Positions 1 to 64,000 of a stretch of DNA of 64,000 bases are shown here, in pieces. The DNA is from Carpediemonas membranifera BICM (taxonomy: Eukaryota > Protista > Fornicata). The DNA lies in contig JAHDYR010000062.1 in assembly GCA_019828565.1 (NCBI GenBank), positions 74,801 to 138,800 of the forward strand. Reading direction: 5' to 3'. Numbering within the stretch: position 1 is the first letter of the stretch; each line of letters begins with the position of its first letter. The translations under genes were made by a program, and so were the position numbers. The notes beneath the pieces were generated by a model. That model searched no databases. It was not told the DNA's origin and was given only the letters and a program-made list of their open reading frames with translations.

Positions 1-1302
1 CAATGAATGTAAATGTTTACGTGTTCTCTTCGTCCCTTCTATCGTCCAGGATCTGCTGTCAGACGTCCATGAGCGATCATCCCTTGTCCTGCGGAGCAGC
101 CCAACATCAGCTCCAGCTGTTCAGAGCATGCGTACAATGCTTCCGGGGCATGTAGAGTGATCGTGTAGGAGCTTTTATGACGATTCCAGGACGTGGAGTT
201 CAGGAATATGTCCGTATTACCCAGCAAATTTCATCATCTCCATTATTGCTGCAGTATTCAAAGTAAACGCGAACAACACGATTTATCTCCATTCATTGGC
301 GCCTCGAGGAGCGCTTCAGTGCCTCTAGAGCGTGCTTCAGCAGCATTTCGATCGAGATTAAAAATCACCCGAATTCTAGCTCTGTTCTGGCCGCTGCAGG
401 CACCGCTGGGCGCAATAGAGCTCGGAGCGGCGTTGTCTGCCAAAAAGAGCATATTGCTCCCGGTGAAAATTGAACCCACGACCTGGAGGCTGTGTACAAA
501 GTCTCTTCCCTCTATGCCACGACTTATGGGAAATCCGCCCTTATTAAGCTTCCTACAGGGAATATAGGCCATTTTGGAGGTATGAGCGACTGGGAGGGGG
601 GGAATGGGGGGCATTTATGGTATGGCTGGACTCTACTCGGGCAGACTATTATAACGAGGCTCCATCAGACCTCTACGGCCGCTATACGAGGAGAAACGTG
701 CCAGTAAGGGCACTAGCGGCCTATGGCCGCAGCAGCGCCCAGCCAAGCTCAGCTATAGGGTCACCTGAGGCCCCGAATGACGTGCTGATCAGGTCGACTC
801 CCATCTATTGACTTGGTAATTGCAGAGGTCTGAACGCGATGTCCTAATAACCGACTTGGTCGGAGCGGTTCGGCGATGACTCCGCTGTATTCCGCGCCTT
901 CTTCTGATGCCGAAACATGCAGTCCTTTAGAGTCAACGCGCGTCCTGTCCGTCAGGCATGAAGGGCATTCAGCAGAGGCATTGCTGCGGTCTGCAGGCCG
1001 CCCCAGCGCTTCAGGATGGCCAACTGGATGATCTGGACCCATGTCTATCAAATCCATTTTGATCACATCAAACGTGTGTCAAATCCGGCAAATCGATTTT
1101 GCGATAAAAAAAGGGGCAGAGGGGAGGAAGCGACCCATAAGTCGTACCTATGGACCATTTCCTCCCCCCTGCCCGCTTTTTGAGTCTCAACTCTCAATTC
1201 CAATTTGTCCCTATGTTACTTTTTTCTATTGCTCTTTCAGCGTAAAAATGAACAATTGGTTTTGATTCATTCAAAGTTCTGCTCACAAATTGAAGAGAGT
1301 GA

Positions 1303-2231
1303 ATGGTCGTAACTGATTCAGAGAGACTGAACATAGCAACACTTCTCGGAAGTGGAATGTCTATAGCAAACATTGCACGCGTAACGGGCCGTTGCCGCAA
1401 TGTCATCTATGATATCAAGGCCAATAGAGCGAAATGCTCTGGAAAGAGAGTGAGACCAGCTACCAAGATGAGCCCAGAAGTGACGAAGTATGTACGTGAC
1501 TATGTTCTCCAGAATCCGGCTGCTCGGCTTAGCGACATAGCCACTGTCGTGCAGCTGAAGTTCGGTATTTCAGTATCGCTATCCAGCCTCTCCCAGACGA
1601 TACTACACAAAGAGAAGCTTACGCTCAAGGTCGGTGACACCAGATGGATGGAAAGGAATCCAGAGGAAGCCTGGCGTTTCCGTTCATTCTACGCAACGGA
1701 GATTGCCCCGTACTATTCCACCGATCAAGTCTTCTTCCTCGACGAGACTAGCTTCGACCCCCGTCACCTGGCGGTCAAGCGAGTGCGCGGCCCAAAAGGC
1801 GTTAGGACATATGCTTGCCGCAAGGGTGGCCCGGTCGGCCAGCGTTACTCGGTGTGCGCGACTCTTGGCGTCGAAGGGATCAAGCACAGAGTCATAACGA
1901 CAGGTACATTTACTGCTGACAAGTTTCTAGACAATACCATAGAGTTGCTGGGGATGATACCGGGTGCGTCCTCGTGATGGACAATGCCTCCATACACGCA
2001 CTCAAGGGCAAGCTTGACGCCCTAATGCAACTCTATGATGTCCGCATCGTCTTCCTCCCTAAGTATTCGCCATTCTTGAACCCAATCGAGGTTGTGTTCG
2101 CGTGGATCAAGGCGTTTGTTCACACGCACTTTAAGGACATGGGGCGTTTGCCGGCAATACTCGCCGCCTTTGATGACGTTGCCAAGAAAAACATAAGAGG
2201 TCTCTACGAGAAGCATGGATATTCCCATTAA
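1303..2231 (+). pseudogene. IS630/Tc1-type DD35E transposase, frameshifted near 1960-1975
   Basis: N-terminal HTH region, FLDETSF, DNASIH, FLPKYSPFLNPIE. Colinear with the intact paralogue 36825-37793. Confidence 0.9.
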
Positions 2232-2237
2232 AGCTGT

Positions 2238-2439
2238 TTATTCTCTCAATTCTTGGCTGGATGCAACAGATAGAGCTGGCTGAGAAGGTTCGCTGCGCTC
2301 TGCTTCCTCCAAAGACGCAAGGAACGAGATAACGCGAGAGTACCACTCGGGCTTCACTGGGATGGAGATAAAGCCGTGCGACACTTCTCTCCGCGGTGCA
2401 GGCTGATAGTCAGAGGATGAGGGCGTCGAGTGCGGCTTC
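2238..2439 (-). pseudogene. 3' half of the IS630 accessory ORF2 (5' half at 19161-19410)
   Basis: PHSTPSSSDY...FISIPVKPEWYSRVISFLASLEE matches the C-terminal half of the intact copy 36380-36817. Confidence 0.85.
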
Positions 2440-2493
2440 CATACTGTCCAGGGTGCAGGAATTTCCCTTATTGGGTAGGGGAATTTCCTCGGG
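2440..2493 (+). repeat. Left TIR of giant element, followed by GGAATTTCC/GGAAATTCC subterminal repeats to ~2537
   Basis: CATACTGTCCAGGGTGCAGGAATTTCCCTTATTGGGTAGGGGAATTTCCTCGGG. Confidence 0.95.
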
Positions 2494-2680
2494 CTTTCCC
2501 CCGAGGAAATTCCCTGATTGGATAAGGGAAATTCCTGGTGGCTCACTCAATATTAAACTGTTTTAATTAATTATGTCATGTGCGTATACTTCATCGACTC
2601 AAGTAACCGCTTCTGCAAGCACTAATACACTAGTGCTCACAGTGTAGAGTTCTATGCCTTGCAAAAAAAAGTTTTTATGC

Positions 2681-2815
2681 AGAATTGGCGATATCTAGAG
2701 ATTGACACGTTGCCGTTTTTTGCAAATGATGCAGGCGATCCCATACTATCATTCGTTGGGCTTGCCCGATTTTTGAAAAACGGCAACGTGTCATTCCCGA
2801 GATATTCCCAATTCT
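2681..2815. repeat. Long imperfect inverted repeat
   Basis: Perfect 18-bp core TGACACGTTGCCGTTTTT (2703-2720) / AAAAACGGCAACGTGTCA (2776-2793) with imperfect outer arms. Confidence 0.85.
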
Positions 2816-3492
2816 TTTTTGTTTCGACAGATTTGACCATGTGTGCATTTTTAGGCGTATGAACAAACAGCCATATCTCAACGAATACGAGTCATAACAG
2901 CTTAAAACTTTGTTCATGTACGCAATACACGATGTTTCACATCATGCAACCAATAGTGTCAGTGTACGCTCACATTCTTGGTCGGTCAACGCATGACAAA
3001 ACTGAGCCGTTGGAAAGAACAAAGTGAATATTTGGAATGTAGGTCAAGTGTAGAGCACAACTATGTGTTTTTTTCCGAGGAGTCATCGTTCGCTACGGAT
3101 CCCGCGGATTATGTCACGAAATGATGACGGACTTGCGAGAAAAAAAGCTGAACCGACTAATAATGATAAAAGGTGATTTAGGCAGCAGTTGCGTTCCTTT
3201 CGGAGATCTTGACGATCAACCTGAGTTTATGCGCGTCAAGTCTTCTCTAAGATCCAAAATCAGTCAAGTAATTATGTGGTTCCGTTTCAGCGAAGTTTTG
3301 CTGCCGGAATATGCGGGGTTTCCCCCCGTCAATCCCAGGGGCGTCACTTTCCTGCTTGGTCGGGCGTGTGGTTGATTATTGTCTCCCCCGCTAAATACAA
3401 CTACGATTTATGGACAGCCTTCTCTGCATAGACACACGTCAAGACGAACACCGTTCTCACGATCATCCCGAACCTTGATAAACAGCCAGTCT

Positions 3493-5985
3493 TCATTGTT
3501 CCATGACTTTCGCGCTCGTCTCAGCATGCTTTCCTCTGCTTTCCCACAAATGAGCGACGTTCTGCTCGAATTTTCTATTCAGATCGTTGACATCAGACTT
3601 TGGCAACGTTTCTGTCATATCCTGTTGAATACGAATCCATTGAGCGTGATCTTTGCAACATTTGTGTACTCGGAGGCTGATCAGAGGGGAAAGAAGTGGT
3701 ACGTGGCCCTCACGTCGACCATAAGATACAGGACCGCGCAGGAACCGATAGAACATCTCCGCTTGTTCTCTCAGAATAACTTGCTGCAGAACTGTGTTCC
3801 TCCTCAAATGTACACGAGCATCCTGGTTGCCAATGAAGTCTCTCTCGAAGTACTCCTCAATGATGACACCAAAAGGAAGCATTGTTGCGGCTTGTATCTC
3901 GGGAATGGTTGCGACAATTGCATTGCTATATAGCGTCTGAGTGAATGGCCGCATTGATTTTGCCTCGGATGGTGTGGGAACCGGGATGGGCTTATCAGTG
4001 ACCAAGGAGAGGCTTACATGGAGTAAGTGGACCAACAGTGCAGCAACTCGATGCCACCACACGATATCTTCCGTCACTGTCGCAGTTGAGTAATAATGGG
4101 AGAAAAGATATCCCATTAGTCTGAAGATGGACTGAACAGAGACAGGAAACGCATGATAGTACGTCGTTGCCATGTTGGCCATCAACCTGCGGCCTAACAT
4201 ATGCTCATTACACCCAGTTGTACGATCTGGCGGTTTGAAATCTTGGATAGATTGCAGATAACGTCCCCACTGAGCGTTCTCTTCTCGTGAGCCGTCATTC
4301 CGCGGTTTGAACATTCCCGCCATTAGGGCCACCTGACCCATGAAATGATGGCAACAGTGCATGATTGGGGGGATAAGAAACACACTGTCAGGAGCAATCG
4401 ACGATCCCTCAAAGAGAGTTTGACGTAACCTTCTTCTTCTGTATTCCAACGAACGCCTTCGGTCAGTCGCCAGGAGAAAGCTGCCCCAGTGCGCGGCAGG
4501 ATCTGGAATACCCGATGTAGATTCAGCAATACTACCTTCTTTGGCTTGGAGGACGTGCTGAAGTGTGGTCCGGAACGTGGCGCCAAACGGCATCCAACCC
4601 ATGTTTCGCTTACTATTCGATTGGAAAGGCGATGGATAATGCCCTCCTTGCAGCGAGCCCACAACTGTCGACATGGCAGGGTGGTCACCAATCAGCAATA
4701 CTCTGTTGATTCTTGCCCACCTTCCAGTTTCTCGCACTTGGAATGACTTCTGGATTGCCTCTTCCACGTTAGACTGAATATACTCAAAGTATGTTGGCAA
4801 AAGATCCTCCTTTCCCTGGTACTCAAGCAGTCTGAATGGTGATGTCACTCTCTGCGGAAAGACCTCTCCTGTCATGTCAATCAGCCTGAATTTGACAGCG
4901 GTCGTAGTCCCTCGCCATGCATCAAACCAGATGAGAATGTCAACTGGAATGTAGCTAGCTTCAACACGCGCTTCTCTGCTAACATGTGTCGTTGTATCAT
5001 ACCAAATATCTCTGGCTGTCTCGAGATACTGTGGTGACTGAATGCCTCGTGCAATACGGCTGGAAATGTTATACTTAACCGACTTGACAAAGGCCCACCG
5101 ATCGCTTTTCAACTTGGTGGGGTTGAGGTGGGAAAGCATGGAGACACATTGATCTCGTTCATCTTCGCTGTTGAAGAAGATAGTAATGTGCGTTCCATCA
5201 TGTAAGTAGTTGTTGACCGGAACCGGCAAGGAGCCTATTGCGTCAGCTGCAATTGGGAAACGTGTCGTATGTTCGAGAGGGAACTTCTGGTTGTTTTGAT
5301 CATAACGAAACGTGTTGTGCGAACAGTGTATCTCGTCTGGTACAAGACTCTCGAAAAAATCTGCCTCGTGATCTTTCATGGCTTCTTTCACTCCGAACAC
5401 GTTCCTAATATCACACCCAAGGTCTTTGAGAGCATAATGTGAGACATCAAACTTCATGGTCTGGATACCCAGCCTTTTGGCGATCGCGTTAAAGACAGTA
5501 ACCTCATCATCAACGACATTGACACCTTCAGTGATCCGCTTGAGCGCCATTGCGAACTGAAATGCATGCTCGGTGTTCTCAATCTTCTCGAGTAGCAGGT
5601 GGTTGTCCTCGCACAAGCTATCTCTCTCGTCCGACGCAGGTGAGAAGGCATGGGACCATGTTGGTGTGTACTCTCTGACAGTAGCACATATGTTACGTCG
5701 AAAACGATCCGTATTACCATCAAGCAAGGAAACAAAGACAGGATCAAGAATGCTCTTGTCAATATCACCATCAGTTAGAGATAGCAAGACAGCCTTGAAC
5801 AACGAACGCGAATCCTTATCGCATTGACGGAACCGTCGATCCATGCCATTAGCGTGGTGTCCTTGGATCGAGGTGTAAACGTTTGCTAGAATGACATTGA
5901 CGGCGGAAACGCTTGATGGTGCTAGAATGTTACCGTAAGGTGTCATTCTCCAGATGACCAAAGTAGCTTGTGTGGAGATATGCAT
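3493..5985 (-). CDS. Putative DDE transposase of the giant element (CMC/Transib-like)
   Basis: 830-aa ORF with motifs in the expected order: ILIWFDAW (D1), LLIGDHPA (D2), PPIMH, LPFGVIIEEYFE (E, similar to Transib/RAG1 region). Located next to the left TIR. Confidence 0.65.
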   Translation of the reverse strand: MHISTQATLVIWRMTPYGNILAPSSVSAVNVILANVYTSIQGHHANGMDRRFRQCDKDSRSLFKAVLLSLTDGDIDKSILDPVFVSLLDGNTDRFRRNICATVREYTPTWSHAFSPASDERDSLCEDNHLLLEKIENTEHAFQFAMALKRITEGVNVVDDEVTVFNAIAKRLGIQTMKFDVSHYALKDLGCDIRNVFGVKEAMKDHEADFFESLVPDEIHCSHNTFRYDQNNQKFPLEHTTRFPIAADAIGSLPVPVNNYLHDGTHITIFFNSEDERDQCVSMLSHLNPTKLKSDRWAFVKSVKYNISSRIARGIQSPQYLETARDIWYDTTTHVSREARVEASYIPVDILIWFDAWRGTTTAVKFRLIDMTGEVFPQRVTSPFRLLEYQGKEDLLPTYFEYIQSNVEEAIQKSFQVRETGRWARINRVLLIGDHPAMSTVVGSLQGGHYPSPFQSNSKRNMGWMPFGATFRTTLQHVLQAKEGSIAESTSGIPDPAAHWGSFLLATDRRRSLEYRRRRLRQTLFEGSSIAPDSVFLIPPIMHCCHHFMGQVALMAGMFKPRNDGSREENAQWGRYLQSIQDFKPPDRTTGCNEHMLGRRLMANMATTYYHAFPVSVQSIFRLMGYLFSHYYSTATVTEDIVWWHRVAALLVHLLHVSLSLVTDKPIPVPTPSEAKSMRPFTQTLYSNAIVATIPEIQAATMLPFGVIIEEYFERDFIGNQDARVHLRRNTVLQQVILREQAEMFYRFLRGPVSYGRREGHVPLLSPLISLRVHKCCKDHAQWIRIQQDMTETLPKSDVNDLNRKFEQNVAHLWESRGKHAETSAKVMEQ

Positions 5986-7633
5986 GTCCTCCCAGTTTTG
6001 TTTCCTTTACGTTTTTTCGCTGTTTATATTGGTCCTACGTAAAAAATGTCGATGCCATTTTCTCCACCTCATTTTGGCAGTGCAGTTTAAGAACAGCTAT
6101 AGGGGGAACATGACTGATTCTAATCACAGACAATTGTCGCTCAGTGTTTGTGACCTTTACTGGAACTCTTGTGTCCTGTGCAAAACTTTGCCCAACAACC
6201 TGCCGGGCTATTTAGAACAAGCCACAAGGGTCTTCTTTATGTTCCCTGCGCGTTCGCATTTCTATCACATCTTTCAAGACCTGGAGACGTTTGATGACAT
6301 GCTTCAGCTTGCTTGTCTTCACGCGCAAGAGCTTGAGAATTCGGATCAGGCATCGCAGGTTGCCCGGATTCTCTCTCGCGTCATCAAACTGCGAAGCCAT
6401 CCACAGCTAAGCATGGATGTTCAGCTTCGCGAAGGCGAATCGCTGCCCGACCGTCTTCACACGCTTATACAAGGGACGTTGTGGGCCATACTGAGGACGG
6501 TGACCGATGGTGACTCGAGCGCTCTCTGGTTCATGTGCAGGAAGTTCATGTTTTCACATAGTGTTGCTAAGAGAGATCGGACTGTCATCAAGAGCTATGA
6601 TGCATCAGAGCTCGTGCATTATTGTGGGTTTGTCTTCCACGACAATCATCGTTCATTCCGTCACCGGATCATGCGGTTCTGGTCTGATGGCAAGTGTTTC
6701 TTCTTCTCAACCAGCAAGGCGTTCTACATTGGCAACTTGTGGTTCGCTCGTGTTACATCTGTCCATCAGGCGGTTTTCCCCGCAGCCATAGCTGAGAAGC
6801 TTGCCAAGATGCATCTGTGGTGCAGGCATCGATTTGTTCTTGACTGCCACTGCAACACTTACATCATGTTGCACACAATGCACGGGGTGCTCGTTACAGC
6901 GCCTTCTCAGGAGTATGGCGTTAATATGATGGCTTGGTTTGGACACGATGTGGCCCTCACTCACCGATTCTCTTCGTTTGCTAAGGTGAAACTTCCCGTC
7001 AATCTTGGAGGGATCAGGGCCGTGCCTGGACTTGTTATCTTGTCCGGAACGGTCCGGGCATCCAAGACAAAGAATATAGTCCCAGCCCAGTTCTTCACCG
7101 GTAATACCACTGGTCATATTCCCGCTGATGACATGACGGATGTCGCCCATCCGGGGTTCAGGAGGACACCTGTCTGGATCGACGCAATCATCTTTGTTGC
7201 ACAGTCTAGGTTTATGATCGTTAGATCTGGCAATGATTGCTATCTCATCGGTAGATCCCGACTCATCCCCAACATTGTCCGATCTCTATTTTTGGACCCA
7301 AACCCGATTCCTTGCAGCGAACATGAGGTGTATAGGTTGTACCCACTTTCCAAGTTTGTGCTATTGCCCAACAACGTCCTTATCTATGTGCGAGTAGACG
7401 GCGGGAGCAGACAAACTGTGGTTTCGAGACAATCGCATGGGTTTCCTGCTATTGCGCGCTTTGAGGCATCAAAATATGCAGTGACACTGATGGATAAGTC
7501 CCCCAGCACTTACTGGCTGTTCAACCCACTCAACAAACGGTGGTACGCGTACAACAATATTCTGCGGTGGACACCAACTCTTCCATGGATGCCGTTGTAT
7601 GAGAAACCAATACCAGCAGAAATTGTTGTTTGA
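5954..7633 (+). CDS. Hypothetical cargo protein (~510-560 aa; likely start near 6110)
   Basis: Long uninterrupted ORF divergent from the transposase; no motif recognised. Confidence 0.7.
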   Translation: MTKVACVEICMSSQFCFLYVFSLFILVLRKKCRCHFLHLILAVQFKNSYRGNMTDSNHRQLSLSVCDLYWNSCVLCKTLPNNLPGYLEQATRVFFMFPARSHFYHIFQDLETFDDMLQLACLHAQELENSDQASQVARILSRVIKLRSHPQLSMDVQLREGESLPDRLHTLIQGTLWAILRTVTDGDSSALWFMCRKFMFSHSVAKRDRTVIKSYDASELVHYCGFVFHDNHRSFRHRIMRFWSDGKCFFFSTSKAFYIGNLWFARVTSVHQAVFPAAIAEKLAKMHLWCRHRFVLDCHCNTYIMLHTMHGVLVTAPSQEYGVNMMAWFGHDVALTHRFSSFAKVKLPVNLGGIRAVPGLVILSGTVRASKTKNIVPAQFFTGNTTGHIPADDMTDVAHPGFRRTPVWIDAIIFVAQSRFMIVRSGNDCYLIGRSRLIPNIVRSLFLDPNPIPCSEHEVYRLYPLSKFVLLPNNVLIYVRVDGGSRQTVVSRQSHGFPAIARFEASKYAVTLMDKSPSTYWLFNPLNKRWYAYNNILRWTPTLPWMPLYEKPIPAEIVV

Positions 7634-7845
7634 CCCACATTGCCCAATAAACGCGTAATAGAAACGTCTCCACACCTTCCCCACCTTCCCCAGCGGGGAC
7701 GACAGTCAATCTACTGCAGCGAATTTGCTGCCGTGGGATGATGTTGACCCCAGTGAGTGGCTAACCCCGGCCGGCCGCTGTATGTAGATAAGCCGCAAGT
7801 GATTAAATTACATAAAGGCTGGATCGCTTCTTCCTTCCTTTACTC

Positions 7846-9075
7846 TCACAATGCCAGACTCGGATTCAGTGCCAGGAGGCTTTCCTTGCAGACCTGGCAA
7901 AATAAGAACCTGGCAACGGTTCCATCAATCGAGGTCTCCCACATGGCCACACCGCATGGCTTGCAATACCAAGATTTGCACATGTTGCAGAAGAAAGAGT
8001 CCCTTCCCTTTGACGATTTGATCTTAGCCTTGCAGCGGGTGCATTCAGAAGCAGCAGCACAATCCGGACACGTGAAATTGGTAATGGCCTTCTTCCCATT
8101 GCTGAGCCACCTCACGCACCTCCCATGGTAGTAGCGGTTGCATGATCCGCACTGGGCGAAGTCAGTTTCGTTCTCCGGATTGCCCAACCAATCCGGGGAA
8201 GTGCAATGCCCGCAGCAAAATGCTAGTTGACGCATAAACATATCGAAAGAAATCAGCGGACCTGTCTTCTCAGCAATGCTGACATCACTGTCATCACTGT
8301 CATCAGCAGTAGGACGCTTCAGCTCTTGCTGATGTGCCATATCGAACTTTCGTTCACCAACAACGTATTGGTGAAGATCCTGGATCATTTGGTGTTGGAC
8401 CGAAGGATTTGTCAGAGAAGAGTCACGAGCGGGAGTCTTCGCATCTCTTTCAGTCTTAATGGATCCAAGAAGGCTGTTATCGTTGAGCAGTGACTCAGAT
8501 TTGATTGGAGACGCAGGAAAGCTGGGTTCATCTCCCCTCAGCCTTTTGGTCTGCACGCTTTGCTTGTGATATCTTTGCCTGGCATCAAGAAGTAGACCTG
8601 TCGGGAAGATGAACTTCATCTTCTTCAGGTTCTCGATGTCCATATCAGGGGCGTTGGCTAGTCTGAGGACATTCGCCATCTCCTTCATGAAAACTGACAG
8701 ATCCTTGGCGCTAGGCTTCTCTTTCGGCGTCAACTGGTGGTAGATGATCGGCTTAGTCTTGGTGTAACCGAGCTTATAACCCAAATCTCTCGCCCAGTCT
8801 AGCAACCCCTTCTCGTTGAAGTTCTTCTTCTTCAAAGCAACAAAACCACCGTACACAGGGACAAGCAAGTTCGACACGACAGTGTTATAGGCCGATAACA
8901 CGGAGTCTTTGGGCATTCCCAGTGAGAGGCCACTGTCTACGTCGATATCATCGACAATGACAAAGAAGCATGTCAACATGGCCCGAAAAGTGATCTTTGA
9001 AAGATTTGTAGTAAGATCATGACCAGTGAACGCGCGATAGGTTCCAGGAGACTTCTTTTTCGGCACTTGCTTCAT
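7846..9075 (-). CDS. Protein with tandem C-terminal PHD-like zinc fingers
   Basis: CGHC...CGSC.RYYHGRC...FTCPDC (C4HC3) followed by CTRC...CNMCKSWYCKPC...FCQVC. Confidence 0.8.
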   Translation of the reverse strand: MKQVPKKKSPGTYRAFTGHDLTTNLSKITFRAMLTCFFVIVDDIDVDSGLSLGMPKDSVLSAYNTVVSNLLVPVYGGFVALKKKNFNEKGLLDWARDLGYKLGYTKTKPIIYHQLTPKEKPSAKDLSVFMKEMANVLRLANAPDMDIENLKKMKFIFPTGLLLDARQRYHKQSVQTKRLRGDEPSFPASPIKSESLLNDNSLLGSIKTERDAKTPARDSSLTNPSVQHQMIQDLHQYVVGERKFDMAHQQELKRPTADDSDDSDVSIAEKTGPLISFDMFMRQLAFCCGHCTSPDWLGNPENETDFAQCGSCNRYYHGRCVRWLSNGKKAITNFTCPDCAAASECTRCKAKIKSSKGRDSFFCNMCKSWYCKPCGVAMWETSIDGTVARFLFCQVCKESLLALNPSLAL

Positions 9076-9116
9076 TTCGTTCGATATGTTTATAACGTAA
9101 ATGAATTATGTAAAGG

Positions 9117-9494
9117 GTGTCACTGAGAATGAAACCAATGAAACCACATCTAGAAACGCCTGAGGGAGCTGCATCACAAGTGGTCAGCATTTCATCGGAC
9201 ATTATGCGCGGAATTGGCATTGTTGAAGAAATTCAAAGCCGCTTTTGTTTAGATAGTCGCTTGGAATCAATATGCAGATCAATAATGGCAGAAACAGGCA
9301 AAATGAAGGCAATTGGTGCTGCTTATGTTTATGACTACAACAAAGACTCATTAAAGCAGCACGAGTACATTTCATTTGGAGAAGTGCTCAGTTTGACGAA
9401 TACCGTGTGGACATCTGTAACTCATCTCAGACTGATCTTAGAGCTCCCAAAGCGGAGACTGAGAACAGTTCTCGCCATACAATGTCAGGGATGA
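9117..9494 (+). CDS. Possible small cargo ORF
   Basis: 125-aa ORF divergent from the PHD gene; no motif recognised. Confidence 0.3.
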   Translation: MSLRMKPMKPHLETPEGAASQVVSISSDIMRGIGIVEEIQSRFCLDSRLESICRSIMAETGKMKAIGAAYVYDYNKDSLKQHEYISFGEVLSLTNTVWTSVTHLRLILELPKRRLRTVLAIQCQG

Positions 9495-9562
9495 CCTGAT
9501 ATCTCTATTTCGCGGTTGCTTGTTCCGCCCTGTCGCCGTGCCCATTTACTTCAACTGCTCCA

Positions 9563-11188
9563 CTAGCATGAACGCCCTTCCAGGGGAAACTCCAGCTTCT
9601 CTCCCTGTGTTACACGAGCTTTTGTCTTCTTCTCTCGAGAGTGCTGTGCGATGATAGCCTTCATCTCAGGCGTAAGACCGAGGTCTAGGGGTGGGACCGT
9701 TATGAACTTCTGGCCCCCGTACCTCATCATGGTGCTATTGATCCGAGTCCACAAAGCTCCAGCCACATTGTTCCTCTGGAACAGTTCCATCAAGGCAGCG
9801 AGAGCAACGTAGCGGTCAAGCTCGATTGTTGCCTCCTCGGCGCGCCTGATAAGCTCCGCCCAGTTGTCTTCGAGTTCATCGGCGAGTGCTTCAAGCCCAG
9901 CCTCACTCGCGCGTGCCAACTCTGCTTGAGTAAACTGATGGATCGCCTGATCCTCGCCCTTCTGCTGACCTAACTCAGCTTCTAGTCTCTTCTGGGACTC
10001 CTCAGAATCTCTGTTAGCCTGTTCAAGCGCCTCCCTCGCCTCCCTCTCCTCAGCAAGCCGTTTCATCAAGGGCTCGTACTGCTCCAACAAGCGCACAGAC
10101 TCGGGTACATCATCAAGGCCTGCAATGGTGTCGTCTAGCTGTGCTAAGCTGTGATTAAGCAGGGACACTGGCTCGCGGACGTCATGATCGGCCTCTGCAT
10201 CAACATCGTAAACCGTCTGGAGACCAACGGTGTCTGTGTCGTCCACATCGGACTCTACTTCGACGTCTTGATCAGTCTGGGGCAAAGGAACGCCGTCACC
10301 CTGCATGGCGGCCGGTTCAGCGTGGCCATCGGACTCGTCCTCGTCAGTGTCGGAAAATTCCACGGCGTCGCTGGCGGGTGGTGTCACATATGCATGCCCT
10401 GTATCTTGCGCATAGGATGCAGTAACGAGTTCAAGCGAGTGTATGGCTTCCTCGCGGTCATTCCTTGCCTGAATAGCTTCGGCGGCTGCCTTGGCAACAT
10501 CTCGACGCAACCGCTCAAGCTGGGCTGATGTCACATCGCTTCCCGGATCATTCTTGCAACCAGAAAGAATGTCCTCGTAGGGGGAATGCACGCGGCGGGC
10601 CTCGACAGTGCCCTCAGGGGCGACGAAGAGAGCGCGAAGGATCAGGTTGACTTGATCTGGAAGAAAGAGACGGCCTGTTCCTTCTAGATGAATAGAGCCA
10701 CGATGTGACGGCATGACAGCCTCGCGGTTATCCTCAAAGGTGATCGCTGATCCGGTGTAGTGGTCAAAAAACTGCTTCCGCACGATTTCAACCTGATCAT
10801 CCTCCATAAACAAGCCTGCAGGAACCTTAGACAGCTCGGGCCGGGCAAGGTCGTCACTAATGGCCATGAGCTCGGGAAGGGAAGCCTTGTTGATGAGATC
10901 CATTAGTGAAACTCGGCCAGCGAGACCAAACACATCACGAATCTCGTCAATGACGATGTTATCGACCAGCGCGCATCTCAGGGCTGTCTTCGTTATCACT
11001 TTGTGCTCCTTGAGGTGCTCCAAGCGGCTCTTATTCGTCCGGAGTGCGAACCATCTCTCGAACATACTCTTATCTGCTCGAATAGCCTTACGCTCTTGAC
11101 CAGGTGCAGCAGAAGCAATCCTAACGGTCTTCTCATGATGCTCACGAATCCAGCTGCGTAGAATAGTGATATCTAGCATCTTTTCCAA
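9563..11188 (-). CDS. Hypothetical acidic coiled-coil protein
   Basis: 541-aa ORF (start uncertain) with a D/E-rich central tract and E/A/R/L heptad-like segments. Confidence 0.75.
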   Translation of the reverse strand: MEKMLDITILRSWIREHHEKTVRIASAAPGQERKAIRADKSMFERWFALRTNKSRLEHLKEHKVITKTALRCALVDNIVIDEIRDVFGLAGRVSLMDLINKASLPELMAISDDLARPELSKVPAGLFMEDDQVEIVRKQFFDHYTGSAITFEDNREAVMPSHRGSIHLEGTGRLFLPDQVNLILRALFVAPEGTVEARRVHSPYEDILSGCKNDPGSDVTSAQLERLRRDVAKAAAEAIQARNDREEAIHSLELVTASYAQDTGHAYVTPPASDAVEFSDTDEDESDGHAEPAAMQGDGVPLPQTDQDVEVESDVDDTDTVGLQTVYDVDAEADHDVREPVSLLNHSLAQLDDTIAGLDDVPESVRLLEQYEPLMKRLAEEREAREALEQANRDSEESQKRLEAELGQQKGEDQAIHQFTQAELARASEAGLEALADELEDNWAELIRRAEEATIELDRYVALAALMELFQRNNVAGALWTRINSTMMRYGGQKFITVPPLDLGLTPEMKAIIAQHSREKKTKARVTQGEKLEFPLEGRSC

Positions 11189-11632
11189 AATTTCACAGCA
11201 ATGCAGTGTTATTTTCAGAGTGAATATTTTGTTCTTTCGAAATAAGATGCAGGAAGAGCTTTAGTATATAGCACGTACGACTGAAGGCATTTTAAGCATG
11301 TTTATAGCATGTATATGCAGGTAGTTGATTGTAGGTACTGTCAAAATTTTCTGTTTACGCAAAGCAATATAAATATGCCAATTCATCACGTAAAACTTCT
11401 GGAGCCGTGTTCAGACAGTCAGAGAACCCACCATACCGCTTTTCAGCCAGAATAGACTCAACCCTAATTTTGCTTTACGTATATCTCGGTAAATAGACTC
11501 GAACGATATGTAAAAATCTTGGATCCGTCCTAACATATCAAATACTACACATATACCAAGTTTCAGCCAAATCCAAGCCGAGAAGATCACCCCCGTCAAG
11601 CCCATGGACAATGGTAGGTCAGCGTGGTTTTG

Positions 11633-11790
11633 GCGAAAATAACAGTGCATTGCTGTATTCCAAATGTATGACTTATAGTGCAATGCACTGTTATTTTCGC
11701 AGAGCCGAACTTGGACGTGGCCAGAAACTGACATCGCTGAAAAGCTCAGAGACGTCGTTATATCATCTATAACGGCATCTCTGAGCTTTT
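11633..11790. repeat. Two adjacent inverted repeats in an AT-rich spacer
   Basis: Perfect 21-bp arms 11633-11653/11680-11700; 23-bp arms with 2 mismatches 11740-11762/11768-11790. Confidence 0.9.
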
Positions 11791-12076
11791 AAGCACAGTT
11801 TCATCCTGACGTGGAGATTGATGCTTGATAAATTGAAGAATCGACTAGGAGAGCTCTACGCTTGCATGCAGCCTTCTATTAGGTTGTTGATGTTGGTTAT
11901 ATGCTTCTTTTTCGTTCTCGATGCGTGTGGATGAGTATTCTGTTGCAAGATTCATTTTGATGGACTGATGTTGGTTATAGAGGATAAAGGCACCAGAATG
12001 GATCATATGCATGCTATAAACCGTTCTGTGCCGTTGGTCGGACGGCTTCAGAAGTCATTGTATAGAAGGAGATCGT

Positions 12077-13386
12077 TTAATGGTCATCACATACATCATG
12101 GTATTGCGGGGAATCATGGTAGTGAGGTGATTCGATTTCGAGACTCGGTGGTGAACTGCGGACAGGAGATGGAGGCGGACTTACAACAGGCGTGGCGGGG
12201 GCTGGCGTTGAAGGCGGAGTGGGGGATGGAGACGGGCACGGAGATGGATACGGCGAGCTGTACGGCATACACCTTACTGGAAGCGGCATCTCCGGCCACT
12301 TGACGAACCTGCACCGCCGGGCAGTTAAATCTTCAGGCCTCTTCTTGTTCCGTTTTAGTTTCGTCATCGCTCTGTGCAGAACAAGACGCAATTTTCGCAC
12401 AACATTTACGTATTTACCCAGTTATGTGTCGGTATATGTTCAAACCACGGCCAGGCCCCACCGGGGGTGAGTGTTGGGCATGCGCCGGTGTTCTTAGGAC
12501 TCATGGTTTCGAGTTCAATGCTACGACCCTTTCGAATCGCATCTCTAAACTTTTCCTCCAGGACCCCAGTTGGCAGCAGTCGACCATTCTCTTTCGCTGA
12601 TCTACAGAGAGTAAGACCTGTTCAGTGTCATCTAACAGAAGCGGACTCGGCTTGGCGACGCATTCATGCACGCGCATGATGACCTTGAGCTTGTCAAGAC
12701 ATTCGGCAGCAGTGGGACGCTTCGTTGGGTCGAAGTGGAGCATCTGCATTGCCAGGTCGTACATTCCGAGGCAAGTGGGTGGCGTTGTGCCGCGAATCGG
12801 TAGTGCAGAGTTCACGTTCACGAAGTTGAGACAATCTCTGAGCGGTTCGAGTGTCTTACGTGACAACTGCAACTGCCCACCATAGAAGTGGCACCAGTTC
12901 AGCAAGCTACCAAGCTTCAGCATCTTATTCTTCTTCTTGTTGTCGATCTGCGCCATGTCAGTCACCTTCGCGGCAAAGGGGGACTTGGGGAGACCGTAAA
13001 AGAGCAATGACTACACCGCACGAGTAAATGTCGGAGGCAGGTGTGACGACATGAAGAACAGGCGGGAAGAGCCGATGCAGTCATGCGCGTATGCTTGGAG
13101 GTCTCGTATGGCGCTCGTTGACGGCGGAATGACCGAACACGAACACACTTTGAACATTTCTGGGGGTAAATACCCATGCGTGCCGCGATATTCGGATGCC
13201 GATTTCAGTTCTATGGCCCAGTTCTCGTCGCGACAAGCCGGCTTCGTCATAGCAGAACTTCTTCATCAACGAAGTCTGTGCAGGATATGATTGAAATGAT
13301 TGAAAAGAAACAGCCTGACATAAGACCCACCCAACCTTACATGGGTCATTGAAGGGTTGTGTGCCACGCTCTTGGTGCTGTGTCAT
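12077..13386 (-). pseudogene. Truncated, frameshifted protein kinase paralogue of 17404-18657
   Basis: RGTHGYLPPE and YDLAMQMLHFDPTKRPTAAECL fragments. Shares downstream sequence CATGGTAGTGAGGTGATTCGAT with ~17373. N-lobe and catalytic loop not seen. Confidence 0.75.
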
Positions 13387-13421
13387 TGCTGCGTATAAAC
13401 TGCTGGTATAAACTGCGTAGA

Positions 13422-14267
13422 ATGCAGCAAGAAAGTGGAACTGTCAACTTTTGCTGCGATTGCTTTCCGGAAGAGCTTGCGCGTCGTGTCTATGCAAATT
13501 GGGCGGACATGGGCGAAGCCGCGATGAAGATAGACGCCTTGCCTTTCGATGATGACCAAATTGTCGAGCTTGACGGCCAATCGCTCATTTCTCTGAAGTG
13601 CAGCACATGCATGGTGTCAAAGGGCGATGACATGATGTATGGTTTGGTCACGGCTGGCGATGTTGATGAGGGAGAAGTGCTCGGGATTGCCAAGGGTGTT
13701 CTTAGCGATCAGCCTTCTCGGATTCAGCTATCGTCACAGCTGCACCTCATGACTCCTGATGAAGCATGCGTCAACAAGCTTTGCCATCATTCGGCTGCTG
13801 GCAACTGCAGGTTTGCCCTATTCAAGGTGGATAAGAAGCCGATCTGCTTCTTGGTTGCCACCAGCAAGATCCCAAAGGACAAGGTCATCCTTGAAGGTGG
13901 CGGCACTGACGATAATGTCTTTGTCGTGGTTAAGCATGCGAGGAATCGTGATGTACCGAAGGACGTGAAGCACTCAATTTCTCGCGTGGTCCAGGAGGAT
14001 GCAGAGAAGGCGAAGAAGTTAGATGTAATGAAGTCGAAGAAGAAGGCGAAGGCAAAGAAAAAGGAAGCAGACATGACGGAGGAGGAGAAGTACAGATTAG
14101 AGCAGAAGAAGCTAAGAAAAGCATGCGCCAATGGGAGCTGGGAGCCTTCTAAGAAGAAGAAGACGACTGTGAAGAGAAAGGGTACCAAATCGAGGTTGAC
14201 GAAGAAGGACAAGGTGGCCATGACGCACAATGCGAAGACGTTGGACGAGTTCCTTAAACTGTTTTAA
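13422..14267 (+). CDS. Divergent SET-domain-like protein with Lys-rich tail
   Basis: YGLVTAGDVDEGEVLG...G, KLCHHSAAGNC (cf. RFINHSCxPN), ICFLVATSKIPKDKVI (cf. IxxxAxRDIxxGEEL). The terminal YDY motif is absent. Confidence 0.65.
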   Translation: MQQESGTVNFCCDCFPEELARRVYANWADMGEAAMKIDALPFDDDQIVELDGQSLISLKCSTCMVSKGDDMMYGLVTAGDVDEGEVLGIAKGVLSDQPSRIQLSSQLHLMTPDEACVNKLCHHSAAGNCRFALFKVDKKPICFLVATSKIPKDKVILEGGGTDDNVFVVVKHARNRDVPKDVKHSISRVVQEDAEKAKKLDVMKSKKKAKAKKKEADMTEEEKYRLEQKKLRKACANGSWEPSKKKKTTVKRKGTKSRLTKKDKVAMTHNAKTLDEFLKLF

Positions 14268-14355
14268 CCTTTATGTCTCTTCAGCCCGCAGAGACGCCTT
14301 CGAATAGTGGGGTTTAGAGGCGCGCTGATCGAGTCAATGGTCAACAATTGCATCT

Positions 14356-15213
14356 TTACACTGTAGAGAACATACCGAGCTCTCTTAAAAACTGGTAAAT
14401 CTCAACCTCCATCTCTTGACGAGCAATCTGCCGTTCTTCAGTCATGGAAAGATGGTTGCGAAGCTTCTTTCTCTCATCAGACGGCATTGTCAGGCAAGCT
14501 TCGTCGTAGGTGGCATTGCTCGTGGACAGGATAAAGAAATCAGCATTGATCGCTTCAGGGGAGAAGCAGGAGACAATCTTGTTCCAAGGGAGGTTTGGAA
14601 ACACCTTCGCCAGGTGTTCGCGCAAGGCAGCGCGAAGATTGGTCGAGAAAAACTTCTCGTCACTGCGAGGAAGGCAGTACTTGGAGAATTTCTTCGTATC
14701 CTTCAGCTTCAGGAACCGACGCTGTTCTTCAGGATCCAGGCGAGCATGTGGCACATCTGGCGTTGCGTCAAGAGCAACCGCTAAGGTGTCAAGCAGTGTC
14801 TTCATATCTTCTGTCGCAGCAGTCTCAGGGTCAACGCTGCGGAAGGCATGCAGCGCTGATTGGTAAGCAGCTTCTGCCCGCGCTGCCACCTCGTCCTTCC
14901 TCGATGGGTTCATGTGGACAGACTCGGACTCAGTGTTGAATGCAAGTCGGAAACCAGCTCGTGTTGAATTCTTGACCATCTGCTTGAAGTTGTGCGCCTC
15001 CGTCTTCTTGATGCACGACAGAATAGTTTCTTGGATATCAGCATCAGCCTTTTGCAGGACTGCCGTGCAATTCTCCAACGCGGCCTGAGACAACGGCTTG
15101 TAGGTGCGGTACGACGAAGTATTCGCTCTCCGCGCAGCTATCGCTGCTAACTGCTTGCGAGGCGCCTTTCCACCTTGCGTAGGCCGGCGAGCCGTTTGCT
15201 TTGTTCTAGCCAT
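14356..15213 (-). CDS. Histone H3 N-terminal tail mimic fused to an unknown helical domain
   Basis: Starts [30 protein letters not shown]; the remaining ~255 aa lack H3 histone-fold motifs. Confidence 0.9.
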   Translation of the reverse strand: [285 protein letters not shown]

Positions 15214-15274
15214 CGTCTTCTGAATGCAGAATTATATGCAATACATTTCTCACATAAAGCTGCTTTAAAGTGCG

Positions 15275-16955
15275 ATGCCATTTTCTCACCCTCAATTTGG
15301 CATTGGCGTCATGAACGACGATCAGACATTTTTCAATGCAATGGGGTGGAGAAATCGATATCTGGATGGATCAAAGCTGTTTGAATGTGTCTGTGGGGAC
15401 ATCAGTAGCGAAACACGCAACGTCGGTTTTCCCTCGCCATCCCGACGTCACAAGTGCACCCGTACTGCACTGGCGCTGAAGAATACACGTGTCCTCATCG
15501 TGTTCGAGCCAACCTATGGGTTCGTTGCTGGAGATAGCAGGCAGTTTTCGATTGATGAATCTGTCTCCATTGGAGGGCACGCAGAACGCATTCGTCAGAT
15601 CTTTGCGGCAATGCATAGCGAGTATACGGTTATCGAGACGGCCCAGTTCGAGAACGAGGACGATTTTGAGGCGAAAATCAAGGAATTCGGCAAGCTGTAT
15701 GGTGACTATGAGACTTTTTTTCATTATCACTGGTCACTCGGACTCTGATGGTCGGTTTGTGGTCGATGCCCGCACGATACCAGCCATCTGGACAACTGCC
15801 TTCGACTTCATCGAGGCAATTCTGAAGAATTATGAGAGTCATGTCTGCAAGTTCGCCCGAATCATGGGTGTGTATATTGCCGCCTGCCAGTCTTCCGCCC
15901 GTGACCCACGGCCGATCTTTCAGTTGTATTCTGGCAAGTTCAAGTTCACAATGCAACGGTGTGTGGTGCTTTTGACACCAGATGAGCTACCCGCCGTCGA
16001 ACTTGCCGCCCATGACGCCACGTGGCTCATCAGAATCATGACTCAGCCAGATCACCTCCATGAGATCGCGCAATTCTGGTTCTGGATGTCCAAGCTCTCG
16101 TACATGAAGCGAAGAGTCATTATCGCAAGACCTGACGGTTGTGCAAAAGCGAAGATCGTATCGGAGGAAGACGCAAGACTCCCGCCGCGTTGTTATCCTT
16201 TGCTTAACAAGGTTTACCGGCCTGCGTACCCGAACTTCGATTCCACTGCTAAGATCGTCGACTTTCGCTCTCTGCTCTTGATCAAGTCTGAACACGAGTC
16301 ATCTGTGGCCATTGAGTCTCACATCAACAATATGATTGAGAAGAAAGAGATTCCAATCGGCACCAGCGGTCAGCCACAGTCCTTCGTTGAGGAAATTGTG
16401 AATGGGTTGAAGTCATGGAGGAAATACTCGACACACCGTGATGGCAGCTGTGTTGCGCACTGCTGTTGCATGATTAGGGACGGCCATTTCCGGGATATGA
16501 CCACCCTGACCCACAGAACAGATCTTGAGGCAGCCATGGCTTTGCGTGCCGAGCTGGTGGAAAGCCGGGTGAAGCGGACGGCTCTGACGGAGGATTCCGC
16601 TAAGGCAGAACTGTTTTCCAAGATGGGCTGGCTTACCGATGATGCTGTGCGAGAGTTTTCCATGATCTACATGCGTAATGTCATCATGGTGTGCAACAAC
16701 GGTAATAATTCTACAGTGATATTGTTCACACATGGTCACCAGTTTTGGGGTTTGTACCCTTCTGGCGACTCAGCTGCTGATCGTTGTGAGAATTTCCAGG
16801 TGTTCTGTTCCAGACATGGCATTACCCACTTTATTCTGCTCCAGGACGACCATGCGGAACTTGTCAGTCTCCCAGAGGGTATCAAAAGAAAAGCGCAAAT
16901 ACAGGAAGGCGCTCCGTCATCCACAAGTAGACAAAAAGATGATGAGAGTGATTAA
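15275..16955 (+). CDS. Caspase-like (clan CD) + OTU-like double cysteine-protease protein, with a 1-nt frameshift at a T7 run (15715-15721)
   Basis: FFIITGHS and VYIAACQS (His-Cys dyad pattern); RDGSCVAH...MGWLTD...LLQDDHAELV (OTU pattern). Removing one T fuses the two ORFs. Confidence 0.65.
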
Positions 16956-17403
16956 CAGTAAGTACAAGATAGAAGCAAAGAAAGTAGTGTAAAGATCATT
17001 CTGGAAGCGCCTTCCACATATTCCTCAGCGGCCGCCAGCTGCTTTTTGCCGGTAGAGTTCCAGGCCATATCGTCCGGTCGGGTCTTCTGCCTGGGTACTA
17101 CAGGAACGAACACTGTATCACAGCCACCCCACTCCAGTTCGATTCGAGCGTCTACTGGACTGATTTTTCGGTTTTAGTGTAAACAACTGGGTATTGTCTA
17201 TAAAGCCAGCGCAAGGCTGCAGCACGGGAAACAAGCTCAGTCCGGGGTCAGAATCCAAGCACCATAAATTTCTTTCTTTCTTTCTTTTCTTTTCAAGGCT
17301 GCAGCATATCTCCTTTATATCTGGTCGAGTATGCGGCCTCATCTCTTTCTTTGAAGGTGAATGCGATCATCCCATGGTAGTGAGGTGATTCGATACTGGG
17401 CGG

Positions 17404-18657
17404 TTACATATCAATAATCAATGATAGATCACGATGAACCCTCCAAACTCGTCCTCTTCTCTTTGTGTGGGGGTTCATGATGCTTCTGTAATCTTGGTGG
17501 TGTGTCTTGCAAGTTATTGTTCGATTATCGTGAACCGGCATGCCACATGCAATGCATCGGCCAGCAAATCGGGTTTCTCGAAGTGCTTCAACGGTGAGTT
17601 TGGCGGCAGCGAGCGTTTCCTGAGAGATTGTCACCTGGTCGTTGATCATCAGTGGTGTTGATGCGAACGTTACTGCTAGGGCGGCGATATCGTTGAGATG
17701 TTCAGCGCACATCAAAGCTATGGGTCTATCCTCCGGATTATAGCTGAGCATCCCCATTGCAAGGTCATAAAGGCTCCTATACTGTGTCGGAGGGCTTCCT
17801 CTCGTGCAGAGAGTCGGATTGATCATCAAACCACGGGCTGCATTCTTCTTCTTGCTGTGTATCGTGATTTCGCGGCCGTAGAAGTACGCCATGTTATATA
17901 GAGCGCCAATATGCTCGTCTGGGTTACTTGGCTTGCCACCATCCACTCTCACAGATCGAAATGGAGACTTATCCAGTCGCAATGCCATCATGAGGACGAT
18001 AACGCCGCAGGAAAAGATGTCGTATGCCGCATCAACTGTGTGCATGTTGGTGTTTCTGGTTGTGGTGTTCCTGGAAGCCTGGAAGGGGTTCAAATTCTGT
18101 GGTTCCCGCATAGCTACTGTACAATGCTTCGATTTCCGACTGAGTTCGTCGGCACGAAGCTCGGGGGGGATAAAACCAGGTGTCCCTCTCATGTCTTGTC
18201 CCATATACCTGTTAATCCCAGTAGGAGCCTCTATTTTGATGGCAGAGCCGAAGTCAATGAGTAATCCACCGTCTTCTCGGTTGAAAAGGTAGTTGTCGGG
18301 CTTGATGTCGCCGTGGATGAATCCATTCTCATGCACATGGCTGAGAGCTAACAGTAAGTGCCGCAAGTAGCGACATTGATCCGGTACTGGTAGTGCCAGA
18401 ACGTCTCGCCACGACATATGGTCAACAAAGCGAGTGGCAAACGCTTGATCGCTGTCAACAAAGCCCACATCGACGATTGTAACAATAAATGGGCTTTTCA
18501 TTGCCTGAAGTATCGTCTTTTCGTGTGTCAGGCGAAGTGTCATACAGTTATCGACCTTGACGACAGTTTTGACCCCGCTAATGTCGGCAATGTACGTATT
18601 ACTGTAGTTAGTCTTGTGTAGTTGCGTCAAATCGGCAGCGGAGAGCTTAAAGACCAT
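17404..18657 (-). CDS. Ser/Thr protein kinase (Cdc7-reminiscent) with C-terminal Cys/His motif
   Basis: VVK, IHGDIKPDNYLFN, LLIDFG, RGTPGFIPPE, DIFSCG, MLSYNPEDRP; CIAC...CKTHH. The Gly-rich loop is degenerate and the 3' end may be spliced. Confidence 0.9.
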   Translation of the reverse strand: MVFKLSAADLTQLHKTNYSNTYIADISGVKTVVKVDNCMTLRLTHEKTILQAMKSPFIVTIVDVGFVDSDQAFATRFVDHMSWRDVLALPVPDQCRYLRHLLLALSHVHENGFIHGDIKPDNYLFNREDGGLLIDFGSAIKIEAPTGINRYMGQDMRGTPGFIPPELRADELSRKSKHCTVAMREPQNLNPFQASRNTTTRNTNMHTVDAAYDIFSCGVIVLMMALRLDKSPFRSVRVDGGKPSNPDEHIGALYNMAYFYGREITIHSKKKNAARGLMINPTLCTRGSPPTQYRSLYDLAMGMLSYNPEDRPIALMCAEHLNDIAALAVTFASTPLMINDQVTISQETLAAAKLTVEALRETRFAGRCIACGMPVHDNRTITCKTHHQDYRSIMNPHTKRRGRVWRVHRDLSLIIDM

Positions 18658-19106
18658 TTCCACAGACGTCTGTTGCAAAAATGACTTTAAAGTGCGTTTT
18701 TGGCAGATTTTGCAACAGACGTCTGTTGAAATTGGTTTTGAGTACGAATTGTGAAATTTTGAGTCTATCTGCTGAATCAGGAGGCCATTTTGAGTAATCT
18801 AAGACTCACCTCGAACATGTGTCAAATCTGGCAAATCAGAAGTCAATAAAAAAAGGGCAGAGAGGAGGAAGCGACCCATAAGGCGTACTTATGGACCATT
18901 TCCTCCCCCCAGCCCGATTTTTGAGTCTGAACTCCCAAGGAATAATTGTCCCTATGTTACTTTTTTCTAGCAGGATTTAAAGCTCAAAACTACGCATGAG
19001 TAGTCCTCATGTGTAGGCATGTATTCAACCTCATTTATAGATTATGAATACAGCTCGTTGTTGATTTATTTTTTTTCTTACCGAGTCGAAATGCTAGGGG
19101 CTTTCC

Positions 19107-19160
19107 CCCGAGGAAATTCCCCTACCCAATAAGGGAAATTCCTGAACCCTGGACAGTATG
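19107..19160 (-). repeat. Right TIR of giant element
   Basis: Reverse complement of 2440-2493 with one mismatch. Confidence 0.95.
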
Positions 19161-19410
19161 TCAGGAGACCGGCGGGAGGATTAGCGACAGTGGCATGTCC
19201 TCGCATGATCTCGAATGCCCATGCGGCAATCATCCTTCCAGGGAGAGCCCGTGCAATCTCCGAGTTCTCCACCAACGTCCTCATTCCCTGTGTTATCGCG
19301 GAGTTATCAACATTACCATCCTCAGCTGTAGATAAAACATCTTTGAATGGGCATCCAGCCCTGTTGTGGTTCTTGCAGCTGCACAGGCTACACGTTACAG
19401 TTCTCACCAT
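19161..19410 (-). pseudogene. 5' half of IS630 accessory ORF2 (CCHC zinc knuckle)
   Basis: CSLCSCKNHNRAGC and LPGRMIAAWAFEI...PPAGLL match 36380-36817. Confidence 0.85.
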
Positions 19411-19667
19411 CTGTCGTCAATCAAAAAGTTCCAGGCCTAATCAAAATGATGTTCATTTTTAGAGTAAAAGAGCAATAGCAGGATTTAAAGTTTGATACTG
19501 CGCATGCGTATTGCTTAGGTATAGCCAAGTACTACCATACCACTTTGAAGATCCAGCTCCGTCTCATCGTCGAGTTCATTTTTTCTTGCAAAATGACTTA
19601 AAGTCAAGTTTTGTCCTTGACTTTAAGTCACAAAAACTTGACTTGAAGTCAAGGAATTGACAGTATG

Positions 19668-20260
19668 GGAGTGAGCCGAGCGCCCTCACCCCGTACGACC
19701 TCCGCATCGAGGATAGCCGCGTCGTCAACGCGAGACCGTACTTTGTTCCTCCGCCCAAGCAGCACATTATCCAAGAACACATCAACGAGCTGCTGACTAA
19801 CGGGTTTATTGAGCCATCCGTGTCCGTATACGGGTCACCCTCACTTATCGTACCGAAGAAACAGCATAAGACGCGCTTTGTCGTTGACTTCCGCACTATC
19901 AACGAGATGACCACTCCATTTGATTATCCTATACCAAGGATTGACGAGTGTCTAGCTGCCTTATCCGGCGCGTCGATCTTCGCCACGATGGACCTCACTG
20001 CTGGCTATCACCAGGTCGAGATAACCCCACGGTCCAGACACCTCACCGCCTTTGTCACGCAAGTACCAGTACAAACGAATGCCCTTTGGCTTACGCAACG
20101 CCGGGGCTCACTTCGGACACGCGAGCTACTGGTCCGCTGGGAGGGCGACTGGACACTCGACTGGATGCGATACAGCAGAAATATCAGCCACCTCGCAGTG
20201 GTCGAAGATTACCTGCGCCACAACAAGCTGCGATGGAAGGTCCTTCCCGAAGAGGGGTAG
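19668..20260 (+). pseudogene. Internally deleted Ty3/Gypsy pol remnant (RT start joined to chromodomain end) with PPT-like tract
   Basis: RFVVDFRTIN, DLTAGYHQ, RMPFGLRNAG, then LLVRWEG; GAAGAGGGGTAG at ~20249-20260. Confidence 0.85.
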
Positions 20261-20640
20261 TATGACGCGCCCGTCTATCATCTGATTAATTTCTTAAATA
20301 AGGCACTTGAAGCTTTGAAGCCGCCGTTCACGGCAGTGGTACCACTTGTTAGCGCGCTGTGTAATTAGAATGATCTTACGTGAGGCATTCCGCCCCTCCA
20401 CGGTCGTAAAACGGCCGTTTGAATATTGATTAGATCAAATGAGCGCCTAAAACTGCTCATTGTGATGATCTTCGTGTTTCTCTTGGTATGTATTGCTGTT
20501 TTCAAGTGAAAATGACCACACCATTCATTAAACACAGTTTCGAAGCAATTAAACACACGTGTTTAAGCTGGCCAACAGATGTTTCGAAACTCGCTTTGCA
20601 AGCAGTTTTTGACCAGTTGAAAGCTAGAAAGTGGTCAGAA

Positions 20641-21612
20641 ATGTACTCAGAAGACCTGGCGTGGCGAGCGATTATACTGTACGATATGTATCACTGGTCT
20701 TTTAGACAGATAGCCACAACTCTTCATCTAGGAAGTCACAACACTGTGAGGAAGTGGTATGCACGCCTTACGGAGCAGCAGAGAGAGAGACAAACTCCAG
20801 GACCAAAGAGTAGTGTTACTGAAGATATGAAGAGCTACATTTCCGTGCTCCTGGACGACGATCCCTGCTTCTACCTTGACGAAGTAATAGAAAAGGTTCA
20901 AGAACAGTTTAATAGGGAGCTGTCGCTATCGACAATGAGGCGAGTGATACACAATGATCTTGGCTTCACCAGAAAGGTGATCGACCGCCGCGCCCAAGAA
21001 GCCCGCAAGTGGGAGTTTAACCGGTTCGTCAACGAGCTCTACCCTCTATACCAGGGCATGGATCAGCTTGTGTTCGGTGACGAGACCGCCAAAGATCTAA
21101 GGGCCGGCCGCCGTCTGCGTGGCTACTCACGAAAGGGCGAGCGCTGCAAGGTCGTATTGCCCTTTGCCCGCGGCCAGCGGTATTCAATCTGCGCATGGCA
21201 GAACAGCGAAGGGTTCTTGGGCCATTCGATAACGGAAGGAACATTCACCTCCCACTCCTTCTACTATGCGTTCTTGAAGGACGTATACTACCGTCTTTCT
21301 CCATAGCCTGGACCCAATAGCATCGTGATTATTGACAACGCACGTATACACAAGCTCCCAGAGCTTAGGACCGCCATCGAGCAAGTCGGGGCGAAACTGA
21401 TCTTCCTTCCGCCTTACAACCCGCACCTCAACCCGATAGAGCAGACGTTTGGAATCATCAAGAGCCGCCTTGCTCGTAGCCGGGCCATTTACGAGACAGA
21501 CCCGCTCAACACTCTTCGCCTCGTGTTCACTGAGGCATGCCACCCTAATAACCACAGCCTCTTCAGCCATCACGGCTACCACGACACCTTCTTTGAAGTC
21601 AGCCTCAAGTAA
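20641..21612 (+). pseudogene. DD34E transposase with one in-frame TAG (21304-21306)
   Basis: VFGDET, P*PGPNSIVIIDNARIH, FLPPYNPHLNPIE. Confidence 0.9.
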
Positions 21613-22400
21613 ACATCTTTAATCATCATGGTCGTGCTCAGAGTCGACATGCTCCTCATCTGGAATGCAAGGCTCGCAATGGGGGGTGGAGGGGGGCGGA
21701 CGGGGGAGACAGGAGCCTCGCCTTGCGATTCCCGTTGTAGGATCGCCACAACCTCATCAAGACGACTCAGAGGGACAGGGACATACAGCAGGATGTCTTG
21801 CTGACCAGCGGGCCGTACAGGTCGGCGAGTTCCCAATGCGTTGCGACGTACAGGCATTGGTGCAGCGCCTGGACGATAAAGGGCAAAGAGATCTCCATCG
21901 GGGGGGTTAAACAGAGTTATGGCGGTGTTCTTGCCCATTTGGGAGGCCCATATCGTGAGGGCTGCGTCGTTGATGGGTGTGCTGCCGTGTGCAGCGACAA
22001 TCGCAGCGCGGTTCGAAGCATGCAGTTGTCTAGTCGCCTCCAATTGCTGCTGGCGCTCTGCCTGTTGGGCCTCGCGACGTGCTGCTGCTGTTTTTGTTGG
22101 ATGGCTGCGGACATATACGCTCACCGAAGGCGTTGCGTACTTCTGGAATCTTGACCAATCAGTCGCGGAGATGTCGGAAAGGCTGTTTCTTGCGTTTGCG
22201 GCGAACTTGATGATCAGGTACTCAGTGCTCTTAGTCTTCATCGCCAAGCTTGTGCCATCAGCATCGCTGTATTCAGTCACTATCTCCGAGACAGTGTCTA
22301 GAAACTCTTCTGGTGACAACTGTGTAAGATCAACATCCTTCTTCACCTTCTTGAACGACTGAGTGCGGTTCTTCTTGATTGCGATTTCTAGTTCCACCAT
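21576..22400 (-). CDS. Accessory ORF of IS630-like element (unknown function)
   Basis: 274-aa ORF inside the TIRs, convergent with the transposase. Confidence 0.75.
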   Translation of the reverse strand: MVELEIAIKKNRTQSFKKVKKDVDLTQLSPEEFLDTVSEIVTEYSDADGTSLAMKTKSTEYLIIKFAANARNSLSDISATDWSRFQKYATPSVSVYVRSHPTKTAAARREAQQAERQQQLEATRQLHASNRAAIVAAHGSTPINDAALTIWASQMGKNTAITLFNPPDGDLFALYRPGAAPMPVRRNALGTRRPVRPAGQQDILLYVPVPLSRLDEVVAILQRESQGEAPVSPVRPPPPPIASLAFQMRSMSTLSTTMMIKDVYLRLTSKKVSW

Positions 22401-22751
22401 TGCCTGTTTTCAATTGATCTGATCACTGTTTCGAAATAGGTGTGTTTTATTGATCTACTGGTCATTTTCACTTGAAAACAGCAATGCTTCACGTCGCCGT
22501 CCTTCTTACATAGAGATCGAAAAACGTCATTAGAAGCCTCAATTCGGCTGCGTTCGCGAGTTCTCGCGTTTTTTTGCTCTCGACGGTGCGAAGTTCTCTC
22601 TCGCGGCTGCAAAAGGCCGCGTTCATCCTCAATAACATCAATCGGGCTTGAATTAGCCGTAAATCAGTGTATTTCAGGGTCCATTGAGGTTGGTTGCTAC
22701 TTCTTTCGAGTTGTTGTTTTCTCAGTGAAAACGGGAAGTGACGAACGAGCA

Positions 22752-23516
22752 ATGTCAGACGTACATGAGCAGATTACGCAGATGCTGGCTCTACACGTGA
22801 GAACCGTGGTGACTCGTGCGAGGCCGAGACCGCTCGTAGCGATGATGAATCTCGGCCGACGGATCACGGCGACTCGGGGTCGGATGAGGAAACCGAAGTC
22901 TCGCCGCTCTTCTCTCTGGAGGAGATGATCACCGCTTTTGCCGCAGAGGGCGTGAGTTACCTCACCCTAGACATATCTGGTACCTTGCGGGCGCTCCGCG
23001 CCGGGATGCTCAACTCATATGGGCATCTCGCCGCAACGGAGAACTCTTCTTCCGTTGCGCGTGACATCTGTCGCGATGGTCTCGTGTTGCTGGCGCTATC
23101 GCGCGAGTACCACACTCTGGCTATGTGTGGTCGGCCTGGCGATCCCACCGATCAGGATCCAATACATTGAAGCAATCTGGACCCCCACTGGTTTCGGTCA
23201 TGTGCGCCACTCTTTGATGGACAACTTCCTGTTCGATGTCCCCAGCAGTGACGTCCTGCCCGTCGCGCTCGATCATAACGAGCCACGTCGTGTGTATGTG
23301 ATTGAGGCAATCGTTGGCCACCATCTGCATGAGAATTCCCTGCGTCTGCTCGTGCACTATGCTCGACGCGAGTACAGCTCGATTATCCTGGCAACCGAGG
23401 CAATCCGTGATAGTCAGGCTGGGGTCAAGTTCTTTGCTGCTCATCCCGAGCTAGTTCGCTATTGTACCCGGTCTGAGGACGCGAACGGTGCTCTCAGCGG
23501 GGGTGTTTTGGAGTGA
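22752..23516 (+). pseudogene. Antisense accessory ORF of chromovirus, degraded, with C-terminal chromo-like domain
   Basis: VYVIEAIVGHHLHENSLRLLVHYARREY; same position and orientation as the other copies. Confidence 0.7.
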
Positions 23517-23750
23517 GATAAATGTTTGGATTGAGTAGCTGCTGAAGGTTTACAGACCGGCTCGCTTGGCCTCGTCTGACTTCAGGAATATGTCTAGCGC
23601 CTCTAGGTCCTTGACTGACGCATAGTCCTGCCACGTGGCCTCTTCGTCTTCGCACCCAGCCCAATGGACGAGGTATTCCCGCTTGGACATCGGGCCTCGA
23701 CCTCGAGATCGACTGATTCGCTCAACTTCCCACTCGTCGTCAGCCGTGGC

Positions 23751-23874
23751 TGTAGCCTTATGGCTAGGGAAAGATTGTTTAATATAAGAAAACCCATGAT
23801 GTGGTGAATATGGTCAATACTATATAAATCTATGAAATGGTAATCCTATGTAACATTGGGTAAGACCCACTGCA
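23751..23874 (-). repeat. 3' LTR (PPT at 23875-23884)
   Basis: Direct repeat of 29939-30063. Confidence 0.97.
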
Positions 23875-24070
23875 CTGCCCCTCCAGTGCCCGTAAGGCAC
23901 GACCTCAAGCAACGCATATATATGGTCGGCAATAGCCGATGAGGATTAGTGAAGTGACAACCGCTTCGAACGTACGAGAGCCACCAAGTACGATCGAAAC
24001 AGTCTACTCTATTGGCGGTAGAGTAGGCTATGTCTGCCCTTCAGGCCTTGATCTACGATCTTAGCCAGTA

Positions 24071-24439
24071 TTATGTAAAGATATGGTTGATACTATTATT
24101 CGAATCTGTATCTATAAAAATCTTGTGGTACCACTGTATAAACGCGCGCGCTAAGTTAGGTATAGGGTATCTTACATGTCCCTGCCCCTCCACGGCCGGA
24201 ATACGGCCGTGATTGTGGCGGTTTGGTTCGGCTGTGCATTTTATGGCACAATGAACCGCGGTTTCGAAAGTTTCACTATACGCGGTATGCAAAGCGCTAG
24301 CCAGCGTATAGTTGTCAAAAATGGGGTTTTCAGCCCTCAACGACGCTTCGTTGGCGAGTTCTCGACGTTTTTTTCTTTTCGGTGCCGAATGAAGGTGCTG
24401 CTCTGCGCTACGTGTGTCCTTCATGAATAACAACATCAA
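24071..24439 (-). CDS. Small sense-strand ORF4 of chromovirus with a probable 42-nt intron (24134-24175)
   Basis: KKRRELANEASLR motif recurs in the same frame near 22560, 33290, 41480 and 43640; GTAAGA...AG intron. Confidence 0.45.
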   Translation of the reverse strand: MMLLFMKDTRSAEQHLHSAPKRKKRRELANEASLRAENPIFDNYTLASALHTAYSETFETAVHCAIKCTAEPNRHNHGRIPAVEGQGHVRYPIPNLARAFIQWYHKIFIDTDSNNSINHIFT

Positions 24440-24683
24440 TACTTAGTAAAAAGCCTTCGTTGCTGCACTGTTTGTGGGATATTGAGGAGTATCTTCACGA
24501 TTCTCCTCAAGGCTTCATGAGCGTCATCGAATCGACCTCCTGCGCCCAGGCTCCGGTCATGATCATGGCTGCTATGGTCTGCGGGTTAGTCAGCTAGGTT
24601 GCAGTAGTTCCCATAAAGTACGATAATTACGTCAATGCATGTAAATGCTGCTTTGAAGGATTTCAAAGCAGCCGTTTGAGGAT

Positions 24684-25932
24684 ATGGAGAATTATACCGC
24701 CGCAATGAAGGCTATAATCGAGGAACTAAGCGATGACGATGACATTGCCGCCCTCAATCGCGTCTTCCGCCACGTTATTCGCAAGCGTGCTCGTCGACGC
24801 GTTGGATCTACCGCCAACTCCGACAACACGACTAATCAGTCCTCCATTGATGCTTCAACAACCGCTACGGGGTCAACAGTCAACGATCAGGAGCGCCAGC
24901 CCGATTCCAGCGTGGTTCCGGCAACCGTCGTCGGCGATTCGCGTCCGTCTCGCCGTGCTAGAGGCAAGCGCCGTATCGGCGTCCGTGATCGAGTTCTCCC
25001 GCCGGCAGTCACGGGCGCGGACGTGGTGTTCGAGCCTCCCCGCATTGATCGCGCCACACGGCTGCGGGGTGAGCTCGATCACGTCATCTCGACGGTCAAG
25101 GCGACGTTATCGACATTCTCATCGCATCTAGAGCTGTCAGTGCAGCCGTTCCTCGATGTGTTGATGAGCGGTGCGCTTAACCAGGCATCGCTGACCTCCG
25201 TTCAGCGCCTCGACGGTGGCGTCATCGCTCTGTCTGGGGCAGTCGATGACTACTATCTGCTTGTCGGCTTCCGCAAGTACTTCGATCTTGGCTCCGGTGT
25301 CAGCGACCGGGAGATCATGAACCAGGTATTCAACGGTCGCCGTGCCGGCGATATCCGCCGGGAGGTCCTGGATGAGGCGGCACGCCTTCTTGCCGTTGGG
25401 GTCGACACGGCACGTAGCCACGTCCGCCGGCTCTATCTTCTTACGCATCATGTTCCGTATTATGCAGTGCTACAGCACGCGATCTGGAGCCGGGTGCTGC
25501 AGGGCCGGCAGTGCCTGTATCGATTTGCCAATGACTGCTACGCCCTTGCCTGCGCCGAGGAGCTGCCGACCCTCAGCCTCCCCCCGGTAGGTACCCCGGT
25601 TTCTTCGTCTTACACAGGATATGACCCGCTTTCAGGTCTACGAGCGCGACCGGTATTATCGCGTGCTGGCTGTGCGTGGTCACTGGTGGCTGTTCGTTGA
25701 GCAGGCCTACCGTGGTCGCGCTGGCTCCTTCTTGCTCCTTGTCGCCTACGACGGGTTCCCTGAAGCAAGTCTGACGCCGGTTAACGCAGACCTTGTCCGC
25801 GTGGCTGTGGTCAACCAGTACCTCAGGGCTCATTCCGAGCTCTGGGACGTTCTGCCTGAGTCCCTGCAGGTAGAGTTGGAAGAAGTGGTGACCAGTGACG
25901 AGGAGTCTGCCGGTGACGAGTTAATGTTCTGA
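24684..25932 (+). CDS. Antisense accessory ORF with C-terminal chromo-like domain (one frameshift near 25570-25620)
   Basis: RYYRVLAVRGHWW...LLLVAYDGFPEASLT...VVNQYL; convergent with pol. Confidence 0.8.
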
Positions 25933-25985
25933 TGATCTTGGTTAGCGCCTTGATAGTCCGTTATTTACACGGCTATGTACAAGGG

Positions 25986-28900
25986 CTATCCGTCTGTATT
26001 GTTCGCCAGGAAGATGTCGAGAGCTGCGCAGTCCTTAACGTTCTTATATGGTTCCCACGTGGATTCTTCGTCCTCAAATCCGGCCCAGTGCACGAGGTAC
26101 TTCTTCTGCGACATGGTACCTGACCCGCGTGCTGCTGAAATGCGGTCGACCAACCACTCGTCCCTGCTAGTTGCAGCGAGTTGCTGGATCTGGTCGTCAG
26201 TTAGTGTACCGGGGTTGAACCTTCGCACTCGTGCGGCATCGACCTTGATGGTCTTACCATTCGTGGGTGACTCTGCCATGTCTTGGACTTCATATGCCAC
26301 GGTGACGCCTGATTGCTTGATGCTCTTAACGCGCCTCATCGGGCCTCTCCACCCTGGTGATAGTTTGTCAGGTGGGCGAGAGGGGTACTTGACCAAGACG
26401 TAACGACTCAGGATCTCCGTACGCGACGAGACGGCCTTCGACCACGCGTCCTCCTTCATCTCTTGGATGCGAGCCTTCGCCAGCTGAATTGCCGCGTCGG
26501 CGGCTGCCCGGTGTGACTGCTTGGCGCTCGCTGACGCTTGCTTGGTAACGTATATTGAGCTAGGCACGGTGAGGTTATATCCCAGGACGATCTCAGCCGG
26601 TGATAGGCGGGTTGGGACTCGCGGCGTGGCGTTGATGATAAAGCTCGCGACAGGCAGGTGATGTATCCAGTTAGAGTCTCTTAGGTGGAACTTGCGTGCC
26701 TTCAAGATGCGTAACACCTCCTTGTTGGCTCGCTCCACCATCCCGTTTGACTGTGGATGGTGGGCCGTAGTGATGTGCGTATCAAAGCCCAACTCCTTGG
26801 ACAACCGTTGGAATAGCTTGTTGTTAAACTCTGGCCCTCCATCGGACTGTAACACCTCTGGGCACCCGAAGCGCAGTACCCAGTTGTTGACGAATGCGTC
26901 AGCTGCTGCTTCGGCTGTGGTCCCGGAGACGGCAACCAGCTCGGTCCACCGTGAGCACATGTCGACCATGACCGTAATGTGCGTCATACCGTCCCGCGTT
27001 GGGAATGGCCCCATAGTGTCGATCGCTACGCGTTTGAACGGGGTCTCTACAGCCGTATGAAACCCGGCCACAGTCTGCTCGGGTGGTCGTTCTAGCACTT
27101 GGCACGTGGGGCAATGAGAGATGAACTCGTCCACAGCTGAGCGGGATACGCTCAACCCGTCGGCTCTCAGTCTGTCGATTGTCTGTCTTCTCGAGAAATG
27201 AGCGCCTGCCATCTCGTGTGCCTTCTTAATCTGATCAGTGGTCGCCTGGGAGCGTACGGTGAAAACTCTCGATAGTCCTTCGGCTCCGGCGTTGTCTAAA
27301 CCTGCAACGTGCTCAATACCGAAGTCTAAGTCGGACAGGGTGTCAGCCCATCGCTTGACCTTGGCGTTAACGCTCCGGAACATGAACAGGAGGTTCCTGT
27401 GGTCGGTCAGGATTGTGAAATGGCCCCAACTGAGGAACTTGCGCCAGCGTTGCACGGCAGCTATAATGGCGTACGCCTCCTTCTCACTGGTAGACCATCT
27501 CGACTGCACCACATTAAAGGCCTTACTCATATAGCATACTGGCCTGCCCTCTTGGAGGAGTACTGCACCGTAGCCGAGCCCTGAGGCATCAGTCATAATA
27601 GTGTGCTCCTTAGTCGCGTCGAAGATGGCGAGTGCGTCCGCCGATGTGAGAGCATCCTTGATCTTCTTCAGCGCTGCGTCCTGTTCAGGCTGGCCGATAG
27701 GCCTGCGCCCGGCCATTGCCTCAGTCAAGGGGAGGGCGATCTCGGCGAAACGGTCCACGTGATCTCTGAAATAGTTCAGAAAGCCTACTAAGCCCTGCAT
27801 CCCACGGACGCTCTTGGGCAACTGGAGCTCTGCAATGTCGGCTACCCGGTCGGGAGCGATGTGTTTCTGCCCCTCGGAGATTACCCAACCTAGGAACTCG
27901 ACCTCGGCACGGCCAAACTGGCACTTCTCCCTATTGAGCTGTAACTTTGTCTCGCGTGCGCGAAGGAGGACCTTGCGGAGATTCTGGAGATATTCCTCTT
28001 CGCTTGCCCCGAAGATGATGATGTCGTCAATGTATATATAACAGGCTGTGCCGACCAGCCCCCGGAAGGCGGACTCCATAGCCCGCTGGAAATGGGCTCC
28101 AGCATTGCGTAGCCCAAAGGGCATCCGGCAGTACTCGTACTGCCCCAGAGCCGTAGTAAATGCGGTGTACTGGCGGCAGCGATCGGTCAGCTCGACTTGG
28201 TGGTAACCGGCGGAGAGGTCGAGGGTTGCGAAGACCTTCTTCCCCGCTAGCTGGGAGATAACCTCGTCAATACGAGGTATGGGGTAGTTGAAAGGTTCGG
28301 TGATGTCGTTAATTTGTCTGAAGTCAACTACGAATCGGGACTTACCCCCTTTCTTGGGTACTGTCATCGCGGGCGAAGCGTAAGGCGATTGACAGGCACG
28401 GATAAATCTCTTCGCCAGGAGAGCGTCAATGTGCTCCTTGACGACGGCTACCTTCGCCGGGGGGATGTAGTATGGTCGCGCGTTCACGACCCTGTCACTC
28501 TTCAGGATCAAGTCGTACGGTTCGAGCTTGCTTGGCTCGTTGCGATCTTCGAACACTGCGCTGAACTCCTTGAGAATCTTGGCCTGTGTATCGCTCGTAG
28601 TGGGGTTCAACTGGTAGACGGCAGCGTCGAACTTGGCGGGCGACGGAATGTCCAGCTCGTCGCTACCCTCCTTGTTCCACTCAGCCTGAGGGAGTATACC
28701 CAACTCAACCATATGGGGGTATCCTAGGATCAGGTCGAAGTCGGTGTCGAGTAGAAGTAGCTCGGCGTTAAATGTACAAGTGCGCGGGGTGAACGATGAT
28801 GGTTGCAGCTTAATCGTAGCGTTGACTCGACCCTGTGACTGTTTCTCGCCGCCTGCTGTTGCGACACGCTCCTGCGTGGTGGATATGACCTCGAGCTTGG

Positions 28901-29918
28901 CTGCGTGGCGAGGGTGGATGCTTGACACGTTAGCTCCCGAGTCTAATAACGCTGTTAGCTTCTGCTTGCCTACTGAAACCGGAACGAGTGGTAGGTTGAT
29001 CTTGGACTTGGACTGATCTGCACTGATAGAGAGAGAATATTGCGGAGATTTATCCCGACAATATCCCTCCAGGTGACCAGTCTTCTTGCAGATCGAGCAC
29101 GTGTGCTTCGGCTTAGGGCACTTGTGCCATGCGTGCTTGCCGCCGCAGTTCCAGCAGGTGTAGTCGCGCTTCTTGTCAGTGCTACTGGGATGGGGCTAAC
29201 GCTCTGACTTATCCCGGTTCAGCGTCTTGTTGCTTCCCTCCTCAGACGGCAGCGGCTGGCGATAAGGATGGCCGTTGCGGCCTGCTCTCTTTCTGTTACC
29301 GCTAGGATGGCCGCCTGTCGGGTGAATGCTCTTGGGGTGCTTCTGTCCGTCTCCTAGGTACGCTTCTCTCAGCTCTTCGCCGTCCCGCAGCTCGGTGCTA
29401 ATGGCGAGTACCTGAGGCATGGCATCACTCAGAGTGGAATCTTCGATCAACTCTTGAATGCGGTACATAGTTCTGCCTGTTCCCTGCTTGAAGCAGCGGG
29501 CGTACGTCTTACACAGTGTCTCCTGTGATGACTCGGGTTGCAGAATAGCCAGCAATGTCTGAAAGCGCTTGTTGATGCGTACCACCTCGCTAGGCGTGAA
29601 GGATGTGGCGTTCAAGCGGAAGTATTCAAGCCTTGCTACCTCGTGGCGTGGTCTAAAGGCCTTGCCGAGACGCTTGACACAAGCGATGTCTTGTTCGCGC
29701 CGGCGTGTAGTCTTGGTCTTGATGAGTGCCACGGGAGGATCGTTGTCGTCCGTGCCGAGTACTCCGTCAACGTAGTCACGGACGCAGCTGTCTATTAGGC
29801 GGTCTGAGCGCTGTTTTCCGCCGAGTGCCCGATAATCTTGGAGCGCTTCCACGAACGTGACTAATTCAGCCACGGACGTGCCCTTCAGTATCGGCGCTTT
29901 GGCCTTCCCGTATACCAT
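25986..29918 (-). CDS. Gag-Pol polyprotein (zinc knuckles, PR, RT, RNase H, integrase, chromodomain) with one in-frame TAG at 29196-29198
   Basis: CSICKKTGHLEGYC, LLDSGA, YIDD, TDAS, IDTMGP/SDGG/VER, KYLVHWAGFEDEESTWEP; gag and pol are in the same frame. Confidence 0.95.
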
Positions 29919-29938
29919 GTTGGTGGGATTAGTACTAA

Positions 29939-30063
29939 TGTAGCCTTATGGCTAGGGAAAGATTGTTTAATATAAGAAAACCCATGATGTGGTGAATATG
30001 GTCAATACTATATAAATCTATGAAATGGTAATACCTATGTAACATTGGGTAAGACCCACTGCA
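29939..30063 (-). repeat. 5' LTR
   Basis: Direct repeat of 23751-23874. Confidence 0.97.
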
Positions 30064-32675
30064 TGGCTGCGAGTGCTTTGATCTGATCTTCTGTCAGCCT
30101 GCCGGGATTGAACTTCCGAACTCTCGATGCGTCTACCGTGATCGCTTTCGAGTTGTCCTTCTCAACTTGGTCTAAAACCTTATACGCGACAACGACACCG
30201 TGTTGTTTCACTCCGGCGAGCCTTCGCATTGGCCCTCTCCATCCAGGTGACAACTTGTTCGGTGGTCTAGAGGCGTTGACTTGGACGAACCTGCTAATAA
30301 TCTCATACCTCGAGGCAGTAGCCTTTGCGAGGGCGTCCTCTCTCATCGCCTTAACTTACCTTACCTTACCGCCACGGCCGCTCGACTGGGAAAGCGCGTC
30401 ATGACCCTCGAACAACTGTCAGTGATGTTCCAGCACATCATCCGGATGGCGCCATACCTCTCGGCGCCCCACGCCGACAATGACTGCGCGATGCAGAGCA
30501 TCCTGATCGGTGTGAGGGCCCTCGGGTCGACCAGCTCAAGGGGGGAGCGACACAGGATCCACATGGCGATGAGCCGAACCACGGCAGGCCACATGAGGAC
30601 CAGCAGACAGCGCACCCTGCAACACGCGATCTCACGCGCGTTGTGCGCGTTCCAGTTCGGGCGCCTCGGCGAGGCACGCAGACGCGCCCAAGACAGTCCA
30701 AACACAGAAATCCAAAATGAGAGAGATACGCTGTAAAGGGACACAAAAGGTCAAGAGGCCTGTTATAGATCCATAACAGAGCACAGTTCAGCTTGGAAGG
30801 AGCGGCCCCATGCCCGCATCCGAGAGTCCACGAGGTGCACTCAGTGTGTCAACGCAGGTTGGAGTGTGGGAGCTCCCCAACCACTATGAGCGCAGTTTCT
30901 ATGACCTGGACAAGAAACAAGGAGAGAGAACCGGAGAGCAACAGATACACTCGATGTATCCAAGCTAGAGAGAATTACGAGAGAATCTATTGGCCTAAAG
31001 GGCTGGAGCCGAGAAGCAATGGCGACGCTTTTCTGAGTGGCAGCGCAATTTTGCAGCGAGCCCAAGATCTCCCGCAGGAAGATAACACAGGCAAAACGGA
31101 GACAACATCGACCTCAAGCACCTAATAGGAGCCTAGTGGGTGAATTATAGTACCCAGCAGCCATCACAGGCCCGAGACCCATGCCAGCCTAGATCGTCCA
31201 TGCAGAGACTGGAGTAGAGAGTTTGGCCCACGACAGAGGGCGCGCAAGATAGAGAGACATGAAGCCTACAAGAAGGCGCCACAAATACCAGAGGGGCCCG
31301 CCCGTAGCCAGAGAAAAGGTCGGTGCATTATAAGGTCGACGCCCGACGAAGATATTCTGCGTGGCAGGAAAAATTCCACTTCGAGAATGAAAGTAGTGAT
31401 CCCGCAGGAGTTGCAAGAGAGTACCCAGCGATGTTGGGAGGATATCAGAGGAGCAGTTGAGTTATATTCATGTTCAGTGCGGTGTCGGAGATAGGCCTCT
31501 CCATGCCAAGGAGGGGAGTGTATAACTTAGTGACGTCCCGGATCGCCAACTTGATGGCGCCGTGTCGTCTGATGGCCTTGTGTTAGGTGCGGTCGAACTT
31601 GCTTGATCAGCGCACTCGGGATTTTGAACACACCGCAACAATTCTGCTCGACAAAAGAGACTTTTCGCCAGTTACATCACTGGGAAGCGGTACACCCGGA
31701 AGGGAACTCATCCTCGAGCTTGTACGTTCAGTGCTTATGGCAACTGGAATCAAAAACAAATTCAGGAACGAACAACCCCTGGGATCGGTAGGGGAGGGCC
31801 CTACATATCCCAGTGGAAGCACGTCGCTGCATGGCTAGCTGCTGGAAACAGAAAAACAGGAAAATAAAATCGTGATCAAACACGAAGGAAAGCAGGAGTG
31901 GTAAACCCACCAAGAAAGAAAGAAATTTAGTGTGCTTGGTATCTGACCCCGGACTGGGCTGCTTTCCCATTATCCGGGAGCCGCGTGGCCCGGGGTACTG
32001 CCTTTGCCTCAAGGGGAGCTAGTCAGCTGCGCTCCCCTTCGGGCTTCGGTGCTACTGTCTCCACTGACACATGATTCCAATCGCCCCAGAGGCTCTTCAG
32101 CCAGCTCCGTGCACTGTGTGCTTTCCTGTCCATACTGATAGCCCTAGTAAACCCACCAGGAGGGCTACCAGTGACCCCTTTTATCCGGTTTCCCTGATAA
32201 CTACCTGAGGGCACAACCCGAGGGCCAGGTGGGTAGGCGCCACCGATGGGTTCGATGAGGGTAACCCCCCAGATATCCCGGTGGTAGACCGCAGCCACAC
32301 AGCAGCATGCGGGTCGTTGGGATGGACAGCTAGAAACAGAAGCAGTACATATAAACACAGCAAAACAAGCTAGCAGAAACCCATGATTATGGTAGCACCG
32401 TTTGAAGGGCACCTGAAGGAGCTAGCAGCACTGATCAAGGGCTCGGGGGGTCAAGATGACCCTGCCGCCCTTTTTAACGACAGAGGAAACTGTCAAAGTG
32501 TAGCACAAGAGAACTGATGAAGGGGGTGCAGGACAAACGGGACTAGAGACCGTGGGTATACCGACCCAGCCCACATCACAGCTATCATGTAGTCATCGGA
32601 GACGAAAAAAATCGTCATCGTCGCTCCACTCCTCCGTCGTGGAAGTGTTGATATCTTCCTCGTGAGAAATCGTAG

Positions 32676-35114
32676 TGTGGTTTGACTATACCTGTTTTAC
32701 TAGGAGAAGAGACTTCGACACAGGGGTGTCGAAGTCAATCCATAAATGTTCTTAAATTGTACTGACTGACACTGCCCCTCCATGCTCAACTGACTTGAGT
32801 ATGAATAACTTGTGCCGGTAGGCCTCACAGGGGAAAGCCTGTGCTAACCTACTTCACCGTTGGCAGCTGGGGAAAAGCCCAGTGCCCGGGAAGGGTACTC
32901 TGCCTTAGCTCGGTAACCCTTGCTTCACCGTCGCTAACTGTGGGTAGCACAGCAGCCGGAACACCGTTGACACACTCTTACTGCAACGTAAGGGTGTCCG
33001 GTACAACCGTAGTTGTTCTGTAGTGACGTATCTCCAAATTGATTGACTCAGAATTTCGTGGTACCACTGTGTAAGTATTGCGTCATACGCTCAAGGGTTA
33101 GTCTTACCCGGGCTTACCGCCCTCCCACGGGCCATTACTGGGCCGTATGGTTGTTGATTAGTTCATTCGGATCCTTAAAATGCACAAATGGCTTCAGTTC
33201 GAAACCACCATGGTATGTGGCCTTGAAAGCCCTCATTCTTACATAGCGTTCGAATAACGCCTCTAGAGGCCTCAAAGCCTCTCCGTTGCCGAGATATGGC
33301 CTTTTTTTGCTTTTCTCGTTCGTCGACAGTTGGGACGCCGCGAATATTGCTCTATAACACTAACAACATCAGTATTCGTCTCATAGACGTATAAATATCG
33401 TGATTTTGCGGACTTATCGTCCTCAATACGCGTTCATCGGGGTTCACCAAACGGACCCTTTCTCGGTCGGCGAATTCTGCCAAACCCGTCTGCTTTCGTA
33501 AATTACGCGTTGCACCATGCTATTCAGCGTCCTGACTTAGCTGTGTGGAGTCCTGGTCATGACCCAGGTCCTACGTTTTTGTATCATGTAACACGTAAAT
33601 GAAGTTTTGACCGCGGTTAATACTTCCATACGGCCTAATGGAGAACCTTGTGCATGATTTGGACGCACTGATCGCTGATCTTGCTGGCAATGACGGCAAT
33701 CTGCCCGTTGCTGAACGTCTCCGCGCTCTGAAGCGCAAACACCAGTCCGTGCTCGTGCCGGACAGCACCGATATGCCCCAGAGACGTGCTCGTCCCGAGG
33801 AATCTTCCTCAGCACCCATTGTTGAGCCGTCATCGCCGCAGGTCGTCATCGAGGTTCCTGCGGCTCGCGCGATCACCCGCCGGCACCCACCTGAGGATAT
33901 CTCTGGTCGCGTCTCGAACTGCTTCGAGCTGCCCCTCCAGGGCATGCTGTCCCGTCTGAGGACCGGACAGGTTTTCAGCGCTGGCGATGAGGCTGGAGAC
34001 CTCATGACGCGTCAGTCCCTCTTGCTCCTGACGGACTTCGTCACCGACGCCGTCGTGGGCCGTGCTCTGCGGTCCCACTTTGAGATCGACTCACCTGCCG
34101 ATGCCGCCCTCGCCGAGGCTCTGCTCGCCTCTGCCGGTGTCACGTCCGGCTGTTTCTCCCGGTCTACGGTCGATGTCGTGGTAGCGACCCTGACCCGCAT
34201 CACTCCCGATCTCGCTGATCGCCAGCCATCCTATCTCCGAACCCTGGCGAACCAGTCCCTGATGCGGATCATCATGATCTCTTCGCACCCTTCCCTGTAC
34301 TGCTGTTGGATGGTGGCCCAGGCCCGTCGCGTCGACCGTCTGTCTGCTCACAAGGCGACACGGTTTGTGACGGACTACTACGCCCTGCTCACAAACGATC
34401 GCATCGCACGGATCGAGACCACGATCAGCGCTGCCGAGCTCGTGCCGCAGGTGTCTGACCCGTCACTCGACTACGTCATCGTCGAGTGCCTCAGGCACAT
34501 TGAGCTGTACAACGAACAGTTCCGCGAAAGCTTCACCCTTGTGGTTAAGTATCAGAATTACGCCGTGCCTGGACTTACTCAGCTCACGCAATCCATGTGC
34601 ACTTGCCTTCCGATCACCAACTACCTCACCAATGCCCGTCTTTGGCCGCGTGTTCGCCCTGAGTGGCACCCTGAGCTGCTCCTGGCCCGGCTGCGCGAGT
34701 CAGCTGGTGCGATCGACGAAGAATAAATTCTGTTGGCTGCCTTACCCTGCCTTTTACAGGTACATATAAGTGGCAGGCTTATGCTTTTCCGAGAAGTATA
34801 TCTAACACTTCGCAGTCCTTGACGTTCTCGTAAGGCTCCCAAGTGTCCTCGCATGGCTCATACCCTTTCCAGTGCACGTGGAACTTCCTATTCTTGATCG
34901 ACTTCTCATTGGATGAATCGTAAATGCACTCGACAACGTACTCGGCGTCAGTGGTCGCTGCCAGGGCCTGTGCTGAGTCGCGTGACAAGTCACCCTCGAA
35001 AGCCCTCACGCGCTCGGATGCTACCCTGAACTCCTTACCCGAGTTCACGTCTCTCACATTGTATGCTACCGGTAAGTTGTCGACGATAACCGGGTTCACT
35101 AGCTGAATTGGGCC
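32676..35114 (-). mobile_element. 3' portion of a chromovirus: probable LTR ~32676-32771, PPT, 3' cassette, antisense ORF, integrase/chromodomain end
   Basis: GGAGGGGCAG-TGTCAG junction at 32771/32772; KFHVHWKGYEPCEDTWEP in 34779-35114. The left LTR boundary is tentative. Confidence 0.8.
33638..34726 (+). CDS. Intact antisense accessory protein (362 aa) with C-terminal chromo-like domain
   Basis: DYVIVECLRH...FTLVVKYQNYAVPGLT...ITNYL; the stop overlaps AATAAA; strongly similar to 43989-45318. Confidence 0.9.
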   Translation: MENLVHDLDALIADLAGNDGNLPVAERLRALKRKHQSVLVPDSTDMPQRRARPEESSSAPIVEPSSPQVVIEVPAARAITRRHPPEDISGRVSNCFELPLQGMLSRLRTGQVFSAGDEAGDLMTRQSLLLLTDFVTDAVVGRALRSHFEIDSPADAALAEALLASAGVTSGCFSRSTVDVVVATLTRITPDLADRQPSYLRTLANQSLMRIIMISSHPSLYCCWMVAQARRVDRLSAHKATRFVTDYYALLTNDRIARIETTISAAELVPQVSDPSLDYVIVECLRHIELYNEQFRESFTLVVKYQNYAVPGLTQLTQSMCTCLPITNYLTNARLWPRVRPEWHPELLLARLRESAGAIDEE

Positions 35115-36340
35115 TGTTGTCTCCAAAGACTAAGAAGAGTTCCGATTTATAAATAGGGTGACTCTCTGACAGTCATTGACTTGCTGAGTGGAGTCCACAC
35201 TACCTCCCCATGGTCGCACATTGTGCCGGCCATGACAAAACCAATCTGGATGTTGGAATTACATGTTCGAATTGGGCAGTCTCGCTGAGTTCTGCCTGTC
35301 AACCACTGCTGGGATTATGACTGTGGTACAACCATTAACTGGCATTACGTCCCGCAACCCATATCGGGAATTACGCTTTTGTTCTTGAATCGTCCCGTCG
35401 GACAATTGTGTGGTGATGCACGTGCTGCTTTAGAGGTTCCTGTGTTATCATGGGACTGTCCCTACCCCCCACGGACGTTGAGACTCCGTAACTGGGGAAT
35501 TATACATGTTACGTTTGACGTAGATAAATTCTGGAGGCCATAGCACCGGTGATCGAGTTTGTTCGTTCTGCTGCGCTGATTGGCGCTTTTCTTACATAGG
35601 CTTCGAAAATGGCCATTAGAGGCCTCTTCGTTGTGGAGTTCTGGCCCTTTTTTGCATCGCGGCGTTTGTATCGGCGGAGCTTGTCTCATGTGAGCTCCTT
35701 TTCAGATAACCAATATCAATCGGGTCCTAAGTGCCTTATAAACAACTTAGTGCCGTTGTTCTTTTTCCTTGTCGTCGTGTTGTGTTCGGTTTTGTCCTGA
35801 ACAATCGAATTTCAGGCAGATGTCGGTGCCAAGCGACGTGATCGAGCACATGGAGGCGATTTTGGCCGCCATTCCGTCGGACAACTTGCGTGCTACCGTT
35901 CGGGCCGCAGTTGAGCGCGCGTTCCGTCCGCCGCGTCGTGTTCGCCGCGTGAACGCCCCAAATCCCGCAGCGAGCGCGGTATCGGCGGCTGCTCGTTCTC
36001 GCCGTCCGACTACACGCGTCCGTTCGCGTAATCGTCCACCGGAATCCCCGTCTGTACCGGCAAGCGCGGTGCCCAGCTCAGCTCCGTTAGTTCGTCACCC
36101 TGAGGCTGCTCCACGCCCTGAGGCTGCTCGTGCGCGTTGCTTGGACAAGTTAGCTACCGCATCGATCCCGTTGTGGTCGAGTGCCTTCAACTTCATCCCG
36201 GACGACACTGTACTGCCCGTCTACGCCTTAGGCTCGACCCTGGTCGCGTTGCCGGTCGACCACCACCGACGTGCCGCACGCCGGGGCGGTGTTGAGCTCT
36301 CGCTCGCTCGCGATGCCCTCGTTCTTCACGCTTGGTGCGT
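35115..36340 (-). mobile_element. 3' fragment of another chromovirus (probable LTR 35115-35199, PPT, N-terminal part of antisense ORF 35820-36340)
   Basis: GGGGAGGTAG-TGTGG junction; ORF4-like segment; MSVPSDVIEHMEAIL...R/S/P-rich linker. Confidence 0.6.
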
Positions 36341-36379
36341 CAAGTTTGATTGGGAGAAGAACTTTTTGATGGGAAGCTG

Positions 36380-36817
36380 ATGTCGAGAACTGTAACATGC
36401 AGTAGGTGCCGTGTTACCGGTCATAACGCCAATGGATGCCCATTCAAAAACGTATTGGAGGTGAACAGCGATCAAGCAGCCATTGACGCGGTGTTAACGC
36501 CCCGGATGAAGGAGTTGGTACGAGACAATGAGCTCTCGCGCTCGCTGCCTGGAAAACTCATCGCGGCATGGGCATATGAAATCGACAATGCAACTGCAAC
36601 CGTCGCTACGCCACCAGCCGGTCTTATGACCCCTCACACGACACCGTCATCCAGCGACTACGTCCCCCGCCGTAGAGAGGCTCAAAAGCCGACCTTCATC
36701 AGCATTCCCGTCCGCCCAGAAGTGTACTCCCGCGTTATCTCATTCGTTGCTAGCCTTGAGGAAGCTCCGCCGCCTTCTGATGTTTCCGTGGCCGAAAGCC
36801 AAGCGCTACTTGAATAA
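36380..36817 (+). CDS. IS630 accessory ORF2, CCHC zinc-knuckle protein
   Basis: CSRCRVTGHNANGC; three homologues in the window, always convergent with a DD35E-family transposase. Confidence 0.85.
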   Translation: MSRTVTCSRCRVTGHNANGCPFKNVLEVNSDQAAIDAVLTPRMKELVRDNELSRSLPGKLIAAWAYEIDNATATVATPPAGLMTPHTTPSSSDYVPRRREAQKPTFISIPVRPEVYSRVISFVASLEEAPPPSDVSVAESQALLE

Positions 36818-36824
36818 ACAGCAT

Positions 36825-37793
36825 TTACAAAGCATAGCCATGCTTGGCGTAGAGTCCGAGGATGTCAGAGTCCTTGACCAGGTCGAAGGCATGGAGGATA
36901 CTGGGCAAACGGCCTTCTTCCTTAAAATGCGTGGCGACATAGGCCTTGACTTGGCCGAATACTACCTCTATGGGGCTCAAGAAGGGAGAGTATGGAGGAA
37001 GGAAGACAATACGAACATCATAAATGCGGGACAAGTTGTTGATTCGCTCCTCATCTTTGTGTTTGCGCGCGTTGTCAAGGATGATGCAGTGTCCGGGAAT
37101 ATGTGGTAGCAAAGCAATCATGAACTGCCAGAAGAGGTCAGCGTTGTAAGTGCCGCTTGTAATGTGCCTGTGAACTATCCCCGAAGTCGTGAGGGCTGCT
37201 ACGACCGAGTATCGCTTACCCAGGGCAGCACCTGAGCGACGCGCGATGGTTCTCTGACCCTGCGGGCTACGGACTCTCTTCACACGAAGGCCACGAGGGT
37301 CGAATGACGTCTCATCAATGAAGCAGAGCTTGTCCAGCCCATAGTGCGGGATCGCCTCGGTAACCATAAATGAGCGGAAGCGGAGCGCCTTTTCTGGGTC
37401 ATACTCCATCCACCGAGTCTCTCCGACGGTGAGGACAAGGCCCTCCTCGTGGTTAAGGACGTGGCTGAGGTATCCTGTGCTGAGGCTAACCTGGAACTTT
37501 TCGAAAATTTCTTGTTGAATATCCTTCAACTGAGCTGCTTCGTTTGATCTAACGTAGTCAACAAGGTAGTTGCGCATGTTTCTCGTTAGCTTGCGCGGTT
37601 CCACCACTCTTTTGCCCTCAGGCGCCCCGTAGCTCGCTTGAATTCTACGAAGAGTGGTTCTAGAATGCCCATAGAGAGAGCATAGAACGCTCTTCGGTAC
37701 ACCTGCGGCCATCAGACATCTCAGTTCGTTGCGTCTTTCAAGCGTGATCGTCATTTCGAGTGGCAATTTGTGTCCACAACTTTGATGGGACAA
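36825..37793 (-). CDS. Intact IS630/Tc1-type DD35E transposase
   Basis: FIDETSF, LDNARKH, FLPPYSPFLSPIE; element TIR ends at 39854 before TA. Confidence 0.93.
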   Translation of the reverse strand: MSHQSCGHKLPLEMTITLERRNELRCLMAAGVPKSVLCSLYGHSRTTLRRIQASYGAPEGKRVVEPRKLTRNMRNYLVDYVRSNEAAQLKDIQQEIFEKFQVSLSTGYLSHVLNHEEGLVLTVGETRWMEYDPEKALRFRSFMVTEAIPHYGLDKLCFIDETSFDPRGLRVKRVRSPQGQRTIARRSGAALGKRYSVVAALTTSGIVHRHITSGTYNADLFWQFMIALLPHIPGHCIILDNARKHKDEERINNLSRIYDVRIVFLPPYSPFLSPIEVVFGQVKAYVATHFKEEGRLPSILHAFDLVKDSDILGLYAKHGYAL

Positions 37794-37853
37794 TGATTAG
37801 GTGGACACTCTGTAGTGGCCATATTTAAGCTCCAATAAATTCCCAATCACACC

Positions 37854-38894
37854 GTGGTGATCACAAGTGCGATGGATAGGAGGAGACGTGTGTTCTCAAT
37901 CGGTGAAAGAGAAGCGATCAGAGCTGCTGGAGAACGACTAGGGCCAACTGCAGCGGCGAAAGAGTTCGATCTGCCGCTTCAAACTGTCAAGGGCATTATA
38001 TACAGGAACAGAGACGGAAAACAACGAGGACCAGCAAGGAACGAAGGGCTTTATGAACAGGTACGCGAGACTATGTTGAACAAACGCGGAAATCTCAAGC
38101 TCCTTCATCTACAGTACAACGCCGAGATGGGAAGCTCAGTGCCGAGGACGACATTCGCCCGCTGCCTCGCTGAGGCTCGCCTCTCTGTCCGCTGTGGGTC
38201 CAAAGGAGCCAAGTGCATGCGACGAGAAGACTGGGTTGAGGTAGCCAGGATGAGAGCCAAGTACATCACTCACGTTGGGCAGGTTCTAGTGCACGACGAG
38301 AGCATGTTCACCTGGAGGGGCATCAGAGACATCACTGACAAGGTGGTGGCTCCAACTGGGACGAACCAGGTGACAATCCCGCTAGATCGACTGGTAATCC
38401 CGACAGTGACGTTACTTACTGCGCTCATCTCCGTCGAGGGATTTGTCTTTGGTGATGTCTACGTTGGCACGAAGGGCGCTATCAACGGAGAACGATTCAA
38501 GAGGATCCTGCAGAGCGCTAGTGACGTTATTTATCCATATCCTGGCAAGCATTCGGTCATTATCACCGATAACGCGAGCTTTCATGACCGCGATGCAATG
38601 CAAGAGATTGTTGATGGCTTTGGCTGCATGGTTATATGGACTCCGCCCAATGGATCCACTGTTAGTCCCATCGAAGAAGCGTTCGGGCACCTTAAGGCAA
38701 CAGTGAACGAAGAGGTTGCAAAGGCGATTATTGGGGGCAAAATACGCTGGACTGCTGAGCAAGTGAGCGAAGTCATCCTCAGGCACGCATTCTCACAGCC
38801 TGCGCATCGTTTTCCTCGCTTGTTCATGCGTGCTGGCATTTCTGCCACGACTGACTGGTCCTACTGGGATAGATCAGCATATGGCAAGCTATAA
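37854..38894 (+). CDS. Divergent IS630/Tc1-type DD34E transposase
   Basis: HTH N-terminus, VHDESM, ITDNASFH, WTPPNGSTVSPIEE. Confidence 0.88.
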   Translation: MVITSAMDRRRRVFSIGEREAIRAAGERLGPTAAAKEFDLPLQTVKGIIYRNRDGKQRGPARNEGLYEQVRETMLNKRGNLKLLHLQYNAEMGSSVPRTTFARCLAEARLSVRCGSKGAKCMRREDWVEVARMRAKYITHVGQVLVHDESMFTWRGIRDITDKVVAPTGTNQVTIPLDRLVIPTVTLLTALISVEGFVFGDVYVGTKGAINGERFKRILQSASDVIYPYPGKHSVIITDNASFHDRDAMQEIVDGFGCMVIWTPPNGSTVSPIEEAFGHLKATVNEEVAKAIIGGKIRWTAEQVSEVILRHAFSQPAHRFPRLFMRAGISATTDWSYWDRSAYGKL

Positions 38895-38899
38895 ATGTT

Positions 38900-39774
38900 T
38901 ATTCCTCTCTTGCTAGCAGCCTGTCAATGGCCTTGAGCGTCTCTTGCCGAACTGCCGGATCATCGAAGCGTTTGAGGCTTCCACTCGTTCTTCTGACGAG
39001 TATGTGAGCATGGATCTCCATGACTAGAGAGTAAACGTCTCCATACGTGGCAAAGGGTAGATTCCGGAAGAATCCATTGTTGTTGGCATGTGAGAAGGAT
39101 CTGACAACTCCTGAGACAGATTTGAGTCGAGCGGCTGACTGATGGTTAGATGGCGTCCTGGCAGCAGCACACGGTCACCTGAGAAGAATATCTGAGCTTG
39201 GTTCTCTTCCGAAGACTGTGCCCCTCGCTCGGGACGCTGCTCTTCGTCGAAGGTTATGACGTCATTTCTGTCGTGCTCCTTGGCGACACGAGACCAGAAA
39301 CTTGCCGTGACAACAACAGCGTAAAGGGTGATGGATGCTTGCCCCTGCTCTGCCGCCTGGAGTAAATACTCGATCCAATCATCGGCGGTAAGAATGGCGT
39401 GGTTCGGGCTGTGATGAAACAGCAGTACTGAAGACCCACAGTGTCGCTGTGCCTTCAGGTAGACGTTGCGAGGGTTCAGTACATCCGCTGGGGAGAGAGA
39501 AGGTTGTATCACCTCTCTTGCCCGGTTTGACGGATGTGAACATGACGAATGCGTAATCATTATCTTTGAAGTTGGCAAAAGCGGACTTCTTGCCATTTCT
39601 CTTCAGAAGTGGTACTCCGGCTAGGCTTCTTACCTTCAGAGCAACAATGAGGTCACGTTGAGCGGACAGAAGCTGTTCCTCGCTGAATGACACCTCTCTT
39701 CGCATCGAAAGGCTCCCCTCGCTGCTATGAACCTTCCACTGCTGTATCGACGGAGCTGTGACTGGCTGTGACAT
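38900..39774 (-). pseudogene. Convergent accessory ORF (frameshifted) of the DD34E element
   Basis: Overlapping ORFs 39379-39774 and 39024-39596 lie inside the TIRs. Confidence 0.55.
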
Positions 39775-39856
39775 GGGTGCTTATACAATGATCCAAATCA
39801 CAATTTCGGGGAGCTTAAATATGGGCACTACAGACTTTTAGATCAAAACTGCAATA

Positions 39857-40800
39857 TTGCTGATTCGATTTCGAAATGACTAAATGTTTGATTGCATGCT
39901 GAACTTTTTGATTGATAGGAGATGGCCCGAAGCCTTGTGGAGGGTAATGAGCTTGTGAAAGCATTACCAGGCCGTATGATTGCCGCATGGGCCTATGAGA
40001 TCCAGAGAAACAACGCAACCATTTCCAATCCTCCCGTGGGATTGCTCACGCCCCAGAGTACACCAGCTTCCTCAGATTACATGCCACGCACCCGTCGTAG
40101 TGAGTCATCAACCTTTCTCACCATCCTAGTGAGACCAGAGTTCTACAGCCGCGTCGTGTCCTTCCTTGCTTCCTTGGAGGAGACGCAGACCGTTCAGCAG
40201 CCCGTCCCCGAAACCCCTCAGGTCAGCGAGTCTCAATAAACATCATTTACTCATGTCCATGGTCACTGAAGAGACCGCTTATGTTCTGAGAAGCGACACG
40301 ATCGAATCCAGCGAGGATGGAGGGCAGGCGGCCCATATCGGTGAAGCTGTTAGCTACGAAGGACTTAGCCCAGGAGAAGGTGCGCTCAATTGGATTCAGA
40401 AAAGGGCTATACTTGGGTAAACGAACGATGCAAACATTGTATATAGTCTCAAGCTGCTCTCCTACAGCTGCGGAAGGGTTGGACCTTGGCGTTGTCCATG
40501 ATCACCACTCGACCGATGACAAGAGGGAGTAGGCCAATAAAGAAGGACAGGATTGCGTCTGAATCGTATGTGCCCGTAATTATCGTTCGATAAATGACTC
40601 CTTCAAGCCCTAATGCGGCGCAGACGGAGTACCGAAGCCCTATTCCCCCGGATTGCCGGCGAACGTATGTTCTTTGGCCGACTGGCCCTCACACGCGCCG
40701 AATACGGAGACCCCTCGGATCAAAGCTAAAGTTTTATCGATGAACACTAGGCCCTCTTGCCCGTAGTTGGGCAGAATCTCGGTAAGGATTTGTTTCAAAC
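39857..40800 (-). mobile_element. Degraded two-gene IS630 element (ORF2 39922-40239 on +, lacking the knuckle; transposase relics on -)
   Basis: TIR start TTGCTG after TA 39855-39856; LPGRMIAAWAYEI...FYSRVVSFLASLEE; LVFIDKT and LPKYSPFLNPIE relics. Confidence 0.8.
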
Positions 40801-40827
40801 CCATGACCTCGCACAGTTCTTTAACGG

Positions 40828-42225
40828 TGTGATCACTAAGGAAAAAGGCTTTATAAAGAGAGCTCGACACAAGGGTGTCGAGCTGGACGGATCAAGACCG
40901 TATCAAATACGTATCTCATATATAAATGGCTGACACTTCCCCCCCATGCTCTGTTAAGAGCATCACGAAAAGGATACCATTGTTAATCAGGTCTTGGGGG
41001 AATAGCCCAAGAGTGCTGACCCTATAACCGTCGATCGCTGGGGAATGACCAGTGATCCGGGGATGCCAACTAAGTTCAACTTAGGAGGCTGACCGTCGCG
41101 CACACGGGACTTGCGTGTACGCCGGATAGTATCCGTTGACTAGGCTGACGACATAGCGTCCTAAGCCATCGCCCGGCGTGGAGTCCACCCACGGAACTTC
41201 TCTAAAGATTTTCTAGATTGCGCAAAGATTCTACAGATTCGAAAAGACTCGTGGTACCACTAAATAAGCGCGCTGTGTCATGGGTATCTTACCTGGGGAT
41301 CCTGCCCCTCCTAGTAGTCGATACATACCAGTGTTCTGTCTGATTGCATCAAACCGTGCAGGTTATGTCATGCATTCGGCTTGATTCGGAATAGTTGGCG
41401 GTTTGTGCCCTTCTTCCGCTATTTCTTACATAGGCTTCGAAAATGCGGTTAATTAGCTCCAATTCCGCTTCCTTGGCGAGATACGGGCGTTTTCTTCTCT
41501 TCGTCTCCGCTCGGACTTCTTGTGCCCAGAATACGAGCTCCATCATGAATAACCAACATCACAACCACGTTCTACGCATAAACTTTGTCCGTTATCACTT
41601 CTTTGAGGGGTTTTCTTCCCCTTTTCCTCGAGATCTCGTCTCGGCATAAAACGCGCGAGAGAATGCGTGAACGGCTGTCCCTTGGCCAGTATTGGCTATA
41701 CAGGCGTGCTCAGCGTCTGTAACTTGCACGGTGGGTGTCCTCCTGAGATTATATAACTCATGTATACATGTAAATCAAATCTGGGACGCGTCCTAGATTT
41801 CAAACGGCGCTATGGCAAACGTTGAGAAGGAACTCTTTGCTGCAATCGACCAGTATATGACGGCCAATCCTACTGGTGTGCTCATCTCCGATCTTCAGGC
41901 CTTGAAGCGAAAGCACGTCGAGCTGCTGAATGGTGACGGCTCCCAGGAAGCTACTGAGGGTTCTCACACGCCTCCATCCACTGACAACACCGCTGAGACC
42001 ACCGATGGTGATGCCATTTCGCACCAAGAAGCTGGTTCAGCTCCCGATCGCACCGTTCTCCGACCTCGACGCTCCGGACGGCACATCACCGACTGCCATC
42101 CCGAATCTGCTCAGACCACAATCACCCGCACGAGCGAGCTGGGCGCTGAGTTCAACCAGCGCGTCGTCGAGGTCCCCGTCCGCCAATTCCACCGACAGAC
42201 CCGTTACCGCGCCAATGTCGAATAG
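40828..42225 (-). mobile_element. 3' fragment of a chromovirus (probable LTR 40828-40935, PPT, 3' cassette, N-terminus of antisense ORF 41812-42225)
   Basis: GGGGGGGAAG-TGTCAG junction; cassette at 41251-41311; LQALKRKH as in 33638. Confidence 0.7.
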
Positions 42226-42229
42226 ATAG

Positions 42230-42850
42230 AGAGGATAGATTTCGGTGCATTTTAAGGTAAACAGTTCACGTCCACAACAGGAAGGCGCAGCTTCTGGCAG
42301 TAGGCGCACTCCTGAGACGCTCGACGTCAACACTCATCGTAGGCCAGACAAGGCCAGAGTCCTTCAGGCGTCGGAGAGTCTCATCGCGGCCCATATGTCC
42401 AGCGTGAGCGTTGTGGACCTGCTCAAAGCAGAGGCGCGCGATGGCGTCGATCTGGGGCTTGGCAAAGAGACAGCGGGAGAGTGCGTCTGGGACAACATTC
42501 TCCTTGCCAGGAATGTGCTCAATGTCATATGAGTACTCCTGGAGTCGTAGGGCCCATCTCATGTCATATTGGGGGTAAGGGATTTCCTCATGAACACGAG
42601 GTTCCGGTGATCGGTTTGAATGAGAAAATGATAGCCAAGCAGATGATGAGAGAATTTCATGACGACGGCAAAATAGACGCCGAACGCTTCTTTCTCTATA
42701 GTAGCCCATCTACGTTCTGCTTCAGTGAATGTGTGCGAACAATACTCGCAAATGCGCTCTTTTCCGTCGACGACGTTCAGCAACATAACGCCGCAGCCGA
42801 TATCTGAGGCGTCCGTTCTAACGACGATGGGGTAACAATAATCTTGATGA
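42230..42850 (-). pseudogene. Gypsy RNase H/integrase zinc-finger remnant
   Basis: WATIEKEAFGV, IQTDHRNL, IPGKENVVPDALSR; sister of 53370-55560. Confidence 0.85.
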
Positions 42851-43068
42851 TAGAGCGTGTCTGCGTTGGCGATGAGGTTCTTCGCCTCGTCGTAACAACA
42901 CGCATCAGATCCCTGCCTGACCAGTCACTCGACATCACTTCCTTACATTCTGAGGCAACCCGGCTTATTGCGAGATTCGAGCCATCGATTGTCAACTTAT
43001 TTGCATGTTTGGGCGACTTGATTGTCTGCCCAACACTACGACGCCACATCGTTCTGCAGGGGGAGAGC

Positions 43069-46000
43069 TGTGGTCCTCTTGGGCCAAACAAAGGTAAAAA
43101 GGGTTTACAAAGAGATGAGTCGACACAATGGGTGTCGTTTGACTGTTGTTGACTGTGTAAATATGTTTTCTGTGTAACATGTGGGTAGGACCCACGACAC
43201 TGCCTCCCCATGGCTCGCAGAGCCATGACGAGAATATGTGAGCGAATGCTCTAAAACTCAAGTGACCTCCGGGACGTCGGGGGGCCAACCCTTCAGTACA
43301 CCTTTGGCGACATCCTTGGCAGGGATGCCAGGCGAACACCTCATATGAGTTGCCAGAATAGGCTGGTTTGAGAATCTCGAAAAAGATTCGGGATCCGAAC
43401 GGATTCAATCATTGTGGTACCACTGGGTTAGCTAGCTATGTTATGCGATGTCTTACCGGGGTCCTCTGCCCCTCCACGGACCCTAAAAGGGCCGTTTGAA
43501 ATTTGATTATCTCGATCTGATGCCTTAAAGTGCATCATGAGACGTAGATGGGAAAGTCTTCGGGTATGTAGCCCGAAGCGCCCATACTTACATGGGTGCC
43601 GAAAAACGCCTTTAGAGGCCTCAATTCGGCCTCGTTCGCGAGTTCTGGCGATTTTTCTTCTTCTGCTCGTTGCGTTGCTTCTTGGAACGGCTTAAGGCCT
43701 TCCTTCTCTAATTAACAACATCAATATCTATGCCATTAGCCTTTTGGGGTAAGAAGGCCGTTGTTATCTCTTGAACTCGGCCTTTGGTTTTGGGAATTAG
43801 GGATCGGCCCGAACGAGCCTTCAGAAATCGATGACGATCAATAAATGGCGAATTATGAGTGTTACCACGGTATTGCTCGTCTAAAGTTGGGTAGACTAGG
43901 TCAGTGTGCACCCTCAAGGTCCATATCCTTGCATATGTAACTAACGTAAATGGAACTTCAATCATCGTCGAAGCTTCATAGCGTTACAATGAGCGATTTG
44001 GCCGCTGATCTGGACGTCCTAATTGACGAGTTGTCGACAATACCGCAAGCTTCTGCCATTGTTCCTCGCTTGCGGGCTGTTCGTGAACGTCACTGCGCTG
44101 CACGTGCGCTCGCAACTACTACGGAGACTTCTGCTACTTCTCCATCCGTCGAGGCCGTCCCAACTGAACGACCGCCTGCGGAATCAGCTCGTTCAGTCAC
44201 CATCCCCGTCACGCGGGAGCAACCCATTCGTCGTCGCCATCCCACACACGCGCGCATTACTGGCGTCGTTGTGAACGAGGAGGGGCACACGCAGACCCGT
44301 AGTGGTCACGTCGTGCGTATCCACACCTCTTCCGCTGCCCCTTCGGTCCCTACCGTCGCTGCAAGGCTTCGTCGCAGCTCGGACCGTCCCTCGCGCTCCA
44401 ATGTCATGCGGGCGCGGTTTTCAGCCCGCGGCTCGCCCTCGCGCGGGGCTTGATGCTCGCGAGCAACGCTTCCTGGCTGTGCTGTCCAGTGTCACCAGTC
44501 TCGTCAGCAACTGCTACGAGGTGAGCTTGCACGCGCTTCTTTCTCGTCTCAACGACGGATCCGTGTTCAGTGGAGAGCTTGGTTTCGATCAGACCCTGCT
44601 TCGTTCACTCAGGCTCCTGGGCGATTTCGCTCAGGATGCTCTCGTGGGCCGGCGCCTCCGTTCGTACCTGCAAGTAACCTCCGCTGGGGACCTCGCCCTC
44701 GCGCAGGCGTTGCTGGCCGACGCCGCCCTCTCAACGCACGGGGCCTTCTCCACTGGAGTCGTCTCGGCTGTCGTGGCTTGCCTAGAGGAGTCTAACTCCG
44801 ACTTGACGAGTACCGGTCTGTCATACCGGCGCGAGCTGGCTAATCAGTGCCTGAAACGGGTTGTCATGATCGGCTGTCACCCACACGTCTTCTCCTGCTG
44901 GTTGATCGCCCAAGTGCGGTCTACCGATCGTTTGACCTGGCGTTTTGCCATCCAGTTCGTCGCTGATTACTATTGCCTCCTGGAGGCTGGTCGCCTGGCT
45001 GCTATCGAGTGTGATGTACAAGATCGTGCTCTCCTGACGCCGCAGGTGACTGACCGCACCGTAGATTACATCATCGTTGAGGTCCTTCGCCACATGGAGC
45101 AGTATGATGTTCCTCTACTCGAGTCTTTCACCCTGGTTGTGAAATACCAAAACTACGCCGTTCCCGGCTTGACTCAACTCACCCAGAGTATGTGTCGCGT
45201 CACCCTGGTGGCTGATTATCTAACGCAAAATGACTTATGGCCTCGCGTTCGGGTTGAATGGCGTCCTATCGAGCTCATCGTTGACGCTAATGAGTCTGTC
45301 GGTGCTGTTGACGAATAAAAGTCGGATTTGAAGGCTCGTGAAGTTTACAGGCCATCAATTTTTGCCTGATCTGACTTCAAATATATATCCAGCGCTTCCA
45401 AATCCTTCACGTATATATAATCCTGCCAAGTAGCTTCAGAGTCTTCGAACCCGACCCAGTGAGTCAGGTACTCACGCTTCGACATGGGTCCTCGGCCTCT
45501 TGACTTGCTGATACGGTCTACCTCCCACTCATCGACAGCCGTCGCAGCTAGAGCTTTGATTTCGCTCTCTGATAGCAATCCTGGGTCAAACCTTCTGACC
45601 CTGGCGGCGTCTACCTTGACCGTTGGGCCATCCTTACCTTCTGCTAGGTCTTGGACGGTATAACCCACCGTCACGCCGTCGACCTTGACGCTGTCTACGC
45701 GACGCATAGGCCCCCTCCAGCCTGGAGACAACTTGTTGGGGGGTCTAGACGGGTATTTCACCAGCACAAACCGGCTTAGGATCTCTTGTCGCGTTGTAGA
45801 GGCTTTGGCTAATGCTTCCTCCTTGGCTGCCTTGATCCGGCTGCTAGCCAGCCGCACTGCGGCGTCAGCTGCTGCCCGATGGCATTGCTTCGCCGCTGCT
45901 GTTGAGGTGGACGTAATAAATATCCGTTGTGGCACGTTAGTCTGGAAACCGAACACCATCTCAGTGGGTGAGAGGTGGGTGGGTACGCGGGGTGCGGTGT

Positions 46001-48963
46001 TCACAATGAACTGCGCGACCGGTAGGTTCTGCACCCAGGTTGACCCTCGTAGTTCAAATCTCCTTGCGCGTAGTATCCTCTCTATCTGCTGATTCGCTCG
46101 CTCTACCATACCATTACTCTGGGGATGATGGGCGGTAGTGATGTGGGTCTTGAACCCCATCTCAGTGGCGAGGCGCTTAAACAACTGGTTGTGGAACTCA
46201 GGGCCGCCATCCGACTGGAGCACCTCTGGGCATCCATACCTCAGTACCCAGTTGTTCACGAAGGCATTCGCGGCGGCTTCGCCTGTCGTCCCAGTCACGG
46301 GCACCAGCTCGGTTAGCCTGCTGCACATGTCCACAATCACGGTTATATGTGTCTTGCCGTCACTCTCCGGTAACGGGCCGATGGTATCGACAGCGACTCG
46401 CCGGAACGGTCTGTCAACGGCCGTATGCAGCCCGTCTGGTCGCTGGGTTGGTGGGCGCTCTAAGAGCTGGCACACGGGGCACCCTGAGATGACTTTGTCA
46501 ACGAGGCGCTTGGGAACCGCCTTACCTTGTGAGCGCAAAGTCTCGGTGACTACCCGACGCGATAGGTGGGCTCCTCCTAGAAGGTGTGCTTGCTTGACAT
46601 CCTGTTCGCCTGCGGGACACAAGGAGTACACGCGCGACAAGCCGTCCGCCGCTCCATTGTCTAGCCCGGCGACATGCTTCACCTCAAAATCAAGGTCGGC
46701 CATCGCCTCCGCCCACCGACGGACCTTGGCGTTAACCGACTTAAACATGAACACGAGGTTCCTATGATCTGTTAAGAGGGTGAACTTTCCCCATGATAGG
46801 TACTTGTTCCAGCATTTGATGGCTGCTACGATGGCGTAAGCCTCCTTCTCACCCACCGACCATCTGCTCTGTACGTCGTTAAAGGCTTTCGACATAAAAC
46901 AGACAGGTCGACCCTCTTGTAATAGCACGGCTCCGTAACCGACGGCGGATGCGTCCGTCATCACGGTGTGCTCCTTCGACGCATCAAATATAGCTAAAGA
47001 GTCTCCTCGCGTCAGCACGTCCTTAACTTTGTTCAGGGCTTCCTGTTGCGCCTTCGTACCGATGGGTGTCTTGCCAGCCATGGCTTCGGTCAGGGGAATG
47101 GCTGCGGTGGCGAAGTCTTCTCCGTGGTCACGAAAGTAGTTCACGAACCCGACTAGCGCCTGCATGCCCTTGGCAGACTTAGGCATCTTGAGGTCGAGGA
47201 TATCCTGTATGCGGTCCGGCGCGATTCTCTTCTCCCCGTCGGAGATGATCCACCCTAGGAATTCCACCTCCTTCCGGTTGAACGCGCACTTGTCTCTATT
47301 GAGCTGCAACTTGACTTGGTCTGCCCTCTCGAGCACCTTCTCGAGGTTGTTCAGGTACTCGTCCTCATCGGCACCCGATACGATGATATCGTCGATGTAA
47401 ATCTGGCAAGCGTTGCCAACCAGGCCTCGGAACGCCCTCTCCATTGCTTTCTGAAAGTGGGCGCCAGCATTGCGTAGCCCGAAGGGCATGCGCTTATACT
47501 GGTATCGGCCGAGGACTGTCTTAAACGCCGTATATTGTCGTGACCGCTCTGACATCAGGATCTGATGGTATCCAGACGATAGATCCAGGGTGGCGAAGAT
47601 TCGTTTGCCGGCCAATTGGGCTATCACTTCGTCTATCCGAGGGATAGGGTAGTCGAACGGAGCGGTCATCTGGTTGATCCCGCGATAGTCCACTACAAAG
47701 CGCGTCTTGTCTGGCTTCTTTGGGACTATCATCGCTGGCGAGGCAAAGTCAGACGAGCTTGGCTCGATAAAGCCCTTTCGCAACAGCTCGTCGATGTGTT
47801 CCCTGATCACGTCAACCTTCGCCGGGGGGATAAAGTATGGTCTTGCATTGACCACTCGATCGCCCTTGAGGATTAAGTCGTAGGGCTCTAGCTCGCTCGG
47901 CTCATGTCTGTCCTCGAATACTCGTGTGTATCGGCGTAGTAGGTTCGTCTGGCGTTCAATGGCTGCCTCGCTCAACGAGAACAGGGGAGCATTATGCTTG
48001 GCGACGTCTGGTATCTCGGCATCAGTGAACTCGGACTCAGCGTACGCCTGTGGCAGGATGCCCAAGGCTACCATGTCGGGGTAGCCGAGGATAATGTCAA
48101 ACTCTGTCTCGAGCAACAGCATGTCTGAAGAGAATGTGCATGACTTGGGTGTAAAGGCTGAAGGGAGTAACTTCAGCTCGACATCGGCTGTGCCCAAGGC
48201 ATCGATCAAGCCGCTCGCGGTCTTGACTGCGATCTTCTGGTGAGAAGTTACCTTGAGGTTCTTGGCGAGGCTGGGCTTAACGGCAGAGCGTCCTGCACCC
48301 GAGTCTAACAAGACAACCACAGGTGTCTTGCCGATGAATCCGCGGCACAACGGGATGTTCGGGTCAGTTGGGGACGCCAATGTAGCCAATGGAACACACT
48401 CTGAAGGTTTATAGCGACAATAAACCTCCAGGTGACCCTCCTTCTTGCATGTGACGCAGCGGTGCTTCGGCTTGGGGCACTGGAAGGTCTTGTGCTTACC
48501 CTTGGCGCTGCAGTTGTAGCATACATACGTATCAGGGACTTGGTGTCCTTCGCGTTTGACGTTCGCGCCGCTGGTGGAATGGCGGTTAGGCTTCGAGCTA
48601 GGCTTAGGGCCCCGATGATGATGACGCTCCATGCGGTGCTGCGTGGCGCCTTCAGGCTTGATGTGGTGATGGGGACGCTGATTCTTGCTGGAAGGGTGGT
48701 CATTGAAAGCCTCAGCGATCTCACGGCTCTCTTGGACGTCCCGGCTCATCGCTAGAACCTTCGGAAGGGCTTCTAGGAGCGGTTGGCCTTGAATGAGCTC
48801 CTTGATCCGATACATAGTCCGTGATCCTTGACCGAACTTGAACGACCGAGCGTACGTGTCACGAAGGACCTCCTCGGAGGAATCTGGCTGTACAATAGCC
48901 ATCAGGGTAGTGAACTTCCGGAAGAAGCTAATGGAGGAGTCCGGGTTCAACTTGATCAGCGAT
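43069..48963 (-). mobile_element. 5'-truncated chromovirus: LTR 43069-43199, PPT, 3' cassette, antisense ORF, gag-pol
   Basis: LTR start TGTCGTGGGTCCTACCCACATGTTAC resembles the LTR of 23751-30063; PPT GGGGAGGCAG. Confidence 0.85.
43989..45318 (+). CDS. Antisense accessory ORF with chromo-like domain (frameshift in linker ~44330-44450)
   Basis: MSDLAADLDVLIDEL...RLRAVRERH; DYIIVEVLRH...FTLVVKYQNYAVPGLT. Confidence 0.85.
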
Positions 48964-48968
48964 TGCAA
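45345..48968 (-). CDS. Single-frame Gag-Pol (N-terminus missing) with integrase chromodomain
   Basis: CVTCKKEGHLEVYC, LLDSGA, YIDD, TDAS, DDE integrase, EYLTHWVGFEDSEATW. Confidence 0.95.
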   Translation of the reverse strand: MQSLIKLNPDSSISFFRKFTTLMAIVQPDSSEEVLRDTYARSFKFGQGSRTMYRIKELIQGQPLLEALPKVLAMSRDVQESREIAEAFNDHPSSKNQRPHHHIKPEGATQHRMERHHHRGPKPSSKPNRHSTSGANVKREGHQVPDTYVCYNCSAKGKHKTFQCPKPKHRCVTCKKEGHLEVYCRYKPSECVPLATLASPTDPNIPLCRGFIGKTPVVVLLDSGAGRSAVKPSLAKNLKVTSHQKIAVKTASGLIDALGTADVELKLLPSAFTPKSCTFSSDMLLLETEFDIILGYPDMVALGILPQAYAESEFTDAEIPDVAKHNAPLFSLSEAAIERQTNLLRRYTRVFEDRHEPSELEPYDLILKGDRVVNARPYFIPPAKVDVIREHIDELLRKGFIEPSSSDFASPAMIVPKKPDKTRFVVDYRGINQMTAPFDYPIPRIDEVIAQLAGKRIFATLDLSSGYHQILMSERSRQYTAFKTVLGRYQYKRMPFGLRNAGAHFQKAMERAFRGLVGNACQIYIDDIIVSGADEDEYLNNLEKVLERADQVKLQLNRDKCAFNRKEVEFLGWIISDGEKRIAPDRIQDILDLKMPKSAKGMQALVGFVNYFRDHGEDFATAAIPLTEAMAGKTPIGTKAQQEALNKVKDVLTRGDSLAIFDASKEHTVMTDASAVGYGAVLLQEGRPVCFMSKAFNDVQSRWSVGEKEAYAIVAAIKCWNKYLSWGKFTLLTDHRNLVFMFKSVNAKVRRWAEAMADLDFEVKHVAGLDNGAADGLSRVYSLCPAGEQDVKQAHLLGGAHLSRRVVTETLRSQGKAVPKRLVDKVISGCPVCQLLERPPTQRPDGLHTAVDRPFRRVAVDTIGPLPESDGKTHITVIVDMCSRLTELVPVTGTTGEAAANAFVNNWVLRYGCPEVLQSDGGPEFHNQLFKRLATEMGFKTHITTAHHPQSNGMVERANQQIERILRARRFELRGSTWVQNLPVAQFIVNTAPRVPTHLSPTEMVFGFQTNVPQRIFITSTSTAAAKQCHRAAADAAVRLASSRIKAAKEEALAKASTTRQEILSRFVLVKYPSRPPNKLSPGWRGPMRRVDSVKVDGVTVGYTVQDLAEGKDGPTVKVDAARVRRFDPGLLSESEIKALAATAVDEWEVDRISKSRGRGPMSKREYLTHWVGFEDSEATWQDYIYVKDLEALDIYLKSDQAKIDGL

Positions 48969-49270
48969 TACTAATAGGTTGATTCAGCATTTAGAGCGGG
49001 CAACCAGTCCCGCTATGCTAGATTTTGATACATAAAACGTCGCCGGTACTTGGTAGTGAACTACCAACAAGGTAGTATGAACTACCTACTAGGTAGTATG
49101 AAGCTCGCAAACGCTCTCTGGTGTTCCTCGGTCCAACGCCATGAGGTCTTACCAGACGTTAGGGCGTACAACGGTGCCATAATGGTGTGGTGAGGCGCAG
49201 TTTAAGGTTTTGGTTTTTGACCATTTTCTCCACTGCGGTTTCCAGGAGTAAATCAGTTCTCATCCATTAA

Positions 49271-50297
49271 TTGGAAAGTTCCCTTCAAGGCCAAACCAAG
49301 CACAACCCCGCGATTAAGGACCTATTCCCTGTCGATGACGAAGACGAGACCCCACTTATTCTTAGCAAGAAGAAAGCTCGCCGCGAGCATCGGGACAAAG
49401 TGGTCCTCAAGCGCCTCGGCACAACGCTGAAGCCCCGTAGCTTAACAGCTCAACTGATGCCATCCCGTCTCCACGCCTCCGACTTCTCGGTTATGGAGGT
49501 CGCCCGCGTCAACCGCCGCTTCAAGCTCGTCCTCGCCCTATTCCAAGACGACAGCCTTCCGACCGATGTGTTGAAGGACACCTACTGCCGTGCATTCAAG
49601 TTCGGCTCGTCGAAGGCCATGTACCGCATCAAGGAGCTGATCGAGGACCTCGACTTCGACGACGCAATTCCAAGCGTCCTCTCCCTGGCCCGCGAGGTTC
49701 AGGAGAGCAAGGACGTCGTCGACGCCTTCGAGGACACCCCGCGTGACGCACGCAGCCGCGGCTCCGCCAGCAACCGAGGCCGTCAGCAAGGCAACCACCA
49801 GGGCCGCGACCAGTCATCATCAGACAACAACCATCAATCCTCCGGCGTCAGAGACAAGAAGGTGGGCCAGACACTGCCCGCCACCTACGTCTGCTACAAC
49901 TGCGGCGCCGAGGGGAAGCACAAGACGTGCCAGTGCAACAAGCCGAAGCACAAGTGCAGCCACTGTAAGAAGGAGGGCCACCTGGAGGTTTATTGTCGAT
50001 ATAAACCTTCAGCATGTGTCCTCTTGTCCCTTAGCACACCGTCAGACCCCTCGGTATCCCTGTGTAGAGGTACGGTCGCAGGCAAGCCTGTTGTCGCTCT
50101 CCTCGACTCTGGAGCTGGACGATCCGTCATTCATTCCAAGTTCGCATCAACGCTTAAGAAGATGACCACAGATCGAGTTCAGGTCAAGACGGCCAAGGGT
50201 ATCATTGACGCCCTAGGCAGTGTGGAGGTCGACTTGACCCTCGCACCGTCAGTCTTCACGCCTAAGTCGTGCTCGTTCAAGTCAACTATGCTAAGGG
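49271..50297 (+). pseudogene. Gag-protease fragment of a related Gypsy element
   Basis: CYNC...H..C, CSHCKKEGHLEVYC, LLDSGAG; ends abruptly at a chimeric junction. Confidence 0.88.
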
Positions 50298-51036
50298 CTA
50301 CGTGAACTTCATCGAGGTGCCACTCGAGGCCATCTTCGACCATCTGTCAACTGGCACTCTCTGGAGTGGTGGCGCCGGCACCCTCCTCGACATGTCCAGC
50401 AACCTCCTGGTCCAGCTCCAGCGGGAGCACCGCGCCTTGCGCTTCCTCCGCGAGCGCACCGGCAGCCGCGCCCAGACCGACAAGGGCATCGTCCAGGCCG
50501 CCATCACTGCTGGCCTGTTCCGCCTTAAGAGCAATGACAAGACCAATCAGTACATCGCTCCCCAGAACTTGGCCGCCCTCGCTCGTGCTCTCGACTGCGG
50601 CGACAGCCTGGCCGGCCAGACCTTGTACCGTGTCGTTGTCCTGGCCCTCGCGCCAGAGTACTACCGCCTGTTCCTGCACGGTGAACGTTCCGAGCACGTC
50701 TCGGTCACTCCCACGCACTGGGCCGCCCTGGTCGGCAACCTCCGTGCCATGGACGAGCTCCCGTCCCTACCGGAGCGCCTCGGTCTGGCCCTCCAAGTCT
50801 CTGACCCGGAACGCGAGTACGACGTCCTGGACGTGCTGGGTCATGAGATCTTGACTACCGGCCCTGACCGCCGCCTGATCCTCCACGTGCAATACGAGGG
50901 CTACACCGCCCCCACATGCACTGATCTGGACTCGACCCTTGCTGCGGTCACCGTGGTCCGCGAGTACCTGGTGGACTTCGAGCTTGAGGACTGGATCAAC
51001 GGCCCTGACGACGAATCCGATGAAGGTTACGAATAA
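50298..51036 (+). pseudogene. C-terminal half of antisense accessory ORF with chromo-like domain
   Basis: EYDVLDVLGH...LILHVQYEGYTAPTCT...VVREYL; acidic tail; stop in AATAAA. Confidence 0.8.
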
Positions 51037-51055
51037 ATCTTGACTGGGGATCCGT

Positions 51056-53370
51056 TTACTGCCTGGAGTGTGCAGCACGGTGTAGGCCCCTTTCCTCAAG
51101 AAAGTCTTCGAACTTGTCACAACCATCGACATTCTCGAATGGTTCCCATGGCGCCTCGTCTGGCTCATAGCCCAGCCACTCGACCAAATATTCGCGACTC
51201 TCGATCGGACCGGAGTCGGGCCGGGACTTCACAATTTTGCTCGGTACGTACTCAGCTGTAACAGTGTTGGCTAAGCGCGCGACTTGCTCCAAGGACATGT
51301 CGCCGTGATCGAACGGCAGAACTCGGGAAGCGTCAACCCTGAACTGCTTCAGTGATTCAAGGTCTCGCACCGTGTACGCTACAACCTTGTTGTACTCCTG
51401 GTGAACAGACACTAGCGCCATGGGGCCACGCAACCCGGCTGCGAATTTGTCGGGGGGTCTGTCGGGGTAAGCCACCAGGACGTACGGAGTCGAGACAGTA
51501 GTGCGGGTGTCTGGCTTATACTGCTGTAGTAACCGCTTGCTCTTGATGCGCTCGGCTGCCATGCGTCGGTATGCCTGAAATTCGGATAGCTAGTCCCCCT
51601 GGTGGTCGACGGTATAGGTCTCACCCGGCGCGATAAACGTGATGTCCTTCGGTATCCGCATCTCTGTGCCATGTAGAATCTCGGCTGGGGACAGACGAGT
51701 GGGAATTCGTGGTGTTGAATTGACGAGGTACTGGGCAATCGGCAAGCTGTGAACCCAATCGTTGGACCTGAACTGGTAACGACGTGCTGTCAGGATAGCC
51801 TTCACTGAGACGTTTGCACGCTCCACTAGCCCGCTAGATTGTGGGTGATGTGCGGTCGTCTTCCTTGTCGTAAAGCCGAGTCGAGCGCTTAGGTCATTGA
51901 ACACCGCGTTGACGAACTGGGATCCGCCATCCGTCTGCAGCACCTTGGGCACACCATATCGGAGGACCCAGTTGTTCACGAACGCCCTTGATGTCTCGAC
52001 CGCTCTGATAGTCTGCAGCGGAATTAGCTCAGTCCAACGTGAGCACATGTCTATTACAACGAGGATATACTTATAGGTCGTGCCGTCGACCGTGCACGGG
52101 GTGGCCGACATCGTGTCCATGGCCACTCGGTCGAAGGGGTGCTCGACCGCGGTGTGCAGTCCGGCATCAGACGAGATTGGAGGCTTCTGCCTTAGCTGAC
52201 ATATCGGGCACTTGGCAATATAGTCTTCTACGTCCTTCTGACGCACACGCACGCCCCAGTCTCGGAGAAGGTTCTTAGTCGCCCAGGCGGTCAAGTGAGC
52301 TCCAGCGAAGTGGTGAGCCTTCTGTAACTTATCGGCGACTTGGGTATCCATGGTATTGGCGAACATTCGGGAGAGTCCGTCTGCTGCCCCGTTGTCAACC
52401 CCGGGAACGTGGCGTATAGTGAAGTCGAGGTCGGCCAGTTGGTCATACCATCTACGGACCTTGGGGTTGATGGATTTTGCCATGAGCAGCAGGTTACGAT
52501 GATCCGTGCGGATAGTAAAAGAGGTCCACGCCAGGAATTTCCGCCAACGCTGGACTGCCAGGATGATCGCGTACGCTTCCTGCTCGGTGGTACTCCACCT
52601 AGTCTGGACGGCAGAGAAGGCGTGTGACATAAAGGCGATTGGTTGTCCGTCCTGCAGAAGAACGGCACCACACCCCACGTCGGAGGCATCGGTCATGAGA
52701 ACGTGCGTCGCGTCCGACTTGAAATGAACAAGGGAAACACGCTTGAGGAGCTCAGCGACGACGTCATCCAGGGCAGCCTGCTGACCCGGGCCGCCAGGTT
52801 CGGCCTTGCCAGCAGACACTTGCAACAGGAGATGTGCCCGGGACGCAAAATTGGGCACGAAGTCGCGGAAATAGTTGAGAAAACCGACGAGTGCCTGAGC
52901 GGACCGCTTGCTGGTCGGTAGTTTCAGCTTCTTAATGTCGGCGATGCGGTCTTCCGCAATCCTCACGGTGTCTCCGGAAACGAGTCGACCCAGGAACTCG
53001 ACCTCAGCCGCGGCGAAGACGCACTTGTCGCGACCTAGGTGTAGGTCATACTCTTGGCATCGTTTCAGGACGTCCCATAGGTTCCTTATGTACGAAGGCT
53101 CATCCCGACCCATGACAATAATTTCATCGATGTAAATCAGGCACTTCCCTGCCGAGATCAGGTCGGAGAAAGCCTGCTCCATGGCCCACTGGAAATGAGA
53201 ACCAGCGTTACGCAGACCAAAGGGCATAGTCGTGTACTCAAACCGTCCAAGGGGAGTCCCGAAGGCGGTCAGAGGACGAGAACGGTCCGTCAGTGCCACC
53301 TGATGGTATCCTGCCTTGCAGTCGAGGGTAGCGAAGATAGTGTTGCCCCTGAGCTTAGCTAGACAATCCT
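51056..53370 (-). pseudogene. Gypsy pol (RT-RH-IN-chromodomain), 5'-truncated and disrupted near 51570-51600
   Basis: YIDE variant, TDAS, TDGG, EYLVEWLGYEPDEAPWEP. Confidence 0.9.
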
Positions 53371-55688
53371 CAGAGGGCCTCTTCCAGTTTACCAGAGTTC
53401 CCTTTGGTATCAAGACGGCCCCCGCCTTCTTCCAGGCGACCATGAGGCAGGTCCTACACGGACTGATAGGGACGAAATGTGAGGTTTTCATCGACGATAT
53501 TGTGGTATACGGCACCTCCCCCGAGGAGTTGGCCCACAACCTCGATGCGGTCTTGGCGCGACTCGCCGATCACCGCTTTACCCCCCACCCCATAAAGTGC
53601 AAGCTCTATGCCGAAGAGATTGACTACCTTGGCCACATAGCCTCGGGTAAGGGAGTGCGTATGTCCGACGATAGGACTAAAGCCATCCTAGATATGGCCC
53701 CGCCCAAGGATATCTCTACGACAAGAGCATTCCTGGGCGCTGTCAACTATTTCCGGAGATTTGTCCCGGGCCTGGGCTCGACAGTTGCCCCTCTCTATGG
53801 CCTGACCTCCGGTAAGACTCCGTGGAAGTGGACAGTCGAGCATGAAGACGCCTTCCAGGCTACGAAACGCCTCATCGCGTCCGCAGGTACACTGTCACAC
53901 TTGGACTACCGATACCCGATAATTGTCCGGACCGATGCTTCAGACATTGGTTGTGGTGGTATGATTCTGAACCTCATCGACGGAAAGGAGCGCATAGTCG
54001 AGTATTGCTCCCACACATTCACCAACGCCGAGAAGCGCTGGGCCACCATCGAGAAAGAGGCGTTTGGAGTGTTCTTTGCAGTCGTTGGCAAGTTCTCTCA
54101 TCACTTGCTGGGTCATCCGTTTACGATACAGACGGATCACCGCAACCTGGTGTACATGAGGAAGAGTCTCACCCCTAAGGTCATGCGATGGGCCCTACAG
54201 ATGCAAGAGTACTCTTACACCATTGAACACATCCCGGGTAAGGAAAACGTCGTCACCGACGCCCTTTCCCGTTGCCTCTTTGCACGTCCAAATGTCAAGG
54301 CAATTGCCCAGCTCTGCTTTGACCAAGTGCACAATGCTCAGGCCGGCCATATGGGACGAGACGAAATCCTTCGCCGACTTAAGCAGCTCGACTACGTCTG
54401 GCCTTCGATGGCCAAGGACGTCGATGTCATGATAGACCGTTGTTCGATCTGTCAGAAGATCAGGCTCCCCCATAAGACCCTGAACCCTCCGCTTAAGACG
54501 ACGATGGCGGACCGTCCAGGCCAAGTCTGGTCTGTCGATACAGTGGGACCTTTCCCTGAGGACCATCGCGGCAACCGCTACGTGTTGACTTTTGTCGACA
54601 TGTTCTCACGGTTTGTCGAGTTTATTCCCACTCGGAGAGCGACTAGCAATGAAGCACTCGCGATGCTGCAAGTTTTTGGACGGTACGGTGTCCCTAAGGC
54701 CTTGCGTACTGACCAAGGTGCCCAGTTTGTTTCGACTGCCGTCCAGGAGCTGTCCGAGGTTATGGGTATCAAGCGAATCTTGACCCTACCCTATCACCAT
54801 AGGGCTAATGGACTCGTCGAGAGAGCTAACCGCGAACTGAACAGACACATCCGTGCGATTACCGCCGAAAAGCGCCTCACGGACTCTTGGTCTGTCTATC
54901 TTCCGATGGTGCAGCGAATCTGCAACGCTACTCCGAACTCAACGATTGGCGTCGAGCCAGCTCAGATCATGTTTGGTGACATTGATCTGGGCGTGAACCT
55001 TCTTGGTAGAAAGGAGGGAAGGGATGTAGATTCGACTTCTCCGTCCCCCACGCACGAGTCTGTCCAGAACATGATCGCCGCACAGCAGCTAGTGATCGAG
55101 GCTGCCCGTACGACCCAGCACGAGACACTCGAGTCCCGTGGCGATGCTGAGGAGACCACTGACCCTCTACCCGTTGGGTCTCAGGTGTTGGTCACTCCAC
55201 TCACCCCGACGATAGACCGTCTCGCCCCGCGATACTTGGGCCCCTACGAGGTGACGGAGATCCAATGCGACATCTACAAGGTGGTTAGTCCCGAGTCTGG
55301 ACGCGCGATGCAGTACCACGCGACACGGATCATACCCTATACGGGAGCGACGATTGATCCTATCCAGTTAGTCGCCCTGGATTACGACTCCTACCTCGTG
55401 GAGCGGATCGTCGACCACAATCCCGGTCGTACGAAGACTAAGTGGCAGTTTAAGATCCGTTGGGACGGTTATGGCCCTGAGGATGACTCCTGGATCCCCT
55501 TACGTCGATGCTAAGGATCTGCAGGTCCTGGATGAGTATCTCGAGGCTCATCAGGAGATTCACCTTCAGGAGGGAAGTGTAGCACGTGGGTCTGCGAAGC
55601 CCACTGCGAACCCCGGCCTGCGGGGCCGGGTGCGAACCCAATAAATACAACGACACGACAACATGAATCACAACGATTTACGACTACA
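53370..55688 (+). mobile_element. 3' half of a second chromovirus family without the antisense ORF; PPT then LTR 55578-55688
   Basis: FIDD, TDAS, TDQG, KIRWDGYGPEDDSW; AGGAGGGAAG then TGTAG...CTACA. Confidence 0.9.
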
Positions 55689-57770
55689 AGACCGGCACAT
55701 CAGCCTTTGTGCGGCCGTATAGGAGAATGTCGTCAATGTAAACAGCTGCTCCACGGTGTAGGACAGGAGCTAGGACTTTCTGCATGGCACGTTGAAAAGC
55801 AGACGGAGCCGTCTTGTCAAAAGGTACTCTGCAGAATTCAACATAGTCGTCGGGTGTCACCGCAGCGGTGAGTGGTATGCTGTCCGGGTGGACTCGCATT
55901 TGATGGTAACCGGACCTTAGGTCCAGTGAGGCAAAGTATTGGGCGCCGGCTGCCTCCCTATCGAACAGGCGCAGGTCGGGGAGCGGGAAATGGTCATCTT
56001 GGACGTACGCGTTGATGCGGGTGTAGTCAACACAGACGCGGATCTTTCCAGACTTGTGGCCGTGTTTGACGATCACTATTGGGGCGGAGTAGGGACCTTC
56101 GGAGTCCCGAACGATGCCTTGAGAGCGCCAGCGTTGGACTTCAGCATGGACTTGGTCTCGGAGAGCTGGGTCAGCGATAGGACGAGGCTTTGCCTGTATG
56201 AGGACGTCGTCTGTGAGTCTGATGTGGAGAGGATCGAGCTTTGAGCCTTCTGGGGGCAACTCGGGATCGAATACTTGTGAATGCTCTCGGAGAAGGGGCA
56301 GAATGTCCTCCTTGAGCTCCGGGACTGTTACTGCTTCATATCCTCGGGGTGCAACGTTGTCGACGGCTATATCGTCATCGTCGTCGGCTGAAACAGCGGT
56401 ATCGGATGGGAACGACAGGCTCAGGGAATCTTCGGTGAGGATCCCAAGTCTGCGGAGTACGTCCGTTCCTAATAGGAACTTTGGCACATCTCCTGGAATA
56501 ATGAGGGCCAGTAGCGAGATCTCAGTGTCGTAGCCCGCGGGCCTGGGCAGGGCAACGGTAACTCGGAGGTATCTGTCGCTAGTGAATGAGTCGCCGGTTG
56601 CGACAGCTGCGGAGGTCTTTCTGCCTGTGACGACTTCGCAGCTCGTGCGTTGGTATAAATGCTCTGCTAAACCACTCGACACGCAGGTGACTCCCGCTCC
56701 AATATCAATCACAATTGGGTCCTCAAGGCCATTTATATGGCTGTTCAGGGTCAGCGGGCCCTGCTGGGGGTCAGTCGTGTCGACGGCGTCGCGCTCCTTA
56801 CGGGGAGGATTGGGGCGCAGGCGACCGTTGTCGCGGGTGAACTTTGGCTTGAAAGCGGGCTTCTCGGCAGTCGGACACTCGGAGTTCCAATGGTTACCAC
56901 CGCACTTCTCACAGGGAGCAGGAGGAGCACGGTTGCCCGGATTGACGTCGTTTGTCTGAGCTGGGGAGGCAGCGTTCTTCTTGACGGAGGCCTTCTTCGG
57001 CTTGGATGGGGCCTCATCGTCGACAGCCGCGTCCTTCTTCTGCTTGATCGGGACCAGCTCGTAGCCCTTGGATAGGGCAGTCAGGGCGAGATCGTCTTCC
57101 TCGTCTGCGGCCTCGAGAGCAAGGGTGATGACGTCCTCAAGCGAGAGAGAGCTGGCGACGGCAAGCTCAGACTTAAGTCGTACAGCGCGCTGCAGCGGGT
57201 ACGGGCGGAGGTTGTTAATGAAGATCTTGACGGCCTTCTTCTCGGCCTTGTCAATCTTGTCGTCGTCATCGTCTTCGGGGGTTTCGTGTGCTGTAGCTCT
57301 CTGACCCATTCGTCTGCGTTGCGAGGGGCCACGAGTGCATCAAGAGCCTTTGAGACTTCCTCACCGGTAATGTCCTGAATTCTCTTGTCAGTCTGGCGTT
57401 CGACCGCGTCAATGTACGTCTCATCGAGGAAAACGCGGTAGTTGGCGTTAGGGAAGAAGACATTAAGTCTATCAACTTCTTGTCTGTAATTTTTCACTCC
57501 TGAGCGGGTGAGCTCGCGGAGCTTCGGGAAATTCGTGGTGGAGATATTGCTGAACATGCTGGGTGAATGTGGACTAGTTTAAAATTTAATTTAAAAATGT
57601 GCCGGGCCTTTGGGGCCGAGTGCTAGCAATGAGGTTGAAGTGTTTTAATGATACGATTTGATCGGTGCAGCGGACTAGCCGGGACCAAATCACAATCAAG
57701 ACCAGGCCATAAATAATACAAATCAATATATGGCCCTAATCATGGCACCAACATGGTGGCAACCATGACA
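55689..57770 (-). mobile_element. 5' half of a Gypsy element (gag frameshifted, PR, RT start) with probable 5' LTR ending at 57770
   Basis: CEKCGGNHWNSEC, VIDIGAG, DLRSGYHQ, YIDD; gag ATG at 57557. Inner LTR boundary uncertain (57568 or 57598). Confidence 0.85.
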
Positions 57771-59185
57771 CAGGAGCGGCCCAATCAGAGGTGGAAGGCG
57801 CAATGACGCCGTTATCGAGGAGTTCTTGGACTTCCTGATCGATGTACTGCCGTACTGCAGGGCTTTGGCGTCTAGGTGGCGTGCTTACGGGCTCCGCGCC
57901 ATCGTGAAGTTCGATGTCCATCGGCGCAACCGCAGCGCCGAGGGATGGACACGGTTCGAGAACAGGTGAGCAAACCTGTCTCTCACCTTCGTGATGGCCT
58001 TCGGGAGACTCCAGCAAGCAGCTTCCTTGGGATGGTCAATGGAGGGCTCTTCGTCGGCACGGAAAGCCTCCAGGTCAGCCTCGGAGACGAAGAGGTCATC
58101 GTCTGACTCGTCATCGAGGCGAGAGACGGAAACATCCTCCTCGTCCGGGATCTCGGTCGGCCTAGGTCCCGACTCCACGTAGGAGAGGAGATCGAGTTCC
58201 ATAACCGTTCTTCGAGAGGACTGCGCCCTTAATCTCATCAGAGATGTAAAAGGGGACTTGCGTCCTCACTCCGGGGGTGTATAGAACGAGGCTTGCAACC
58301 TTATCGAGCACGGCGGGTCCGTTTGCCGTGTCGATCGAGATGTTGGCCCGCGCCAGGCGAACGGGGCCAAGGGAGTCGATCACAGACGGGTTGACGAGGT
58401 CAACAGAGGCGCCAGTGTCGAGGAGGGCAATGACCTCGACCTGGCGACCCTCGTCACCCGGAACTCCCAGCGACAGGCTGAGATAAGGAGCTTCAACGCT
58501 CCAGTCAATAGCCCTTTCAGCGACGCTGTTGATAAGCTCGGCCACGTAAACGCCAAGACAACGGGCAGCAGCATGCATGCCCTGGGCGACGTAGCCGGGC
58601 TTCTGACGGTTGGGGCAGTCAGCGCGGCGGTGGCCGACCTGGCCACAGCCGAAGCAGCGCAGCTCAAGCTTGGGCTTAGTCTCCTTGCTGGGGGCCCGAC
58701 GCGGGCCGGCCGGCTGGCGGGCCTGGTCCATACGCTGGCCCTGATCACGCGCCCTGTCGACTCGAGGGGCGTGGAGACGGTCGGGGAGGATAGCCTCCCT
58801 GTCCAGGAGCTCGTCCAGCTCCTGGATGGCGGTTGTGGCGGCGGTCGCCATATCATGCGGTTCAGTCAGTCGAACCGCTCGGGCAAGGTCACGGGGGAGA
58901 CTGCGAAGGAAGGTCTCCCTCAGGAGCTTGCGAGGCGGCGTGGTCCTGGTCCAAAACTGCGAGCTTCGCATAAAATGCCTGGAGGTGCATTAGCAGACGA
59001 CGTTGCTGGGGACGACCGAGATGCCAGTGGCCCGCTTGACCTGCGGCGTCTGGGCATCGGTATAGTGCTCGGGGACGCCCTGGTACCCAGATATCCCTGG
59101 CACGAGCTGACATACCCTCGAGAGTCTCAGCTGCGTTCGACCGGTTTATGTCTTGGTGAAAGGTGGTCGTCACGACAAGCTGTGC
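57771..59185 (-). pseudogene. Degraded Gypsy gag-PR-RT-start fragment
   Basis: CFGCGQVGHRRADC, LLDTGAS, IAPSTSDWAAP. Confidence 0.85.
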
Positions 59186-60214
59186 TGTAAGCAAGTTCAG
59201 TACTACTGTCTATACATCCTCTCTCGGTTTCAGCTCTCAGCGATGTCTCAGTCGCTGGGTTCTTTTGATTGAATCACTCGATCTCGGGATTGGTGAAGTG
59301 CTAACACTAACTGAGCATACTGGGGTGCTACATGACCTTCATACAGCACCCGAATATGTTCTGTTAGTGATGTCACTTCATCAATCTTGGGATATATATA
59401 TATAAATTGTGGTACCATATCTTGGCGATGACAACATTGCAGAACATTTCACCAACGTCGAAGGTGCCCAAAGACGCCGAGAAGGTGTTCCGTGTCCACA
59501 CCCATCGCCCGGAGTAGGGAGACCATGGGTTGCGTGTGCATTGTGAATTCTTCGGGAGCCATGGCCAGACTCATGGGCAGGGTGAGTCGATATGTGCGGC
59601 CGTCCACCACGAACCCGAGCCGCTTTCGTTCTTGGGGTGCCCAAACGACCTTCGGAACGTCGCCAGCGAGGGTCAGTTTGTGCTGAAACGGTTTGACATG
59701 GAGGAGAACACTGTGCTGAAGAGCATGCCTGCCTTATCCACTGAATTTACCGTAGACGCGTTCTACAGCTTAGTCAGCCTGATCCAATTTGCATAGTGCC
59801 ATATGGGGGGGTGAGGATCGGGTGCTCCATCGCCTACAACTCGGGCCACATCATCCACCAGGTCACCCTCTGAGAAGGCACAGCACGATTATGGGTGATG
59901 CAGTTTGTCAGATTCTGGAGACTGCTGCTTTGAATGATTTGACAGCTGACTGACCCATGCTCCGCAACAACTCGGTCTGCCCAGCTCGGACGTGAGATGC
60001 TGTTCAGTATCGAGGCGACAAGACGGTCGGAACAATGATCGCGGTTCGCACTCCACTTCAGGCATGATCTGATGTGAAGACCGAAGTCCCAGACAGCATC
60101 CACACTGTGAATGCCGAGCCAGTTCGCTGCAGAGACCGCGACGACCGTGCTAACTTCGGATGGTAATTGACGTTCTCTGGCGTGATTTATGCCGTACAGC
60201 TAAGAAATGTAAAC

Positions 60215-62122
60215 TCACCCGCGCCTAAGCTTAGCCTTAGTGGAAATTCTGAGGCCAAACACGACCCCCACCGCCGCCACACCGAGCACCAGCCCCTTGG
60301 CCGCCGTTGCAAGCTTGGAGCCGGGTACCCGCACCCACACGTCCATCATGGTGCGGCCGTCGATGTCAGTAAACACAGTCACCGAGTCCGCCCCGTCCAG
60401 CAGGCCGACACTCACGCGCCTATTCGACCCAGCGGGGAGATGCGTCTCGAGCTGAAGGTCGCCCTTCCTGCCGAGCATCCTGATGTGAGCCTCGTCCGTC
60501 CACGCGAGCACGGGGTCCGACCCGGTCGAGTGGACAGACATCTCCGCCCCCTTGGACGGCGTCGTGAGCCAGGTCCACGAGGGCCGGGCTGACCGGTCCG
60601 CCTTGTACGTCCGTATCCCGTCCCAGGAGAGGAAGGCCACGTGGTTCCCGATGATCTGGGGTATCGTCTGGGCCGGGTCGGGGGTAGGGGCGGGCTGGGT
60701 CACGTACTGGTAGTTGACGACCTCCCCGGTCGAGTGGAGCGGCACGGACCACATCAGCCGGGCGCCGTCCTGGTCCACAGCCACCGCATGGCCATGGAGC
60801 ATGCTCTTTTGGTACACATCCTTCTCGACCGTCTGATAAAAGGCGGTCACCCCGCCAAGACGGCCAGAGAACAGCGTCACCGACGGACTGACCACAAAGC
60901 AGGCCAGCACTGATCCCGTATCCAGGTCTACGAAGGTGATGGTGTCTTCCCCGCGATACACGACCGTGTCGGCCGGACCCCACCGGTCCTGGGGCACAGT
61001 CAGCACGCTAGCATCCTCCCCCAGTGTCTCAGCGTGCTGCAGTCTGGCCACCTGTAACGCGTGGCGGTCAGAGTGAGGTGACCGCTGGGCCTCGACGCCC
61101 TTGGAGGTCAGGTACCTCTGCAGCAGGAGGTACGGCTTGGGCGTCTGCCCGAAGACCAGGGTCATGGGGCCGGATGTGGCGTGGTCGTAGTTGACTGAGA
61201 CCGGTCTGGCCCATCGCTCCATGGGGGCAGGCGGGGCCGCTGTCTTGTTGGTCTGCAGCCGGTGAATGAAGATCGTCTTCGCCTCGGGTGCTTTTGCGGT
61301 TCTCCCCGTGACTGCGACGAGGATGGAGTCAGATGTGAGGGCCACGTGAGTGTGCTCCATGGATTGGAAGGGGCAAATCTCCTCCTGGGACGTGAAGCCT
61401 CTGTTCGCGCAAAATAGGAACGACGAGACGTCTGCGGCCCACATGATCGAGTGGGTGTCCTTGAGGGCCACTATCGGGTCGGACAAGGCCAGCTCGAGGT
61501 CGTCAGTGAGCACAGCGAAGTGCGTTGTGGGCACGTTCCCAGTATTGGTGAGACCGGCGGCCTTACCCATCGTAAAGGCGGCAAGGTCCCCCTTGACGTC
61601 CACAGGGAGTATCGCGCGGTTCTCGCTGACGATGGTGGCGAGGTGGCTTCGCCAAATCTCGGGAATTGTCTCGAGCACATCCGTCATCTCCTCGGCGTTG
61701 TGCGAGGTGTATGCATTCATGTAGGAGGACCCGCTGGTGTCCGCAGAGTACATCAGGATGGGCGTCAGGGGCAGGAGTTCAACCGCCCGGGTAGACGGGA
61801 TGACGACGTTGGCGCCCGAGAGTGGTGTGGAGGCGGTGACGTTGATGTAGAGATCACGGGTCTTCAGAACGCGGTTCACAGTGTGTATCTGCGGTGTGAA
61901 TGAATGTACGGGGATCGTGGTGTCGTTGGTGTACAGAGGATAGTCTTTCAAAGCATGCTGGTAGACAACGTTGCCACCAGTGTCCACGAAGAAGTATGGG
62001 TATAGTATGATCAGTGCAAGGAGTACAGCAGCGTCTCTCGCAGTAAAATTCATCTCCTGTCGAATTGACGCTGATTCTGCTTGCTGCTTCATCAGATGAT
62101 TGATGATCGACGCCTTTCTCAT
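60215..62122 (-). CDS. Host hypothetical membrane-anchored protein (635 aa)
   Basis: Long ORF with hydrophobic segments near the N- and C-termini; start and introns uncertain. Confidence 0.75.
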   Translation of the reverse strand: MRKASIINHLMKQQAESASIRQEMNFTARDAAVLLALIILYPYFFVDTGGNVVYQHALKDYPLYTNDTTIPVHSFTPQIHTVNRVLKTRDLYINVTASTPLSGANVVIPSTRAVELLPLTPILMYSADTSGSSYMNAYTSHNAEEMTDVLETIPEIWRSHLATIVSENRAILPVDVKGDLAAFTMGKAAGLTNTGNVPTTHFAVLTDDLELALSDPIVALKDTHSIMWAADVSSFLFCANRGFTSQEEICPFQSMEHTHVALTSDSILVAVTGRTAKAPEAKTIFIHRLQTNKTAAPPAPMERWARPVSVNYDHATSGPMTLVFGQTPKPYLLLQRYLTSKGVEAQRSPHSDRHALQVARLQHAETLGEDASVLTVPQDRWGPADTVVYRGEDTITFVDLDTGSVLACFVVSPSVTLFSGRLGGVTAFYQTVEKDVYQKSMLHGHAVAVDQDGARLMWSVPLHSTGEVVNYQYVTQPAPTPDPAQTIPQIIGNHVAFLSWDGIRTYKADRSARPSWTWLTTPSKGAEMSVHSTGSDPVLAWTDEAHIRMLGRKGDLQLETHLPAGSNRRVSVGLLDGADSVTVFTDIDGRTMMDVWVRVPGSKLATAAKGLVLGVAAVGVVFGLRISTKAKLRRG

Positions 62123-62196
62123 GACGGGCGCCTATCAGACCCGCACCAACCTTACCACCACCAGATAGTACACCATTTTTAGAATACCCGCAATCG

Positions 62197-62745
62197 CTAG
62201 CTTGGCGGCGACATTGCGTCCTCCCCCTCGAGGGCCGTGTAGTACGACATTATCGCGCCATGCGAATCCACACGTGCCGTCAGATACTCCATGTCCTTGG
62301 GTGAGAGCACTTCGGACCCGCCTTCGAAGGACTGCCGGAGCTGGTGCCGGGCAGTTGGCGGCGACGAGAGTTCTCTCTCACTCTCCTCTTCTTCGATTAC
62401 CTTGTGTAAAACATCACTTTCGCTCAATGGAAGCATTCTATGCGCCCCAAAGTCCAGGAGCGGTGTTTTGCGGACGCGTTGGAGCGGCGCGCTGTCGGGT
62501 GTCTGTTGGAAGTCCCCAAGGCCTAAAGGAGAGCCTGCACTATCTCTATGGTAAATATCAAGTACTGAATCGTCCATGGCCTCTTTCTCTGGAGCTGCTG
62601 GCGCTATATGAATGACACGTGTCACAGAAATTTGACCGGGCAAGCTCGGAAGGATGATCTGTCCCACGAGTAGAGTCCACGCGTGTGTCTCTTCCTCTGC
62701 TACCCTTGCTACTGTCGCATTCAAACACGGTGCTAACATGAACAC
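62197..62745 (-). CDS. Host hypothetical protein (5' structure uncertain)
   Basis: 182-aa ORF in the gene-dense host block. Confidence 0.5.
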   Translation of the reverse strand: MFMLAPCLNATVARVAEEETHAWTLLVGQIILPSLPGQISVTRVIHIAPAAPEKEAMDDSVLDIYHRDSAGSPLGLGDFQQTPDSAPLQRVRKTPLLDFGAHRMLPLSESDVLHKVIEEEESERELSSPPTARHQLRQSFEGGSEVLSPKDMEYLTARVDSHGAIMSYYTALEGEDAMSPPS

Positions 62746-62805
62746 CTAACGTAGCCACCCATGGCGCGGCCTTTATAAACGAGAACGGGTCAGCGCATAC
62801 GCCGC

Positions 62806-63126
62806 CTAGTGCTTGGCGACATTCTGTCCCTTCGTATACATGCTGTTGATGAGCGATTGCCGTTCAAGAACCTCGGCATTGGTTTCTTGCTGGAGAAGTG
62901 CGGCCTTGATGTCCTCCTCGTTCTTCGTGGCGCGGATCTGCTCAAAGTCATCCTTCACGTGGCTAACAAAGTACTGCTGGAAGTTCTGGAGTTAGTAGGG
63001 ATGCGTATTGAGCACGAACATAGTCCTTGAAGGATTCAGCGGCCTTGAGAGAGCGCTTGAAGCTGTGTTAGGCTAGATGTCTTGCTGTACATACAGTGAT
63101 TCGATAGATGAACTGAGAGCGGACAT
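62806..63126 (-). CDS. ISD11: LYR-motif Fe-S assembly protein Isd11/LYRM4, 84 aa; exons 63126-63095, 63062-63020, 62985-62806
   Basis: Spliced product MSALSSSIESLFKRSLKAAESFKDYNFQQYFVSHVKDDFEQ...VLERQSLINSMY; introns GTATGT...CTAACACAG (32 nt) and GTTCGT...CTAACTCCAG (34 nt). Confidence 0.85.
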
Positions 63127-63227
63127 TCCTGATGTTCTGACGCCTGCCAATGGGGTGCATGGACGGAATATATGGATCACATATAAACGTAAATCGACCG
63201 ACATGAGAAACGGAACCGGTAATTTAC

Positions 63228-63710
63228 TTAGAGGTTCTTGATGTGGCCCTTAAGGGCAGCGAGGGCGGCGGTGTCCTCGCCCCAGTTGGTGAGGCAGGCG
63301 GAGGAGCAGGCGACAACCTTGCAGGCCTCGCCCTCCTCGTTGAAGCGGCAGAGGCCGGCCCACTCGCCAAGGGTCTTCTTGGACTCAACCTGCATGAGGG
63401 GAACCTCGCGGTCCTTGCAGAGGGCGGTAACCTGTGTGATGCGGCGGGCGGAGAGAACAAACGAGCTTGGTGTACTGCTGGTTGTCGCAGTCGGCGGCGA
63501 GGAGGCAGATAACAGCGCGCTTGCTGTCAACGGCCTTGGCAACCTCGCGGAGGCCGCGGAGGAGGCCGTCGGTGAAGCGGGCGGACTTCATGACCTCGCG
63601 GAGAGCCTCCATGGGCTCGTAGGTGACAGGGGAAACCTCAGTGGTCTCGACAGTCTGAACTTTGTTAGCACGCCTCGTGATCATCACGAACCAGGGGTCT
63701 CAGCGTCCAT
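63228..63710 (-). CDS. RPS12: 40S ribosomal protein S12 (eS12), 139 aa; exons 63710-63692, 63659-63463, 63431-63228
   Basis: DGLLRGLREVAKA, YTKLVTALC, LGEWAGLC...KVVACS; introns of 32 nt (GTTCGT...GCTAACAAAG) and 31 nt (GTTTGT...CACACAG). Confidence 0.95.
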
Positions 63711-64000
63711 ATTTGAATGCTTCCTCGATCGCCAGTTTTTTCGCCAAAAAAAGTTGCACGAAAAAAGAGTAGCTCGTCAAGCGACGTCTGATGCGGACCT
63801 GAGCCACGCTTGGGGTTACCACGGGCTGGTGAGTCATGAATGTAAATGTGTAGAGAAAAAAGCTGGGAAGCAGACAAACAGAGGGTGAAGCATGTTGTTT
63901 CGGCACGCACCTTTTCATCCTGTTCATTGTAGCCTGGCCTATGCACCCTCTCCCATTGCACATTCCGCCTCATCACCCTGGAAATCATCGCCGAAATGTC

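Follow-up and report, generated by a model that had tools for sequence, protein, structure and literature searches.

The locus analysed here raises the question of what kind of mobile element would carry, beside its transposase, a whole set of genes apparently directed at chromatin, and of what these genes may do for it. The window, i.e., the 64,000-nucleotide stretch of Carpediemonas membranifera DNA that was analysed, contains at 2440-19160 a giant DNA transposon of 16.7 kb, that has terminal inverted repeats (TIRs) as well as a target-site duplication (TSD). The best explanation is an autonomous cut-and-paste transposon from a lineage centred on Carpediemonas and akin to the CMCT/RAG1 clade, whose accessory kit probably helps it to cope with host chromatin.

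The 54-bp TIRs of the original prediction were indeed recovered, at 2440-2493 (plus strand, inside a palindromic terminal hairpin extending to 2537) and at 19107-19160 (minus strand); over these 54 nt the pair is 98% complementary, with termini CATACTG...CAGTATG. The 2-bp TSD that it announced is a TC on either side (2438-2439 and 19161-19162, strandless). In silico excision of the element together with one TC repaired the interrupted ORF, putting a 149-aa minus-strand frame back together, and this restored ORF aligned with an intact ORF at 36350-36817 (56% identity, E 1e-55) without a gap at the junction. Because the reading frame of the restored ORF demands 2 bp, the duplication is real, beyond a 1-in-16 coincidence. 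The interrupted gene thus has its intact homologue in the window, but it is no host gene, being carried as an accessory gene by an IS630/Tc1-like element. This Tc1 element (1229-19475, plus strand, TA duplication, DDE_3 transposase at 1303-2231), whose accessory ORF is split by the insertion into 2238-2439 and 19163-19410, has in turn inserted into a sister giant element (family B), within the subterminal region on its right side. Positions 1-1228 and 19476-19667, the latter being the right end of this sister, match one unbroken stretch of locus L004 across TA; a Ty3/gypsy fragment adjoins the family B end. Family B was thus entered by Tc1 and Tc1 by the 16.7-kb element, which is therefore the youngest layer of the nest.

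The element was recently mobile. The window DNA matched the C. membranifera assembly GCA_019828565.1, built from Nanopore and Illumina data, at 95-99% identity, and a second full copy was recovered on another contig, 99.65-99.69% identical and with different flanks. About a dozen substitutions separate the two copies, the remaining differences being chiefly homopolymer indels. The second copy shows no TSD (flanks CC and AG), and may for this reason be a recombinant or an assembly chimera of two copies; the complete relatives L004 and L006 have CATACTG ends and 2-bp duplications (AG and GC, respectively). Elements of the lineage measure 7-17 kb and hold up to eight accessory genes. The readable insertions (window, L004, L006 and right flank of the second copy) sit within other transposons.

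Nine genes with three divergent pairs were seen, in line with the expected nine or so packed genes. The pairs are transposase/RCC1-like, decayed kinase/SET and H3-tail/caspase-OTU, and a 33-bp motif is common to the divergent promoters of the first and the third. The cargo genes are intronless and closely packed. A reading as an endogenous virus or Polinton found no support, as the ORFs include no capsid or polymerase gene and scans of viral genomes found no relative; scans of metagenomes and prokaryotic genomes likewise found none.

The transposase (817 aa, 3493-5946, minus strand; an upstream ATG at 5985 is another possible start) had no match in sequence searches of Pfam, NCBIfam and the PDB, and none of the Pfam transposase models, Plavaka, EnSpm, RAG1 and KDZ among them, matched any of 20 family members; only structure placed it. 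Its AlphaFold model (pLDDT 83) matched RAG1 (Foldseek E 2e-8) as well as BbRAGL and HzTransib, with structural Z scores (VIA) of 14.9 for RAG1, 14.3 for HzTransib, 12.8 for BbRAGL and 12.5 for the P element, at 10-14% sequence identity to RAGL/Transib. Atlas features (RAG1 0.90, Plavaka 0.89) were taken as leads only. An HMM search of 1.84 billion proteins gave 27 hits, 16 of them strong, from C. membranifera (named proteins of this species included), assembly GCA_002919055.1 and a few metagenomes. The catalytic triad is conserved across 20 aligned sequences (D342 and D421 in 19 each, E701 in 18), while the Zn motifs are lost. Indeed, the C(2)C after the second D reads YPSPF in the 16.7-kb element, with a single Cys in 7/20 sequences and an in-register CxxC in 0/20. 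As for the H(3-4)H before the catalytic E, position 675 is N here and His in 11/20, and the second His is absent. A separate MHxxH lies at residues 530-533.

The CMCT clade comprises EnSpm/CACTA, Mirage, Chapaev, Transib, Plavaka, ESTA, together with Lanisha, and is defined by the C(2)C and H(3-4)H motifs (PMC12730594). The element resembles it by its RAG1/Transib-fold DDE transposase, its CA..TG termini and a 2-bp TSD, within the 2-5 bp of CMCT, but its family is devoid of C(2)C in 20/20 sequences, keeps one His or none of H(3-4)H and has CATACTG ends, and its lineage carries up to eight accessory genes in 7-17 kb. RAGL/ProtoRAG and Transib, the best structural matches, share with it a PHD-bearing partner gene. 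By contrast, its TSD is of 2 and not 5 bp, the CAC heptamer is absent and the Zn ligands are lost; moreover, the linked RAG2L of RAGL joins kelch and PHD in one protein, whereas PHD and an RCC1-like propeller are separate genes here. Plavaka was rejected on the grounds that PF18759 matched none of the 20 members and that the ends are CATACTG, not TGT..ACA or CATCA..TGATG, and KDZ (Kyakuja/Dileera/Zisupton) for want of a KDZ profile match and for its TSD; PlavakaB has CATCA ends and a 2-3 bp TSD, and KDZ a TSD of 7-8 bp (PMC12730594), against 2 bp here. As modelled, the transposase is thus of RAG1/Transib fold, CMCT-like and, by the motifs stated, outside every named family; it is predicted to work like a CMCT/RAG1 cut-and-paste enzyme.

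Next to the transposase in most loci lies a gene for a PHD protein (here 409 aa, 7846-9075, minus strand, Pfam PHD E 0.003), with homologues in seven of the other loci, which makes it a core, near-obligate partner. The double PHD-like reader of the original prediction holds for one C4HC3 PHD finger, while the unit that follows is a Cys4-Cys4 finger. Two other genes look like variable cargo. The first encodes a degenerate RCC1-like protein of the propeller family (507 aa, 6110-7633, plus strand), related to an ORF of locus L008 (E 8e-12) and with an L007 counterpart matching RCC1/WD40_RLD; this propeller, called from sequence, was seen in only three of the element types. The second encodes an acidic coiled-coil protein (538 aa, 9563-11179, minus strand) for which no family was found and which showed no significant homology to N-terminal domains of relatives.

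The plural kinases that had been announced come down to one intact Ser/Thr kinase (417 aa, 17404-18657, minus strand, Pfam Pkinase E 1.6e-21, with a C-terminal Cys/His motif) and a pseudogene. The latter, a decayed paralogue at about 12400-13390 (minus strand, limits approximate; tblastn 26%, E 1e-13, in several frames), has several frameshifts and stops, in the same state in both copies. The top PDB hit of the intact kinase was Cdc7, at 39.4 bits vs. 38.3 for ROCK and other kinases, so that a Cdc7-like label was rejected as not separable from these.

The SET-fold protein (281 aa, 13422-14267, plus strand, with a Lys-rich tail) is called from its comparison with SETD8, its Atlas features (0.95) and a structure match (TM 0.5-0.6, top PDB hit SETD8). 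The fold of the supposed writer thus stands, but, compared with SETD8, HHS replaces NHS, and VILEGG is found where the terminal catalytic tyrosine of ELxxDY is expected. Relatives keep this terminal Tyr (YG) and match EHMT1/2 (E 9e-6); HHalign between their SET and that of the 16.7-kb element was insignificant (E 0.05). Judging from these residues, the writer is probably catalytically impaired in the family of the 16.7-kb element.

The anticipated OTU and caspase-like protease was borne out as a single fused gene for a 559-aa cysteine protease (15275-16955, plus strand), with both folds and both Cys/His dyads. An extra T in a T-run at 15715 breaks it here, while it is in frame in the second copy. 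The model of its N-terminal half matched caspases (Foldseek E 1.5e-5, Z 8.5), the C-terminal half of this domain being poorly modelled, and the model of its C-terminal half matched OTU deubiquitinases (Z 10.6, rmsd 4.0, 132 residues aligned). The catalytic Cys/His of OTU are invariant in seven sequences, and the His/Cys of the caspase (clan CD, caspase-hemoglobinase) in three orthologues. The nearest OTU folds are bacterial and viral effectors. Foldseek and model comparison, as had been recommended, thus recovered RAG1, caspase, OTU and SET folds within the element.

The H3-tail protein (285 aa, 14356-15213, minus strand) copies the tail of histone H3 in its first 30 residues (15124-15213), with a free ARTK end, identity at 22/28 positions and one inserted Gln; phmmer matched it to the PDB over residues 1-40 only (E 3e-6). 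Compared with canonical H3, K4, K14 and K18 are retained, while K9, S10, T22, K23, K27 and S28 are altered. The 6/28 substitutions thus include each of the four K/S sites in the two ARKS motifs (post hoc P 7e-4, with canonical H3 as reference). The H3 tail of the originally predicted decoy is real, but it has lost K9/S10/K27/S28 and is only partly kept in relatives. A histone H3 variant was rejected: at the sequence level, the H3 match stops at about residue 40, and no Pfam histone hit or other histone-fold match was found beyond it. Word-based searches of 5.8 billion proteins, restricted to similar lengths, were made with the H3-tail protein and with the L007 caspase, and yielded between them nothing but true H3 tails or the query itself. 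Among relatives, a similar-sized L007 gene, interrupted by a single frameshift that was bridged with X, opens with an H3-like nonapeptide (about nine residues), L006 has a 274-aa homologue with no H3-like start, and tail-protein N-termini are basic and less H3-like. In leave-one-out profiles against 2,642 ORFs, tail proteins were mutual best non-self hits in two of three tests (E 0.012 and 0.07-0.09). As far as these sequences tell, the kit has probably long included this protein, whose tail varies in fidelity and appears faithfully H3-like only in the family of the 16.7-kb element.

From a mechanistic standpoint, we infer, with slightly more conviction than doubt, that the nucleus is where the kit works, on the chromatin and ubiquitin pathways of the host, so that the element is still expressed and can insert. 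The PHD protein would read H3 tails and guide the transposase or the enzymes, OTU would strip ubiquitin from histones or element proteins, and the caspase-fold protease would clip a chromatin factor or a restriction factor. The H3-tail protein would be a bait on which marks at the activating sites K4/K14/K18 are possible but K9/K27 methylation and S10/S28 phosphorylation are not, and would titrate host tail-binding silencers. In the family of the 16.7-kb element, SET would be left as a module for binding, and the spare kinase is a pseudogene. The anti-silencing role itself is what we infer from this cargo. A fuller version, in which a hitherto undescribed RAG1-fold lineage of superfamily level is equipped with a self-contained counter-silencing machine, its H3 decoy devoid of K9/S10 and K27/S28 acting jointly with the reader, deubiquitinase, protease, kinase and methyltransferase that the element encodes, is possible but tentative. 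E(z)/PRC2 is reported to be absent from metamonads, which weakens the K27 argument. It also counts against a chromatin reading that OTU, caspase and kinase are not chromatin-specific, that the SET of the 16.7-kb element has no catalytic Tyr and one of its kinases is decayed, that the tail is faithful in this family alone while the homology of the tail-protein body is weak (E 0.01-0.09), and that PHD and OTU are the whole kit of several relatives.

Known transposons with epigenetic cargo encode single such genes: SET in HarbingerS and oomycete MuDR, VANC in VANDAL, and TET/JBP in fungal transposons including KDZ/Plavaka (PMC12730594). Like them, the 16.7-kb element encodes factors that would act on epigenetic marks; unlike them, with one factor type each, it brings together a reader, SET, two cysteine proteases, a kinase and an H3-tail protein. 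Viral histone mimics, as in influenza NS1 and coronaviruses, similarly give a parasite's non-histone protein the sequence of a histone tail, but as short motifs (PMC11738798), whereas the copy found here, in a transposon, spans 30 N-terminal residues and has a free ARTK end. In the literature searched, mostly outside subscription journals and Repbase, no paper turned up that treats this lineage, an H3-tail mimic in a transposon, or the combination of reader, SET, two proteases, kinase and H3 tail. Transposon counter-defence has so far been known from single genes (VANC, SET, TET/JBP); if the proposed role is true, a conserved multi-enzyme kit with a histone-tail mimic would mean that a cut-and-paste element manipulates chromatin much as viruses do, and would tell by which marks transposons are silenced in a metamonad devoid of E(z) and ORC. 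The origin of the RAG1/RAG2-PHD pairing would also gain a wider context from a transposase of RAG1 fold that lacks a zinc site and has PHD on a separate partner. The cargo genes, small and intronless, are open to direct in vitro study.

The same partnership could, however, serve the element itself: the PHD protein would tether the transposase to H3 tails, as in RAG2-style self-regulation or targeting, host silencing would not be the target, the H3-tail protein would be a competitor or switch that the element supplies for its own PHD/SET, and the processing and stabilisation of element proteins would fall to OTU, caspase and kinase. The near-obligate pairing of PHD with a transposase of RAG1 fold fits this well, and RAG2L proteins bear single or double PHD fingers (PMC10462144). 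The promoter motif common to the transposase and H3/protease pairs points the same way, as does the location of all readable insertions within other transposons, although the latter may reflect survivorship in a gene-dense genome. Nevertheless, six enzymes or readers would be needed for one reaction, and the element has no kelch RAG2-like gene, its propeller being RCC1-like and variable. We consider this reading unlikely as the main role of the kit.

More doubtful still is a virus-like manipulation reaching beyond chromatin silencing, to the cell cycle, replication or ubiquitin defence, with the H3 tail chiefly a nuclear import signal; both alternatives can hold together. To our knowledge, the Carpediemonas host has no ORC, and a Cdc7-like kinase with a separase-like protease would be an example of such manipulation. 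The Cdc7 hit, the bacterial and viral effectors closest to OTU and the basic N-termini of relatives are in line with it, but Cdc7 is tied with ROCK and others and the host C. membranifera encodes its own Cdc7. Moreover, the PHD, SET, GNAT, chromo-like and H3-tail components indicate chromatin, and an import signal needs no 22/28 identity to H3.

The age of the kit bears on the chromatin reading as well as on its last rival. Complete L006 (11.6 kb) holds OTU, caspase, the tail-protein homologue, SET and PHD; L007 holds PHD, the RCC1 propeller, kinase, tail protein, OTU, SET and caspase; L003 holds OTU, GNAT and PHD. PHD and OTU also occur together in several C. membranifera families, some of them with SET, chromo-like or HEPN-like genes. 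Relatives that keep PHD, OTU, SET, caspase and a weak H3-tail homologue show 21-38% transposase identity, and in a quick, midpoint-rooted transposase tree the three kit-rich elements (the 16.7-kb element, L006 and L007) fall in separate deep clades, so that the kit is either old or swapped between lineages. Synonymous sites are saturated and pN is about 0.45, which fits purifying selection, although the protein-guided alignment biases this estimate and the same values come from the decayed kinase; better evidence than pN is given by the catalytic residues, which are invariant. A kit made of host gene fragments captured passively, hitch-hiking and decaying, as the decayed kinase, the Tyr-less SET, the degenerate RCC1-like gene and the variable order and content might suggest, is very improbable and, for PHD, OTU, caspase and SET, by now largely refuted: the same genes recur at such transposase distances with invariant catalytic residues and are intronless and closely packed, and the searches of 5.8 billion proteins, restricted to similar lengths, gave no close host homologue of the H3-tail and caspase proteins. 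Gene order and content vary among relatives, several of which carry PHD and OTU only.

A right subterminal segment is common to family A, the element at 2440-19160, and to its sister family B (1063-1228 and 19476-19531 vs 18806-19023; 84-86% identity), despite transposases that are only 35% identical and TIRs that are alike for the first 9 bp and then differ. This suggests that segments have been exchanged between the families. All readable insertions, namely those in the window, L004 (7231-14021), L006 (2171-13799) and L011 (from 15753 on), were located inside other transposons (Tc1, Ty3/gypsy or non-LTR reverse transcriptase), a location that may reflect either targeting or survivorship.

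Within the element, two divergent promoters share a 33-bp motif, that of the transposase/RCC1-like pair (6050-6082) and that of the H3-tail/protease pair (15273-15305). The two occurrences are 88% identical, with two matches observed vs 0.17 expected, and the gene pairs may be co-regulated. Five strong palindromes (z ~ -8) were found, at 2456-2537, 2681-2815, 11633-11700, 11736-11794 and 18646-18742, one of which covers the kinase start codon, and an arm of that at 11633 is repeated directly upstream of the coiled-coil gene. The two element copies differ within the terminal and central palindromes. An identical 22-mer downstream of each kinase gene (12115-12136 and 17373-17394) is a trace of kinase gene duplication. 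A 57-bp inverted match (88%) links the element interior (17226-17282) to an unrelated window site (31912-31968).

Among relatives, putative chromodomain-like and HEPN-like (RxxxxH) ORFs were assigned by motif in L001 (13094-13897, 20494-20997 and 19535-20026) and L012 (7776-8855). Several lineage members (L006, L007 and L010) belong to the public assembly GCA_002919055.1, which may contain a Carpediemonas-like protist. A window fragment at 59806-60146 shares 72% identity with the family B PHD gene (L001 9314-9664). Finally, several IS630/Tc1-like elements, which in the window lie at 1229-19475, 20492-22485, 36345-37841 and ~39800-40730, carry a second, unrelated ORF, and a 150-aa ORF with a Cys/His start is common to two IS630/Tc1-like families.

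Follow-up and report, generated by a model that had tools for sequence, protein, structure and literature searches.

The question raised by this locus is how an intron-like segment could be kept on the coding strand of LTR retrotransposons. In the window (the whole 64,000-nt stretch analysed here, from Carpediemonas membranifera, a free-living protist), an earlier note had described five copies of a 3' cassette made up of a hairpin, a purine tract, a GT-AG segment and a palindrome, and had argued from their retention that only unspliced RNA is copied, a conclusion that follows provided the segment is spliced at all. The GT-AG coordinates were confirmed on the minus strand (lengths of 35, 42, 41, 33 and 34 nt), as were the 6-10-nt spacer from purine tract to donor and the lack of a hairpin in the 41.3-kb copy. 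All five copies are real, and their sequence is conserved across five families; the five-copy description has to be qualified by a sixth family (35.2-35.7 kb), in which hairpin and tract occur without an intact GTAAGA, AG or palindrome. The features are as follows (PBS, primer-binding site).

23751..30063, minus strand: E2, the sole full-length element, nested in the E1 integrase
29939-30063, minus strand: E2 5' LTR, 125 nt
29928..29939, minus strand: E2 primer-binding position, a 12-nt palindrome ATTAGTACTAAT taking in the last A of the 5' LTR, without TGG
29196-29918, minus strand: E2 gag
25986-29195, minus strand: E2 pol with chromodomain
24684..25700, plus strand: E2 antisense ORF
24125..24438, minus strand: E2 fixed-length block, from the TGATRTTG motif to GTGGTACCAC
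24192-24210, minus strand: E2 hairpin
24182-24191, minus strand: E2 upstream PPT copy GGAGGGGCAG
24134..24175, minus strand: E2 intron-like segment, 42 nt, GTAAGA ... GCGCGCGC ... TTTAT-AC-AG
24125..24134, no strand assigned: E2 palindrome GTGGTACCAC, its first G shared with the G of AG
23875-23884, minus strand: E2 true PPT, with its own hairpin upstream (PPT and hairpin, 23875..23900)
23751-23874, minus strand: E2 3' LTR, 124 nt
20336..20418, minus strand: E1 cassette (hairpin 20400-20418; tract 20390-20399)
20345-20379, minus strand: E1 intron-like segment, AGCGCGCT within (palindrome 20336-20345)
22492-22642, minus strand: upstream part of the E1 block, separated by a Tc1-like insertion (about 20492-22485)
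33058..33371, minus strand: E3 block (hairpin 33127-33146; tract GGGAGGGCGG, 33117-33126)
33067-33107, minus strand: E3 intron-like segment, without a perfect palindrome within (palindrome 33058-33067)
33237..33242, minus strand: second GTAAG of E3, in the TTCTTACATAG motif of the plus strand
32772-32781, minus strand: E3 true PPT
41251..41561, minus strand: E4 block, without the ACGG hairpin (tract 41302-41311)
41260-41292, minus strand: E4 intron-like segment, AGCGCGCT within (palindrome 41251-41260)
40936-40945, minus strand: E4 true PPT
43414..43723, minus strand: E5 block (hairpin 43476-43495; tract 43466-43475)
43423-43456, minus strand: E5 intron-like segment, TAGCTAGCTA within (palindrome 43414-43423)
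43200-43209, minus strand: E5 true PPT
45345-48983, minus strand: E5 pol
35200..35718, minus strand: E6, the sixth family, block and spacing as in the other families (hairpin 35471-35489; tract 35462-35470; palindrome GCACGTGC at the intron position, splice signals not intact)
35323-35332, minus strand: E6 one-mismatch GTTGTACCAC
35200-35209, minus strand: E6 true PPT

E2 is a Ty3/Gypsy chromovirus, with the domain order gag, protease, RT, RNase H, integrase and chromodomain (Chromo E 6.7e-09, Pfam), direct TG...CA LTRs (99.2% alike), a PPT and a 4-bp target duplication (GCCA); its gag ATG lies about 20 nt beyond the primer-binding position. The best match among solved structures is Ty3 Gag-Pol. 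The remaining elements are 5'-truncated or nested, and the E5 pol, aligning to that of E2 at 62.8% over 1057 residues, gave no Pfam Chromo match.

The five exact copies lie on the gag-pol (minus) strand and belong to five different families of Ty3/Gypsy chromoviruses, all with an antisense ORF. The pattern GTAAGA-N15-45-AGTGGTACCAC was matched 5 times in the window (100 shuffles: mean 0.00, largest 0), and GTGGTACCAC occurred 8 times (5 exact and 3 one-mismatch) against an expected mean of 1.70. Identity of the block among families is only 48-62%. The cassette represents a cis-element that one chromovirus lineage has conserved. The pattern was found at 0 loci in viral contigs, and its 2 loci in metagenome contigs, in bacterial-looking DNA, were judged chance matches. 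Pol alignment gave no relative among the viral contigs and 47 distant Gypsy loci (28-38% identity) among the genome contigs, with GTGGTACCAC in 0 of the 47; the block profile was matched in 0 of 49 loci from other organisms (pattern and pol searches together). No Rfam match was obtained in the window at the gathering score, and the literature search listed no paper dealing with retrotransposons of Carpediemonas or with a 3' block of this kind. Beyond the first reading, the analysis found the donor-class mismatch with the host, the palindrome inside the intron-like segment, the fixed-length block of about 305 bp and the sixth family without splice signals.

Comparison with host introns was based on two genes of the window.

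63432..63691, minus strand: host ribosomal protein gene (L7Ae/S12e family), introns 63660-63691 (32 nt) and 63432-63462 (31 nt)
62986..63094, minus strand: host LYR-family gene, introns 63063-63094 (32 nt) and 62986-63019 (34 nt)

The ribosomal protein gene gives its 139-aa reading only with both introns removed, and L7Ae/S12e profile positions 2-48 and 50-93 flank its intron 2. The segments (33-42 nt) are, as had been claimed, near the size of the four host introns (31-34 nt), with two of five inside the host range and three longer by 1-8 nt. A YTNAY branch motif stands 1-3 nt before the AG in 5/5 segments, varying only at its loose positions; by the same pattern it abuts the AG in 3/4 host introns and precedes 350 of 8206 AGs in the window (4.3%). 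Introns of this species are likewise described as short, with the branch abutting the AG, in the accessible part of PMC1201135. Among the 84 GTAAG sites of the window, 9 are followed 28-45 nt on by a branch-AG acceptor, and 5 of these 9 are the cassette segments. All five copies retain the A of the AG, which the palindrome itself does not require. The five copies share ancestry, so that 5/5 does not amount to five independent draws.

The donor is of another class. It reads GTAAGA in 5/5 copies against GTWYGT in the host (GTTCGT, GTTTGT, GTATGT and GTTCGT, from only four introns), and equals 0/4 host donors, a small sample. The canonical donor consensus is CAG/GTAAGT, to which cassette donors match at 7-8 of 9 letters and host donors at 5-6. 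A donor so unlike that of the host would favour retention. In the accessible part of PMC10581693, preference for +4 U is tied to METTL16 loss, with no orthologue in the excavates sampled there. Support for the intron reading has grown: the donor, branch motif and AG stand in host geometry in 5/5, and a search for intron-less copies found none within the window; the donor class is not the host's. In E6 the hairpin, tract and upstream motifs are intact while the splice signals are not, so one family seems able to do without the intron. In E3, E4 and E5 the cassette donor is preceded, 135-137 nt upstream, by a second GTAAG, which is also present in E1 and E6 and absent from E2; the GTAAGA hexamer there has no acceptor of its own, and the motif around it is similar to sequence found upstream of an ORF at 11.5 kb that is not of retroelement type. 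A pairing between the donor and the LTR-start hairpin was visible by eye in E2 and to some extent in E5; it was not found in E3 or E4 and was dropped.

In the full-length element the purine tract had been equated with the true PPT about 300 bp downstream. This is right for that 24-kb element (E2), the only one with an identical copy; at 33, 41 and 43 kb the two differ by 1-3 letters, the tract fits the PPT consensus in E3-E6, and the distance is 261-366 nt with no fixed 300. The hairpin is present, though short (Watson-Crick stems of 4, 7, 4 and 4 bp in E1, E2, E3 and E5, respectively), and the covariation suggested as a check did not exceed the shuffle control (172/500 shuffles as high). Conserved RNA folding of the block on either strand was weak or none, no consensus structure being supported, and cassette folding z-scores ranged from -0.91 to +0.69. 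The true PPT likewise has a hairpin in front.

The palindrome GTGGTACCAC adjoins the segment in 5/5 copies, and a perfect 8-10-nt palindrome lies inside 4/5 segments (chance 7-10% each). Between E1 (AGCGCGCT) and E5 (AGCTAGCT) a double change preserves the palindrome, and E6 carries GCACGTGC at the inner position. When 30-nt windows were ranked by dimer energy, the cassette came first in E2, E4 and E5 and was outranked by 8 windows in E3, 5 in E6 and 14 in E1; this ranking is partly circular because the palindrome defined the cassette, and the intron-only ranking was used instead. By 20-nt self-dimer energy, the best window within the intron alone ranked in the top 0.2% in E2, 3.0% in E4 and 3.8% in E5, and lower in E1 (top 11%) and in E3 (top 36%), which has no inner palindrome.

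The explanation that we tentatively prefer, as possible rather than probable, is that the core of the cassette is a weakly spliced host-type micro-intron bearing a dimerisation/packaging signal, with only unspliced RNA packaged and copied. Conservation in five families, host-type branch-AG geometry, a non-host donor and palindromes are what the sequence itself provides. The segment would be recognised by the host spliceosome, and its +4A/+6A donor would be poorly used where the host has a pyrimidine at +4 and T at +6, so that a pool of unspliced RNA would remain. The intron palindrome and the adjoining GTGGTACCAC may then pair between two RNAs, like the dimer sites of Ty1, Ty3 and retroviruses; we propose that the candidate dimer site was shifted to the 3' end because the leader from LTR to gag ATG is only about 20 nt. 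Spliced RNA would serve as mRNA and not be copied, so the intron would be kept. The upstream PPT copy may be a second plus-strand origin, or may pair with the C-run before the donor.

The cassette also ends a block of near-fixed length (about 305 bp) that reaches the likely start of the antisense gene, where the plus-strand AACATCA (the TGATRTTG motif) is likely the initiator; this makes a DNA promoter role a serious rival. Homologues of the antisense ORF are as follows.

22971-23516: E1
33611-34726: E3
35751-36380: E6
41812-: E4, fragment
about 43990-45318: E5
50266-51036: E7

According to this rival, which we consider rather unlikely, the cassette is the far end of a DNA control region for the antisense gene (promoter or upstream activating, perhaps nucleosome-phased or bidirectional), GTGGTACCAC is a dimeric protein site, TCTTAC is a repeated site and the intron look is a by-product. 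The initiator-like motif is 245-250 nt from the upstream PPT copy in 5 families and 300-304 nt from the palindrome in 4 families, while the distance from palindrome to true PPT varies from 214 to 315 nt. Segment lengths inside the block compensate (r = -0.93, 1/24 permutations as tight, n = 4), and in E6 an 8-nt loss is balanced by a gain of about 10 nt. With the cassette at a fixed distance from the initiator-like motif, a DNA element explains the spacing more simply. TCTTAC occurs twice within the block, an unrelated ORF at 11.9 kb likewise has TAACCAACATCA upstream of it, in two copies, the motifs are conserved as primary sequence without covariation, and a chromovirus of another clade (53.3-55.5 kb) has neither antisense ORF nor block; the maize Grande antisense gene has its own promoter, according to a reference title in PMC11963269. 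Left unexplained by a control region are the donor, degenerate branch motif and AG on the correct strand, in the correct order and at near-host length in 5/5, and a PPT-consensus tract preceded by a hairpin, just as the true PPT is. Control-region and splicing roles can overlap. The antisense protein has relatives almost only in this lineage and no Pfam family at the cut-off, TRP28 included; its AlphaFold model was unusable (pLDDT 38.9). Its chromodomain likeness by eye was not significant (best E 0.02 among 8 sequences, hhalign 0.1%), and a weak match to ClpS (E 0.007) was taken as chance.

Priming was considered as well. The position directly after the E2 5' LTR reads TTAGTACTAA, without the initial TGG of a tRNA-type PBS; the window contains no tRNA genes, and an internal tRNA primer-binding site would need a host tRNA ending GUGGUACCA. 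The earlier proposal of a tRNA site in the cassette thus finds no support. The lack of TGG suits a distinctly unlikely alternative, in which reverse transcription is tRNA-free and the cassette serves as its priming module: the spliceosome, by splicing or by first-step cleavage, would yield an RNA able to anneal with the palindromic PBS and then be cut into the minus-strand primer, and the upstream tract would act as a second origin for the plus strand. Once joined as predicted, the E2 exons form 13 bp with the 19-nt PBS region at -14.5 kcal/mol, directed towards U5, whereas unspliced E2 gives -6.0 and the best 25-nt window of E2 itself -14.3; random joins reach the E2 value in 0.07%, and joins with one real exon in 0.5% and 2.0%. 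Spliceosomal cleavage forms the RNA 3' ends of fungal telomerase RNA (PMC4299874, accessible part), a precedent for such an end. This is, however, a single cognate pair found after the fact, the junctions of the other four families giving -6.2 to -9.3 on the E2 PBS. On the PBS-like site of E8, of an unrelated clade, the E3 junction gives -15.6 and the E2 junction -13.5, so such energies are not specific; the true PPT window reaches -13.7 on the E2 PBS through G-richness alone. A branch abutting the AG should favour the second splicing step, and a Tf1-type LTR-PBS pairing is also possible in E2 (9 bp including two G:U, P = 0.09 against shuffles; Tf1/Sushi self-priming calls for 10 nt or more). 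Very improbable is the fuller version, in which the elements build the RT primer with the host spliceosome, the purine-rich upstream exon joined to UGGUAC annealing to the tRNA-free palindromic PBS of an unspliced partner RNA; each particle would need one spliced and one unspliced RNA, so that the intron would be inherited from the unspliced template.

Less likely than a priming module is a different function for the segment, as a genuine intron or a site of U1 binding (for example, to suppress early polyadenylation or to license long-RNA export), the palindromes being incidental. A WGTAAA hexamer, resembling that at the stop of the host ribosomal protein gene, lies at or directly past the pol stop in 5/5 elements read; in Giardia such a hexamer has a polyadenylation role, so that the long RNA has to extend past a likely poly(A) site. 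Both GTAAG sites are suited to pairing with U1, but they lie about 1.8 kb beyond the WGTAAA signal, and U1 binding alone requires neither branch nor AG.

Least likely of all is that the cassette is left over from a PPT-LTR-PBS junction (of a tandem element or a TRIM-like fusion), in which TGGTACCAC once served as a tRNA primer site or began an LTR: hairpin and PPT are duplicated, TGGTA would suit a tRNA ending UACCA (the initiator signature) and TGGTACCAC lies 210 nt upstream of the PBS-like site in unrelated E8, where it may be the LTR start, but no fixed TG follows the tract, E4 lacks the CA end, the segment is not similar to LTRs, letter-perfect survival is not expected in families 48-62% alike and chance predicts about one TGGTACCA in every 64 kb. 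The mini-LTR interpretation raised earlier finds no support, given the same absence of a fixed TG and of LTR likeness; the whole block as an LTR relic with TG...CA ends was dropped, neither PPT nor PBS being beside it.

If the segment is spliced, as the weakly spliced micro-intron requires, an LTR retrotransposon lineage keeps on its own strand a non-coding intron of 33-42 nt, host-style in build with a detuned donor. It would constitute a compact switch between translated and packaged RNA with its signal at the 3' end, the division of these RNAs being an open question for most retrotransposons. If the block is a promoter instead, a 305-bp spacing kept across families about half alike is unusual in itself. 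The palindromic PBS of E2 bears on the priming of tRNA-free elements (GalEa, Skipper).

Lentiviruses have a central PPT, and in the cassette, too, a second PPT-like tract lies upstream of the true one. The following comparisons are with the accessible parts of the cited sources. The extra PPT (PPTa) of beet Bongo3 is alike in that respect, and is found in one family at the pol stop (PMC3605345); the tract here differs in being shared by six families, at 261-366 nt from the true PPT, preceded by a hairpin and followed after 6-10 nt by the donor. Fungal GalEa, a Copia element with a conserved hairpin site, and Skipper, with a non-tRNA PBS, resemble E2 in lacking TGG (PMC5445492, PMC5006619), and the GalEa palindrome also takes in the last A of the 5' LTR; GalEa has a complementary second motif 12-41 nt on that was not seen in E2, and those sources describe no 3' cassette for either. 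Retand, Grande and RIRE2 (PMC11963269) and REM1 (as cited in PMC2774666) bear an antisense ORF in the same position, after pol and ahead of the 3' LTR; the ORF here is without TRP28 or another Pfam family, and the chromodomain stays on the integrase. The palindromic dimer sites Ty3 PAL6, Ty1 PAL1/PAL2 and HIV-1 DIS are likewise short and self-complementary, and lie at the 5' end (PMC11381356), whereas the cassette candidates are in tandem near the 3' end, one inside the intron-like segment. Retroviruses and BARE/Cer1 divide spliced mRNA from unspliced genome RNA (PMC3735527, PMC10309623), as in the proposed switch, in which the copied RNA keeps the intron and the spliced RNA is translated; there splicing alters the protein made, whereas the segment here measures 33-42 nt, has no coding content and sits 3' of every sense ORF. 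With Ty3/Gypsy chromoviruses the elements share the gag-PR-RT-RH-IN-chromodomain order, TG...CA LTRs, PPT and 4-bp target duplication, and they differ from other chromoviruses in the 125-nt LTR, the leader of about 20 nt, the palindromic PBS, the antisense ORF and the conserved 3' block with its intron-like segment and second hairpin-PPT.

The window was found to be composed of nested transposons, in which five Ty3/Gypsy elements (E1-E5), chromoviruses by domain order, carry a 3' cassette on the gag-pol (-) strand, consisting of a hairpin (absent in E4), an upstream PPT-like tract, a GTAAGA...AG intron-like segment (33-42 nt) and a GTGGTACCAC palindrome. The positions of the five GT-AG segments in the earlier note were confirmed by re-reading the coordinates, and a search of the window for the joint pattern of donor and palindrome gave five matches, against none in 100 shuffles. 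The five copies represent five different families; the pol sequences of E2 and E5 were 62.8% alike by alignment, and the identity of the block (a stretch of about 305 bp from a TGATRTTG motif to the cassette palindrome) was 48-62.5% between cassette-bearing families. A chromovirus of another clade at 53.3-55.5 kb (about 30% to E2) passes from the pol end directly to PPT and LTR, with no block. The cassette is a real, lineage-specific cis-element. The only complete carrier, inserted into the integrase of E1, is as follows:

23751-30063, - strand, E2, sole full-length element; LTRs 125 and 124 nt long (99.2% alike), target duplication GCCA

The block of E1 is interrupted by a Tc1-like insertion. 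Gag through pol is read as one ORF in E5 and its relatives; E2 gag is cut from zinc knuckle and pol by an in-frame TAG (window 29196-29198, -), which may be a mutation of the E2 copy or a site of programmed readthrough. The LTRs of E3, E4 and E5 (window 32660-32700, 40850-40890 and 43110-43140, respectively, -) have in common a CGACACCC...GTGTCGA hairpin before the likely poly(A) signal. Tc1/IS630-like DDE transposons are located at window 20443-22485, 36825-37796, 37809-39834 and 1303-2230, two of them within retroelements. Paired subterminal repeats (1063-1228/18806-18969 and 2440-2537/19098-19160) flank about 3.4-18.8 kb, where the ORFs are long, poor in introns and without Pfam families and where a broken kinase also lies; the whole may be one large DNA transposon. 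The nearest named relatives of the window are Carpediemonas membranifera proteins, and a member of this protein cluster is 100% identical to window 51059-51562; with the 98% match of an antisense ORF to the same species, this points to that free-living fornicate protist, or one very closely related to it, as the host.

Two host genes at the window's right end (four introns) were used as the intron yardstick. Removal of both introns is required for the 139-aa frame of the ribosomal protein gene, whose Pfam match continues across intron 2, and likewise for the 84-aa frame of the LYR gene. These introns are 31-34 nt long, with donors GTTCGT, GTTTGT, GTATGT and GTTCGT (n = 4), and the branch adjoins AG, as it also does in the Carpediemonas membranifera introns described in PMC1201135, which gives the Trichomonas donor as GTAYGT. 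By motif scan, YTNAY was located about 1-3 nt before AG in all five cassette segments; over the whole window the motif precedes 350 of 8206 AGs, and within the 3' regions 16 of 259. Such an acceptor accompanies 4 of the 79 other GTAAG sites in the window. Since the cassette copies share ancestry, the five are not five independent draws. The branch letters differ solely at loose positions, while the segment interior varies in length and sequence. The cassette donor (GTAAGA with C at -3 in all five) is not of host type, as judged from four host donors; scored by the canonical nine-letter donor consensus, it shares 7-8 of 9 letters and the host introns 5-6 of 9. In PMC10581693, +4 U is linked to METTL16 loss, and no METTL16 was found in the excavates sampled there. 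The spliceosome quite likely acts on the cassette segment, and any splicing is probably inefficient.

A perfect palindrome stands directly before the branch in four segment interiors (AGCGCGCT, GCGCGCGC, AGCGCGCT and TAGCTAGCTA; each would arise by chance at a rate of 7-10%), and the E3 interior forms an imperfect hairpin only. GTGGTACCAC follows directly after the segment, its first G being the G of AG. The self-dimer energies of intron-only windows ranked in the top 0.2% for E2, 3.0% for E4, 3.8% for E5, 11.4% for E1 and 35.6% for E3. From the observed sequence, conservation, geometry and palindromes, a retention switch is tentatively preferred as the best reading, for which we infer splicing, retention, dimerisation and packaging as steps: a micro-intron of host style whose donor is detuned would stay in part of the RNA, and this unspliced RNA, keeping the tandem self-complementary motifs, would dimerise and be packaged and copied. 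If only unspliced RNA is copied, as proposed, the intron would thereby persist; a very short leader would explain the 3' placement of the signal. Intron-less copies, for which the earlier note had suggested a search, were not found within the window.

The sixth family, E6 (35.2-35.7 kb), keeps block, spacing, hairpin and tract, with the palindrome GCACGTGC where the intron would be; an intact donor, AG or GTGGTACCAC was not found in it, and a one-mismatch copy of GTGGTACCAC lies about 90 nt further on. E6 was rejected as a spliced copy because the intron interval is still there. It either was mobile without the intron or expanded and then decayed, and it counts against the intron being essential.

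An unlikely but substantial rival to the retention switch places the cassette within a DNA control region (promoter) of an antisense gene. An antisense (+ strand) ORF lies between pol and block in all cassette elements; E7, a further element, has the ORF as well, but its 3' region is replaced. The block starts at the TGATRTTG motif (AACATCA on the + strand) and ends 3' with the cassette; AACATCA is also seen ahead of the start codon of the host LYR gene and, at 11.9 kb, in two places upstream of an unrelated ORF; it is probably the initiator of the antisense gene. The distance from the block motif was 245-250 nt to the upstream tract (five families) and 300-304 nt to the palindrome (four families), and the intervals on either side are looser (spread of 21 and 101 nt); inner block lengths compensate (r -0.93, 1 of 24 permutations as tight, n = 4). 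A conserved RNA fold of the block found no support, and no Rfam matches were obtained in the window. The fixed spacing together with the unsupported fold favours a DNA-level role, at least for the block's upstream part, and the control-region reading was kept for this reason.

The antisense protein gave seven matches at E <= 0.001 among 1.84 billion representatives, four of them strong and none leading to a known family; one relative of the ORF (98%) is named Carpediemonas membranifera. The antisense proteins (window 33611-34726, 44275-45318, 50266-51036 and 22971-23516, +) end with Y-x-V/I-x-E/D-x-L/V-x-H ... L-x-V-x-Y, and the likeness of this C-terminal stretch to a chromodomain start was not significant in tests. 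WGTAAA occurs at or just past the pol stop in five elements (window 25960-25990, 45345, 34760, 51056 and 23545, -), likewise at host gene stops, which suggests a gag-pol mRNA ending before the antisense region. Window 11400-12000 (-), upstream of an uncharacterised 565-aa ORF with two long inverted repeats, contains TAACCAACATCA twice, and its TTACATA-CGTTCGA-CCGAGATAT stretch resembles the elements' upstream motif.

The covariation check of the cassette hairpin came out negative (short hairpin, 75% paired against 72% in the control; 172 of 500 shuffles as high). RNAfold also predicts a hairpin before the true PPT of every element that has a 3' LTR (five elements, z of -0.34, -0.49, -2.42, -3.72 and +0.65), with strict 5-7 bp stems adjoining the tract in three, so the hairpin-plus-PPT unit occurs twice, 261-366 nt apart. 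The upstream tract is identical to the true PPT in the full-length E2, as had been claimed, and in E2 only.

It is distinctly less probable that the cassette is a module for the primer of reverse transcription. No tRNA-type PBS was found in E2, where a 12-nt palindrome, ATTAGTACTAAT, takes in the last A of the LTR, as in the fungal GalEa elements of PMC5445492. The predicted spliced junction of E2 pairs with its own PBS region at -14.5 kcal/mol, against -6.0 for the unspliced site and -14.3 for the best 25-nt window of E2 itself, and 0.07-2.0% of random joins reach -14.5 kcal/mol. However, the E3 junction gave -15.6 on the unrelated site of E8, and the E2 pairing is a single case noticed post hoc. 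Tf1-like pairing inside the E2 LTR is possible (9 bp, P 0.09). The Gypsy element E8 (58-59 kb), which belongs to a different clade, has CA and then GTAGTACT upstream of gag, the sole other motif match in the window; its possible 210-nt 5' LTR (window 59200-59417, -) starts with TGGTACCAC and is followed by GTAGTACT, which resembles the PBS of E2. For a further Gypsy clade, an AT-rich run seems to replace the PBS before gag (window 57560-57620, -).

E3, E4 and E5 have a second GTAAG, placed 135-137 nt ahead of the donor; it occurs in E1 and E6 as well but is absent in E2, and no acceptor belonging to it was seen by eye. Some other function of the splice sites is slightly less probable again than a priming module, and a relic is the least credible reading.

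No report of Carpediemonas retrotransposons, or of these features combined, was found in open-licence literature, and PMC8516963, PMC5874029 and PMC6673714 contributed nothing on the block. Searches of viral, metagenome and genome contigs, which reached only distant Gypsy relatives, recovered no copy of the block beyond the window. Eukaryotic Gypsy pol genes are carried by 47 contigs filed as bacterial genomes (L003-L049), probably through bin contamination. Precedents are available for unspliced genome RNA versus spliced mRNA (PMC3735527, PMC10309623), palindromic dimer sites (PMC11381356), extra PPTs (PMC3605345), antisense ORFs (PMC11963269, PMC6317226, PMC2774666), a tRNA-free PBS (PMC5006619) and spliceosomal cleavage (PMC4299874); taken singly, every part has a precedent.

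Follow-up and report, generated by a model that had tools for sequence, protein, structure and literature searches.

A third, antisense gene with a diverged chromodomain-like C-terminus in Ty3/gypsy elements of Carpediemonas membranifera

The closest described counterpart of the gene reported here is brtn of Boty-like Ty3/gypsy elements in Botrytis cinerea, an additional gene placed antisense after pol and before the 3' LTR (Zhao et al. 2011, via PMC7264820, PMC8365987). Compared by description, not by sequence, brtn occupies the same antisense position in a non-plant gypsy element; unlike the Carpediemonas gene, it carries no chromodomain cargo that the available accounts mention. The Boty integrase has a chromodomain. 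No fungal organism is named among the 11 matches that a profile built from the antisense proteins retrieved from 1.84 billion proteins. The first-pass annotation had named the plant Tat/Retand/Grande antisense genes as precedents, which stand, but the fungal gene is closer. These plant aORF-3R genes (maize Grande gene23, rice RIRE2, Retand TRP28 and PvRetro13 ORF2) share the position and orientation of the Carpediemonas gene and are described as conserved like gag-pol, and for Grande gene23 a promoter of its own, located upstream, and a nuclear product are reported (PMC7264820, PMC11963269). Retand differs in belonging to a non-chromovirus lineage and in its longer region (2.9-6.6 kb, against ~2 kb in Carpediemonas). 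The plant cargo described in these sources is TRP28 or SMC-like, with no such Pfam match in the Carpediemonas gene: the Transposase_28 domain of the TRP28/Retand gene family has no Pfam match in the antisense proteins, and none of them matches a Pfam family at threshold, Pfam Chromo included.

Mobile elements with epigenetic modules of their own are also on record, namely VANDAL anti-silencing factors, DAM-LTR and EpiLTR (bioRxiv 10.64898/2026.05.21.726589). These modules are methyltransferases or demethylation factors, and the accessible part of that account describes no antisense chromodomain gene. The layout of the Carpediemonas elements is already known from Grande, Retand and Boty brtn; no antisense chromodomain gene or cargo was found in the openly accessible literature searched.

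In the 64,000-nucleotide stretch of the genome of the free-living protist C. membranifera analysed here (the window), the minus strand carries Ty3/gypsy elements with an integrase chromodomain and the plus strand carries an extra gene, the third gene of these elements, antisense and between pol and the 3' LTR. We letter its copies by start: A (22752), B (24684), C (33638), D (35820), E (41812), F (43989) and G (50298). These elements are densely nested in the window, with B sitting inside the integrase of A. Element B is full-length (23751..30063, minus strand), with LTRs of 124/125 bp at 23751-23874 and 29939-30063 that are 99% identical and have TG..CA ends, a 4-bp target duplication (TGGC), gag and pol at 29945-25986 (minus strand) separated by one in-frame TAG, and a 3' polypurine tract (PPT) at 23875..23885 (minus strand), with equivalents near 32772 (C), 35200 (D), 40936 (E) and 43200 (F). 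The TGG of a primer site does not follow the 5' LTR in B or in L001, a full-length relative from another assembly; a 10-nt palindrome lies there in B. L001 has the same layout, an unbroken 1344-aa gag-pol, and ends formed by 75-bp identical repeats plus a PPT.

The pol order is PR-RT-RH-INT with a C-terminal integrase chromodomain (Pfam Chromo E 6.7e-9 in B, 1.3e-9 in G, 0.009 in F and 4e-10 in L001). On the minus strand, tblastn and reading frames place the integrase chromodomain end of element A at 23550..23750, and its integrase resumes at 30064-30403, past the nested B. Also on that strand are a C-terminal integrase remnant with chromodomain of element C (34779..35114), the gag-pol frame of F (45345..48983; PR, RT, RH, INT and chromo by Pfam, 5' end missing) and a pol remnant of G (51056..53569; RT-RH-INT and chromo). 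Status as an antisense accessory gene is borne out by B and L001, where the gene lies inside the LTR pair; A, C, F and G are placed by convergent stops. A second, distant chromodomain-bearing gypsy family at 53304..55688 (plus strand) lacks the gene, its pol running into PPT and LTR and leaving no space for one. The first-pass annotation had rightly described the family near 53370-55688 as gene-less, but it is not a sister: RT-RH-INT identity to it is 32-34%, versus 53-69% within the gene-bearing clade. The tree built from these sequences covers five local elements only.

The seven antisense copies noticed at first are unequal: five (A, B, C, F and G) keep the C-terminus by the pol stop, but D and E are 5' fragments without the domain. 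Copy A (22752..23516, plus strand) has an NCBI model of 235 aa with exons 22752-22796, 22823-23124 and 23156-23516 and two GT-AG introns of 26 and 31 nt; its translated exons match P0019 (J8273_6935) exactly, and its chromo-like domain begins at ~23295. Copy B (24684..25932, plus strand; domain from ~25657) has a frame break near 25590-25640 and would read through for 405 aa if a candidate intron, 25587-25617 (31 nt, GT-AG), were removed; P0011, on another contig, begins just past the same break. Short GT-AG pairs of the right phase occur near 27% of arbitrary points, so the introns of B and L001 are candidates only. Copy C (33638..34726, plus strand; domain from ~34472) is a single frame of 362 aa whose linker has an in-frame deletion relative to P0002. 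Copy F (43989..45318, plus strand; domain from ~45067) has one frame break near 44400-44450; none of A, B and F is a single frame. Copy G (50296..51036, plus strand; domain from ~50818) is 5'-truncated and 78-84% identical to P0003/P0004; its N-terminus and LTR side are gone where it abuts an inverted gag-protease fragment (49271-50305). Copies D (35820..36344, plus strand, cut by a Tc1-like element) and E (41812..42225, plus strand) lack an adjacent pol end as well as the domain, having been cut by other elements, and are assigned only through the upstream block, whose profile matches the D region, the PPT and a weak N-terminal likeness. Further members of the gene lie on other contigs.

Convergence on pol is close, as the first-pass annotation had it: the gene ends 33 (A), 53 (B), 52 (C), 26 (F) and 19 nt (G) from the pol stop. 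A stop overlapping AATAAA is present in C, F and G (3/5) but not in A or B.

Upstream of the gene lies a conserved non-coding block, in B at 24115..24440 (plus strand), containing the palindrome GTGGTACCAC, a second PPT-like copy, a CTTACAT motif and an ACATCA motif. It recurs at 33048-33372 (C), 35405-35720 (D, palindrome degenerate), 41240-41560 (E) and 43403-43724 (F), and in A at 20336-20460 plus 22491-22637, split by a Tc1-like insert. The upstream pattern gives 5 matches, versus 0 in 100 shuffles, and lies 559-580 nt before the ATG in all four uninterrupted copies that keep the palindrome. In L001 the block was not recognised except for the PPT and the ACATCA motif. Consensus folds of the block are weak and covariation is unfavourable on both strands, giving no sign of structured RNA, and Rfam has no match within the window.

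The pattern Y..H..L-x-V-x-Y..L, noticed in the initial reading, is invariant in all five C-termini. Profiles that left out a copy's own subfamily scored four of the five above all 200 shuffles; A is weak, its score being reached by 6/200 shuffles. Among the 11 matches of the antisense-protein profile, nine are family members and two, P0016 and P0017, are Pfam-Chromo proteins (E 7e-5); hhalign against the P0017 repeats gives a probability of 91.5%, both proteins having been chosen by the same profile that afterwards scored them. Such profile comparisons show the C-terminal domain to be homologous to chromodomains at the sequence level.

Two AlphaFold models (alignment of 8 sequences, pTM 0.43) predict three strands followed by helices with pLDDT ~60-87. 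Among the fold-search matches listed, Chp1 reaches Z 6.0 (rmsd 1.9 over 52) and, with the second model, that of copy C, Z 5.0 (rmsd 2.0 over 52), the HP1alpha shadow domain Z 6.0 (2.7 over 56) and Oxpecker Z 6.0 (2.1 over 53); listed chromo and chromo-shadow matches of the copy C model span Z 3.9-5.2. Z 5-6 is middling on the tool's own scale, and Foldseek gives chromo matches at E 0.2-1.8. All matches listed over this domain are chromo or chromo-shadow chains except SHH1 SAWADEE and GEN1, which have related folds; the chromo-barrel proteins MRG15, MSL3 and MOF are absent among the best 50 matches of either fold search. Eight of ten structure neighbours listed in the Atlas are clusters with Pfam Chromo, all below the service's bar, and Atlas feature searches gave no usable match. 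The chromodomain-like domain suspected at the outset is supported by the two models, which predict three strands plus a C-terminal helix, by the middling fold matches at Z 5-6 and by the profile matches to P0016 and P0017. A homodimer prediction for the domain scored 0.02, the alignment being unused by the predictor. PDB sequence searches with the family profile returned E. coli ClpS (E 0.002-0.1), a single herpesvirus tegument chain and no chromodomain; we dismiss the ClpS matches as chance because one protein lies behind them all and it does not appear among the fold-search matches listed.

By the cage numbering that we take to apply to the members, columns 1 and 2 are aromatic in 9/9 and column 3 in 8/9 (copy A has Arg), so that the three aromatic positions proposed earlier hold in eight of nine. 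The central cage Trp is replaced by Tyr or Phe in 9/9, the cage reading Tyr-Tyr/Phe-Tyr/Phe, and the TWEP motif after the third cage residue occurs in 0/9. The predicted fold and the cage-column aromatics are shared with the chromo and chromo-shadow domains of the HP1 family (Chp1, Oxpecker, Rhino, HP1alpha), from which the domain differs in these replacements, in its joined helical core and in being encoded by a retrotransposon. The chromovirus integrase chromodomain belongs to the same superfamily and occurs in the same elements, but the antisense domain is a separate gene on the opposite strand. Between it and the cognate integrase chromodomains no sequence likeness is detectable (hhalign probability 0.3-0.5%; best case reached by 5-6/200 shuffles), so the antisense domain is not a recent second copy of the integrase chromodomain. 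The helical core resembles small bundles of helices: a Cdt1 winged helix matches at Z 6.1 (rmsd 2.3 over 69) and at Z 5.4 (rmsd 4.7 over 85), and homeodomain-like folds match at Z 4.6-5.2. For helical bundles the tool does not regard scores this low as reliable, and we assign the core to none of these folds.

The antisense gene is under purifying selection on its protein. Between C and F (273 codons), identity by codon position is 0.63/0.66/0.39, pN is 0.35 versus pS 0.69, and 0 of 300 bootstraps have pN equal to or above pS; the dN/dS comparison proposed earlier gives dN 0.47 against dS ~1.9. Conservation is highest in the last 91 codons (pN 0.28 for C vs F), pol of B vs F being comparable at 0.26. 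The comparison of C with G gives no significant selection (7% of bootstraps). Between copies, the identities of the gene do not follow those of the integrase: A and F are 80% identical at the integrase end and 18-23% in the gene, while C and F are 39-41% identical in integrase and 47-67% in the gene. This discordance suggests that the gene has been exchanged as a cassette between elements.

It is likely that these elements make a separate chromatin-binding helper protein. We propose that the third, antisense gene of these chromodomain-bearing Ty3/gypsy elements would be transcribed from its own internal promoter, with the upstream block as the candidate, and that its transcript is probably spliced; introns on this strand would survive reverse transcription. 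The diverged C-terminal chromodomain would bind histone tails, or methyl-lysine, and the free protein, presumably nuclear, would regulate the element's chromatin state and expression in trans, or act in anti-silencing. We judge this reading evenly poised between right and wrong. A more specific version, possible but doubtful, is that the retrotransposon encodes a free-standing mimic of HP1. The gene would then be a spliced antisense cassette that has its own promoter and has moved between gypsy lineages; the tyrosine-cage chromodomain of its product would read a histone mark other than the integrase's, and the helical core would bind the palindromic block of its own element, keeping the element open.

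Alternatively, the C-terminal domain, though of chromo fold, could serve as a protein-interaction module resembling a chromo-shadow domain, which would dimerise, or recruit or titrate host silencing factors, and read no methyl-lysine. Among the matches listed, the shadow domains of HP1alpha and Chp2 tie with chromodomains (best Z 6.0 vs 6.0, and 5.1 vs 5.0 for copy C, a gap of less than 1 Z unit; Foldseek probability 0.94), hydrophobic strands stand in place of TWEP, and the central Trp is gone. Chromo-shadow domains are not known to keep the first and third cage aromatics. The cage columns are nevertheless kept aromatic to the extent given above, although members are only 17-38% identical across subfamilies, and the sequence matches are to chromodomains; we consider this module somewhat unlikely. 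The nesting of elements in the window, together with chromovirus integration being guided by chromodomains in the literature available, would fit a protein that joins the pre-integration complex as a second chromatin tether and steers insertions into such clusters. We prefer regulation of provirus chromatin to such targeting since the gene is not part of the gag-pol polyprotein and the integrase still has a canonical chromodomain of its own. The gene-integrase discordance, moreover, poorly fits a tight integrase partner, and a gene-less family is present in the same cluster, which leaves this role unlikely.

The gene might instead serve copy-number control, promoting silencing at element copies through protein, antisense RNA or both. 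Antisense RNA control has been discussed for such genes (PMC7264820), and this gene converges on the pol end with a poly(A)-like signal within ~50 nt. Selection acts on the amino-acid sequence, however, so antisense RNA alone is insufficient, and we hold self-restraint to be improbable. Passive capture of a host or mobile-element fragment, its chromo likeness a chance match of three strands plus a helix, would account for the weak fold statistics and the several broken copies. It is largely refuted, and very improbable: the gene is under purifying selection, holds a constant position in elements with pol identities of only 46-69%, occurs in the second assembly as well and has independent sequence matches to chromodomains.

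The preferred reading, a chromatin regulator acting in trans, bears on a stated open question, the function of antisense accessory genes in LTR retrotransposons (PMC7264820, PMC11963269). Here the cargo domain is recognisable and assayable, which makes the regulator hypothesis directly testable, and with two unrelated-looking chromodomains per element, a targeting reader can be compared with a free one inside the same element. As ORC is missing from the host, whose heterochromatin is expected to form by another route (PMC8516963), the ligand of the domain would also report on metamonad chromatin marks. If the HP1-mimic reading is true, this would be the first accessory gene so placed to encode a chromatin-reader domain, and it would come from a lineage with no described heterochromatin system.

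The window is made up of mobile elements nested in one another, with the gypsy elements on the minus strand and the extra gene on the plus strand. The closest records in protein searches are those of Carpediemonas membranifera (98% to J8273_5620). Element B (23751–30063) is full length, with LTRs 99% identical and the target duplication TGGC; it is inserted in the integrase of element A, and its copy of the antisense gene (24684) lies inside its own LTR pair. The first-pass annotation had placed seven copies between pol and the 3′ LTR, with stops, where both ends survive, often overlapping AATAAA. Five of them end 19–53 nt from the pol stop (A at 22752, 33 nt; B, 53 nt; C at 33638, 52 nt; F at 43989, 26 nt; the 5′-truncated G at 50298, 19 nt), three of these (C, F and G, not A and B) within AATAAA, while D (35820) and E (41812) are 5′ fragments. 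The gypsy family at 53304–55688 lacks the gene, as was claimed, but with 32–34% identity to the gene-bearing clade it is not its sister.

Purifying selection, proposed as a check among the copies, is apparent. Across 273 codons, copies C and F are 0.63, 0.66 and 0.39 identical at the three codon positions, with dN 0.47, dS ~1.9 and pN≥pS in 0 of 300 bootstraps; conservation of their last 91 codons is about equal to that of pol. pN≥pS occurs in 1% of bootstraps for the C-termini of G versus B, and in 7% for C versus G. Other contigs encode further members (P0002–P0008, P0011–P0015, P0019, P0020), and P0009 matches the N-terminus of copy B only. The neighbouring locus tags J8273_4056, 4057 and 4060 (P0003, P0004, P0006) on one contig suggest another cluster of G-type elements. 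An integrase scan of metagenome contigs reduced 67 pattern matches to one confirmed locus, L001, a full element with the same polypurine tract (PPT), an unbroken gag-pol of 1344 aa 46–57% identical to the window pols, and an antisense gene (P0018) whose stop lies 34 nt from the pol stop, within AATAAA. On this comparative evidence, the antisense gene is a real gene. L001 itself interrupts an ORF fragment (L001 5905–6630, −) matching residues 37–107 of D (E 3e-5), so some of the D reading frame may come from a different type of element.

Several frames are broken. A 31-nt GT-AG intron was predicted at the second break of copy A before comparison with the NCBI model P0019, which is identical to copy A minus that intron and one of 26 nt. 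The C. membranifera annotation drew on RNA-seq hints (PMC8516963); both introns of copy A are candidates. Removal of a 31-nt candidate opens 405 aa in copy B, and of a 25-nt candidate 366 codons in L001; models of A-like and B-like copies on other contigs begin after the same breaks. Candidates of 24–32 nt thus occur at four of five breaks, against 27% per arbitrary point, for a size window picked post hoc. At the break in copy F there is either a candidate intron of 22 nt or a simple frameshift.

The C-terminal domain is predicted to be a diverged chromodomain. Pfam did not recognise it, but AlphaFold modelled both a G-type protein and copy C with three strands followed by helices, and structure searches tied chromodomains with chromo-shadow domains (Z up to 6.0 for the G-type protein and 5.2 for copy C); HP1-like Foldseek rows have probabilities of 0.5–0.97 with non-significant E-values. 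A profile of antisense proteins only gave 11 matches in 1.84 billion, the sole two non-members being chromodomain proteins. At the cage columns noted at first pass, eight of nine members have Y, Y/F and Y/F, and there is an invariant His after the first strand; the TWEP motif is absent from all nine. The domain does not score against the canonical integrase chromodomains of the same elements. A remnant at 20114–20260 (+), joined to an RT fragment and intermediate between the two types, scores weakly with both profiles, a hint, and a lead only, that the domain came from another element's integrase.

Integrase ends are 80% identical between A and F and 39–41% between C and F, whereas the antisense proteins are 18–23% and 47–67% identical, respectively. 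This one conflict among five copies suggests cassette exchange or a recombinant F.

Between the PPT and the ATG lies a conserved block of ~330 nt, 42–66% identical among copies against 27–49% in flanking controls; its pattern occurs five times versus none in 100 shuffles. A profile built from five of six copies recovered both halves of A and found the block nowhere else in the window, and no convincing RNA structure was found in it. Its last motif, ACATCA, which resembles an initiator element, also precedes the L001 gene. We infer a putative promoter. The block also holds a second PPT-like copy (24182, 33119, 35463, 41302 and 43466 in B–F, ~260–370 nt inside the 3′ PPT; 20391 at the corresponding position in A). 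This copy could instead serve replication and may be a further site of plus-strand priming. A palindrome in the block shares its GTAC core with a 10-nt palindrome (29929–29938, −) that element B has in place of a tRNA-type primer site. The gag–pol junction of B is also interrupted by an in-frame TAG (29196–29198, −), whereas F and L001 read through openly there.

Elsewhere, an ORF at 14356–15231 (−) opens with a mimic of the histone H3 tail (residues 1–40, E 3e-6), fused to a non-histone body. Its neighbours (13353–14267, +; 7846–9105, −; 17404–18798, −) match a kinase, a PHD finger (E 0.002) and, weakly, SET (E 0.13). With the surrounding long unknown ORFs at 3–19 kb, between repeats 1063–1228 and 18806–18969, this could be one large element, mobile or viral, that carries a chromatin toolkit. 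Three Tc1/IS630-like elements are present: 20492–22485, which has terminal inverted repeats and, converging on the transposase, another ORF (21576–22409); 36344–37800, built likewise, whose converging ORF (36350–36817) has a weak zinc knuckle; and 37809–39834, with inverted repeats and a DDE_3 ORF. A probable host membrane-protein gene (60215–62131, −) matches no Pfam family; a short candidate GT-AG intron lies at its 5′ end.

The position of the antisense gene is already known: Grande, RIRE2, Retand, PvRetro13 and the fungal element Boty carry antisense genes at the same place, of unknown function (PMC7264820, PMC11963269, PMC8365987). Within the literature searched, no chromodomain cargo was found in such elements, in line with the first pass. 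The protein may be an adaptor, may serve in targeting, or the gene may impose self-restraint on the element. Our best reading is a putative chromatin-reading trans-regulator: the gene would be expressed separately as a nuclear protein, which would read chromatin via its diverged chromodomain and regulate its own element in trans.
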